Of a DNA stretch of 64,000 nucleotides, positions 1-64,000 are shown one piece after another. Within the stretch, counting starts at the first letter, position 1. Each line of letters starts with the position of its first letter. Made by a program: the position numbers and the translations under genes. The stretch spans positions 32,736,001-32,800,000 of the forward strand of contig CM060733.1 in NCBI GenBank assembly GCA_030704615.1, given 5' to 3'. Origin of the DNA: Takakia lepidozioides (lineage: Eukaryota > Plantae > Bryophyta). The notes below the pieces were generated by a model. The model worked only from the letters and a program-made list of their open reading frames with translations. It made no database searches and was not told the origin of the DNA.

Positions 1-1500
1 CAAAAAGGAGCTTTTTTGGCGAGAATTCGCTAACAAAAACAACGCTGTAGCCTACTAGATCAACCTGACTGACAGCAATTTCTGAGTAATATACTCTAGC
101 TTGGTGACTTTGAGCACCTTCTAGATGTTGGAACAGAAATTGTCCTATTTCCCATGTCATGGTTAAAATAGGGAACCAGGCCAGGTACCTCACAATGGCT
201 TCCACTTTGTAGAAGTCTGAGAGTGGAAGGTAAACTGCACACACAAACATATCAACCTCCCCACGTCTGAGATTGGTTCAAACATAGGTTTCAAGGGAAA
301 CCGAACTGTTAATGCCTTTACCTTCTCTCCTTTGCATGCTAAAGGAAGCCAAATTTTTAGCCTTTTAATCCAACGAGTGGCCCCACCTTTGCCCTGGCTG
401 GTGAGAGTGACTGCACCACTGTTGTTGCCAGCATCTGCAGTAGCTCGGATACTTTTGGAGCTTTCCTTGGAAAACTGAAGGCTTCTCGAATTTCCTGCAC
501 AGAGTTTTCATCTGAAAAAGTTACAAAAAAAGTGCAGCATAAGCGCGTGACTTGGACTCAACCCATCGGCATCTTGTCGAACAGTGCCAATAACATCGTC
601 CTTGATGCAAGGAAGTTTTACTTTTTTGATGACAAGAATGGAAACACTCACCGTAAATTTAAGAGTTTAACCACTATGGTATGAGTACATAATAGGGGAA
701 CTTCAATGCAGAAAGCTAAGATCAATTCTAACCGACAGAGATAAGCATCAGATTAATTAACAGGAAGTGAACATCATGGGCTGGAGGTGTGAAACAATGA
801 TTTCTGTATAGATCTTTCCTACCAGCAGGTGAAAACAACGTCTGATTAGCTCAAGGGCCACTCCATTCACGTACTGTGAGAAGATGGCTACTTGGCACTA
901 CCCAGAGTTCTGTGACCGTGTGGGAAACAGTATGTTGAGTACTCCTCTTTGTACAGCATAGATTAAAAACAGAGATTACGAAAAAACCTCAAACTTGGAT
1001 TAACTTACCACGAAAATTTGGAATTCCAGTCCGGAAAAACGATGTTCCTGCTACCCAAGAAGAGCTGGCGGTCCAGGACACTATTCCATGGATGCCATCA
1101 TGCGTTGCAAAATGGCCAGAGCAGCTATGAGCAGACAGTGCGAAAGCGGGAAAATTGGAAGGTGTGAGAACCGAGTTATGAGTTGCAGGCAGGGCCTGCA
1201 GGGCCTTGAGGAAGCACGGCTTGCTCAGCGCCATATCAAGTTATACTTAAGCTTAGTGTCTGCTCTGTGAAGATGGAAGGGGCGCTCAGGCCAGGGAGCA
1301 GAAGAGAGCTTACCTTATTAGTGACTCACTAACAGAATCTTTCTTTAGTGATAGCAACTCACTAACAGACCTTACTTAGGACGACATCCATCCTTTTGGA
1401 CGAGAAGAAGGTTCTATCCATGATTTATCGTCCATCAGCCCGTGCCCTTGGGTACAAGACGGGGCTGTACGCGCTCGTTCTTCGCAGAATCGTTTACGAA

Positions 1501-1510
1501 ATTAGGGTTT
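1501..1510 (-). promoter_or_regulatory. Telo-box (AAACCCTAA) just upstream of the USP39 start codon
   Basis: attagggttt at 1501-1510, 18 nt before ATG 1528; telo-boxes are common near plant translation/RNA-processing genes. Confidence 0.5.
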
Positions 1511-1527
1511 CTAGTTGCAAGAATTTG

Positions 1528-4500
1528 ATGAAGAGAGAGAGAGAAGGAGATCTAGGCAACGTTTCTAGTGCAGATGAAGCACAGGAGAATTATGAGGGGG
1601 GTAGCGATCCTAATGGATTCAGCAAGAAGCTTAGGTCGGAGGAGCTGACAAATGGTGGGCTACTTCGGGGTTTCGGCTATGAGGATGATGAGGAAGAAGA
1701 AGAGACGGAGAAAAGATATGAGTATGAGAGTGATGAAGAGCTGGAGAGGTCTACAGCTGGGCGGAGAAGAGACACTGAAGTGCGAAAAGATTGCCCTTAT
1801 TTGGACACTGTAAACCGTCAGGTATTTGTAAAATGCGGGTCCTCTTTGCACTCGTTATTGAAGTCGCCGAAGATGTGGAGTACACCTAAGCTCCAAGACA
1901 TAAGCCCTCTTATTCCCCTCTGAAAGAGATCGAAGGAGTCTATGCATATTTCTTCAGTTCTCAGTTGTGACGCTAATAGGCTGCAAAGTTGGCCGTGAAG
2001 CTACCTTCATCTGAAAGTTCAACGAACAGCTACGATCTTCACGTTGAAGTTAAATTTGGATAAAATGTGGAAGATGGCGAGCACGGTATTTTCAGTATAG
2101 GCTGCTTCCAGCAGTCTCTTTGCATATAAGGTTAATACGTTCAGGTGACATAAACTTGAGTGGTTGGGTAGGTCCTGCAGGGTATTGAAAATGAGGCATT
2201 GTTATAGGGCCAACGTTTGGCCTTGACAGAAAGGACATGAAAGAGGTGGAGCGCCATCAAAGAGCGATGACCTTATTCTTTTTTTGTTGGCAGGTGCTGG
2301 ATTTTGACTTCGAGAAGTTTTGTTCGGTCTCACTTTCCAACTTGAATGTGTACGCATGCCTGGTGTGTGGGAAGTACTTCCAAGGACGAGGACGCAAGTC
2401 ACATGCTTACACGCACAGTTTGGAAGCTGGCCACCATGTGTTCATTAATTTGCACACTGAGAAGGTCTACTGCCTCCCTGATGGCTACGAAGTCAATGAC
2501 CCCTCCTTAGATGATATCCGATATGTATTGAATCCAAGGTATTTACCTCCCAATCCTCTGCTCCTTGAGCCTCCTAGGACCAATAGATTCTCTCTCTCTC
2601 TCACTCATGCACATGCACACACTTGCTCCAAGATTGCCACTGGTCACCTAGTGGGGAGAGCATGGGATTCCCATTAGGATTTTAGCTAGACTGTCTATAT
2701 ATTTTTTCCAAGTCTATTCCATCTCTTTCTGATTGAAAAAGTTGTGTTCCTGCAGATTTACACGAGGACAAGTGAATCAGGTGGACAAGAATAAGCAATG
2801 GGCACGAGCTCTGGATGGCTCTGACTACCTACCTGGAATGGTATGTTTGTGTGCTTGTTGTCCTTACTATCAGATTGGCGTGGCGATCTTTAAAGAGTGT
2901 TCTGTGTCATGCCTTCATGTCATTATTTTTTGTTCATTTTTCCCAGGATGATTTTCTTGACTGCCTCCTATCTTCAGGCTGACTCCTTATGGTTGTTTCT
3001 CTCAGGTGGGACTGAACAACATCAAAGAGACCGACTTTGTCAATGTGACCATTCAATCACTCATGCGGGTCACCCCTCTTCGTGACTTTTTCCTCATCCC
3101 TGAAAACTATCAGATGTGCAAATCACCACTGGTTCATCGTTTTGGGGAGCTTACACGAAAGATTTGGCATCCTCGAAATTTCAAGGGCCAGGTAAATGTG
3201 AAGTGCTATGGCAAATGGAGCACTGCTGAAGTAGTGTACACATGGGCTGTGAGACACTTGAATTTGAGGAATGTCTCGTGTGTATGAGGATTATTTCTAT
3301 TGAAAGCCTTATGGACAACCATATGTACATAATTTCCTGCTTTTTTGTCCCTCCTCATCCCAACAATCGATGGTCACTAAGTTTGAGGGTTGACTTGGTT
3401 TGCTTCGGGGAGAGCAGGTCAGTCCGCATGAGTTTCTCCAGGCAGTGATGGTGGCAAGTAAAAAACGATTCCGGATAGGTGTGCAATCTGATCCAGTGGA
3501 TTTCATGTCATGGCTTCTCAACACTCTTCATACAGATCTTGGGGGCACGAAGAAACGCAACAGCAGCATAATTTTCAAGTGCTTTCAGGTTGGCTGTGGC
3601 GATTCGTTCTTTGAGCCTGCAGCAGATCAACCTTTTCTTCCTTTCATGCAAACTGAATGCCTGTGGAACCCCATGACTTGCGTGGCTCATGCTCCGTTGG
3701 CTCATGCAGGGGGAGTTGGAGGTTGTGAAAGAGTTTCAGTGGAAAAATCAGGCTGAGAGAAGGGAGGAGGGGAATGGAGTAATGAGTACAGGAGCTGAAG
3801 AGGAGAAAATGGACACAGGGAATCTTGAGAGGGAGGTCAGCCGGATGCCATTTCTCATGCTGGGCCTTGACCTGCCACCACCGCCTCTTTTCAAAGATGT
3901 CATGGAGAAGAACATCATTCCCCAGGTGTGCCTCTCCCTCTGGAGGGATGCAGATCATGCGTTTCTCTTTTTGTTTATAAGGTGGCCACAAGGCTACGGC
4001 TCCAACTGGAGTACATTATACCAATGGTTCATACGAAGGTAAGTCCCACTACTGGAGCGAGCCTCTCACAAAGCGTCTGTTCCGTTCCCTCTTGTTGTGC
4101 CCAAAATGGGCACGGGTCTATGGCCTCAAGGCTATGGCAAATAACATCTCATGATTACATTCTCTCCCTCTCTCTTTATGCACTTCCTCCTCAGCAGTGG
4201 GACTGCCAGTGCAACCATAGCCACGTGCTCTGTTGCAAGGCAGCTAGAGGAGTGCTGCAATTAACCTTGTCCTGTATCCGGGGTGTTGTCACCTGTGAAA
4301 TGAGTGCAAGGGCCCTGTCGCACTATTGTGAGCCTCATGTGCCCTATTCCCAAACCCTTGCAGGCTCTTTGCCATGCTCACAGGGAACTGTCAAAGAGTA
4401 CATGCATCTGATATTCCAGTTATTCCACAACTGTTGTCCCTAGCCTATGTGTAATTATCGAAGTTTCTGTCTTAAGCTGTCTATGTCTTGTAGAGCCATG

Positions 4501-5626
4501 CACCGCAACTGCAAATCAGTTTGGAACACAATGAAGTGAGTCATTCAATTGTCTTTCCTTTTTGGAACAGGTTCCTCTGTTTAACATTTTGAAAAAGTTT
4601 GACGGCGAGACAGTGACAGAACTTGTGAGGCCCCAGCTGGCGCGTATGCGATACCATGTGACCCGGTTGCCTCAGTACATTATTCTTCACATGCGGCGAT
4701 TCACAAAGAACAACTTCTTTATCGAGAAGAATCCCACTCTTGGTAAACTGCCACTCCAGGAAACATATATGCTGGATATAGTTCGTGGGCCACAGGCTGG
4801 TATATATGCGTGGATGACTGTGGATGTATTGAAGTTAATGGGTGGTCCATACATGTTTCAGGGTTTGTGTGTGTATCTGAAACCGCCACCTGAATACATC
4901 AGGTGTGTCTCCAAAAGATTCTTTGGAAATGAATAAGACTACCCCAGGCAGGTGCTGATGCTGTTAAAGTTTATTTCTTGGGTTGGTGGGGCTCTGAGAC
5001 AGTCAACTTTCCAGTGAAGAATTTGGAGTTGAAAGATTACATCCCTCTGCCATCAGCCAAAGATGGTGAGAAGCAACGGACAAAATATGACCTGATCGCC
5101 AACCTTGTTCATGACGGCAAACCAGGGGAGGGCTCATATAGGGTCTTTGTCCAGCGCCGATCTGAGGAGATGTGGTAGGCTCTCTCTCTTTACATCTGCA
5201 AGGATATCTAAAGGGAATTGGATAAGTGCATTAAGCATTGGCAATTTTCGCTGAGTTGAGGTTCTGGTGGGTTAAACTGTAATTACCGCTAGGATGCTTC
5301 ATACCTGTATCACCTCAGAGCCAACCTGCAGGTAATGCTCAATGGGTACATCCATCTCTTCCACACACCAGACACACCTGCAACCCTTACTGTATATGTA
5401 TGAGATGTTCCTGTGTTTGCTCCCCATGCTCAGGTTGCCCTGCTTCCCCTCTTGGCGTAGTCCTTTAGGATTTCCTCACTCTCCTGCTACTCTTTTGCCC
5501 CGCTTTTGATCATAAAGAAACTCTTTTGGCAGGTATGAGATGCAGGATCTTCATGTGGCTGAGACTCTGCCACAGATGGTTGCGCTTTCTGAGGCCTACA
5601 TGCAGATCTATGAGCAGCAGCAATGA
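1528..5626 (+). CDS. USP39: U4/U6.U5 tri-snRNP-associated protein 2 (USP39/Sad1; ZnF-UBP + inactive USP domain)
   Basis: Exons with GT-AG junctions in consistent phase: 1528-1821, 2294-2538, 2756-2840, 3006-3191, 3418-3588, 3710-3925, 4571-4742, 5003-5174, 5533-5626. Motifs CPYLDTVNRQVLDFDFEKFCSVSLSNLNVYACLVCGKYFQGRG, GLNNIKETDFVN, RFTKNNFFIEKNPTLVNFP, WYEMQDLHV...LSEAYMQIYEQQQ*. Confidence 0.95.
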
Positions 5627-6564
5627 GCAATCCGGCCCTCGGTTTGGCGAAGACTTTGTGTTAGCATAGTTACAGCTCTTAGCTTCCATGGATTTGCCAA
5701 CCTGAAGCATTTCTAGACATTCATCTTCAATCACCAAGGCTAATAGTCCAATTGTTTCTCAAATTACAAGGTGTCTTGAAAACCAGGAATTGTGATACAA
5801 CCTCAGTTTGCATTCTCCTCTAAGAGCCCTGTTCAAACCACTACGGTAAAATCCAACCTAACCCTGCCCAGGAATATTGGTGGGTCGACTGGGAAGGTGC
5901 GTATAGTACGGCCACCTGATTAATTTCAACAGATTTTCTCACTCCTACATGTCTGGTAACAAGGACTGGTAAGCAAAACAGGGCTGGGGTTGGTGGGAGG
6001 GGCACCATATCAAATTGAAGTGAGATTGAATATACTGCACAAAAAGCCAGTAGTGGAAGCAGTGGTCAAAAGAAATGATATGCTACACAAGTCATTGCAA
6101 ACGAAAATGGGCCTCACACCACACCTACAGGCTGCACCCTACGTAGTTTAAACGTTTAAACCAAGTCTTCCTTCTTGCTAGAAAACATTCGGTGACTGTT
6201 CGTGTAATGCCTCACTGTGTGTGCTGTTGTACGATATATGTATTTGTGTATTGTATGAGCAAGAGACAGGGCCCAGTCAAGTATGGCAGACTTGGTTGAA
6301 GCATCTTCATAGCACACATGCAAGTTCTGTTGCTCACCTCCAAACTCCAAACTCCAAACACTACAACCCTTTTCTGGTTACTGTGCACAGCAGCGCCCAC
6401 CAAAAAGGCCATGGAATCATTTTCGAAATCCAAACCCACACTACCACAAGGGGACAAGGGAAGATAAATCTGAGTAGGATCCTTTGTTTTGTTTTTGTTT
6501 TTGAATAGGATCCTTTGTTGTTGTTGTTGCTAGGGCTGTTGCTAGTTAGGCTATCTATTGTTTC

Positions 6565-6742
6565 ATCCAGGGCCACTGTCCCCTGTTCATCAGAAAAATA
6601 ATAATAATAATAATAATGGGTTTTTTCTTTCTTTTCTTTTTGGGTGGAAATTCTATTAATTTACTTCTTTCAATATATATATATATATATTTTCCCTTCA
6701 AATAATTCTATATAAAGTTTCCAGGGCCACTGTCCCCTGTTC
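6565..6742 (+). repeat. Two copies of a dispersed ~23-bp motif TCCAGGGCCACTGTCCCCTGTTC with adjacent (TAA)n/(TA)n tracts
   Basis: Copies at 6565-6588 and 6720-6742; further copies at ~26497-26512 (variant) and 52905-52928. Confidence 0.75.
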
Positions 6743-7116
6743 AAGAAAAAAAATCCAAAAACAAATCTTATTGTTGTTCAGTGTCACTCCAAGGTAAGAA
6801 AGTAATCTTTGCAGGATTTCTTTTTTTTTCCAAGGAAACACCAGTCCCAGCAAACAAACAAACAAACAAACTCTCTTTAGAGGGCCATGAAGACAAAGAG
6901 GGCCCATCCCAAGATTTTTCATTGGGGGAAAACAGGAGGGAAATAGAGGAGGTAGAATTTGAACGCAAACTCACTTAGGGTGGCATCGGGGTAAGAAAAG
7001 TCAATGTGGGAACCAAGAAAGAGAAGAATATAACTTATGTGTGGTAAATAAAGAAGGCTGCTCCCCAAATAGAAACCGGGGCTACTTGTGTGTATAGTAA
7101 TTAGGGTGTGCGCGGA

Positions 7117-7170
7117 CGAGCGATAGAGAGAGAGCGAGCGAGCGAGCGAGACGAGGAGGCGAGAGGGGGT
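7117..7170 (+). promoter_or_regulatory. GA/GAGC-repeat tract in the RAD23 5' leader/promoter
   Basis: gagagagagcgagcgagcgagcgag about 100-150 nt upstream of ATG 7266. Confidence 0.4.
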
Positions 7171-7265
7171 GGTGCGCGCAGGCATTTGCGTCCCTCGCAT
7201 CTGCGATCTTGTGCGCATCGAGCAATCTGAAAGGCATTGGTGCGGGGCCGGTGGTTGGGTGCAGC

Positions 7266-10200
7266 ATGAAGATATCAGTGAAAACTCTCAAGGGGAACCA
7301 TTTTGATCTGGACGTTAGCCCCACGGATACTGTATGTCGCTCTTCTCGCTTCTGCACCCGCTGTTGTTGTCTCTTGCCCCAACTCTCACGGTAGTGGTCG
7401 CTGTGTCGTGGCTCGATTTTCTGTGAGCAATGGGAGAAGTTTTTGTGGTATGGGCGTTGTAATGGTGGGAGTGTGTGCTGTCCGGGAACCGATGTTGGGA
7501 AAGAGGCTTTAAGGTCCTCCATGATGTTACCCGTCTATGAAGGTTTCATGATGTGTTCCAGCCAAATTTGGCAGTCGCTATCGTAATCGTTTTTTTCCTG
7601 GCTTCGCAATCTGCCCCTCAAAACTGTGAAGGTAATTGCATGTCTACAGTTGGGGTACTCACCTCGTTTCTTCGAGAATGAAAAGAGGGATCGAGTGTAG
7701 AGAGTGTCCTTCCTTGTCTGAATGGATAACCTAGTTAGGGTACAGAATGTCTGACCATGTGGTGTGCGGACTGTAGGAATCAGTCTGCACTCCATGAATA
7801 TGCATAAGCAGTCGAAATAATGTTGGTAATCTTTGTTGTAGACCCCGTCCTGGCTTAGTTCGAGGGTTTATTTGTATTCATATTATTGTGTCCACCACAC
7901 TATGTATGAAGATGACTGCCTTGATGTTTTGGGTTCGGTAAAGGTGTCTGAAGTTGGATGTGATCCATAGTGGATGTTAGGACCTGGGTCAGGGTTAGGC
8001 CCAAGATGCAGCCTGATGGTACACACTCTCTCACTAGCCTGAATCCAAGCATCAGGGTGGGCTTCTTCATTCAAATAAGGGGAGAAGAACATGATTGTCA
8101 CTTTTAATTTTAGTTGAACAACAGTCGAAGATTTGGTCATGGGGACTGCTGATTGTTTGTTTCCTACATGCATATTTGTGAATTGCTTCAAATCTGGATT
8201 ATATACATCATGTTTGCACTGCCTAGCTCTAGGAAAGTCTCATGGCGACTTGAAAAACTGACTTCCAAGTTGGGATGTATACATTGTTTCCAATCTAACC
8301 GTTGAAGGTGTGAGGAGTTGAATCAATGTTAATTGTGAATGTACTAGTACTAACATTAATGAATACACCATTGAACAATACTGGGATGTGTATGTTGCAG
8401 GTCATAGCAGTAAAGACGCAGATAGAAGAATTGCAAGGCAAGCAGTCATTTCCTTGTGCACAGCAGCTTTTGATTCATCAAGGAAAGGTTCTTAAAGATG
8501 AGACGACAATGGAAGACAACAAGGTGTCCGAAAATGGATTTCTTGTTGTCATGTTGACAAAGGTAAAAGCTACTCTTGAGTTGCACCCAGATAATCTATA
8601 TATATACCAGTTCTGATGTAGTGTCGAAATATGGATAGCTGAAATTTCACACAGCACCTGGTGGAGGGGATTGTTAGTCATTTCTCAGCACTTTGCAGGC
8701 CTTTCTGGATTGTACAACCTTACCCCTGCATATCTTTGCCACCTGCTCATTTAGACTGCCCCAAAAGTATTTGAGCTCACAATACCCCTTAATCTTCTGT
8801 CTGTCTTCTTTTTCTTTTGAGTCTTGATGTTTATGATCCAGATAAGTATAGGATATGTCTGCCAGTAATGGTATCTCATCTTGTACTGTGTACAGACTTA
8901 AAGTGGCTAGCATTGTGTTTCATTTTGCAGACAAAGGCACCTCCTGCTCCCCCTCCATCATCATCAGGAACTGCATTGGTATGTTCTTGTTCATGGTCTG
9001 GATAGGTAGTGATCACTTGCATGAGGGATGCAGGGTCCCGATAATCTTCTATTGTGCAATAAAATTAACTGGTCTACAGCCTGGCTTCTGCTTCTTGAAG
9101 CCCAGTTTGAGGGCACAGCTACTACAATTTGTGTAGTGGGCAAGTGCTACTTGGCGATCTCCTGACTGGCTATGCCAAGGAGATGTGTATGCTGGTGAAC
9201 ACAGGGACAGTGTTCACATGTGGACTCTCTTGCAAAAATTCTTAGGAAATGACCATTGGCTACATAAGCTGTTTAAGAGAAAAGAGTGTATGCTGTTGAG
9301 TTTATGATTCCTGAGGGCTTGAACCTCTGTCAGTTTGAACTTTCTTGTGCTTCTAGCTGGAGAGGTATTTGCTCTTCATTTAAGAGATAGATCTCATAAT
9401 GGATGTACAACTTGTTTGAACTTTTACAATTTACAAGTTTGTCTTGAGTAATTTTCAGGGTGAAATCCAACTCTGGGTTATTATCTGGTGGTTTAGGTGC
9501 CTGCTGCGGCTCCTCCCCCAGCACCTGCTCCAAGCCCTGCAGCCCGTGCATCACCAACCAGCCCTGTCGCTTTCCCGTGAGTCACCTTTGCTTTTGTTCG
9601 AAGTGTCCTGGTCTTGTTGCGAAAGGTAGCATAGAAGTAGTCAATATTTGAAGCTGTAATGGTACAGATGTCCATTGAAGTTTTGCTGTGAATCAAATAA
9701 TCACTTGCTGTTTCCTTCAGACCTCGAGGAAGAGCAGAAAATATCACATGTCGCTGTTCAGGCTTATAGAGTCCTGATGCTCCTAGTCCTTTCCTACCTC
9801 AAGTATTTGTGTTTGTGCCAGGGTGTATGAATGGTGTCAGGAAGCAAGGTAATATCAGATTGATATTCTGGCATGTAACAAGCGAACTGTTTTTCCAATT
9901 CTTGTGCCTGGCACTTGCTCTACACTTTTTGTCAGTGTCAAGAGTTTTAACACTTAATGGACAAAGCTAGAGTTTGATATCTGAACTACGTCATAGCTTT
10001 TGTTGGGTGGATTTTTCTGACTCTTTGTCTGTTTTGGTGGACAGAGCACCTACTCCTCTTGTTACTCCCACTGGAGTCGATGGAGCTCCATTGTATGTAC
10101 TTCTTTGCAGCTCCTTCAAGATACACAGGAAGAGAGAGGGAGATAGATGAGGGTAGAGAGAGGGGACCATGCACCAGATGGGTACTTCCTAGGATGCAGC

Positions 10201-12418
10201 ATACATACAGGACTTCAAGTGACGTAGTTTCTGCTTACATGTTAGGGAATAAGTTGTCTGAGAGCTCCATTTTGTTGTTGCAGGGCTGTGGGGGATGTGT
10301 ATGGGCAGGCGGCTTCGAATTTGGTGGCAGGGAATAACCTTGAGCAAACAGTCCAGCACATTGTAGACATGGGAGGAGGCACCTGGGATCGGGAAATTGT
10401 CGTGCGCGCATTGCGTGCGGCCTTTAACAACCCAGAGCGGGCGGTGGAATATCTCTATGCAGTAAGAGATGTTCTCCTCCTGATGTTAGTCGTATGAAGT
10501 TTTATGACAATATTATGGTGATGTGTAAGAAACAATTCTTACTATTGGCTTAAACTTGGGGGAGCTCTAGCCTTTCTGTGTTACCAGGGTATAGTATGAT
10601 ATCAAGAGAAGTGTGCCAGCTGAGGTTTGAGGGTCATGAGGGATTTTTCATTTGAGCAGGTACTTAGGGTAGAAATTTACAGGAGTGTCCTTGGGAGGTT
10701 ACTGAAGAAGATTTGAGGAACATGCTCATTTCTGATGTGCATCATACAATTTATTACATATTTCTCAATTAATATCTTGCAGGGCATCCCTGAGGCAGCT
10801 GAGGTAGCTGTCCCTGTAGCCCGTGCTCCGGCGCCAGCTCCTGGTGCTGCTGCAACCACTGCTCCAGCCCTTGCCCCTGCTGCCCCTGCCCAAGCAGCTC
10901 CCCTTGCTGGTGGACCAAATGCTGCCCCATTGGACCTCTTTCCTCAGGTGTGGTGTGAGTCAGTTTGTTTTATGAAAGAAAGGAGTGGGTTGGGATAGAT
11001 TTGTGCTGGTGTAGGTGTGAATCTGTGCATTTTGTTTAGAAGTAGGGAGTTCTTTGCGTTAATTTTTACTGAGGTTGAAGCATACACATATTCATTAGAT
11101 GTCCCAGTCTATGGGACTCAAACTTGTTTCATAATGATTATGTAATTACTCCCATCTGCAGGGTATGCCTGGTATTGGTGGAGGGGGAGCTGGGAATGGT
11201 GCTCTCGACTTCTTGCGGAATAACCCACAAGTATTGTTTCCTCCCTAAAAAGCAAAGCAATATACTGAAACGTTAGTGACTTGCAAGTCTTTTGTCGGCT
11301 GGAGTTTACCATGAGACGTTATCTTGCAATATGAATGGCCGTCTGTGTGTACAGTATTGTGGGATCTGTCGTGTTCTCATCAATGTTCAAGATTCGTGAA
11401 CCGACAGTTTTCATACTATGGAATCCCCCGTCCCTTTCGGTTGTGGATTTATTGAGGGAGCAGTCAATTTCAGTGAAAGATTGCAGGTGTGTCAGGACCA
11501 AAATTAATGTGCATGACTAATGAATAGTTTGCTTATGGATGAGTTTTGTTGCTTGGCAGTTTCAAGCTTTGAGGACAATGGTTCAGTCGAACCCCCAGAT
11601 CTTGCAGGTTTGCTTTGCTGCCCTCCGCAGCAGGATGATTTATATTTACAGATTATATTCCCATAGTATTGTGGAATGTTACTTGTCAGCTTCCTTTCTA
11701 GCATGAGTGTGAGGCAGTTGTAATTTGCAGGTTGTTCTTCCTTTCCATAATTTCCTTTGGGTTGGTTAACAGCCAATGTTGCAAGAATTGGGAAAACAAA
11801 ATCCAGCCTTGTTGCGGCTTATCAATGACAACCAGGCTGAGTTTCTGCGTCTTATCAACGAACCTGGTGAAGGTCCTGAGGGGTGAGTCGACACTTGTCA
11901 CAACTTACTTTTGAGGGAGGTGATTCTCTGCAGGTTTGTTCAGTGGATAAGAGAGGGTACTCAAAACATCTGCAGTAAGGTTAGGATGCATTTGAAAGAG
12001 TTGCTGACAGTGCAGTGTGTGCATCTGCAGGGACATTCTGGGCCAGCTTGCAGCAGCGGTGCCAAATGTCAGTCCTGAGGAGGCGGAAGCCATTGCTCGG
12101 GTACTTCTTCTGCCCTTTGGCTCTTTCTTCTAGCGAACTTTGCAGTCTTGCTGATGTGTAAGTTGTTGTAGTCCCAGGTAATGTAAACTCAAATGTACAA
12201 ATCTGCAGAACTGTTTTGCGCAGGCATATGCACACAAAGCGCAGCTGGCGATTTAGTAAGATAAACCAGTATATAAAGCCATTTGTGGTCTGCTTGGACA
12301 GCTGGAGGCAATGGGATTTGACCATGCGCTGGTGATTGAGGCATTCCTGGCATGTGATAAGAATGAGCAACTCGCAGCTAACTATCTTCTGGAGCATGCG
12401 GGCGATTTTGAGGACTGA
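7266..12418 (+). CDS. RAD23: Ubiquitin receptor RAD23 (UBL-UBA1-XPC binding-UBA2)
   Basis: Exons 7266-7331, 8401-8562, 8931-8978, 9497-9576, 10284-10461, 10783-10947, 11162-11230, 11560-11607, 11773-11882, 12031-12100, 12302-12418. Motifs [60 protein letters not shown]...[16 protein letters not shown]. The Pro/Ala-rich exons 3-4 are less certain. Confidence 0.93.
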
Positions 12419-14237
12419 GAGTACGGCATGGCCTTCATAATTTCTGTACAATCCACTGTCTCCTCTTTTCCTATTCCGGCCACCATATGTTTGCACGAGG
12501 AGCAGATCTGATTTGGCATTCATGTCGGTTTTATATCCCCTTGCAGCCCATGTTTATCTGCGCATGCAACTGCCCGTCAAACTAACATTCCTCGTATAAG
12601 AATGGAGATTGGGGCCTGGTTCAGGCACTGGGGATGAATGGGACAGTTGGTTGGCTATGCTATGCAGGTGGTTACCTTCCTAGGGCTCTCGTGCCTGGCT
12701 TGCCTGTGGTGAAAATCTTAGAAAGGATATCCCACACATTGGGGGTGGTAATTGCTAGTCCTACTGGTAGGAAGAGATGAGACAAGACCATGAGATACCC
12801 GTAGCAGGTGGTCAATGAATCCGGGATTGCTAGGAGCAGCAGCAGTTATATGTTCCCTTGCTTTTGGGCGTATTATTGTTTTGGACAGTGGTAAATAATG
12901 TGTTTGCAGGGTCTTTTCTATTGGGCCTATTGAGAGAATAGTCAGTAGAGAGGTCACACGAGGAGACGTATAGAGTGAGACTGAGCAAAATGCTTCCCCG
13001 TTTTTCCAGCCCTTTTTCGTTTCCACCTTTTGCTTTCCACCTTTTTCATTGGAAAGCTTATTTTGCCGGCATTGTAATTGAACATAGGGAAAACAGGATG
13101 AAAGCATCTCCAGATGCCTTGTGCAGTCAGGTTTTAAGTGGTTGTTAGAAGTTCACCCCTTAATCAAATGGTCAGGATAACTGTTGTCGTGAAGTGACAA
13201 GGGTTTGCATTAGTGGAACAAGTGTTAGTTCCAAAGTCTGGAAAGCACTCAATATGTGAACACTTTAGGGGGAAAAGGGTGCTGGCTTGATTGCCACCCC
13301 CCACCCCATTAGTGTCAATGGTTGACCTCTGTAACCAAACAGGTCTGCCTGCAATTTTCATCATGCTCTGTGGGTGCAACTTTCATTGGTGGATATTGGT
13401 CCACATAAGTATTTTTTTTCAAGTCTTCAAAGTGATGTGCGTTACATATTGAGCTTGACTGACGATGAGGAGGGATGAAGAGGCTTTTCCTGAACAGACT
13501 ATGCCCTGTTTGTCAGATAGCAACCCATGGCTGATGGTAACAATGATTTACTGGGCAAGTGTTCTTGGTGGGTGGAACTGCACACAGCGAAGTATTGTCA
13601 GTCATTGAAGATAATCGGATCCATCATGCAACATAAATGCACCTTCTGGAATTTGTAGATAGACATGTAATCAGTTTGTGGGTCTGCTCTGCACTTACCA
13701 TTGGTGGAGTGGAGATTCTAGCCTTGATGTTGTCAGAGATCTCTGGTCCAACATGCCCACCGGATCTAGAGGGAGTAGGTCCTCGCAGACAATCCATTTT
13801 GCCTCCAGAATCATGAACATTTCTGATTGGCGTATTTGTGTGTCCACCTAACTACTGTTTTGCTGTGGAGATGGTTGAAAAAAGAAAGCTGTGCGGAACA
13901 AGTTGGATGCTCCTCGAACTTTCCATCAGTTCCCTTAAGCCTCATATCAATATATGAAGCAAGGCTGCTTGTTTGTTTGGTTGGTTGTTTTGTTTTTGTT
14001 TTGTAGCCCAGCCCTGGTGCTTGGTTTAGTTGGAAAGCCCTCGATGAGGAGGGGTGATGAGGCTTGGTCTCATGATTTTTGGACCCACGGTGTGGGATAT
14101 GTTGAATTTCAAGTACTTTTGGTAGTTGGAAATTCGCGAAAAATAGCCAAGTGGGCTTTCATGCGACAAAGATTGGAGCCTCAATGGGAGATATATCAAT
14201 AATGATTGGTACTCAATAAATTCATGAAAAACATAAA

Positions 14238-14562
14238 TTGGGCCTTGACATGGGAGACGCACTTGGATACACATGAGATTGCACTTGGGCTTAGATGACA
14301 CTAGACACTTGGGCCTCTACATGGGAGATGCACTTGGATACATGAATAGAAGATTCCACGATGGGCCACAACATAGGAGATGCACTTGGATACATAGGAA
14401 ATTGCACTTGGTCTTAGATTTCAATTCTTCAAACATGGGCTAACGGGACAGGCTTTAGTAGAGGTCGCATTTGGGCCTCGACATACAAAATGCCTAGGAT
14501 ACATAGAAGTTTTACACTTGGGTCTTACACTTGGGCTTGGATGACATTCGACACTTGGGCCA
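14238..14562. repeat. Degenerate minisatellite (GCACTTGGATACA / CACTTGGGC units)
   Basis: Repeated gggagatgcacttggatacat and acacttgggc motifs. Confidence 0.6.
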
Positions 14563-14982
14563 ACGACACATGCTACTCTAGTTTGTATGAAGATTTGTTG
14601 GTCCTGCCTTTAGGCAAAGACTAGGGTATGGTTGCTCCCCACTTGTCACGGAACCAAACCAGCTCTTCACGGGACAAATGTTGTTGGATGATTGTTTCTA
14701 GATGGAATAAATGTTTGGTGTTGGATGAAATATATTTGCTCGTTAGAGTTTGCTGCGTTCGTGTCAAGTCGGAAAAAAACTGTAGGCAGTGTGGGTCATG
14801 GTAGTTACTAACACCAACATATGGGCATTTTATAGAACGAATGACATGTGGGTAGCAATAACAGAGATGATCTTTGAATTCTTTGCATGAAAATAGAGAA
14901 CATTGATTAGGACCGATTCAAGGCTATAGACTCAAATTGCGTAGGTTACATTGATCCGAAATTGACATGACTATAAGACAGA

Positions 14983-16230
14983 CCGGTCCCAATATGGATG
15001 TGGCTTGATTTTATTGCAAGCGTGTGAGCTGACAGGTACGGCCCGCGAGGTACAGCCGGGAACCCCCGCTCCGGCAGCCTCGTCGACGAGCTGGACACCC
15101 CATGTCAAATCATCCCCACCCCCTCCAACCCCCGCCCGCTGCCCCCCCCCCTCACTCACCCCCGCCCGGGACCCTGACCCCCGCCCCACCGCTGGCCACG
15201 CGGCGCCCCACACCACCGCCCGATCTCCAGCCACGTGGCGGCACCCCGTTGTGGATCCCCTCACTGGGTTGATCCCCCGTCCAGTGCGGGAGTGACCCCC
15301 CACCCCATCTCCAGCCACGGCGCTCCCCCGAACCGTCAATCCCCTCCCCATCCATCCAGCCTCAATTAAATGGATGATTGGGTCATCCGGCCCTCACACC
15401 ACCCCCCCCCCCCCCCCCCCCCCCCCCGCCATCCTCCCGCGCAGGGATGGATGACGGCCGGATGAAGGCCCCATGACGCGTCCATCACCACGTGCGCTCC
15501 CCCTAGTTGTTCCCCTCCTCCATCCACGGCGCGATCCCCCGAGACGTCGCCGCTCCCCTGACTTGGCTTGATCCCCCCTCCGGACCGGAAGTGATCTCCC
15601 ACCCCAAATTGCCCACCACGTGCTGCTCCCCCGAATCGTCGATCCCCTGCACATCCATCCAACCTAAAAAACAATGGTTGTTTTGTGTCATCCGCCCCTC
15701 ATCCCCCGCCATCCTCCCACGCAGGGGATGGATGACGGACGGATGAAGGGCCGATGACCCTGACAGGCCACGTGCCGCTCCCCCGCCGTCGATCCCCTCT
15801 TCCCATCGACAGCCCGATCCCCCGGATGTACCCCCCCCCCCCCCCCCCCTCGGTTGATCCCCATCCATGCAGTGACTAATCCCCCTCCACCCAACGGGCG
15901 GCACGTGGCGCTCCCCCCGCCGCCGATCCCCTCGTCCCATCCACGGCGCGATCCCCCGAGACGTCGCCGCTCCCCTGACCTGGCTTGATCCCCCCTCCGG
16001 CCCGGAAGTGATCCCCCACCCTAATCGTCCGCCATGTGCTGCTCCCCTGAACCGTCGATCCCTTGCGCATCCATCCAACCTCAAAAACAATGGATGTTTT
16101 GTGTCATCCGCCCTCATCCCCCCGCCATCTCCAGGGCGACGGGACGACGGCCGGATGAAGGCTCGATGACACGTCCACCGCCACGCGGCGCTCCCTCCGC
16201 CGTCGATCCCATCATCCCATCGAATCCGTT
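14983..16230 (+). repeat. Left long inverted repeat plus internal ~417-bp tandem duplication; GC-rich with poly-C tracts
   Basis: Begins ccggtcccaatatggatgtggcttgattttattgcaagcgtgtgagct; block at 15521 is repeated at 15938; many gatcccc and ccacgtgg motifs. Confidence 0.85.
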
Positions 16231-16287
16231 CCCCCGCAAGTGGTTGCTTTTTCTTTTGTGTATTTTGACGTCGTGTGCTCGTTGCCG

Positions 16288-17620
16288 ATGGCGAAGACTA
16301 GGTCTAAGGTTGTTCCCCCGGAGGATGGTATGCTGGTTTTTTGGCACAAGCCTAAGAAAGGGGATGAGGTTCCTTTCTGGTATATGCCAACTGAGTGGGA
16401 GGAGATGATAGTGGAGGCAGAGGCAGACCTCAGAGTTCATGATGGCGCGAAACAAAGGAATCCCTATAAGTACAAGTTTTGTGGGCGGCCCATGAAGGAT
16501 AAGGTTAGGTTGAATAGGCATGTCATTGATGGGGAGGGTTATCTTTGGTTGAACATAGTGGATGGTTGGGACGAGGTTGAGTTGCCACTAAAACCTGGCC
16601 CGTTGCCGAGTTCCCGAAGCAGGTTACTCATTTTGTGGAGAGGTTGAGAGGGTGTACAAACCCCGAAGCGCGACGCGTACCAGGAGACGACGTGTCCCTT
16701 ACTGATCGGCAGCAGCAGCCCAAAGGGGCGAGAAAACAGAAGCCTGATGCGCCTGCACCTTCACAAGTGGCTGCCCTGCAAAGAGGAGTAGCTGTAGTGG
16801 GTCCGAAACCAATTTTGAACGCACCAAATCAAAGAAGGGGGCAAAAAAGGTTAAGATTGTTACTGGTTTACCCTCCGCCCGTGAGAGACAAGTCAAAGTG
16901 CAGCCTGAACTCGCTGTCACTTGGAGTAGAAAGCCAAAGAAAAAGTATCCCTATAGCCGTGAGCAGCCAGCAGCACAAATGGGGGGGAGTGAACATGGGG
17001 GGGATCGGTCTCAAAGTCAGGGGGGCTAGTCCGGAAAAGAGCAAAGACACGCACATGTGGGGGAGTAGAATACTCATGAGGTCGAGGGGGAGCAGACTAC
17101 TCATCAGGACGAGGGGGAGCAGTCTGCCAGCCCAGGGCCTCCTGCAGGGGATGGGGCCATGGACGTCGACGACAACACACCGCACCTGATCACTCCTCCT
17201 GGAACATTTATACTCCTGCAACATGGACTTCTCCCTTCCAATTTCGCTGACCAGAATGATGAAAGAAGCTGGGATGCATTTCTGAATTTCGCATGGAGTG
17301 GAGGGTTTGCAATGTGAGTGGAGAGGGCTGAACGCCGCTGGAGAAGATGGCTTCTACAAGAATAGGTTTGCTTCACCCCCCAATCTCATTTTCAGTTTAT
17401 GGCCATCTGCTCCTCCCAATATTTTCCTAGAATTCCCCCGGTTTGTAAATGTTGATTCTGTTTTGCATTTTTGCCTGCAGATTAATGCTTCCACGGGAGA
17501 AATTGAGGTTGTGCGGGCATGGAGCACTTACAAAGACGGCATTCCCTCCATTGGCCTGGAGTTGCAAGATTTTGAGAGCTACCTTGTGGGAAAGAAGAGT
17601 ACTCCATTCGTAACACCCTC
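16288..17620 (+). pseudogene. Degenerate element-encoded gene of unknown family (Zn-finger-like N-terminus + PGT..GLLPS domain)
   Basis: ATG 16288 (MAKTRSK...FWYMPTEWEEMIVEAEADLRV...KFCGRPMKDKVRLNRH); second domain at 17198-17353; frameshifts and stops; probable intron ~17366-17480; homologous to 55667-56587. Confidence 0.6.
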
Positions 17621-17623
17621 ATG

Positions 17624-20600
17624 TTCCATCAGCCGCTTGGTGGAAGCGATGGTCGCCAAGACTTGCAAGGTAGGCAACTACTCTTGTGAGTTGTATCAGG
17701 AAACTGGTGCCCTGCGTAAAGGGAGTTAGTTATTGTTCGTGAGTGGGATAATTTCCGGAACTAACGTGTCGTTGTTGGTGGACACAGGAACGTCGCACTC
17801 CTTCATGACACCGGCAACGGCACGGAAGCTGGGACTCCCGACAAGTGATGTGGGGGCCTCTATTGAGGTGCGTTGAGAACCACAATTGGCGACGAGGTTG
17901 GCGTTCGATGTTCCTCTTCAGCTCGGGAGTTGGAAGGGACGTGAGAACTTTACCATTTGCGAGATCGATGGAGTGGATCTCAATTTGGGGATGACATTTT
18001 TGAGCAGATCCGGAGTGGTCATAGATGGCAGCAAGAGAGTAGTCACACTACCGTGTGGGAATGGTGGCGAAGTTTTACGGGTGTCGGAAATGCCCAACCC
18101 CGTGGGAGGGCGAATAAACCTGCTATCAGCAAGGGAGTGGGCCGTGGAGGAGTTACACAAGCCCCAATTTTTGCTTTACGTAAGACAAGTGAAGGGAGAA
18201 GGCGATGGGGAGCCGAGCCCAGATTGGATCAAGGGGATTTTGGAGAAATACCAGGATGTGATGCCGGAGGATTTACCAAGCGGGTTGCCACCGCGAAGAG
18301 GAGTTGACCACAAGATTGAGGTGATACTGGGATCGGAGCCGCCTGCCAAGGCGCCCTACCGGTTGAGCCACAGAGAGTTGGTCGAGCTGAAGGCTCAGCT
18401 CAAGGATCTAATGTCAAAGGGGTATATCCGGCCGAGTAAGTCATCTTACGGAGCCCCGGTGCTATTCGCAGACGAGAAGAATGAGACGCTGCGGATGTGT
18501 GTCGATTACAGGGCCCTGAATAAGGTGACTATCATAACCGGTACCATTTTCCAAAGATCGACGACCTCTTCGATCGGTTGGCAGGAGCGAAGTATTTCAG
18601 CCGGATCAATTTGCGCTCCGGGTACCATCAGATCCGAGTGGCGGAAGGAGATGAGGAGAAGACCGCATGCAGGACAAGATATGGTTCGCATGAGTTCTTG
18701 GTGATGCATTTTGGGCTCACCAACGCACCCGCGACCTTTAGCACGCTAATGAACAGCCTTTTGCAGGAGTGGTTGGATGACTTTGTGATCGTATACATCG
18801 ACGACATATTGGTGTACTCGAAAACAAGGAAGAGCACATGGAGCACCTCAAAAGGGTGTTCCAGAAATTGCGGGAAGGGAAGCTGTAAGCCAAAGCTTCA
18901 AAATGCGAATTTGGGGTCACAAAAGTGGAGTTCCTGGGGCATGTGATTACACAGGATGATATCAAAATGGATGACAGAAAGGTGAGGGCGATCTTGGACT
19001 GGGAGCCTCCGACTTCGGTCCCGGGTTTGCGATCCTTCCTAGGACTCGCCTCTTATTACCGGAAGTATGTGAGAAATTTCGCCAAGATCGCGAAGCCGCT
19101 GTCAGACCTTCTGTGTAAATCCAAAGTCTGGGTATGGAACACCTTTTGTGGCCAAGCTTTTGCCAAGTTGAAGCAGCGGATCACGGAAGCTCCAGTCCTC
19201 AAAATCCCAGAGTTCGACCGTCCATTTGAGATTCATACGGATGCGTCGAACTTCGCAATAGGGGATGTACTCATGCAGGATGGACGTCTAGTGGCTTACG
19301 AAAGTAAGAAACTGAATGAAGTGGAGCGACGGTGGCCTATGCATGAGAAGGAAATGAAGGCGGTGGTGCATTGCCTTGAGCTTTGGCGCCACTATGTTGG
19401 TTCCAACCCGGTGAAGGTGTTCACCGACAATGTCACGGTGAAGTATTTTGCCACACAGCCTAAGTTGTCCCCAAAACAACTTAGGTGGCAAGATACTTTG
19501 GCGGTGTTCGACGTGGATATCCAGTACAAACCGGGACGGGACAATGTGGTGGCTGATGCTTTAAGTAGAAAGCAGCAGCTCATGTTGGTGTACAAGGGCG
19601 AGACGGCGCTCCAAAGGAAGATCCAGAAGGCTTACCGGAAGGATGAGATGGCGAAGTCCGTGATACGGGACTTGAGGATGGGGGTTAAATCACAGTTCCA
19701 CTTGCAAAATGGACTGCTCCGGTATAAGCAAAAACGTCTCTACGTGCCGAAGGGAGGGATCAGAGATAGTCTCTTGAGAGAATACCATGATGGCCCGCTT
19801 GCGAGCCACGGCGGAGCCAAGCGCACCGCGACACTCTTGAAGAAAGAGAAGTATTTCTGACCCAAACTGAGGAGGAGGCCGAGGAGTATGTCAAGACATG
19901 CACCACATGCCAACAAAACCAGAGCGAGTACAAAAAGCAAGTGGGGCTGTTACAACCCTTGCCGATTCCAGAGGGGTCTTGGGGAAGTGTCTCGATGGAT
20001 TTCATGACTGCTAAGCCGCTGTCAAATGATTCGATGCGATCATGGTGGTGGTGGATAGGTTCAGTAAAATGGGTCATTTCATCCCACCAAAGAGACGGCA
20101 ACGGCGCAGGAGACGGGGCGACTTACTTTCGTCCACGTCGTCAAGCATCATGGACTCCCGAAGGATATTGTCTGGGACCGCAATCCAAAGTTTACGAGTA
20201 AATTTTGGAAGGCACTTTAGAAGAAGATGGGGACGAGATCAGAGATGAGCACTGCCTTCCGACCTACGACCGACGGCCAAACGGAAAGAGTAAATTCTGT
20301 GGTGAAGCAGATCTTGCGGAATTACGTGTCGGCAGACCAATCAGACTGGGTGGAGCACTTGGACGCGGCAAAGTTCTGTTATAATAACACAAAACACTCC
20401 GCAACGGGAGTTTCCCCTTTCGTATTGGTCTATGGAAAGGCACCTCTGGTGCCGACAAGTTGGGCCGCCTAGGACGTTGAGGAACCGGCAGCAGCGGCGG
20501 TACTGGAAGAACGCGAGCGTTTATTGAAGCTCGCAAAGTACAACATTGCCAAAGCTAGGAAACGGTATGAACGACAGGCAAATCGGAAGTGGAGGGAAGT

Positions 20601-21240
20601 TAAGTTGAGACAGACATGGAGGTCTGGTTGAACATCAAGAATTTCCGACTACCTCCGGAAGTGAGTCCGAAGTTCGTACCTCCGTATGCGGGACCCTTTC
20701 GCATCCGGAAGGTTATGAATGAGGACGTATGTTGGAGCTGCCGGCAAACAGCAAGGTGTACCCGGTTTTCCACGTCTCCCTTTTGAAGCCTTACTTCAAA
20801 GATGAAGCGCGTCCGAATCGGCATCAAGTGTTGCTTCCGCCACCTGCGCTGTTGGATCATGAAGAGGTACAGCGCATGATCCAAGAGACCTTTCAGATCA
20901 TAGACAAACTTGAAACTGGAAATGGAGCAGAAGTGGAATTAGATGACCTAGATGTTCCCGGTGACACGAACATCCCACCAGAAGCCCATGACCCGGTTGC
21001 GGGTGGGGACTCTTACACTGATGAAGTACGAGGTGGAGGCAGTGCTTAAGTCGAGGAGGTTCAAGAATCGAGAAACGGAATATCTTGTGAAATGGAAGGG
21101 CTATCATCATGTGGAGGTATCTTGGGTGCGTGCCTCAGAAATGGGAAACGCATCCGAGGCGGTTGCAGCTTTCGAAGGGCGACCTCAAAAGCGGAAGAAA
21201 CGTTGATGGGGACATCGACCTCGGATCGTGGGGGAGGAAA
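17624..21240 (+). mobile_element. 5'-truncated Ty3/gypsy chromovirus pol pseudogene (PR-RT-RNaseH-IN-chromodomain)
   Basis: LVDTGTSHSF protease; RMCVDYRALN and VYIDDIL RT; IHTDAS RNase H; SMDF/VVDRFSK/DGQTERVN integrase; YAGPF; chromodomain YEVEAVL...YLVKWKGY...SW ending at 21206; PPT-like ggggaggaaa at 21231-21240; many frameshifts. Confidence 0.93.
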
Positions 21241-21990
21241 TGCATGCTTAGCCCGGCTTAGCTAGCTCAGGAATCCGATTGCAAAAACTTGTATTGTACA
21301 AATTTTGTTATAAATGAAATGGTTTCCAAATGTTGTGCGTCCTATTTTATTTGGAATGGTGATGCATGGTATGGTTGGCTAGTGTGTAGAATGCATGCTA
21401 GCTTACAAAAGTGGGAGAGGTAAATTGGATTAATCGTGTATTTGCGTAGTGCCGAAATCGGGTGATTCCCATCCAAGGGGCAATGAAACTTGCGCCTTCC
21501 TTGGGAGTTCACGTGCTAGTGCGCACCTGGCGCGTGCACGTACTATAACTGCACTACCGAGGGGGTTGCCTTGTAGTGCGGGCTAACGCGGAAGCTACGT
21601 GCTTCCGTTCACGTACTATAATCGTGTAGCCTCGGGACGAATTCGTAGTGCGGCTTCGGCGTGTTTCCGTACCTTAGGCCAACATTCCAAGGCAGACCCA
21701 ATTGTAGTGATTGGGCGCATGGTTAGTTCAAGGTTATCTTCCTAGTCAAAAAGGGTTCAAGGTGAACCTTTGCTCAAGGTGATGCTAAAAGCGGCATCAT
21801 GAGCGGTCGCAAGCAATGTTGTTGCAGTAAGGCCATTCGATCCTCGTGGAGGATCGTTCCTTGGCCTTGGAGTAGGCCAAGAAGAGTGCACTGGGAGGAG
21901 CTTGAGAGGCTCCACCCTTGGCCGGGACTTGGAGGAAGTCGGCCGAATTAGCTAGTGGAGAGTAGAGTCAAATGTGGAGTTTGGTTCTTT
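21241..21990 (+). mobile_element. Probable 3' LTR (partial) of the upstream chromovirus
   Basis: Starts TG directly after the PPT; internal cacgtactataa repeats; no partner copy in the window, so the end is undefined. Confidence 0.45.
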
Positions 21991-22110
21991 GCTATGGGAC
22001 GCCATGGTGCGGAAACAAACTCCTTGATGTGGGACACCACAACTTGGATGTTCGTTTCTACAAAATGGACAAGTCGATGAGGACATCGACTCCCTATTGG
22101 TAGGGGTGTG

Positions 22111-22637
22111 TGTCGCGGCCCTTTGCCTGGAGGACAGGGGGTCAGGACGCAGAGGGGCTGCCCCTGTGGTGGGGGCGGTGGCAGCAATAGGTACGGGGGG
22201 CTGAAGCACCCTTGAGTGCCTTGGGCACTCAAGGAGGCGGAGGCGCTCACTAGGTGGAGCCCCGCACACCGGGTTGCGGTGGGGGTGGCTCCACAAGGGG
22301 TGGTGGTAGCTTAGTGGGACTTAGTGGGGATGGCATAGGACTCACCATGGGGCGGAGACCTTATGGTGGGAGTCGTGGGGAGTCTTGGGACCCATCACGG
22401 TCCAATGGGGCCATGGTGGGTGGGCCAAGACTCACCACGACTCATCACCGGGAGTCGGGGGTCTTCGTGGTGGTTCGCCATAAAATGGTAGGGTTATTTG
22501 TGAAACCCCCACGGACAGTCACAGAAGTATATATAGGGAGTAGTAACCCCGAGAACGGTGCAAGCCCGTTGGTGACCAAAAACTAGTGAGTAAGCGAGCG
22601 AGCCGGAAAGCGACCAAGGAGTGGGAGCTATTCCAGA
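22111..22637 (+). mobile_element. LTR of the TGTCGC...GCGACA family, 5' part (3' LTR preceded by a PPT-like tract)
   Basis: Near-identical to 60164-60727 and 61377-61826; preceded by gaggacatcgac...ggtaggggtgtg; TATA-like gtatatatag at ~22527; remainder lies inverted at 29051-29230. Confidence 0.88.
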
Positions 22638-25329
22638 ACAGCAGGGACGTGGGATGGAGGCTTTGGAGACCTATGAGCAAATGATGGGGGAAGGGGTCCA
22701 GCCCGGCCACATTATGTTTGTATGCATTGCAGGCCTGGCAGCCCTGGAGAAGGGCAAAGAGGTGCATGGGGATATCATCAAAGCTGGATTGTACCTAATG
22801 TCATTCGAAACACTGCCCTGGCAGTTCTATGGTGACACCTTAAGAGCTAGAATTGTACCAAATGTCATTTTGAACAATACCCTGGTGGACATGTATGCAA
22901 AATGTGGGTGCATCGAGGATGCAAAGGGAATGTTCAACACTATAGCTGAACAAAATGTGGTGTCGTGGAGTGCGATGCTTGCAGGGTATGCAAAGCGGGG
23001 ACATGGGATGGAGGCTTTGGAGACCTATGAGCAACTGATGGGGGAAGGGTCCAGCCCGGCCACATCATGTTTGTAAGCATTGTAGGCCTGGCAGCCCTGG
23101 AGAAGGGCAAAGAGGTGCATTTGGATATCATCAAAGCTGGAATTGTACTGCCCTGGCAGCTCTCGAAAAGGGGAAGGAGGTCCATGGTGACACCTTCAGA
23201 GCTGGAATTGTACCAATTGTCATTTTGAACAATACCCTAGTGGATATGTAGGCAAAATGTGGGTGCATCGGGGATGCAAAGGGAGTTCAACACTATGGCT
23301 GAACGAGATGTGGTGTCGTGGAGTGCGATGCTTGCAGGGTATGCACGGCAGGGACGTGGGATGGAGGCTTTGGAGACCTATGAGCAAATGATAGGGGAAG
23401 AGGTCCAGCCCAGCCACATCATGTTTGTATGCATTGTAGGCCTGGCAGCCCTGGAGAATGATAAAGAGGTGCATGGGGATATCATCAAAGCTGGAATTGT
23501 ACCTAATGTCATTCCATACACTGCCCTGGCAGCTTTGGAAAAGGGGAAGGAGGTCCGTGGTGACATCTTCAGAGCTGGAATTGTACCAAATGTCATTTTG
23601 AACAATACCCTAGTGGACATGTATGCAAAATGTGGGTGCATCGGGGATGCAAAGGGAGTGTTCAACACTATGGCTAAACGAGATGTGGTGTCGTGGAGTG
23701 CGATGCTTGCAGGGTATGCACAACAGAGACGTGGGATGGAGGCTTTGGAGACCTATGAGCAACTGAAGGGGGAAGGGGTCCAGCCCGGCCACATCATGTT
23801 TGTATGCATTGCAAGCCTGGCAGCCCTGGAGAAGGGCAAAGAGGTGCATTTGGATATCATCAAAGCTGGAATTGTACCTAATGTTATTTGAAACACTGCC
23901 CTAGCAGCTCTCGAAAAGGGGAAGGAGGTCCATGGTGACACCTTCAGAGCTGGAATTGTACCAATTGTCATTTTGAACAATACCCTAGTGGATATGTATG
24001 CAAAATGTGGGTGCATCGGGGATGCAAAGGGAGTGTTCAACACACTATGGCTGAACGAGATGTGGTGTCGTGGAGTGCGATGCTTGCAGGGTATGCACAG
24101 CAGGGACGTGGGATGGAGGCTTTCGAGACCTATGAGCAAATGATGGGGGAAGGGGTTCAGCCCGGCCACATCATGTTTGTATGCATTGCAGGCCTGGCAG
24201 CCGTGGAGAAGGGCAAATAGGTGCATGGGGATATCATCAAAGCTGGAATTGTACCTAATGTCATTCAAAACACTGCCCTGGCAGCTCTGGAAAAGGGGAA
24301 GGAGGTCCATGGTGACACCTTTAGAGCTGGAATTGTACCAAATGTCATTTTGAACAATACCCTAGTGGACATGTATGCAAAATGTGGGTGCATCGGGGAT
24401 GCAAAGGGAGTGTTCAACACTATGGCTGAACGAGATGTGGTGTCATGGAGTGCGATGCTTGCAGGGTATGCACAGCAAGGACGTAGGATGGAGGCTTTGG
24501 AGACCTATGAGCAAATGATGGGGGGAGGGGTTCAGCCCGGCCACATCATGTTTGTATGCATTGCAGGCCTGGCAACCCTGGAGAAGGGCACAGAGGTGCA
24601 TGGGGATATCATCAAAGCTGGAATTGTACCTAATGTCATTCGAAACACTGCCCTGGCAGCTCTGGAAAAGGGGAAGGAGGTCCATGGTGACACCTTTAGA
24701 GCTGGAATTGTACCAAATGTCATTTTGAACAATACCCTAATGGACATGTATGCAAAATGCGGGTGCATTGAGGATGCAAAGGGAATGTTCAACACTATGG
24801 CTGAACGAGATGTGGTGTCGTGGGAGTGCGATGCTTGCAGGGTATGCAACACGGCACGGGACGTGGGATGGAGGCTTTGGAGACTATGAGCAAATGAGGG
24901 GAAGAGGTCCATCCCAGCCACATCATGTTTGTATGCATTGTAGGCCTGGCAGCCCTGGAGAAGGATAGAGTGCATGGGGATATCATCAAAGCTGGAATTG
25001 TACCTAATGTCATTCCATACACTGCCCTGGCAGCTTTGGAAAAGGGGAAGGAGGTCCGTGGTGACATCTTCAGAGCTGGAATTGTACCAAATGTCATTTT
25101 GAACAATACCCTAGTGGACATGTATGCAAAATGTGGTGCATCGGGGATGCAAAGGGAGTGTTTCAACACTATGGCTAAACGAGATGTGGTGTCGTGGAGT
25201 GCGATGCTTGCAGGTATGCACAACAGGGACGTGGGATGGAGGCTTTGAGAGACCTATGAGCAAATGATGGGGGAAGGGGTTCAGCCCGGCCACATCATGT
25301 TTGTGTGCATTGCAGGCCTGGCAGCCCTG
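22638..25329 (+). repeat. PLS-class PPR tandem array, + arm (~7-8 monomers of ~350-375 bp), pseudogenic
   Basis: Repeating DVVSWSAMLAGYAQQGRGMEALETYEQM / ALEKGKEVHGDIIKAGIVP / NTLVDMYAKCGCIGDAKGVF; 375-bp period (23291 to 23666); stops and frameshifts. Confidence 0.93.
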
Positions 25330-25409
25330 ATTTAAATCAGGCACCTCAACCATACCACAGCTTCTAAAGAGGATCAAGAGAGGGAGTCCATAATGCCTCT
25401 TCTTGCTCT

Positions 25410-25995
25410 AAGGGGCATGTGAAGATGCTTTGTGAGGCAAGCAGACTGAAAGAGGCTCTACAACCTTTAAACCAAGGAGCATTTCAGTCACATTATCCAA
25501 AGTGGATTCACACCAAGTGTTTTTCTCCTCAACCCCCTTGTGAACATGTATGTTAAGTGCAGGAGCATCATGAATGCACACCGAGTGTTCAACGGAACTT
25601 TGATCACGTTGAATATAATGTTGGCAGGATTTAACATAGGTGTGGTAGGAATGCTTGGAGACCTATGAGCAACTGCTGCGCGAAGGGGTGAAGCCCAACC
25701 ACATCACATTTGTTTGTAATGCATGTGCAAGCCTGGGAGCTCTGGAAAATGGCAAAGAGGTCCATGGTGACATCGTCAAATCTGGAATTGTACCCAATTG
25801 CATTCTGAACACTGCCCTGGTGGACTGCATGTATGCCAAATGTGGGTGCATCGAGGATGCAAATGAAGTGTTTGACAGTATGGCTGAACGAGATGTGGTG
25901 TCGTGGAGTGCAATGATTGCAGGATATGCACAACAAGGGCGTGGATGGAGGCTTTGGAGACCTATGAGCAATGATGCGGGAAGGGGTGATTCCCC
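25410..25995 (+). pseudogene. N-terminal fragment of a PLS-PPR gene, less derived relative of the array monomer
   Basis: MLCEASRLKEA, NPLVNMYVKC, ETYEQLLREGVKPNHITFVCNACASLGALENGKEVH, MYAKCGCIEDANEVFDSMAERDVVSWSAMIAGY; frameshifted; no E/DYW domain seen. Confidence 0.82.
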
Positions 25996-26599
25996 GTGGA
26001 AAAATAGCTCCAAGAACCTGCATGGTAGATGGTCAACTGGAAGCCGCAGCAACAGCGGCACAATTGATAAAATCAGGCAATGCTAATCAAGGCACCTTCT
26101 TCAACCCATTTCACTCTGTTTTCCCCTCTTATCAGAATCGCCCTAAATTTTCATGTTTGAAGAATTCTCTGCAAATTAGGTGGTTGAGTGAACCTTTGAT
26201 AGTTTGGAGTGACTTTGACATGATACTGCCAAAGTGACAATAGGAAAGTATCCAGAAACGTGTAACAGAGATGAGGAGAAGCTGTGGAATGAATGCTTTT
26301 CTGACCGCAGTCAAGGGTGGGACAACCGAGGGAAAAATATGAATGTCTATTAGATTACAGAGAGTAGGAGACGCAACTCAGCATAGACACTAAGGCAAAC
26401 TCTCCTACCCTGCAAAGGGTGTGTTTTGGTATCTGTGCGAATAAATATAATTTCTAAAAACATAATTTCAATATTTTATTATTTAATAATGTTCTCATCC
26501 AGGCCACTGTCCATATTTCCTATAATAATAATAATAATAATAATTAAATCCATTAATATTCAAACTTAATATTGGAAAGCAAATAATAATTAATTAATG

Positions 26600-27019
26600 T
26601 GTACCACCATACAGGAACGAACACGTGTTGCATAGTGACTTGTCGAAGGTTTGAAATATGACACGTGTCGCATAGTGGCTTGTTCAAGGTGTGAAATCCG
26701 CCGTGAAACATGCCACACTGGCCTTTTTCACACTTTGCCATGTCAGCTATGACATCGGGCATGTCAGCGGCTATGACATCGGGCATGTCAACGGCCATGT
26801 CACCATGCACCCCGTGAAAAAAGCCCACCCATGAAAAAAGCCTCCCGTGGAAAAAGCCACCCGTGGACTTTTCCACAGGGCCACCCGAGAGCTAGGCCAT
26901 CCACGGGGTGTCCGAAAGCACTAGTCGTTCCTTACACCCACGGCAGGTGTGGACTGTGGCTGATTCCACAACAAAAAGTGTGGAAAAAGCCGTGGAAAAA
27001 GCCGGTTTATCTTCTAGTG
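26600..27019 (-). mobile_element. Terminus of a non-autonomous (Pack-)CACTA: TIR plus subterminal CCGTGG/CCACGG repeats
   Basis: Reverse complement of 26990-27019 = CACTAGAAGATAAACCGGCTTTTTCCACGG, matching the TIR at 35761-35790 with 2 mismatches. Confidence 0.88.
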
Positions 27020-27804
27020 ACCCCTACCGGTATGGATACGCCGTGTAGTCCAAGCCCATGTTTTTCTGAGCATAGTGTTGAGGATACAGATGTAATTCAT
27101 TTGTCTACTCCCCCACTCATTGAGATCAGCTTCATTTCATGGCATGAAGGCATATGGAAATCATTATCGAGTGGATGACACAGAGAGTCGTCTTCTTATC
27201 TCTTTTGATTCTGGAGTTGCATCCGTCTTCCAGCAATAGATCGAGCAGAAATAGTGTGCGTGATAGAAATCCAGTCATGTCACCATTAGAGTACGTTGGG
27301 GTCATCAAAGAGATCTTCAAATTGGATTATGGACGAGTGCACCCCATTGTATTTCGTTGTGCTTGGGTGAGGGCCAACCTCGTTGGACAAAATGCTACAA
27401 TGAAGCGGGATTCGTATGGTTTTCTACTTGCAAATTTTGGGAGAATGTTACCCGCCAATGATCAACCGTTCATCTTTCCATCTCAAGTTGAACATGTGTT
27501 CTTTTTGGATGAGTCCCCAAGTTCGGAATGGAAGGTAGTCCTTCGGAAGGATCCAAGAGCAAAAAAGATTGTGGCGGACATAGATCAATGTGACATTGGA
27601 GAAAATGCAGATTTCGATGGCCTTCAGGCACCGTCCACCTTATCAGATCAGCCAATACTTAGGTCATTAGATGGTGCCATGGCTCTAAATAAAGAAGACC
27701 TGACTATGTTGGCTACCATTCAAGCGGCGTTTGTGCAACCAACCGCTATTCCAGTTGAGCAAAGTGATTCAGAGGGTGACGAATATGTTTCAGATTCAGA
27801 ATAA
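27020..27804 (+). pseudogene. C-terminal part of CACTA TnpD transposase (DUF4216-like), displaced by inversion
   Basis: AYGNHYRVDD; EYVGVIKEIFKLDY...VFRCAWV...DSYGF...DQPFIFPSQVEHVFF...WKVVL; joins in frame to 35791 (-). Confidence 0.85.
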
Positions 27805-27829
27805 AGTTTATTGTTGGAACCATTTGTTC

Positions 27830-28458
27830 AATAGCATCATGCCACAATGGTCTGGCCACTTGTCTTTTTTTCAAAGTTTGTTACAGCTGCACAAACCACT
27901 TAAATTTTTTCATGTATCACCCAAAAAGTGGTACCAATCACTTGTCTGTAGGCAACCACTCATGAGCAACCACTAGAATAGTGGTATCTTTCACCACCCA
28001 CTCTCCACCACTGTCAAAGTGGTACAAATCAATGAGGTGTCTTTAACCACTCAAGATCAACGTGCACTGTCCCCGTCCACGTGGAATATTATATTTACGA
28101 ATTAAAATATATTTCCAAATCATAAATCACAAATAAAATTTGAATTATTACACGTGGAGTAGCAAGTGGTTTCAACCACTTTCCGTCACTGAGGTGTCTA
28201 TAAACCACTCACAATGTACCACTGCACTCGTCCACGTGGAATATTATATTTTATAATTAAAATGTATTACCAAATAATAATAATAATTATTATTATTATT
28301 ACACATGGACTACTGAGTGGTTGAAACCACTTCCAACCATTGTCTGTGATGCCACCGTGACATTTCATTGGGATTAACCACTGGCAAGTGGTTTATAGAC
28401 TGGAAAAAGACAGTAGTGGTTAAAAGGCCAGTGGTTATTCCACATTTTTCTTCTAGTG
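27830..28458 (+). mobile_element. 3' subterminal repeats and TIR of the host CACTA element
   Basis: Dense aaccac/gtggt motifs, duplicated gtccacgtggaatattatattt, ends ttttcttctagtg (CACTAGAAG on the - strand). Confidence 0.85.
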
Positions 28459-29050
28459 ATATCTAAGCTGTCCTTCTGCCAGGAGCACTTCTTTCAACAT
28501 ACTTTCATGATTCTGAAAATTCCCAAACGTCCGCCAACCTCCATGCAAGAAGAGTCCAAATCCATAATATGGCAGTTGGTGAGCAGTCTGTGGTGCAAAA
28601 AACATCATGATGTGACTGGGGCAGATGCCGTGCCTTAAATTGGCCAAAGGGTACAAGTGTGATACAGGGGGTCGAGGGTCTATGGTAGAAAAAACTTGGA
28701 GGGGAACAGGAAGGCAGTCGGGCTGGACATTGACGTTTCAGCCAGGAGACAATCAGATCCCTCGGCAGTTCTCAGGAGAGGCAGTTCTCAGGAGAGGGAA
28801 TTCAGGAAGCAGCCGTCGAACATCCTGCTCCTCCAGCAATAGTTCAACAATATCAAACTAGGGATCTAGAGATGAGGGGGGAGCAGAAGAGGAAGGAGCA
28901 GCAGAGGGGGGAGAAGACCTGAAAGAAGTCAGGGGACCAGAAGAGGGAGGAACAAACAAAGGGGGAAATGAGGTGGGGGAACCTGAGATGGGGGTAGACG
29001 ATGGAGGGGGAGCAGAGACAAGCATGATGGGGGGAACAACATTCACCGGA

Positions 29051-29230
29051 TGTCGCACACCTCACTTCGGTAAGCTCCCCTTCAAGTCATAGTTACTCGT
29101 TTGATGCGCGCGTCTAACTCCCAACCTGGCCGCCGGGCCAACTCGGAGCTTCGGCTGCTCACCGGGACATAACAATCCCCCTTTACTCTTCCAAAAGACT
29201 CTCCACCAATTTGGGCCTAGTGAAATTCCC
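29051..29230 (-). mobile_element. 3' end of the TGTCGC-family LTR (inverted piece)
   Basis: Matches 62239-62418; the - strand ends ...gaggtgtgcgaca, the inverted partner of the TGTCGC start. Confidence 0.85.
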
Positions 29231-32200
29231 ACGACACCACATCTCGTTCAGCCATAGTGTTGAACACTCCCTTTGCATCCCTGATGTACCCACATTTTGC
29301 CTACATATCCACTAGGGTATTGTTCAAAATGACATTTGGTACAATTCCAGCTCTGAAGGTGTCACCATGGACCTCCTTCCCCTTTTCCAGAGCTGCCAGA
29401 GGCAGTACAATTCAGCTTTGATGATATCCCATGCACCTCTTTGCCCTTCTCCAGGGCTGCCAGGCCTGCAATGCATACAAACATGATGTGGCCGGGCTGG
29501 ACCCTTCCCCCATCATTTGCTCAGGTCTCCAAAGCCTCCATCCCACGTCCCTGCTGTGCATACCCTGCAAGCATCGCACTCCACGACACCACATCTCGTT
29601 CAGCCATAGTGTTGAAACTCCCTTTGCATCCCGATGCACCCACATTTTGCATACATGTCCACCAGGGTATTGTTCAAAATGACATTTGGTACAATTCCAG
29701 CTCTGAAGGTGTCACCATGGAACTCCAGGGCAGTGTTTTGAATGACATTAGGTACAATTCCAGCTTTGATGATATCCCCATGCACCTCTTTGCCCTTCTC
29801 CAGGGCTGCCAGGCCTGCAATGCATACAAACATAATGTGGCCGGGCTGGACCCCTTCCCCCATCATTTGCTCATAGGTCTCCAAAGCCTCCATCCCACGT
29901 CCCTGCTGTGCATACCCTGCAAGCATCGCACTCCACGACACCACATCTCGTTCAGCCATAGTGTTGAACACTCCCTTTGCATCCCCGATGCACCCACATT
30001 TTGCCTACATGTCCACTAGGGTATTGTTCAAAATGACATTTGGTACAATTCCAGCTCTGAAGTGTCACCATGGACCTCCTTCCCCTTTTCCAGAGCTGCA
30101 GGGTGTTTCGAATGACATTAGGTACAATTCCAGCTTTGATGATATCCCCATGCACCTCTTTGCCCTTCTCCAGGGTGCCAGGCTGCAATGCATACAAACA
30201 TGATGTGGCCGGGCTGGACCCCTTCCCCCATCATTTGCTCATAGGTCTCCAAAGCCTCCATCCCACGTCCTGCTGTGCATACCCTGCAAGCATCGCACTC
30301 CACGACACCACATCTCGTTTAGCCATAGTGTTGAACACTCCCTTTGCATCCCCGATGCACCCACATTTTGCATACATGTCCACTAGGGTATTGTTCAAAA
30401 TGACATTTGGTACAATTCCAGCTCTGAAGATGTCACCACGGACCTCCTTCCCTTTTCCAGAGCTGCCAGGGCAGTGTTGGAATGACATTAGGTACAATTC
30501 CAGCTTTGATGATATCCCCATGCACCTCTTTGCCCTTCTCCAGGGCTGCCAGGCCTGCAATGCATACAAACATGATGTGGCGGGCTGGACCCTTCCCCCA
30601 TCATTTGCTCATAGGTCTCCAAAGCCTCCATCCCACGTCCCTGCTGTGCATACCCTGCAAGCATCGCACTCCACGACACCACATCTCGTTCAGCCATAGT
30701 GTTGAACACTCCCTTTGCATCCCCCGATGCACCCACATTTTGCCTACATATCCACTAGGGTATTGTTCAAAATGACATTTGGTACAATTCCAGCTCTGAA
30801 GGTGTCACCATGGACCTCCTTCCCCTTTTCAGAGCTGCCAGGGCAGTACAATTCCAGCTTTGATGATATCCATGCACCTCTTTGCCCTTCTCCAGGGCTG
30901 CCAGGCCTACAATGCATACAAACATGATGTGGCCGGGCTGGACCCCTTCCCCATCATTTGCTCATAGGTCTCCAAAGCCTCCATCCCACGTCCCTGCTGT
31001 GCATACCCTGCAAGCATCGCACTCCACGACACCACATCTCGTTCAGCCATAGTGTTGAACATCCCTTTGCATCCCGATGCACCCACATTTTGCATACATG
31101 TCCACCAGGGTATTGTTCAAAATGACATTTGGTACAATTCCAGCTCTGAAGGTGTCACCATGGAACTGCCAGGGCAGTGTTTTGAATGACATTAGGTACA
31201 ATTCCAGCTTTGATGATATCCCCATGCACCTCTTTGCCCTTCTCCAGGGCTGCCAGGCCTGCAATGCATACAAACATAATGTGGCCGGGCTGGACCCCTT
31301 CCCCATCATTTGCTCATAGGTCTCCAAAGCCTCCATCCCACGTCCCTGCTGTGCATACCCTGCAAGCATCGCACTCCACGACACCACATCTCGTTCAGCC
31401 ATAGTGTTGAACACTCCCTTTGCATCCCCGATGCACCCACATTTTGCCTACATATCCACTAGGGTATTGTTCAAAATGACATTTGGTACAATTCCAGCTC
31501 TGAAGGTGTCACCATGGACCTCCTTCCCCTTTTCCAGAGCTGCCAGGGTAGTGTTTCGAATGACATTAGGTACAATTCCAGCTTTGATGATATCCCCATG
31601 CACCTCTTTGCCCTTCTCCAGGGCTGCCAGGCTGCAATGCATACAAACATGATGTGGCCGGGCTGGACCCCTTCCCCCATCATTTGCTCATAGGTCTCCA
31701 AAGCCTCCATCCCACGTCCTGCTGTGCATACCCTGCAAGCATCGCACTCCACGACACCACATCTCGTTCAGCCATAGTGTTGAACACTCCCTTTGCATCC
31801 CCGATGCACCACATTTTGCATACATGTCCACTAGGGTATTGTTCAAAATGACATTTGGTACAATTCCAGCTCTGAAGATGTCACCACGGACCTCCTTTCC
31901 CTTTTCCAAAGCTGCCAGGGCAGTGTATGGAATGACATTAGGTACAATTCCAGCTTTGATGATATCCCCATGCACCTCTTTACCCTTCTCCAGGGCTGCC
32001 AGGCCTACAATGCATACAAACATGATGTGGCTGGGCTGGACCCTTCCCCCATCATTTGCTCATAGGTCTCCAAAGCCTCCATCCCACGTCCCTGCTGTGC
32101 ATACCCTGCAAGCATCGCACTCCACGACACCACATCTCGTTCAGCCATAGTGTTGAACACTCCCTTTGCATCCCCGATGCACCCACATTTTGCCTACATA

Positions 32201-34565
32201 TCCACTAGGGTATTGTTCAAAATGACATTTGGTACAATTCCAGCTCTGAAGGTGTCACCATGGACCTCCTTCCCCTTTTCCAGAGCTGCCAGGGCAGTAC
32301 AATTCCAGCTTTGATGATATCCCCATGCACCTCTTTGCCCTTCTCCAGGGCTGCCAGGCCTGCAATGCATACAAACATGATGTGGCCGGGCTGGACCCCT
32401 TCCCCCATCAGTTGCTCATAGGTCTCCAAAGCCTCCATCCCACGTCCCTGTTGTGCATACCCTGCAAGCATCGCACTCCACGACACCACATCTCGTTCAG
32501 CCATAGTGTTGAACATCCTTTGCATCCCGATGCACCCACATTTTGCATACATGTCCACCAGGGTATTGTTCAAAATGACATTTGGTACAATTCCAGCTCT
32601 GAAGTGTCACCAGAACTGCCAGGGCAGTGTTTTGAATGACATTAGGTACAATTCCAGCTTTGATGATATCCCCATGCACCTCTTTGCCCTTCTCCAGGGC
32701 TGCCAGGCCTGCAATGCATACAAACATAATGGCCGGGCTGGACCCCCCCCATCATTTGCTCATAGGTCTCCAAAGCCTCCATCCCACGTCCCTGCTGTGC
32801 ATACCCTGCAAGCATCGCACTCCACGACACCACATCTCGTTCAGCCATAGTGTTGAACACTCCCTTTGCATCCCCGATGCACCCACATTTTGCCTACATA
32901 TCCACTAGGGTATTGTTCAAAATGACATTTGGTACAATTCCAGCTCTGAAGGTGTCACCATGGACCTCCTTCCCCTTTTCCAGAGCTGCAGGGTAGTGTT
33001 TCGAATGACATTAGGTACAATTCCAGCTTTGATGATATCCCATGCACCTCTTTGCCCTTCTCCAGGGGCTGCCAGGCTTGCAATGCATACAAACATGATG
33101 TGGCCGGGCTGGACCCCTTCCCCATCAGTTGCTCATAGGTCTCCAAAGCCTCCATCCCACGTCCTGCTGTGCATACCCTGCAAGCATCGCACTCCACGAC
33201 ACCACATCTCGTTTAGCCATAGTGTTGAACACTCCCTTTGCATCCCGATGCACCCACATTTTGCATACATGTCCACTAGGGTATTGTTCAAAATGACATT
33301 TGGTACAATTCCAGCTCTGAAGATGTCACCACGGACCTCCTTTCCCTTTTCCAAAGCTGCCAGGGCAGTGTATGGAATGACATTAGGTACAATTCCAGCT
33401 TTGATGATATCCCCATGCACCTCTTTACCCTTCTCCAGGGCTGCCAGGCCTACAATGCATACAAACATGATGTGGCTGGGCTGGACCCTTCCCCCATCAT
33501 TTGCTCATAGGTCTCCAAAGCCTCCATCCCACGTCCCTGCTGTGCATACCCTGCAAGCATCGCACTCCACGACACCACATCTCGTTCAGCCATAGTGTTG
33601 AACACTCCCTTTGCATCCCGATGCACCCACATTTTGCCTACATATCCACTAGGGTATTGTTCAAAATGACATTTGGTACAATTCCAGCTCTGAAGGTGTC
33701 ACCATGGACCTCCTTCCCCTTTTCCAGAGCTGCCAGGGCAGTACAATTCCAGCTTTGATGATATCCCATGCACCTCTTTGCCCTTCTCCAGGGCTGCCAG
33801 GCCTACAATGCATACAAACATGATGTGGCCGGGCTGGACCCCTTCCCCCATCAGTTGCTCATAGGTCTCCAAAGCCTCCATCCCATGTCCCTGTGTGCAT
33901 ACCCTGCAAGCATCGCACTCCACGACACCACATTTTGTTCAGCCATAGTGTTGAACACTCCCTTTGCATCCTCGATGCACCCACATTTTGCATACATGTC
34001 CACCAGGGTATTGTTCAAAATGACATTTGGTACAATTCCAGCTCTGAAGGTGTCACCATGGAACTGCCAGGGCAGTGTTTTGAATGACATTAGGTACAAT
34101 TCCAGCTTTGATGATATCCCCATGCACCTCTTTGCCCTTCTCCAGGGCTGCCAGGCCTGCAATGCATACAAACATAATGTGGCCGGGCTGGACCCCTTCC
34201 CCCATCATTTGCTCATAGGTCTCCAAAGCCTCCATCCCACGTCCCTGCTGTGCATACCCTGCAAGCATCGCACTCCACGACACCACATCTCGTTCAGCCA
34301 TAGTGTTGAACACTCCCTTTGCATCCCCGATGCACCCACATTTTGCATACATGTCCACTAGGGTATTGTTCAAATGACATTTGGTACAATTCAGCTCTGA
34401 AGATGTCACCACGGACCTCCTTCCCCTTTTCCAGAGCTGCCAGGGCAGTGTTTAGAATGACATTAGGTACAATTCCAGCTTTGATGATATCCCCATGCAC
34501 CTCTTTGCCCTTCTCAAGGGTTGCCAGGCTTGCACAAGCATTGCAATGCACACAAACATGATGTG
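29229..34565 (-). repeat. PLS-class PPR tandem array, - arm (~14-15 monomers, 4-monomer higher-order repeat of ~1.45 kb), pseudogenic
   Basis: Same monomer as 22638-25329; a diagnostic short variant recurs at 29401, 30842, 32293, 33737; TAT>TAG stop in alternate monomers. Confidence 0.93.
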
Positions 34566-34854
34566 AGAGGGCAAAACAGGTTGAAATAGGTCAAAGAAGA
34601 AGATGCCCTCACCACATTGTCCTTGAGGTTGTGTCATGACTTGACCGACCATCAACCCAAAAGGACCTCTTGTGTGCTGCTTGTGTCTGTAGTCAGGTAA
34701 TGTCGGATTGGTCTGTGAGATCGAACCACCACGGTGTAGCTGAGTAGGCAGAGATTGAAACACGGCCTGCTATGACCAAGCTAACTCTCCCAAGAACGGC
34801 AAGCTCGCAAGAATGTTGCGAGCTTCTCCTCGTCTCATCTCTCCTCCTCTCCTC

Positions 34855-34916
34855 CTTCCTGCATCATTTGCTCAACGCCTCCATCCCACGCCCCTGCATA
34901 TCCTGCGATCATCGCG
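34855..34916 (-). pseudogene. Isolated upstream PPR P-motif remnant
   Basis: Reverse complement reads AMIAGY..GRGMEAL..EQMMQE. Confidence 0.55.
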
Positions 34917-35559
34917 TTCCATCCCTCGGCTACATGGTGTGGCACAGGGAACCAAAAAAAAAGGCCAAGTCCCAGCCCTCCTCTGTGTTCACGATTACCC
35001 TAGTGGGCAACCTTATTAGCAACTTTTTGACTTTCACTTTGATTCATTCTAGGTCAGAGGCTAAAGTCCTGCTACCAGACTTGTCTAGAAAACCAAAACA
35101 CCACGTAGACAAACATTTGATAATGGTAATAAAATATATTACCATTGGGCTGGTTTGAACACTTGTTAGTAAATTTAGGTTAGGATTTTTTCGAAATATT
35201 CTGGTTTTTTCTTTGATGTGTGAGATGACAAAGTCCAAGCATGTCACATAAACAAGGAGTTCAACGTAATGATGCAAGTGATTTGTGGCAAAAAGTGTAA
35301 ATCATGCCTATGCCTATTTGTCCTAGTTGTGTCATAGGTTGCAACGGAACGGGGCCGCCTTTGAATGCGATCCCCATGCTCATTTCACCAAGGGCATTAT
35401 AGACTTCATAATGTAGAGATTGAAAATGGGGTGTATTCTTCACTTACTAGTACCATCGTGCAGATTTCTAAACATGAACATGAAGTTCATAATCATTTTT
35501 CAAGGGCATCATTCTCAAACTCCCCATACACCACAATCAGTGGAAATAATTGTATGTTC

Positions 35560-35790
35560 CCATTTCACACAGGTGTGTAACATGCCATGTAAACTAAGCC
35601 AACCTCTGCCACGCTCATGGCTGTTTTCACACCGTTCTTGCCTGGGTGTGGACCACATGTGAGACACCCCACAGTTAGGGCATATTTAGACCCACACCTT
35701 GGCTCAGTGTACAGACCCGTGATAAAAGCCGTGGAATGTGCCAGGTGTGAGATGGCAGAGCCGTGGAAAAAGCCGATTTCTCTTCTAGTG
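35560..35790 (+). mobile_element. Other terminus of the Pack-CACTA (TIR + subterminal repeats)
   Basis: ccgtggaaaaagccgatttctcttctagtg at 35761-35790 followed by ggt (TSD). Confidence 0.88.
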
Positions 35791-38700
35791 GGTGGAAACT
35801 CCAACAAATGGGGAGGGTATGGCACCGAAAGGCGGCGGTGACGTCGACGATTGGCATGCCACTCACGAGCACATACCTCTCTGTCTGCAGTGAACTGTGT
35901 CTTCTCTGTTGCATACTTTCTGTCACAAAATGGCAACAAGAATGACACATGTTAGCAATGAAGTGTTGCATTACTTTGCAAAAAATACCTAGCATGAATG
36001 ATACTTTGAAAACCACTGGATGAGTGAGCAGAATAACTTGTAAATGAACATGCTCTTCCAAAAAGTCACTCACTTAGACATTCAGTTACTACAGAAGTGG
36101 TTATCATCACGATGAACCACTGACATTTGTGACTTTGTGGGTGGTTCTATTACACTGGTGGTAGTCACAATTGCATATGAACTTTATATGAATAACGTGC
36201 AATGAAAAGAAGAACTCACTGCACCCAAGGAACCATCACATTAGTATCGTTCAGCACATACAAATGTGCTGCATCTCTCTCAGCTCCACTCATGTCCCGC
36301 TTTTTGCCGACACCTTCCAAGACCTCGTTCTCAACCCCTTCCTCCGCATTTGCATCCCAAATCCGTCATTGAATTGCATCAAATGATTGCCTATACTCAC
36401 TCATGAACCCCATGGCCTCATCAAGAACATACCCTGCAGCCATACTCAATTATGGCTTTGCGTAATTCCTAACGGATCCCTTGAGATCTTTCATGTAACG
36501 CTCCATGGGATACATCCACCGTGAAGACACCGGACCACATGTGTCTAGTTCATCTACGAGATGAACTAGCAAATGGGTCATGACATCAAAGAAAGAAGGG
36601 GGGAACTCTTTCTCTAAGGTTATAGCAACATCCTCACACAATGAATCTATTTCATTAGGGTCCCATACTTTGGCACAAATCCGGCAAAAAATGCGACTCA
36701 TACGCATAATGACCCCACGTGGGCCTGGAGCCATGCAATGGCGAATACACACAGGTAAAATCTGTTGCATTAAAACGTGATAATCATGGGACTTCATACT
36801 CGTCAAATGTTTCCTAGACGTCTAATGCCGATTACCTCCATGTCGTTCCTCACCTTCACCGTGTCCTTCTGTCCGAAAATCGTCTTCAACAAGTTTTCAC
36901 AAAAATTCTTTTTGCAATGCATGGGATCCCGTAAGTAGTGTTGCAACAGATCCTGCAATTGGTGACACCATTTCAGGAACATTCCGACAGATTGCAGTTC
37001 TATACAAATCAGTTTCCTTTATGAGCACTATATACTTCCATGTCTAAAGTGGCTGTGATGCATGACAGTCCCTCCTCAATGGTTCAAACAACTCATTTAG
37101 TGCATTATTAGCCTCTCAAGTGATGTCAACAACTTCATGAGCATCATGGATACTACCTTTTACCACTCCACGAGTTATTAATGTGAAGTCCAAATTACAT
37201 GCAGTACTGCTACTTTACCACTCGGAAAGTAAGAAGTAACCACTACAGGGGCACTACCTTTTCCATTTACAAAGAACATTGAACTCAAATAAGTACAAGT
37301 GCAGGGTTATCTTCCAGTATGGTAAATCCCATAGGCAGCTGCGCCTTTTGATACCATGAACCTTGGCTGGATGAACTTCAGCATCAGGAAAAGCACGGGG
37401 GTCAAGGTCATAACCTTCAGCCTCAACACCAGCGGCCTCTTGTTCAACCGGTGTGAACGGATGTGGCTTCACATGCATCTCCACCTGTCCATTGAAGTGT
37501 ATGCGGTTCCTGCGGTATGGATGGGCCTGAGGGAGGAGCCTGCAGTGACCTTGATAGACAGTTTTGCTCAGAACTTTTGAGTGTCTTGCATCTACATGAG
37601 GACCGCATACTAGACACCCTTTGTAGCCTTTTGTGACACATCCTGCAAGTAGGCCATAAGCAGGAAAATCGTGGATGCTCCACAGTAGTATGGCGCGTAG
37701 TATGAAGGTTCTCTCACCAACAAGTTTGCATATGTCATATGCCCGAACCCCCCTCCACAAAACAAATAACTCCTCCATCAGTGGTGCTAAGTACACATCT
37801 ATGTGCTCACTTGTAACTGACTGCTTTCTCGGAATCAAGAGAGTAAGCATGACAAACTTCTTTGTAGTGAGCCAGGGAGGTAGGTTGTATACCAGCGTCA
37901 ACACTGGCCATGTTGACCAGCAATCGTTCTTATCACCAAACGGGTTGACTCCATCGAAGGAAAAACCAAGCCTTACATTGCGAGGCTTTGCTGCAAAGTC
38001 GGGCCAAGTAGCATCAATGTGTTTCCAAGCCTTGCTGCATGGCGCACAAGGCCATCGTTGCTTACATTCCGACTGTGCCAGGTCATTAATTCTACAATAG
38101 AAGAGCATCTATACATATGCAAAAGGCGTGGTATCAATGGAAAATGTCGAAGCACCTTAACAGGTACCTTGGATCTCCCCACATTTTTGAATCGAGCGCT
38201 TTGACACTTGGGGCAACGCTCTGAAGATTTCAAGTCCCCCCTAAACAGCACATACCCCTTTGGGCAAACATCGATCTTCTCATAAGCAAGCCCAAGCTTG
38301 CTCACATGGTCCTTTGATGGTAGAAGGTCTTGGGTAGTACGTTTGGTTGTGGCAACAAGGTTTTCGAGAGAACATTTCCTCCCGCAAAGCCATTTGTAAC
38401 CCCATTGTGTTGCGCATAGATTCATTATACGCATGGTGGATGCAAGCTTAGAAGAGGATTTTACAAAACCACCAAGCCTTCTATAAAGGTAGACATGCCT
38501 CAACATTTCGTCAATTCTCCATGTGTCCGATGATTTGCTAAACTAACGTCGTCACCAACCCCACGGCCGTGTCTTCCTTCATCGTCAGAAGCATGCCTCA
38601 TTGCTCCTCTCCAGGATCTGAACGCAGGGGATCTATGATTGGCCATTAGATGTTTTCTCACTGTCTCTATCGAGACCGGTCGTCCACCCTTACGTGATTG

Positions 38701-38830
38701 CAAGGGCATCTTAACTTGTTGAGACCATCTCTCTCGACATCGTGCAACCCTCGAAAAAGAGCATCGTCGTGCTGTTGTAATCTCAGCACGGCACCTGCTC
38801 TGTCACTCCATGATGCTAAGGAATTCATTT
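35791..38830 (-). pseudogene. CACTA/En-Spm TnpD transposase pseudogene (transposase-associated CPC motif, Transposase_21, DUF4218-like)
   Basis: LRCPC; KIDVCPKG...CPKC; VLRHFPLIPRL; RNVRLG..DGVNPF; WSTWPV..YNLPPW; DVYLAPL; IHDFPAY; MKSHDYHVLMQQILP; FFDVMTHLLVHL; RWMYPMERYM; multiple frameshifts; 5' TIR not found. Confidence 0.92.
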
Positions 38831-39274
38831 CCGGTATGAGGGGAGAATCAAGATTAATATACCAATTCCCTAACAAGAATTTTCAACAATCTACTGTACA
38901 TCTCTACTCATAGAGTTGTAAGGTACCCACTTTGTTGAGTGGTTGTTTCACACCTCATTTTTCTACTTTAGAACAACAAAAAGAGTGAGTATGACTCTGA
39001 CAGTGCAGAAAATGGCAAAAGTTGCCTCTTGTCATCTACAAACCACCTTCTTAGTAATATTCAGAGTGGATTGAATCACTACGTGGTGCCTAGCAGACCC
39101 TATTTCTAGGTACAAGCTATAGTGCTTTAGATAGGATGTCTTGAAGGTTGTGGAGCAGTAGCCCACACCATCATTGCATTTTAGTTGCACGAAGCCGTTA
39201 GCCCCTCTTTGTTTGTCATGTGCTTATATGTACACACTCCTCCTCCATCGCTCAATCTGAATGTGCACTTGTAG

Positions 39275-40023
39275 GGGGATCAACCGAGGGGGGGGGGGGG
39301 ACATCTCGGGGATCGGACCGTCGATGGGAAGAGGGGATCGACGGCGGGGGGAGCGGCACGTGGCCTGTCAGTGTCATCGCCCCTTCTTTTCCGACCGTCG
39401 TCCATCCCTTGCGCGGGGCGGGGGGATGAGGGGCGGATGACACACAACATCCATTGTTTGTGAGGTTGGATGGATGCGCAGGGGATCAACGGTCCGGGGG
39501 AGCCGCATGTGGCGCGCGATTAGGGTTGGGGGATCACTCCCAGTCCGGAAGGGGGATCAAGGCACGTCGAGGGAGCGGCGACGTCTCGGGGGAGCGCGCC
39601 GTGGATGGGGAGAAGGGATCGACGGCGGCGGGAGCGCCACGTGGCGATGGACGTGTCATGGGGCCTTCATCCGGTCATCATCCATTTAATTGAGGTTGGT
39701 TGGATGGGGAGGGGATCGACGGTTCAGGGGAGCGCCACGTGGCTGGAGATGGGGTGGGGGATCACTCCCGCACTAGATCAACCCAGTGAGGGGATCCACA
39801 GCAGGGTGCCGCCATGTGGCTGGAGATCGGGCGGTGGTGTGGGCGCATGGCAAGCGGTGGGGCGGGGGTCGGGGTCCCGGCCCGGGCGGGGGGGGGGTGG
39901 GGATGATTTGACATGGGGCGTTCAGCTCACCGACGGCTGCTGCTGTTCCGGCTGTACCTCGCAGGCCATACCTGTCAGCTCACACGCTTGCAGTAAAATC
40001 AAGCCACATCCATATTGGGACGG
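39275..40023 (-). repeat. Right long inverted repeat of the 25-kb element
   Basis: Reverse complement is colinear with 14983-15862 (with indels); ends ...aagccacatccatattgggacgg. Confidence 0.88.
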
Positions 40024-41525
40024 AAGACAGGCACCATTATTTGGATTGGAAACCTTACTCTGAGATGATCAAGGGCAGGGCTTGCATACACCATCCATTT
40101 GTTCTCCTTTGTACCAATTTAGTTTAGATACACCGAGTTTGGTATATTTTGCCTCCATTATTATTAGTTTGATGGGCTTATGGGTTTTCTGCATTTGAAT
40201 GCAAAGGAACAACTCACCTGGGCCAAGTATGAAACTCAGTTGTTTGTATTGAGTACTTGTGGTTATACTACCTCTACCCTTGCTGGAGACAGGAAAAGGT
40301 TGAAAAGGAAATGAATTCGAACAGCTGGAGCATAAAGCAAGTGGGACACCTCCAGCAATTGCAAATTCATATGTCATGAGTCCTGATGTGACAGTTGGAT
40401 TCAATCAAACATGCCAGCTCTATACTATCCCTCAGCTCAATACAAGAATATCCCAATCCTCCAAATAATTTAAATTATTCTTCACTCCAGGAACAGTTTA
40501 CATGAGGTTTGTTTGTGCACACCTGCAGCACCGCCTTTTTGCAGAGAGAGATGTAGCAGAGAGCTACTGAGTTAACTCACTAGAATCTTGCCAGCGAGCT
40601 GCAGGGCTGGGCCCATGCTCCATTTCACAATTCCTGTCTATGACTTTGTGCCAACTCGACAGGTGGGTTTAGATGTCTGGACTGTAGGCGGTCAAGAGGT
40701 CTTAGTTGATGAGTCAACTTAACCTCGTCCTACCAGGTGGTCATTTCCAGAACATTCCAGAAGAACGCTGATGCTTTGACTTGAATCACAGCAATGTGAA
40801 TACAAACTGGAGAGAGTAAGGAATTGGTAAAAATCAAAGGGCAAGCTACCGTTGACAACCTGATTCTGAATCTGTTGTGCTGGTTCTCCCTTTGCTGGGG
40901 ACGCATGAAGCTAAACTCAATTTGAATAAGCAACCGGATTCAACTCCCAGACAAAGAGCTAAGAGATAAATAGTTAAGGGCTGATGTGATGAAGCAGGGA
41001 GTCACAAGCATATCAAAAATACAAGAGATTGGAGCATACTTTGATCTGCTCAGTACGTCCTAAGATTGTGTGCCGCTCGTCTGCTGTGACTCAAGCATTG
41101 CCTCTAGATTATTTAGTCATAGAGCTCGGCACAGAGAGATGCACATATCTTAAAAATTTGAACCAACATTCAGGTTAAGACTGAGGAAACTAGGACATCA
41201 ACTATATTCATTTTGACATCACATGTGACATTCAATTGACCTGCACCCAAAAGTTCTGAGCAGGAAAGCAATCTACTTTCCAGTATCCTGTTGAGGAGAG
41301 CAGCAAAAACCAGAATTGCACAAGACAAAACATTATGTACCGGATTAGGCTATGCCATAAAGCGCAATTGAAATCAATGAAATAACGATATTCAGATGAT
41401 GCAAAGGAACTTACAATGCTCCAAAGATCAAGACTGCATTCATTTCAGGACTGCCTGCATCAACAACAAGGATGCAGCAATTCCACAAGAAAATCCTTAC
41501 AATTCCCTCCAAGTATAGTATACAT

Positions 41526-43799
41526 TTAATCCACTTCCTCGATCTTAGGGCCAGCACCTGCGGGTGCATCATCATCACCACCACCATATGAGGGAGTAGG
41601 CCCATCAGGACCACCTGCACCGCCCTGGTACATGCGGGCAATGATGGGGTTACAGATGCTCTCTAGCTCCTTCATCTTATCATCAAACTCATCAGACTCA
41701 GCCAGCTGGTTGTGGTCCAGCCATTGAATGGCAGCCTCCACAGCATCCTCAATCTTCTTCTTGTCAGCTGGATCTAGGTTGCTGGCAATCTTGTCGTCCT
41801 TGATGGTGTTTCTCATGTTGTATGCATAGTTCTCGAGGCTGTTCTTGGACTCGATCTTCTTCTTGTGGTCCTCATCCTCTGACTTGTACTTCTCAGCCTC
41901 CTGGACCATCTTCTCAATCTCATCCTTGCTCAACCTACCCTTGTCATTTGTGATGGTGATCTTGTTCTTCTGGCCAGTGGTCTTATCCTCGGCAGAAACA
42001 TTCAGAATACCATTGGCGTCGATATCAAAACAAACTGTAATCTGGGGCACGCCCCGGGGAGCAGGGGGGATGCCAGAGAGTTCAAACTTTCCAAGCAAGT
42101 TGTTATCACGTGTCCTGGCCCTCTCACCCTCGTACACTTGAATTAACACTCCAGGCTGGTTGTCCGAGTAAGTTGAGAAAACTTGCTCCTTCTTCGTGGG
42201 TATCGTTGTGTTTCGGGGGATGAGGACGGTCATCACTCCTCCAGCCGTCTCAAGACCCTGAGACAAGGGAATAACATCAAGCAACAACAGGTCCTGAACT
42301 TTCTCATTGCCCTCACCGCTCAAGATAGCAGCTTGGACAGCTGCCCCATACGCAACAGCTTCGTCAGGGTTGATGCTCTTGCACAGTTCTTTTCCATTAA
42401 AAAAGTCCTGCAGGAGTTGCTGGACCTTGGGGATACGTGTTGATCCACCAACAAGCACGACATCATGGATAGAGCTCTTGTCCATCTTGGCATCCCTCAA
42501 ACATTTCTCTACAGGTTCCATACACTTCCTAAACATGTCCATGTTCAACTCCTCAAATCTAGCGCGAGTGATCGTTGAGTAGAAATCTACACCCTCGTAC
42601 AGCGAATCAATTTCAATAGTAGTTTGGGCAGTTGATGACAGAGTGCGCTTCGCCCTCTCCGCAGCAGTTCTGAGTCTACGAAGAGCCCTAGGGTTGCTAC
42701 TAATATCCTTCTTGTACTTCCTCTTGAACTCTTGGACAAAATGATTCACCATCCTATTATCAAAATCTTCTCCTCCAAGGTGAGTGTCACCAGCTGTGGC
42801 CTTCACCTCAAAAATACCCTCCTCAATCGTGAGAAGAGAGACATCAAAAGTACCACCTCCAAGGTCAAAAATGAGGACATTCTTCTCGCCTACACTGGTA
42901 GCTTTCTTATCCAAACCATAAGCAATAGCTGCGGCAGTCGGTTCGTTGATGATTCTCATCACATTCAATCCTGCAATCACCCCAGCATCCTTGGTGGCCT
43001 GCCTTTGAGAATCATTGAAGTAGGCTGGCACCGTGACAACAGCATTCTTAATGGTAGATCCAAGATATGCCTCAGCAATTTCCTTCATCTTTATCAAAAC
43101 CATGGAGGAAATCTCCTCAGCAGCAAACACTTTCTCCTCACCCTTATACTGCACGCCGATCATGGGTTTGTCGCCTGGCCCTGGGGTCACCTTGAAGGGC
43201 CACAACTTCATGTCACTTTGGACAGAGGTATCACTGAATCGCCTTCCAATCAATCTCTTCGCATCTGCAAGAGGAACAGAATTGTGGGTGCCTTACCACC
43301 AGTAACAGGGCACTGAAACAAAAGTTTCGCTGAACAGTAGAATACGATGTATGCCATGATCGAACACCGAAGTGATAGCATAATCTACCACCGGAGGGGG
43401 AGACACGGCTTCAAAGCAGACAAACCGTCCAAACGCCAAAATCTCAGAAAAAAAGGAAAGAAAGTTGGATCAAATGTGTAACTATACCCAGCCGTACACC
43501 ACACACACTACAAAAAACTAACCATCCAGTAAAGTTCCAAAATCTCAAGAGAGAAGCCGAAAAGAGAATCGCATGACAAACATACCAAAGACGGTGTTGG
43601 TGGGGTTCATCGCCACTTGATTCTTGGCGGCATCGCCGATGAGGCGCTCAGTGTCAGTGAAACCAACATAGCTAGGTGTGGTCCGGTTACCCTGGTCGTT
43701 GGCAATGATCTCCACACGATCATGCTGCCACACTCCCACACAGCTGTAGGTCGTTCCCAAATCTATGCCGATGGCCGGCCCCTCTCCCTTACCCGCCAT
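41526..43799 (-). CDS. HSP70: Cytosolic heat shock 70 kDa protein (HSP70/HSC70)
   Basis: Exon 1 43586-43799 (214 nt, GIDLGTTYS, the usual plant HSP70 intron position), exon 2 41526-43264; [29 protein letters not shown]-terminal GPKIEEVD. Confidence 0.98.
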
Positions 43800-44567
43800 T
43801 GCAACAATGCGAGCGCAGATCTGCTCGCTCTCTACAGAGCACCCGGGGAATCGAAGAACGCAGCGAAGAAGGAATGAGAGAGAGAGAGAGAAGAGAAGCA
43901 AATGAACGACGTAGCGGCGCTGCGGCCCCTTTGTACCGCACTCCCTTAACTCGGGTTACCGTCCACGTCCGTCAGTCGCAGTCTCCGTCCGGCAGTTTAC
44001 AGCCTCTAACGAGCTCTCCAGACACGCTACCGGTCGTCGAAGAGCGCACCGACATAACCGTGGTTAGCCGACGTTTAAGCGCTGCGCTGCTCGCTGCCGC
44101 TAAATCCTGGCCCTCCGATCTGTGCCACGTTCACGCACGGCCAAAAGTGGCCGTGCGACGGCAGAACTCTGCCGTGCTCGAGCGGCTGCCGCTCACGTCG
44201 GCGGGGGCTGGTTGGGTGCTCTTGTTGTCCTGCGTGGCAATACCTTAATTTTATCTATTTATTATAAAAGGAGACTGAGGCCAGTATATCGTTAATTGTG
44301 GTTCAGATTTGGACATGTACCTCACGCTTTGAGATATATAAATATATTAGTATCAAAAACATCGATTTGCTTGATCACTCTCAAAATAACTTACTCAAAA
44401 AAAGAAAAAAAAACTTACTCTCGGGAGAACTTTCACGTACTAAATCAGGACCCGTCACTCTTTCCTTTTCTTTTTTTCTCTTTTATTGGGATAAAAGACG
44501 GAGCTGAGTAAAAGTTCTCTAGTACAAAAAAAGCAAGCGAGGCCAAAATGCTCCATCGCTCGTCGTC

Positions 44568-44700
44568 CTTCTGGAATGCTCTAGAACTTTCAGCAGGCCC
44601 TTCCGCTTTTCACGCTACCTACACGTGTCCTCACACCTCACCCATTCCAACGTCTGTGCCGCTCCAATCCTCTCCCTTTTTCCGACCTTCAGGAACTTCC
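44568..44700. promoter_or_regulatory. Heat-shock elements (alternating nGAAn units)
   Basis: TTCtgGAAtgCTCtaGAActTTC at 44569-44591 and TTCagGAActTCC at ~44688-44700, ~0.8-0.9 kb upstream of the HSP70 ATG. Confidence 0.75.
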
Positions 44701-45420
44701 CCTGCCAAGATTTGGGACCCTTATATATTTATTTATTTCTTTGGGTACATAAGTATGGGTTCACATTGTTGGGCACTAGGAGTGACACGAGCTGCAGTCT
44801 CTCTTTTTTCTCATACCTATGGTTCGCGTTATTTTGTGAGGGAGTGACACCTATCTCTTTCAAGAAATATCAGGCAATGCATATGGGTCACACCCATCAT
44901 GTCCCTTTTCATGAATGAGGAATGTGACAGGTGGCCGACACAGATGCGTATCTCCTCTCTCTCTCTCCCCGGCCTCTCCTTTCTTACAACTATGGATCTC
45001 GTTACACCTATGGTCACTTTTTTCCTATTCTGTTTTAAATTTTAAGAACAGAGGGATATGGTCACATTTTATTTTATTGGCCCTGCCTGGTTTCAGCTGC
45101 TTTAGCACTCATACTTTCGATTAGACTTCCAATTCGATCGAGACAGTTGTCAAGAGAATATTCTATCTTTTAATGAATGACATCCGTTCAACTTCTTGTG
45201 CATGCCATAAATGATAGTCCATTGGATATTACCGTGTCTGCCACCTGGGTGATTCAGGGCTCAAATCTTGTTACCTTGATATTTAGACTAATTATGTGAT
45301 CTTCCAGATTTTTACTACCTATTCATAATTACTATATGGCAGGGCTTGCATGAATTCCATGCATTTGTTTTTTAGGAAGGGGATGATGGCCTTTTTAATC
45401 AGATTTAATAATAAGAAATA

Positions 45421-48400
45421 GGGGGCGATGGCGGAGCTGCGAGACGACTCCCAACGGTCGTCTCGCCCTTTCTGCAGCTTGTTTCTGACCCTGCTCAACC
45501 CATAGCCACTGCAGATCACTTTAGGCATCCCCACCCATGCATAGATCTCCTTTGATATACTTTTTAAGTTTTTCCATAGTTTTTTTCAAGAGTAGTTCCT
45601 TCAGTTGTTCATCCTTTCAACCCTCGTCCTTTCATCGCTCGCATAGTTACACGCATCATCCCTAATCGGACAGCGCCGTCTCTAACTTAAGGAGATCGCC
45701 TTCTCAAAGACCTTTCCCGCTTTTCTTCCCTATTCCTCGCATTAGTTCTTCGGACCCCACTTCATCAGTTTCTTCCAGTGCTGCAGTGTTCTTCCTTATT
45801 TGATTAGTGCAATGGCTCCTGGGAACAACCAGTTTTGCAGCAGAGAATCAATGGAGGCACGAAGGGGTTTCCAGAATGGACAGAGAAGACCCATCATCTC
45901 ATCTGGGACAGGATTCTACCTCGCACATCAAGAGCGTTCCAGGACTGCTACGACCAACGGGTCTGTAAGAAACCCCTCCCTCATTTCCACTTCAGTCCTC
46001 TCTCTCCCCCCCAACCCTTCCTTAAATTTCCCAGGCTGGATTCACCTCCAACAGTTCCAAACTGCTCAAACCCACCCATTTTGGAAACTCCACCTGCACA
46101 ATGGGTAGAAGAATCAATCAAGCTAACTTGGACAGGGACTATCCAATGATCAATATGAACATCCCAGATTTACAAAAAAAGGTTACAACCATGGAGGAGT
46201 CTGGTATCCTCATTCACTTTCCAGGGACAAAAGTGGATAGAGCTATTGTTAGAGACTGGGCCATTAAACATCTTGGCGGCCCTGGAGAACTGCGTCAACA
46301 GTTTTGCCATGAGAAGGGTCGAGGTTTCTTTTCAATCCTGTTTGAAACCCAAGAAGCAGCAAACCAGGCCTTGCTTTTCAACCCCCACACAAAGGGATAC
46401 AATGTCAACATATTCCTTTGGTCATCTAAGATGGGAAACAGGAATGGTAAACTTTGGGACCCACGCATTGTCTCTGTTCCTTACATCCTAGATCAATATC
46501 TGGATAACTTGGCGGACATTGCGAACCATTTTGGATCATACCTTGGATGTTTGGCGGTATTTGATCCCCAAATGTGTACACAAAACTTAAGGCAGGACCC
46601 AGCTTGGAGATCAGTGACTATTGCATCACGCCTTCATGAGACTGGATGTGCCAAATTTGTGTTGATGATGCCAGATGAGGATGTGCTGCCGCAATTTGTG
46701 AAACTGCCAATAGATGAAGATGGCAACTATTTCACGATTCAGCTCATAGAAGACACTACTTATGCAGCCTGTTTTAACTGTGGTCAGATTGGCCACTTTA
46801 AAATCGACTGCCCCACAGCCAAACGCAAGCAACATCAGCCCTTTGTCCCCTTCAACCTTCAGCAACAGCAACAAGGGGTACCCTCAATAGCGGAAGCGAA
46901 TCAAAGGCAGAAAATGAACAACCCCACCGAGGGCTCTAGCTTCCACCAAACGCTCAAGCTTCCCAGGCCCTTCAAAAGGTTCCCAACGATCCTCTGCAAC
47001 TCAGATCTTGTCCAAAACATAATACTGCCAAAGGAGATAGCAGCAAGGATCCAATGCAGGCGGAATTACTGGCTCATCATCATACGGGGGGTTTTATTTC
47101 CAAAGGGAAGACAAAGCAGATTGAACATCATCAACTGGTGACTACCGCAAAAGGGAACACAAAAGTACAGGATGGACAACAGCTGAGATCAGTCAGACTG
47201 ACACTTCCAACCAGCAACTCCTTTCCTAAAATTACCACCGGCATCGCATGCAACTCCACCTTTGCCAATGCCAGCCTCCAAACCTACTCATTCCCTCACC
47301 TGGATCTAAAGGGTTGCTCAGCATTGGAGATGGTTGAAACACCAAAGGCTTCATGTGTCACTCCTCTCATATTCCGGAAAAGTATATTCCCAGCTATTCT
47401 AATCACATCAGATGATTTTGAATGTGTGGAATCACTTTGGATTACTACTGCAGACATCAAACACTTCCTGCAATCAAACCCTCCCAACAGCAACCCTGAG
47501 ATATTGTTCAAATACAAAATTCAGGAGTTCTTCCACAAATCGCAGCCCCACTATTCGCTTTCACCATTTACAAAAATCTCGTGGGGAGCATATCTGGATG
47601 AACACCCAGGGCTAAGTGTCAAACCCTCAACCCATATTCTTGCCCTTGTAGAGGATGCAGAAATCTACTCTGCACCACCGCCAACAGAGGCAATTTGGAC
47701 TTACCAGGAATGACTATCTGCTCTGGGAAGAAGCCACAGATTGCAAATCCGTAATCAGGACACATTAGTCAGTGGGTTCCAGCTGCTTCAAGCTCACTTA
47801 GATTCCGAGGTTGACCACGACAATTACAGAATGGAAATTCAAAGAACCAGGGAGCACATCAACAAGAACAAGCTATTCGGATCCCCAAACGTATCCTCGG
47901 ACTCTCAGGAATCAACAAACACCTCAACTCAGGAGGAAAGTAGCAACTTCAACCCTGCCGTCGAAAGTCTGCAAATATCGCCTCCACCAATACTGGTCTC
48001 CACTCAACTCATCGCCCAGGCCAGCTCGCAAGTCACCTCTCCACCTACGGTTTTAACACCTACCCCTCTACCCTCCCCTATTCAGGTGCCCATCTCACCC
48101 TCACCATGTTTCAGTTACTAGCTTCAATCAGGAAATACTAACAGATGTTGGATGTTGTGTAGTAAAAGTAAACATCTCAGCCAGAATAAAGATAGGAGAC
48201 ACATCCTACCAACATGCAATTTGACTGACATCATTCCCTCTGGAAATCTTCCTTCGGATGGTTCTCTTCTCCAAAGATATCCAGAGCTCCAGCACCTATT
48301 TTTTTCTCGGATGGAGTAGTTACCCTGGCTGTTACTATATCCACTGTTTCAAAGGAGCAGTTTCAACCAATACCAGATAACCAATATCCATGCAGAGCTA

Positions 48401-51400
48401 GGGGTGTATTCATAACCATCCACAACAAAACCCGCAAACCCCCGAACAACTTCATCTGGGTCAACTCAATGCGACCAAAAGATCGTAGGGTAAAATTCGT
48501 ATATCATACCAAAGGGCTATCAAACCTGGTTTCCGGTCCAGGCCCTCCATACCCTTCCAATGACCTTTAACCTTCACTCCTGGAACATTAGGGGCCTTGG
48601 ATCAGACCCTTCCTCTCTCAAAAGGCTAAGAATCAAAACTTGGATGGCTCCCTTCCTCTCTGGTGACTCTATAATATTTCTACAGGAACACAAGCTAGAC
48701 CAGACCAAAATCGACAACCTTTCAGACTATCTATGGCCCATAACAAACTCTCTTTGGAAACCAACCTCTTCAGGCACCAAAGGAGGGACAGCGATATTAT
48801 TATCACCCTCTTTACAACCCTTTCTCGCAGATGGATACCATTGCGATGAAGACACTTACAAAACTTATATCCAAGCCAGGAACAATCTAGACATTCACCA
48901 TAAAATCCAGGAAAGAAAGTGGAAGTTACAGGCGGGGGTTAATTGGTCAACAAAAGGGGAAAAGATGACAAAATACTTCTTTGACAAGACCAGATTGAGA
49001 AGAGCTTCACAGACCATCTCTGAACTTGTGGCCCAGCCATCCGGGATCTCAAACACAACACCTAAATCGATGGCAACCCAGGTTGGGGACCATTTCCAGC
49101 AACTTTTTCACAGTGACAGCATCTCCCTAAAACCATCTAATGAACAGACAGCCTGTCTGATTCACACTCCTACCATGCTTTCTCCCGAATATGCCGCGCA
49201 GCTTGAGGGAGACTTCTCTGACTTGGAACTAGAGGAAGCTCTATCCAAGATGCAGAACAACAAATCGCCTGGTATAGATGGCATTTCTATTGAATTTTAT
49301 AAAGCATTGTGGCCAGAGATTTCAGGGGACTTCACAGCCATGACCAACCATCTGTTTCAGCAAGGTCAAATGCCACCTTCAATGGCTCAAGGGGTAATTA
49401 CCTTGTTGTACAAAAAGGGGGACAGAACGAATATTTCGATTTATCACCCTATAACCCTTCTGAATGTCGCCTACAAAATCATTGCCAAGGCTCTCGCCCT
49501 TAGACTTCAACCTCTTCTTCCATTCATTATTCGGCCCAACCGGACAGGATTTATTAAAGGCCGGTATATTCTGGACAACCTCCTCCTTGCACAGGAAATC
49601 CTAGACTATGCCCTAAGGACCAATCAAGCCATTGCCCTTCTTCTCTTGGATTTTGAAAAGGCATTCGAACGGGTGGAATGGTCCTACTTGCTTGCAGCCT
49701 TGGTAAAATTTGGCTTCCCTCATTCTTTTTGTAAATGGATCAAGATTCTCCTTACTTCTTCATCCAGTAGGGTTACTGTAAATGGCCACTTGTCTTCTTC
49801 CTTCCCTCTTCGGCGATCAGTTAGACAGGGATGTCCCCTCTCACCCTTTCTGTTTCTAGTAGTGGCAGATACCCTGGGGTATATGTTGCAGCAAAACCAA
49901 TTCATAACAGGCCTTAGGGTCTCAAACTATATAACGGGCCAATACACCCACTTGACTGACTCTATGTTCGTGGATAACACTTTTTTAATGTTGCATGCAA
50001 AGTCAGAAAACTTGGACCAAGCAGGACAGACTCTGCATACCTTTTGCAAAGCCTCGGGATTCAAAATTAATTGGAACAAAACTTCAGGCTTGCTCATTGA
50101 TGATCTAACAGCTTCCACTATGGGCTCCCCACCCTCTTGGGGGGTGGATCAGGGTCTCAGTTGGCTCCAGCCTGGCGAAACAACCACCTTGTTAGGATAT
50201 ACCTTTGGTATCAACCTCACAGACCAGCAAATCTTTGCCTCTACATTATCCAAACTAAAGAAAAAATTGACCTACTGGGGGTCAAAACATCTATCTCTCG
50301 TTGGTAGAGCCTTAGTGGTGAATCAGATTCATTCAGCTGGTTTATGGTACTATGCCTCCTTATGGCGCCCTAACTCTAAACAGATGCAAGTAATGAGACG
50401 TCTCCTCCGGAACTTCATCTGGGGAGCAGAAACCTCCATTCACAACAAGAGACCACAGGTAGCTTGGTTACAGATCTGTTTACCAAAAAAAAAGGAGGGC
50501 TAGGGGTGTTGGACCCTGAACTACAGATAGTGGCCCTCCTTGGAAAATGGATACCGCGCTTTCTTGGACCAGAAGGAGGTTGCTGGAAATTTTTGGTCTA
50601 TGACCACATTGCCAATTCCTCGCCACTCAAAAATACCCCATGGACCCCATCATTGCGCTGGATCACTCAAGGCTTCAACCTTCAATCTGTGAGTTCCACT
50701 CTATGGTCCAATATCTGGTTGGCTTGGGGAAGGCTCAGAAACTGCTCACAAAAGCCCAGCCAAGCAACTTCTATGAAATCAAAAGACAACATCTGTTTCT
50801 CAATGACATACCTCTAACTGCTCCTCAGAAAAACCAGGCTATGAGATGGTCCAAATGGGACTGCCTCGGGGTTAGACAGGTTCATAACTTATGGTCGGGA
50901 GATAGTCTCATCTCTCAAGATGCGCTGGCCCTTTTGTGTGGGGAGGTCCCGTGCATCAAAAGGTTACCATGATATCATTCAAACTATCCCACCACAGTGG
51001 CTGGCCACTTTGGCACTTGGCCCTCCGGAGCCAGCTCCCAACTCATGGGCTTTAGTCATTTTGCAAAACAAGCTTACCATTCTATTTCTAGATGCACTCA
51101 GTCACAATGATATGTCAGTATACACCTTCTCTATTGACACTTTCTCTCTTAGGCTTACACTTACAAACCCAAAACCCAGTTCACTTGAATCTCATGACTC
51201 TAACGCCGGTGAGGATATGCTGCTGGACAGCCCCAGATAAAGCCATGGACCCTATACCACCCCTTACAACCACAACCAAATCCTGGCTTCTTTCTAACAC
51301 CTTTGTCTGGATTCTGGGTAGACCTCTCGCAGAAATGGACATTGACCCCCAAGAATGGTCCTGGAAATTCAACAATGCTCCAGAGCCCTTCTTTGCGTAC

Positions 51401-51720
51401 ACAACTAAGAAGGGATACAAAGCATTATCTGTGTCTCAACCTATGAACAAGAAATGGGAAGCTAGATGGGGATTGTACAATTTCTGTGATGAAAATTGGA
51501 AGACTATTTGGGGTTCAGTTTGGATTAAATCCCGCCCTTCAAAGATTGCATCCTTTCTATGGCAATTAGTAAATAGGGTTCTCAAAGTTGGGGAATGGCT
51601 ACAGTTTCGGGGTTCGATTTTATGTGCTTGGTATTCTACTGCAGTAACCAAATCGATAGAACATTGCCTCCTTTCATGCCAAGCCCCAGCAAGGATTTGG
51701 CCAAAAATAACCATTGGCCG
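45421..51720 (+). mobile_element. L1-clade LINE, near full length but decayed and 3'-truncated
   Basis: ORF1 pieces from ~45812/46101 with zinc knuckle CFNCGQIGHFKIDC; ORF2 from 48560 (SWNIRG, FLQEHK; KSPGIDG, LLLDFEKAF, VRQGCPLSP), zf-RVT-like end ~51450-51720; frameshifts; 5' boundary is tentative. Confidence 0.88.
48560..50503 (+). pseudogene. LINE ORF2 (partial APE endonuclease + reverse transcriptase)
   Basis: 647-aa ORF; EN C-terminal half missing; the catalytic (Y/F)ADD position reads FVDN. Confidence 0.88.
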
Positions 51721-51756
51721 CCCGTGAAGGTCACATTCGGAAGTAGATAAAGATGA

Positions 51757-52826
51757 GTGGAACCTTGATTTACAGATTTCAGAGATAAGTGGAACCGCAA
51801 GTGGAACCTCGATTTACAGGTCCCTTGCTTGGAACTCGATCTGGAAGGACATTTGGGCCAAACACCGCTCGTCCAAAATTAGCGCTTTTCTATGGAAGCT
51901 GGCGAACAGAACCCTTCCAATTGCTGCAAATTTACCGCCCTCTTGTCTAATCTGCAACTGCAATCTAAGCGAGACCATTGAGCATAATTTCAAGAATGCT
52001 ACCTAGCTGCAAGGACCTGGAACTTAGTGACAGCCTTCTACGCGCATTGGAAGCCCGTGCCCCCTAGAGCTGCTCACATTCTACTACTAAATTTGCACAA
52101 TGGCTCCAGTAGGAATGCTTGCCCAATTTGGGCATGTCTGAGGGCTCACACCCTCTGGTCTTTATGGAAAGCAAGGTGTCTGATATTTCAGGGAAGGAGC
52201 CCCAACTAGTACTTTGTAAGTTATTTGATGATCTGATGATTGAGGGGCGCAAGGCTTAGGTGTCTTTGCAAGCAGCTTCAGCCAGATGTAGCGACATGAG
52301 GCGCAATCAACTTTTCGCGGATTCCGACCTCTCCTGGGCTAAAGACAGCCTCCTCTGCACCAGGATCTCGAGACTCGCGAATCACTTGGCATGATACCAT
52401 CCCCCGGGAATGGCAAATCCCCTGCTGAGTTGGAAGGATCCGACAACTGGAAGCATCTCAACTTGCGTGCGGCTAAATCCAAAGTCCAGCTGAAATTTGG
52501 CATCTAGATTTTCTCCTAGACTTATGACAAAAATCTCCCATTGTCCCCCATATATCTACTTTAAAGCCATATAGCTAGGTTGCACTTCTGGTTAGTGGCC
52601 TCATCTTCTTTGGGCCATCTGGCAATCCCCCCCCCCAAAAGGTTCTTTGTTCTTCATTGATCCCACTCTCCCCCCCCAACTCCCTACCAGTGTTGGGTGT
52701 TCCCCATGTGATACGCCTTTATGGCCTCTATGAGGTTATTTTTTCCTCCTCTCTCTTCTCCTTTTGCCACTCCAATAAAGTTTTTGCAGGGCCTATGACC
52801 CATTTCTTTAAAAAAAATTTAAAAAA
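51757..52826 (+). mobile_element. Second, 5'-truncated L1-type LINE with poly(A) tail and TSD
   Basis: IWKDIWAKHRSSKISAFLWKLANRTL...CLIC...ETIEH (zf-RVT-like); aataaa at ~52774; A-tail 52810-52829; TSD aaagatga at 51749-51756 and 52827-52834. Confidence 0.8.
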
Positions 52827-53586
52827 AAAGATGAAGTTTCAATCGTCAAGTATTTTTTTGTGTAATTTTCTAGAAACTTGTAATGTTGACAGCAAAAATT
52901 ATTGATCCAGGGCCACTGTCCCCTGTTCTGTTCAAAACAAATTTAATTTATATTTATTTAAAATAAATAAATAAATAAAACCCTATAGTCATCCAATGCT
53001 AAACTACAGTTTGCCCTGGATAAATGTTACCTCTATAAACGTTAAACTACCATAAATGTTAAAGAAAATTTTACTCCCCTACTTGTGCACATTAGCAAAT
53101 GTTAATTGTTATTTGTTAATAATTGTGCACTCCCCTCTTTGTAAATTTGCCCTCAATAAATGTTAAGTGCACCATAAAGGCTTCATGTAACACGAGGTAT
53201 GCTTCATAATTATAAGGTCCCACTAGATTAGATTATGATAAGATCACATGCTAAAACATACATAACCAATCAAGACATTGGAAAGTAAGCATGAGGTAAT
53301 ACTAAGGTGATTAGAATACCTTGATCCCAGGAGTGTACGCTCCACATTTTTCGACTTGACATGTAGGTTGTTTTTGAGAGACCAGACCACATATGTACTG
53401 GTAGTTGTACTTCTGTTAGATGTTTTGCATAGACGGTATAAAGTTAGAGTGCACCAGGAATCGAGGAAGAACACACACATGCCCTTGAAATTCCAGCCCT
53501 TTAGTGTTCAAGGATGCCAAAATGGCCATACCTACGATTTCTCAATATTTGGAACAAAGGGCTTATGACGTTATGAAAACTATGCC

Positions 53587-56500
53587 TCTCATTTTATAAT
53601 AATAGCGAGTTGAATGCAAGCGTGCGAGCTAACAACACGGTCGCGCCCGGACGAGGGGCGCTCCCCCCCCCCCCCACCCCCCCCCCCCCCCCCCGCAGCT
53701 GTGCGCAGTCTCCCACACCCGCATGTGCCGCGGCGGCTGCAACAACCGCGGCCCCCCGCGGCTGGACCGCCCGGGGTCCGTCGCACGGCCGGTCCGCTGC
53801 GGCAAGTCTGCCGGGGAGGTATGCTTTGCGGTCTGCTCTGCCATGCGCCAGCGGACTGCCATCCAGTCCACTGCCGGCGTCAAATCGGGGCCGTCCATCC
53901 GAGAGCCCATCCTGGCCCTCCAATCTAGGGCGCCATGCCACCGCTCATTTGCGGATTGCCATCAACATGTCTCTTTTTTTTGTCCGAAACTGCGGCAGGT
54001 GTGCGCGGGAGGCGTTGCCTTCCACAGTGTTGTTCTCTTTGTGTTTTCGTGATCTTGAAGGTTCCGAGAGGAGTGGCAGCCCTACAGCCCCCATCGTGCA
54101 TATGCTTCCACTATTTTCGTCATCTTTTTGTGCTGCAAGACCTGTTCTTGGCGATTAAATTGTACATATCATTCGTTTGGGCCACTTGGTTGGGTCCCTA
54201 TGAATGGCAAATGAGGGGGCTCTTTCCAATGAGCGAACTGATTAAACATGCATGCCTAAACATGTCATTAGTAAACATTGCTTTATGGTGCTCTTAAATT
54301 TAATAGTATTCATGGTGTGCTGGAAGCATCCGTCAGTCACTTCACCTCTTCAATCCGCAACGGTAACCATGGGCAAGATGATAGCAAAAATCGCCGGAGC
54401 ATAACATGAGGGCGTGTAAACATTGCAGATTCCATATCCAGCGATGGAACTGCTAGATTTTCTTTTTGTAGTTAGTGATAGTGAGTCTTCCTCAATTATG
54501 TATTTTGGGTTGTGTTATCGTGAGTCTGTTGAACCAAGTCCTGATTTCGACCATGGGCCTCCTTGTACATATATGCGCAAATTGTGGGTCCGTTGGAGTA
54601 TGTTTTCGTGAACCTGTTGTGCGAAACAGTTTCATTATGGATGTGAAGCCAACACGTGTGTGTTCGAGCTTTACGTCTCTGAGTCTGTTGTCCTGTCAAT
54701 CTTTTGGCCTCTCATTTGGTTTGTTTGTTGCACCGTCAGTGTAGACTGTCGGCAGTCTATGCGCGGATAGTCTGCTCTTTCTTATGCACCGTCAGTCTGC
54801 CTGCAGTCTATTCATCCATCGGTAGTCTGCTCTGTCTGTGCTAGTGTAGTCTACTGGCAGTCTGTTGCAGATGGCGACCGAACTATCAGTCTGTTGACCA
54901 GCCAGTCTGTTCACCGACCGTGTGCTCTCTCTTGCAGTCAATCCGTTGATCGTCAATCTGTTCCTCCGGCGGACTGTTGAGAACTAAGGGCATTCGGTTA
55001 CAACGATGGGCGGTGTTTTCGGCTGTCAGCCTGTTGTGCCGACTGTGGGGAGTCTGTTATGCCGTTCATGTCTAGCACGCAGTCTGTCTCAGATGTTGGC
55101 TGAAGACGCAACCTGTACCCGAGGTCTGTTGCACCTGAGGTCTGGTGGACACGAGGTCTGCTGCACCTCCGGTCTGCTGGCTGGGAGTCTGGTAGACCGT
55201 CGGATCCAGCGGACCTTTTAAATGTCGTGACGGCGGTGACGGCCTCAATGAATGCTCGCCACTTCGAGCCGGTGAGACTGCATGTCCGGTCTGGTGTCTG
55301 CGTGGCCTCCAACTTCGCCTTCCCGCCTTCTCACCATTTGTCTGAACGTCCGTCTTTCTTGCGCGCACAGATGTGGACTATCCTGTAGTCCCAACCGTCA
55401 TGCACACCGTTGCTCCCGTTGCGCTCGTAGGCAGTTGTGTTCGTCATCCTTGTCATTATCTCCCTCTCTTCTCTTTCTGTCCTCGTTCTTTCTCCTCGCA
55501 GGGAGTCGTTTGTAATCGTTCTTTGTAGTCCTCTTTGCAGTTTGTTCTTCGCAGTCCTTCTTGCAGGTCTTCTGTGTTGTAAGAGGCGATGGAGGATGCT
55601 TGCGTGAAGGGTGGACCGAACTGGATGGAGTTTGTGCACATGACGCGGTTGAAGAAATTGCGAAGATACTAGTACTCACCAATGGAGTACAATCGTAAAA
55701 TAGTGGAAGCATGTGTGGATCTGAAGGTTGCAAGGTCGAAAAACCCTGAATAAGAAGGAGAGGCTCAAGTGTCCTTTTTGTGAGGAGAACATAAAGGACA
55801 AAATCCAGTTAAACTGGCATTGTGTGGACACGGGATGCAAGGCCACCATTCCTCCTGATTTCAAGCCCTGGTCCATACCAGTGTCACAGAAAGCACGAGA
55901 CAACGCTGTTTTCAGAACCCACGGCGCAAACCCAGTCCCTCGAAGTTATGAAGAATTGCGCCAACGGTACTGGCGGGCTGTTGGAAGGGTGGCTGGAACG
56001 GGTTTGGAGGAAGTGCCTCCCCGCAAGCGAAATTTCAGTGATGGGGCCGCAAAGAAGGCCCAAGCAAAAGTGCAAGGTCTGCTCGCAATGCAAGCATGGC
56101 TTCCCAGCCGGGGGGTCCGTCCCAAATGCGGCTGCCCCGAAGGTCCCGGCAGACTATACCCATCAGTGACTCAAGTGAGTTTGCCCATGTTCCCACCCAG
56201 CGGTATGCTGGCTCAACAAAGAATGTCATCCGCAACAATGACTTTGAAGGGCAAGGTCCGCTATCCAGTGTAGTGGATATTGAGTTGTATGAGAGGACTA
56301 ACATGGACATGCACATAGACAGCCTGGACGACAACACCTCCCTAGCCCACACCGTCCAGGAGACCGAGCAGTGTCTTCTCGGATCTGGGCAGACTGACTC
56401 TGTGCAACCACAGACCGAGGGACCAGTCTGCCCGGGAACGTTGCACCTAATTCCATTTGGGGTTCTCCCATCGGTCTACCCGCCGCAAGACGATTCAGAT

Positions 56501-59500
56501 TTCTTCCCATTTTTCTTCAGATTTGTGCAAACCGGTCGGATGGCCGTAACCATTGTTGAGGCTGAATAGAATTGGTTGAAATCCCTTGAATGTCCTGACG
56601 ATGATGACAACATACAACACGAGGTAATGTTGAAGACTTGCTGCTGTTGTCCGCTGGTCAGTCTTCTGGTCTGTCATGTATGTCCTACCGCTGATCGATC
56701 CTATGTCTGTCTAATGGAGTAGTCTGATGGTGTTGGTGAGCCCTGTGGTCTGTCATGTATGTGTTCTGGTCATGAGCTCTCTGGTCTGTCATGCATGTAT
56801 GCTGCCCTTTAATTGGGTGAAGCCGGCAGACCTCTTGTAGTCGCAGTCTGCTGGAGAAAACATCACTTCAGCAGAATGAACAGTACAACCTTCACTGAAA
56901 GACGGAGTCAGGTCTGTTGAGGATTGGGAGACAGGCTTCGGCCAGCGTCGTTAGCACATACGGTGTGCTGGCTCTGTATGAACCGATCTACTCGGTCTGT
57001 TCAATACCGGTCTTTTGCGCCGGGTCTGTTGGATCCAGTACTGAAATTTTGTGTCGCGTGCTTGTTCAGACTATTATCGTTCGAGAGTCTATTCGGAGAG
57101 ACATATCAGCTTGGCGGATACGCAGCATGGACCTTCCTTTACAACTCACAGCCTTGCGGCTTTGAAGTGGAGCAGGTTCGCGAGTACATTCTGTTCAAAT
57201 ATCCCAGGTCTTCACCCGCCATACATGAACTTGAGACGGAGCCTGCCCCAGCCCCCCAACAGACCCCTGACCTTGCCTCAGCAGACCACATCAAGAGACC
57301 GCATCAGACTACAGTACACCAAAGCCCTCAGCAAACCTCAACAGACCGCTTCAGACAACACAAGGCCTCAGCACACAGCACCGGATGTTGGCAGACTTGA
57401 GCATACCTCCTCGGTTGTGGGAGCACAGCATACCGTGGGCATGGAAGTCACTGAAGACTATGTCCATTTCCCCTCCAGCGTGGGGATATTTGGGGTGTGG
57501 AGATCGCCATTACCGGTTGCGCCTCTCCAAGGTGAAAATCATACACTTCCCCATTTCAGGGTTGGTGATTCAAGTGCCCATGTGGACTGGTATAGTGACC
57601 TGCACCACATTGTAATAGACCGGTGTTGGGCCTTTGTCCCTTTTCACTATTCCATGGAGTAAAGCTTGCTGTTACTTTTTGGGAGATCCAAACGCCACTC
57701 CTTGTCCAGCTAATTCTAATGGATGACCCGCGACCGCAGGAGATTCGTCATATGCCCATGGCACACCCTACGGTCGGGGTCCGCAAAAAGCACTTGTCGG
57801 CAATTTCAGCAGAGCATTTTGACATAATGACATGTACCTTCCTCCAACATCGATGGATGCAGTTCGGTAATTTCACATCATACAAGAAATTGCTAAAAGA
57901 CCTGCCCACACTTTGTATAGACTTGTTGCATGGTTCCCCGCAGGCACGAGAATCTGTTATGGATGAGGCGTTGTTATGGTTCTCCTTGGTAATGGAGCGA
58001 GTTGTGCTTGACATTGTGTTGCGCCAACCACATATCGTTCGAATTCTGTGGTCTGGAACACCACGAGATGGCCCTTGCCCATCTGGATTGTGCACTGCTG
58101 GACCTGACAAATAAAAGATATTGGACTCGTTGGTAATCTCCTCGAAGGTAACCAGATTTTTATCCGGTGCTTTACTTTCTTGCTGCACTACTTTCCAAAC
58201 GCACTACACATGTGTTCTGATACATTTTTGCGGTTTCATGCAGGGCGGCCTGAGGGTCCGCAAAATGATGTCCTCAATGCATTCGACTCCCTTGCCAGGG
58301 TTGCGCGAGAGGTTGTTCAGGCCGTGCAAGGTCGTAAAGCATCGGGGTATGTCGGGAAGGCTGGGCAGGTCCAGCAGACTACCGTTGAGTCTGCTGGCCA
58401 TCGTATGGATCAACCGAGCCCGGAGCATGATGTGCACGGGACTGCGTGGCAGAAGACTGACCCCAGGACTGGGAATGAGACTCAGCATGAGACTCTTCAG
58501 GCTACTCTCCAAGATACTGCTCAGCAGACCATCGACGATCACACTGGCAAAAACAATGACGGGCAGATTGCCATGGAGGAATCGTAGCAGACCGCAGGGC
58601 AATGCTCAGAGCAGACTTGGAAGCACAATTCCCATCAGACCATAGAGCAAACCGCACAGCCCACCTTCAAGCATAGTTCGCAGCAGACCTCACAGCGGGA
58701 CCAGCCGCCGTCTATGTTTCTCATCCAGTCTGTTGTGACGGTTCAGTGGTACGACCCGCAATGGCGTGCAGAGCATTTTTTGCAATACAGACGCATATCC
58801 CAAGCCCAACCAAATTTTTTTTCGTCTGCGAACCCCATGTTGATAATGTCGGAGTCCACTTTACCTACTATGACATTTGAGGTTAGTCCCCAGCTAGTTC
58901 GTTCACTAGCAAAAGCCATCGATGAATTTGACGTGACCGAACATAACTATAGGCCAGTAAACCGAATAATAGACCTTACAGCCAAATCTAATGAGGACGG
59001 ACCATCAACGACTGCCAGTCTGTTATGTCGGAATGCTCAGTCTGTTATGTCAGACGACCCTCACATCACTCTTGATGAAGTTGATAGTCTGCTGGAGTAC
59101 CTACAAGACCAAAACCAACGTGTGGCGGAGCAGGACAGACAGTAGACTGACACAACTGCCCATGACACTGCTCAAGAGACTTTGGACAAGACTGCCGCTC
59201 ACATCACAGCCCGGCGAGACTGTGAACTATACAGCCCAGGAGACTGCTCCAAACACTGCCGTGCAGACTGTGGACGATAGTGTCCAGCGTACTTGCACAC
59301 AGGCTGCCCAGCAGACTGTCAATGCCCCTCTGTTATGCCAGGGTACTAACTGCAATGTTGCCCAACAGACTGCGCATGGAGGTGTCGAGGAGACTGGCCA
59401 GAAGACTGCAGTGGTTGCGAAAGAGGACAATGCCGATATCCCAGAGTCTGGGCAGGAGACTGCCGAGCACACTCCACCACCGACTGCCTAGCCAACTGCA

Positions 59501-60163
59501 CCTCATGGTGCCTAGCAGACTCAAGAAGATTGTGCCCAACAAACAGCTCAAGACTCTGTCCAGAACTATGCCCATGAGTCTGCCCAACAGTCTGCCCAGC
59601 TGTCAGACTGTGCCCAGAATACTGTCGCAGAAGACTGTGCCTAAGCAACACCACAAGGGTCTGTCTTCCACATTGAATAACAGCCCGCCCAAGAGACTGC
59701 ACTTGAGTCTGCTCAGGAGAGTGCGCATAACTCTGTCCATGAGGCCACGATGGACGACGCACCAGTAGAGGTTTTGCCGGCGTTGTCTCCATTGCAGTCA
59801 AGTGCCCCTCCTCCCAATGTTGGATCAACAACAAAGGCAGGTGGTCTCGTCTTGACACTGCCGGATTTACGGGTTAGTTCAACGTATCGCATACGTGAGG
59901 CTGCGAGGACGGGGCCTCCAAGTATAAACAAACCTCCAGACAGTGTTTTGTTGCGGAGCAGAGCTGCATTATTGCGCCAGTCTGGGCAATTCGTCCCAGC
60001 CATAGCACTGGAGAGCACCTCGGGGACAGCTGAAAGAGGGAAGGCAGCAAAGCGCCCTGTGGTAGAGGTGGCCCAGGAGACTGGAGAGGGTCATGTGCCC
60101 AAAAAAGCTGCCCGGAAAGGCAAATCAGATGTGTTCATGAACAAGGACCGGCGGTTGTGTTTG
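53587..60163 (+). mobile_element. Second, diverged member of the unclassified long-TIR element family (left end and degenerate gene)
   Basis: Terminal motif tgcaagcgtgcgagct at 53615, poly-C GC-rich block, and gene homologous to 16288-17353; right end not in window. Confidence 0.6.
55589..60163 (+). pseudogene. Degenerate multi-exon gene of unknown family (C2HC/C2H2-like finger, PGT..GVLPS domain, Gln/Thr-rich low-complexity region)
   Basis: CPFCEENIKDKIQLNWHCVDTGC; PGTLHLIPFGVLPS; chain of overlapping + ORFs 55728-60184 broken by stops and frameshifts; interrupted by an LTR at 60164. Confidence 0.55.
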
Positions 60164-60727
60164 TGTCGCGGCCCTTCGCCTTGAGGGCAGGGGGTCGGGA
60201 CACAAGAGGGGCTGCCCCTGTGGTGGGGGCAGTGGCAACAATAGATACGGGGGCTGAAGCACCCTTGAGTGCCCAAGGCACTCAAGGAGGCGGAGGCGCT
60301 CACTAGGTGGAGCCTCGCACACCGGGTTGCGGTGGGGGTGGTTCCACGAGAGGTGGTGGTAGCTTAGTGGGACTTAGTGGGGGTGGCATAGGACTCACCA
60401 TGGGGGCGGAGACCTTGTGGTGGGAGTCGTGGGGAGTCTTGGGACTCATCACGGTCCAATGGGGCCATGGTGGATGAGCCAAGACTCACCGCAACTCACC
60501 ACCGGGAATCGAGGGTTTTCATGGTGGTTCACCATAAAATGACTGGGTTGTTTGTGAAACCCCCACGGACAGTCACAGAAGTATATATAGGGAGTAGTAA
60601 CCCCAAAAACGGTGCAAGCCCGTTGGTGACCAAAAACTAGTAAGTACGCGTGCGAGCCGGAAAGCGACCAAGGTGTGGGGAGCTGTTCCGGACTGCCAAC
60701 ATCCAAAAGGGAATTTCCACTAGGCCC
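60164..60727 (+). mobile_element. TGTCGC-family LTR, 3'-deleted
   Basis: Near-identical to 22111-22637; stops at cactaggccc and joins gag-like sequence. Confidence 0.87.
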
Positions 60728-63700
60728 ATCATGGGGTCGTGCAAGCCAAAGCCAAAGCGGAACGGCCCGAAAGATGATGATCCTGGTGAGCCCGATGGGG
60801 CCGACGTATCACCGAAGCGTCAATTTGAGGAGGCGATTCATGCTTTTGAAAGCGAGGCCGCTCAAGAACGGGAGGAATCTGGGGAGTCGGAGCCCGAGGA
60901 CTTCCCGTAGGCTCTGCCAGACCAATAGATGCCTCCCATGCCAGCAGCCTTTTGGGAAGGGTTGTTGGCGCAGTTTGGCGGAACGTTGAAAGACGTGTTG
61001 CAGGCGGCTAATGCCACTTCCACTAAGGCAAAGTTTAAGGTGAAGCCTAAAGAACCCGACACCTTTGAGGGCATCCAAAATTGGAAGGCACTCAACACCT
61101 GGCTCTTGGAGCTGGAGTAGTACTTCCGGGCGGCCAAGTTGAGTGACGAGGATCGGGTGGAAGTGGCTCCCACCTATTTGAGGGGCTATGCTCAACATTG
61201 GTGGCAGAAACGCCTTCATGACCGAGGTCCAAACCCGGAAACCTTGAACAGGAGTGGGTTCAAGGAACTTATGAAAAAAGACAGTTTGTTCCCCTCAATG
61301 CGTCCTGGCTCGCCCGGGACAAGATGATGAACTTGAAGCAAACGGATGACATTCGGGGATATGTTCAGGCTTTCAATGTCGCGGCCCTTTGCCTTGAGGG
61401 TAGGGGGTCGGGACACATGAGGGGCTGCCCTTGTGGTAGGGGCAGCGGCAGTGATAGGTATGGGGGGCTGAAGCACCCTTGAGTGCCCAAGGCACTCAAG
61501 GAGGCGGAGGCGCTCACTAGGTGGAGCCCCGCACACCGGGTTGCGGTGGGGGTGGCTCCACAAGGGGTGGTGGTAGCTTAGCGGGACTTAGTGGGGGTGG
61601 CATAGGACTCACCATGGGGGCGGAGACCTTGTGGTGGGAGTCGTGGGGAGTCTTGGGACTCATCACGGTCCATAGAGGCCGTGGTGAGTGGGCCAAGACT
61701 CACCGCGACTCATCACCGGGAGTCGAGGGTTTTCGTGGTGGTTCGCCATAAAATGGCATGGCTGGTTGTGAAACCCCCGCGGACAGCTACAGAAGTATAT
61801 ATAAGGGGAGTAGTGACCCCGAGAACACTTCTTGGCCATGTACCCGGACTCTCCACAATTAAAACACATTCCATCGAAGGTCGCATTCAGTCCGCCATAA
61901 GCCGTCGCACCTGATTTTCTTTTTTCGGAGCACTGGGTGTCGCCTTGACGTGTGAAGGCCCTCCCTTCGATTTCCATGTGCCATTGTCGCCGCGTGGCCT
62001 ATCCCACTTCTTTTCCGGTCGGAAAGAGTCACCCTCCCGCCGACTCTTCTTGTGGTTCAGCTCCGTACGGCCTTGTCTTTTGCCCCCAGGGACATCCGAG
62101 AACCATTCAGCCCTTTCAATTGCCTCGTTCAAAGTCTTAGGTGGCTTCTCCTCCAACTTCCGCCTAGCATCCCGCCACAAAGTTGAAGACCATTTCTGGT
62201 TCCGCCATATCCGCAACTTCGAGCAACAGCACATTGAATGTCGCGCACCTCAATTCGGTAAGCTCCCCTTCAAGTCATAGTTACTTGCTTTGATGCGCGC
62301 GCCTGACTCCCACCTGGCTGCCGGGCCAACTTGGAGCTTCGGCTGCTCACCGGGACATAACGGTCCCCCTTTGCTCTCCCACTAAACCCTCCACCTATTT
62401 GGGCCTAGTGGAATTCCCTTTGGTAGATGGGCGAAACCCCGACAATTGAACATGACTCGGGCAACCACGGAGCTGTCCGAAGATTCCATCAGCCGCTTGG
62501 TGGAAGCGGTGGTTGCCAAAACTTGCAAGGTAGGCAACTACTCTTGTGAGTTGTATTAGGAGACTGGCCCCTTGTGTAAAGGGAGTCAGTTAATGTTTGT
62601 GAGTGGGATAATTTCTGGAACTAACGTGTCGTTGTTGGTGGACACAGGAGCGTCGCACTCCTTCATGACACCGGCAACGGCACGAAAGCTGGGGCTCCGA
62701 CTAGTGATGTGGGGGCCTCTATTGAAGTGCATTCTGCCAAAGGAGAACCACAACTGGCGACGAGGTTGGCGTTCGATGTTCCCCTTCAGCTGGGGAATTG
62801 GGAGGGACGTGAGAACTTCACCATTTGCGAGATCGATGGAGTGGATCTCTTTTTGGGGATGACCTTTTTGAGCAAATCAGGAGCGATCATAGATGGCCGC
62901 AAGAGAGTAGTCACGCTACCGTGTGGGAATGGTGGCGGAGTTTGACGGGTGTCAAAAACACCCAACCCAGTGGGAGGGCGAATAAACCTGCTGTCAACAA
63001 AGGAGTGGGCCGTGGAAGAGCCACACGAGCCCCAATTTTTGCTTTACATAAGACAAGTGGAGGGAGAAGGCAATAGGGAGCCGAGTCCAGATTGGATCAA
63101 GGAGATCTTGGAGAAATACCAGGATGTGATGCCGGAGGATTTACCAAGCGGCTTGCCACTGCGAAGAGGAGTTGACCATAAGATTGAGGTGATACCGGGA
63201 TCGGAGTCGTCTGCCAAGGCGCCCTACCGGTTGAGCCACAGAGAGTTGGTCGAGCTGAAGACTCAGCTTAAGGATCTAATGTCAAAGGGGTACATCTGGC
63301 CGAGTAAGTCACCTTACGGAGCCCCGGTGCTATTCACAGACAAGAAGGACGGGACGCTGCGGATGTGTGTCGATTACAGGACTCTAAATAAGGTGACTAT
63401 AAAAAACCAGTACCTTTTGTCAAGGATCGACGACCTCTTCAATCGGTTGGCAGGAGCGAAGTATTTCAGCCGGATAGATTTGCGCTCCGGCTATCATCAA
63501 ATCCGAGTGGCGGAAGGAGATGAGGAGAAGACCGCGTGCAGGACAAGATATGGTTCATATGAGTTCTTGGTGATGCCCTTTGGGCTCACCAATGCACCCG
63601 CGATCTTTAGCACGCTAATGAACAGCCTTTTCCAGGAGTGGTTGGACGATTTTGTGATCGTGTACATTGACGACATCTTGGTGTACTCGAAAACAAAGGA

Positions 63701-64000
63701 AGAGCACCTGGAGCACCTCAAAAGGGTGTTCTAGAAATTGCGGGAAAGGAAGTTGTATGCCAAAGTTTCAAAGTGTGAATTCGGGGTCACAAAAGTGGAG
63801 TTCCTAGGGCATGTGATTACACAGGATGGGATCAAAATGGATGACAGAAAGGTGAGGGCGATCTTGGACTGGGAGCCTCCGACTTCGGTCCCGAAAGCGC
63901 GATCCTTCCTAGGACTCGCCTCCTATTACCGAAAGTATGTGAGAAATTTTACCAAGATCGCGGGGCCGCTGTCAGATCTTCTGTGTAAGTCCAAGATATG
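60728..64000 (+). mobile_element. Ty3/gypsy gag-pol pseudogene (pol of the same family as 17624-21206), interrupted by a solo LTR and an internal inversion; continues past the window end
   Basis: gag KPKEPDTFEG...YLRGYAQHWW; inverted gag part 61826-62238 with CFNCGESGYMAKKC; LVDTGASHSF; RT VYIDDIL. Confidence 0.92.
61377..62473. mobile_element. Solo LTR inserted in gag (5' part 61377-61826 on +; 3' part 62239-62473 on -)
   Basis: 5-bp TSD TTCAA at 61372-61376 and, on the - strand, 62234-62238; gag frame YVQAFN|VLLLEVADM rejoins across it. Confidence 0.88.

Follow-up and report, generated by a model that had tools for sequence, protein, structure and literature searches.

A family of two-domain proteins with a C2H2-like finger, encoded beside element-specific word arrays in diverged mobile elements

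Two pseudogenes and an uninterrupted relative

The window, i.e. the whole stretch of 64,000 nucleotides analysed here, contains two diverged copies of a gene for a two-domain protein. Their features, described with reference to a third family member (P0005, see below), are as follows.

16288-17353, plus strand: pseudogenic copy 1 of the gene, its domains 1 and 2 lying in frames 1 and 2, respectively
16465-16533, plus strand: finger of copy 1, degenerate, first and last Cys lost (alignment with P0005 and copy 2)
17198-17353, plus strand: domain 2 of copy 1 (tblastx 18/52; z = 12.6 and 13.8 against shuffles)
55589-56587, plus strand: pseudogenic copy 2 of the gene, with its ATG at 55589
55755-55850, plus strand: finger of copy 2, full C-x2-C-x12-H-x5-C pattern
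56432-56587, plus strand: domain 2 of copy 2 (tblastn, tblastx, shuffles)

Copy 1 is interrupted by in-frame stops at 17027, 17066 and 17315. In some other genomic copies a single C is inserted after 16593 and another after 16773, which would unite the two domains of copy 1 in one frame. At 55670 copy 2 has a stop in place of the W of other members; its reading frame shifts in domain 1 (55750-55767) and again between 56096 and 56273, and a further stop follows at 56567.

Translation of the window returned the peptides of both copies where the preliminary description had placed them, and its proposal that the two copies encode the same protein was borne out by tblastn, tblastx, shuffled controls and P0005 alike. 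When copy 1 was used as tblastn query against the whole window, the best non-self matches were the copy-2 sites, namely 55673-55747 and 55767-55829 for domain 1 (E 1.4e-4) and 56432-56548 for domain 2 (E 0.02). Both domains are collinear in the two copies, with a spacing of 817 versus 759 nt. The ungapped domain-2 alignment described earlier was reproduced by tblastx, which found 18 of 52 residues identical (34.6%) between 17198-17353 and 56432-56587. Smith-Waterman scores were compared with those of 2000 shuffles, none of which matched the observed score; the halves of domain 1 scored z = 7.1 and 7.4 and domain 2 z = 12.6, placing the alignment of the window copies well above chance (z 7-13). 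As the copies are approx. 35% identical at the protein level and show no DNA similarity, their synonymous sites are saturated.

An exhaustive HMMER search with domain 1 through 1.84 billion (1.84e9) representative proteins revealed a sole true relative, P0005, and no longer protein carrying domain 1. P0005 comprises 300 amino acids and is encoded by L001, a 1.5-kb third element from a public sequencing run. Compared with copy 1, its domain 1 reached z = 22 and its domain 2 z = 13.8. It contains domains 1 and 2 in order within one uninterrupted ORF, showing a real protein family of approx. 300-350 amino acids. Chance similarity of copies 1 and 2 was ruled out by the shuffles together with this third member. 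By their alignments, the three sequences are one homologous, selected protein family of this size encoded by diverged mobile elements, in line with the earlier assumption of past selection on an element-encoded factor in which no domain but the finger is recognised. The known members number three, two of them pseudogenes.

Searches for described relatives agreed with the description of the protein as unrecognised. Pfam returned only sub-threshold finger matches for the two domains, P0005 and the linker ORFs. A word-indexed protein search with domain 1, P0005 or a profile returned nothing new, and neither the 5.8e9 nor the 1.84e9 proteins searched yielded a homologue of host type. The ESM Atlas feature search was uninformative and the metagenome scans were blank. 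Stop-interrupted proteins entered the searches as separate open pieces.

At the N-terminus of the protein lies a domain that contains a single C2H2-like (C2HC) finger; a long, disordered, basic and fast-evolving linker connects it to a short C-terminal domain (domain 2) of approx. 45 residues. The N-terminal domain spans approx. 85 residues, to which we assign a beta-hairpin, a helix and the single zinc finger. The C-x2-C-x12-H-x5-C finger noted in the preliminary description is intact in copy 2 and does not extend to the whole family, as copy 1 is without the first and last Cys and P0005 follows C-x2-C-x12-H-x7-C. Compared with Pfam, the finger matched zf-Di19 (E 0.005), zf-C2H2_4 (0.024) and zf-C2H2 (0.23), all below the curated cut-offs; among PDB sequences it matched ZNF224, CTCF and ZFP57 (E 0.03-1). 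These matches to C2H2 DNA-binding fingers in Pfam, PDB sequences and Foldseek are weak but consistent and suggest that the finger is of the DNA-binding type. With classical C2H2 fingers (zf-C2H2 and zf-Di19; CTCF, ZFAT) it shares the C-x2-C-x12-H spacing, a predicted beta-beta-alpha fold and a conserved Leu at helix position 4. In contrast to these, it is single and embedded in a larger conserved N-terminal domain, and its fourth ligand is a Cys at +5 or +7 instead of a His at +3 to +5. Multi-finger C2H2 proteins found by HMMER matched only the finger part of the domain-1 query. Positions 2, 3 and 6 of the finger helix differ among the three subfamilies in the alignment. An AF2 model of P0005, built from a small alignment, was poor (mean pLDDT 49), and with this model Foldseek against the PDB and an Atlas shape search gave no significant match.

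A Mutator-like element with probable nested insertions

A large element, element 1, contains copy 1 just within one of its ends and is delimited by the following features.

14975-14983: left target-site duplication AAGACAGAC, directly outside the repeats, 8/9 match to 40024-40032
14984-40023: element 1, 25 kb, holding copy 1 just inside one end, with terminal inverted repeats of approx. 1 kb and a 9-bp target duplication
14984-16236, plus strand: left terminal inverted repeat, containing 416-bp tandem repeats, with tandem families D16 and D18 inside
39275-40023, minus strand: right terminal inverted repeat, inverse partner of the left repeat
40024-40032: right target-site duplication AAGACAGGC, directly outside the right repeat

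By blastn, the left repeat is 80-84% identical to the inverted stretch 40021-39275, and the first approx. 75 nt reach approx. 92%; the end sequences are CGGTCCCAAT and CCGTCCCAAT. The 8/9 match of the target duplication has a probability of approx. 1e-4 for a single register, and in other genomic copies the flanking sequence becomes different at 14982-14984. Between 14900 and 17600 the contig depth is many times that of single contigs; element 1 is multicopy. Mutator-like elements (MULEs) are defined by target duplications of 8-11 bp and terminal inverted repeats of often hundreds of bp (PMC6446971), and element 1 has both a 9-bp duplication and long terminal inverted repeats. Assigned from its ends alone, element 1 is Mutator-like and not CACTA. 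Its repeats are longer than most described MULE repeats.

The interior of element 1 holds a gypsy fragment, PPR arrays and CACTA pieces. No MULE/SWIM domain of a MURA-type DDE transposase was found in those of its ORFs that were run against Pfam, the other listed ORFs having been read by eye, and neither element of the window contains a Mutator transposase. This copy of element 1 is at best non-autonomous or gutted. For the element around copy 2, no terminal repeat or target duplication was found.

For the adjoining Ty3/gypsy and TNP2 genes, nested insertion is the best explanation. Gypsy homology begins abruptly at approx. 17614-17624, where the depth jumps from approx. 300 to approx. 1e5. 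Upstream of this junction, typical gypsy copies and the copy at 62484 have a different sequence, and no LTR was found before the copy-1 ORF. The gypsy next to copy 1 is a 5′-truncated nested copy of a hugely abundant family, and a link of the two-domain gene with the adjacent Ty3/gypsy genes is not supported. Copy 1 as a gag-like ORF of the adjoining gypsy, whose PR-RT genes lie directly downstream of it, was excluded by the sharp junction and the depth jump. In RNA-like runs of the organism, coverage was confined to the gypsy part.

Affiliation with CACTA elements had also been considered, the two-domain protein then being a TnpA-like second protein of a CACTA/EnSpm element. TnpA binds subterminal repeats, and a TNP2 gene does lie within the same inverted-repeat-bounded element: Transposase_21 (E 5e-61) and DUF4218 occupy 36453-38506 on the minus strand, approx. 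470 nt inside the right repeat. However, only a truncated form of this gene is present, adjoining a CACTA-type end (TAGTG near 35790), and a DUF4216 piece at 27154-27801 lies on the opposite strand, indicating nested CACTA elements. Moreover, neither the copy-2 element nor L001 contains TNP2. Identity with a CACTA TnpA was rejected on the long non-CACTA ends of element 1 and its target duplication of 9 instead of 3 bp, so that this affiliation retains very little probability.

Private words around the gene

All three genes (3/3) share one layout, in which a dense array of a short word is followed by a CT-rich leader, the ATG and, past the ORF, more of the word; in copies 1 and 2 the CT-rich leader lies directly upstream. 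The words are GATCCC in element 1, a GTCTG-type word around copy 2 and GGGTTAC/GTAACCC in L001, which codes for P0005 and is painted with TGTAACCC; they are mutually exclusive. Measured against dinucleotide shuffles of the same stretch, each word is far in excess in non-coding DNA, and the ORFs are free of it. In the window, the arrays are as follows.

15254-16210, plus strand: polar GATCCC array, 14 forward and 0 reversed (shuffle mean 3.8, maximum 11)
54400-55400, plus strand: polar GTCTG-type array upstream of copy 2, 16 forward and 0 reversed (shuffle mean 1.4, maximum 6)
56600-59800: non-coding DNA downstream of copy 2, rich in the word, with 19 forward and 18 reversed copies (shuffle means 2.2 and 3.4)

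In element 1 the words sit inside the terminal repeats. The array of copy 1 grew via the 416-bp tandem repeats, its ORF has 0 forward copies of GATCCC, and the right repeat contains the reversed word GGGATC ten times (shuffle mean 1.9, maximum 6). The window background of the GTCTG-type word is approx. 0.3 per kb. Downstream of copy 2, a stretch from 57600 to 58300 is free of words; here the words occur in both orientations and form no clean inverted array. In L001 the ORF of P0005 ends in a stop and a reversed word array begins at the ORF end. The three elements have no mutual DNA similarity, yet the whole gene occupies the same position behind array and leader.

Three further explanations bear on this layout. 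The words could be binding sites of the transposase, with the two-domain protein being a Mutator accessory protein that has another role, like MURB or VANB. MULE transposases such as MURA bind sites in their terminal repeats, which is where the words of copy 1 lie, and a 2026 preprint reports that the AtMu1 transposase alone is sufficient for sequence-specific activation of cognate copies. However, the arrays of L001 and copy 2 surround the two-domain gene with no transposase between them, and it is the two-domain protein that has a finger of the DNA-binding type. Moreover, the words and helix positions 2, 3 and 6 both vary among the subfamilies. We consider transposase binding an unlikely explanation of the words.

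Alternatively, the ORF might be an exon for the DNA-binding N-terminus of a larger transposase gene, and the copies internal-deletion derivatives that keep only the ends. DNA transposons that have suffered deletions usually retain their first exon, the nested gypsy cuts copy 1 at approx. 17614, and most contigs related to copy 1 diverge near 17500. A donor-like GT after domain 2 had been noted as well, which found no support as an intron, as P0005 reads through and weak similarity extends beyond the stops. In addition, a stop closes the ORF of P0005 at the point where the reversed word array sets in, the exhaustive search revealed no longer protein with domain 1, no remnant of a catalytic domain follows copy 2, and the same part would need to have been lost in three independent lineages. 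We consider an exon of a transposase improbable.

The least probable explanation is that a host gene or gene fragment was captured by transposons as Pack-MULE-like cargo without function for the element. Host-sequence capture is frequent in MULEs (PMC6446971) and all window copies are dead. Against this, the whole gene is found in the same place in three DNA-dissimilar elements with different words, and no homologue of host type was found in the protein libraries named above.

A candidate reader of the element's own words

We propose, at a probability of about 0.5, that the protein is an accessory DNA-binding protein that reads the words of its own element, analogous to VANC and TnpA and unrelated to them in sequence. 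Its gene would be an accessory (non-transposase) gene of a Mutator-like TIR transposon lineage in a seed-free land plant. The word-array context fits the guess of a repeat-binding or anti-silencing factor made in the preliminary description. According to this proposal, the gene would be read inward from just inside one element end, behind the word array and CT-rich leader, and the finger domain would recognise the element's own word. Many copies of the protein could load onto the dense arrays, with domain 2 possibly mediating self-association or recruiting a partner, and this loading would mark the non-coding DNA of the element as 'self'. As a consequence, silencing might be countered or promoters activated, as VANC does, or the ends might be assembled for transposition, a role that TnpA, MURB or mutB may have. 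Joint diversification of protein and word would then give three subfamilies with three words. One zinc finger reads approx. 3 bp. A single finger is too small for a word of 6-9 nt unless the rest of domain 1 or oligomers add contacts.

The closest functional likeness is to VANC. In the non-coding DNA of the MULE that encodes VANC21, a 9-nt word bound by this protein is arrayed densely and in one orientation; the targets evolve through tandem repeats, and VANC21 itself combines conserved domains with variable regions (PMC5735166). The present system likewise combines an accessory gene of a Mutator-like element, a dense and family-specific word in largely one orientation in the element's non-coding DNA, arrays growing by tandem repeats, related subfamilies with different words, and a protein with conserved domains plus variable regions. 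This resemblance is functional and does not imply membership. VANC is a relative of MAIN/plant-mobile-domain proteins and was reported as dicot-specific (PMC13547354), whereas the present protein has a C2H2-like finger and belongs to no Pfam family; no sequence relationship was found, and Pfam returned no plant mobile domain at E up to 1. Furthermore, binding and loss of methylation were demonstrated for VANC, while the present protein is known from its sequence.

Extra ORFs are common in MULEs, including a C2H2 ORF in Spectre elements (PMC6446971). Like that ORF, mudrB of maize MuDR and the DNA-binding mutB of yeast Mutyl, the two-domain gene is a small additional ORF that accompanies or replaces a transposase gene, in an element whose terminal repeats are long and whose target duplication falls within 8-11 bp (PMC6446971). 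Those ORFs were compared by description only; no homology of the two-domain protein to anything in the protein libraries was detected, and the present copies are without a transposase gene. In MuDR, a gene starts just inside the terminal repeat and reads inward, as here. With TnpA of En/Spm the protein would share the role of an element-encoded binder of short subterminal repeats that are oppositely oriented at the two ends. The ends and duplication of element 1 are non-CACTA, no sequence similarity to TnpA was found, and the globular domain of TnpA was reported as an NDX-B-like beta-barrel and not a zinc finger (PMC13547354).

If the protein does not read the words, the result is a modest one, a new orphan family of transposon ORFs. 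If it does, this would be a second, unrelated family with the genomic signature of VANC, now in a seed-free plant, the signature being private words on non-coding DNA, arrays that expand through tandem repeats, and a word that differs from one sister subfamily to another. To our knowledge, very few transposon accessory proteins are understood, and VANC is the one clear transposon-encoded sequence-specific anti-silencing factor. To paint oneself with a word and encode its reader would then suggest itself as a recurrent strategy of DNA transposons, and three natural protein/word pairs would be at hand for the co-evolution of DNA-binding specificity and targets. A more far-reaching and tentative idea, which we hold to be possible rather than probable, is that seed-free plants independently evolved a zinc-finger counterpart of the Arabidopsis VANC system. 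Here a small protein encoded by a Mutator element would recognise a short, self-amplified word covering that element and so protect or activate it, and protein and word may switch together and thereby give rise to new subfamilies. Under this idea, three pairs of word and protein can already be seen.

Homology of the two copies and a third member of the family

The genes at 16288-17353 (copy 1) and 55589-56587 (copy 2), both on the plus strand, had been described as diverged versions of the same two-domain protein with no obvious similarity at the DNA level. The peptides quoted for both copies are present at the positions given, and the 18/52 identity between 17198-17353 and 56432-56587 was reproduced by tblastx. 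In a tblastn search of the whole window with copy 1, domain 1 matched 55673-55747 and 55767-55829 (sum E 1.4e-4) and domain 2 matched 56432-56548 (E 0.02). These sites in copy 2 were the top non-self matches of copy 1, with conserved order and similar spacing. The observed local alignment scores were reached by none of 2000 shuffles (z = 7.1 and 7.4 for the two halves of domain 1, 12.6 for domain 2), and comparison of the two loci revealed no DNA-level similarity.

A word-indexed protein search with domain 1 gave no match. When 1.84 billion representatives were searched exhaustively with HMMER, seven matches resulted, among which the only true relative was P0005, a protein of 300 aa from public sequencing data encoded on a 1.5-kb DNA (L001). 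Five of the seven were multi-finger C2H2 proteins covering query residues 46-81 only, and the repetitive P0007 (835 aa) was not accepted as a relative. P0005 and copy 1 align over residues 7-81 (z = 22), and domain 2 lies near the C-terminus of P0005, scoring z = 13.8 with that of copy 1 and z = 16.5 with that of copy 2. As both are contained in P0005, the two "domains" are, judged from sequence, the conserved ends of one single-exon protein. Neither a search of 5.8 billion proteins with P0005 and a profile nor two metagenome scans produced a further relative. The proposal that the domains lack a well-described family thus held, with one true relative found by HMMER and no Pfam family covering any part of the protein. 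We conclude that this transposon protein family is real and was previously unannotated.

In part of the same-organism read contigs aligned to copy 1, an extra C follows position 16593 and another follows 16773. The two shifts would carry the frame from domain 1 via an open stretch in frame 3 to domain 2, consistent with one protein. Copy 1 is further interrupted by stops at 17027, 17066 and 17315. In copy 2, two frameshifts are accompanied by stops at 55670, a position at which the other members encode Trp, and at 56567. By their sequences, both copies are dead.

Domain 1 (about 85 residues) is predicted to form a beta-hairpin, a long helix and a beta-beta-alpha finger (pLDDT 60-77). The finger pattern C-x2-C-x12-H-x5-C of the preliminary description applies to copy 2 and is degenerate in copy 1; P0005 carries C-x2-C-x12-H-x7-C. 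Pfam finger matches were sub-threshold only (zf-Di19, E 0.005; zf-C2H2_4, E 0.024), and PDB sequence and Foldseek searches gave weak matches to C2H2 fingers that bind DNA, among them those of ZNF224, CTCF and ZFP57. The alignment revealed a conserved finger helix, D-K-x-[RQ]-L-N-[RW]-H, with variation at positions 2, 3 and 6, which canonically contact bases; a specificity code read from a single finger would be speculation. Between the domains, a basic linker of about 130-170 residues is unalignable and predicted to be disordered, and domain 2 (about 45 residues) comprises one helix and a short strand.

Ends and class of element 1

Copy 1 resides in element 1 (14984-40023), which is bounded by inverted repeats (14984-16236 and 40023-39275) of 80-92% identity. 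AAGACAGAC and AAGACAGGC directly flank these terminal repeats as a 9-bp duplication (8/9 match, P ~1e-4). Other genomic copies have different flanking sequence, diverging at 14982-14984, and read depth over the end of the element indicates a multicopy family. Mutator-like elements (MULEs) are defined by long terminal repeats and duplications of 8-11 bp, and often carry extra ORFs (PMC6446971). Judged by its ends, element 1 is Mutator-like; no Mutator transposase was found in the interior among the ORFs run through Pfam or the other listed ORFs read by eye. CACTA identity was rejected on the non-CACTA terminal repeats and the 9-bp duplication, and gypsy identity on the sharp junction and depth jump at about 17614-17624. 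Element 2, the older element carrying copy 2, yielded no definable ends. Long poly-C runs (15390-15430 and 15826-15850), at which read contigs break, lie inside the left terminal repeat of element 1 and may limit its assembly accuracy.

Word arrays and a putative word-reading protein

A common layout was observed in 3/3 elements: a dense array of a short element-specific word, a CT-rich leader, an ATG, the ORF and more words past the ORF.

Words around the ORFs, with expected counts from dinucleotide shuffles
Copy 1, GATCCC, before the ORF (15254-16210): 14 forward, 0 reversed; shuffle mean 3.8
Copy 1, GATCCC, beyond the ORF (39276-39796): 10 reversed; shuffle mean 1.9
Copy 2, GTCTG-type, before the ORF (54400-55400): 16 forward, 0 reversed; shuffle mean 1.4
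Copy 2, GTCTG-type, beyond the ORF (56600-59800): 37 in both orientations; shuffle means 2.2 forward, 3.4 reversed
L001, GGGTTAC / GTAACCC: 6 forward before the ORF, 9 reversed beyond; shuffle means 0.05 and 0.3

The words, including TGTAACCC flanking the P0005 gene in L001, are mutually exclusive among the three elements, and each ORF is free of its own word. A conserved, element-borne, finger-containing protein family is thus associated with private, ORF-avoiding word arrays. This is suggestive of a putative word-reader: the protein would bind the words of its own element, and high-density loading might protect or activate the element or, alternatively, help in assembling its ends. In the main rival explanation, the words would be read by the transposase, with another role for the two-domain protein.

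The closest worked example for the proposed word-reading is VANC21, the anti-silencing protein of Arabidopsis MULEs, which binds a 9-nt word arrayed densely and in one orientation in its own MULE's non-coding DNA and whose targets evolve by tandem repeats (PMC5735166). The copy 1 array has grown via 416-bp tandem repeats. As VANC is a MAIN/plant-mobile-domain relative reported to be dicot-specific (PMC13547354), the finger family would be an analogue rather than a member. It probably belongs with the accessory DNA-binding proteins of Mutator-like elements as a new variant.

Nested and neighbouring sequences

Features in and around element 1
17614-21300 and 62484-64000, plus strand: Ty3/gypsy PR-RT-RH-INT-chromo, two copies, 91% identical
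22638-26100 (plus) and 29229-34565 (minus): PPR-derived (PLS-type) inverted arrays of 350-375-nt units, arms up to 98% identical
27154-27801, plus strand: DUF4216 CACTA piece
36453-38506, minus strand: Transposase_21 (E 5e-61) and DUF4218, CACTA transposase pieces

The chromovirus inside element 1 is 5′-truncated. Its homology begins at about 17614-17624, where depth rises about 300-fold, from a few hundred in neighbouring DNA to about 1e5 summed contig depth, and typical gypsy copies, including that at 62484, have other sequence upstream of this junction. The Ty3/gypsy element is among the most abundant repeats of the genome, and this enormous abundance explains why both gene copies lie near the same family. 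The CACTA pieces, on both strands, adjoin a CACTA-type end (TAGTG) near 35790 and are probably nested in the Mutator-like element, whose interior also holds the PPR-derived arrays.

A 450-530-nt module occurs in three copies of about 91% identity (22106-22637, 60159-60692 and 61377-61826), one directly adjoining a PPR array and two adjoining a minus-strand gag-like piece with a degenerate CCHC knuckle (61663-62234). A further piece is common to 29050-29230 and 62238-62418. Module and piece may derive from the LTR or leader of the gypsy family.

A coding stretch for a cytosolic HSP70 (41526-43253, minus strand, 575 aa open) looks intact and lies 1.5 kb past the right end of element 1, placing the 25-kb element close to a host gene. 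A LINE-like retroelement (46101-50503, plus strand) contains a CCHC-knuckle ORF followed by a 647-aa ORF with, by appearance, endonuclease and reverse transcriptase. Host-gene exons at 1396-4936 (plus strand) resemble USP39/Sad1-type zf-UBP in ORF translations judged by eye.
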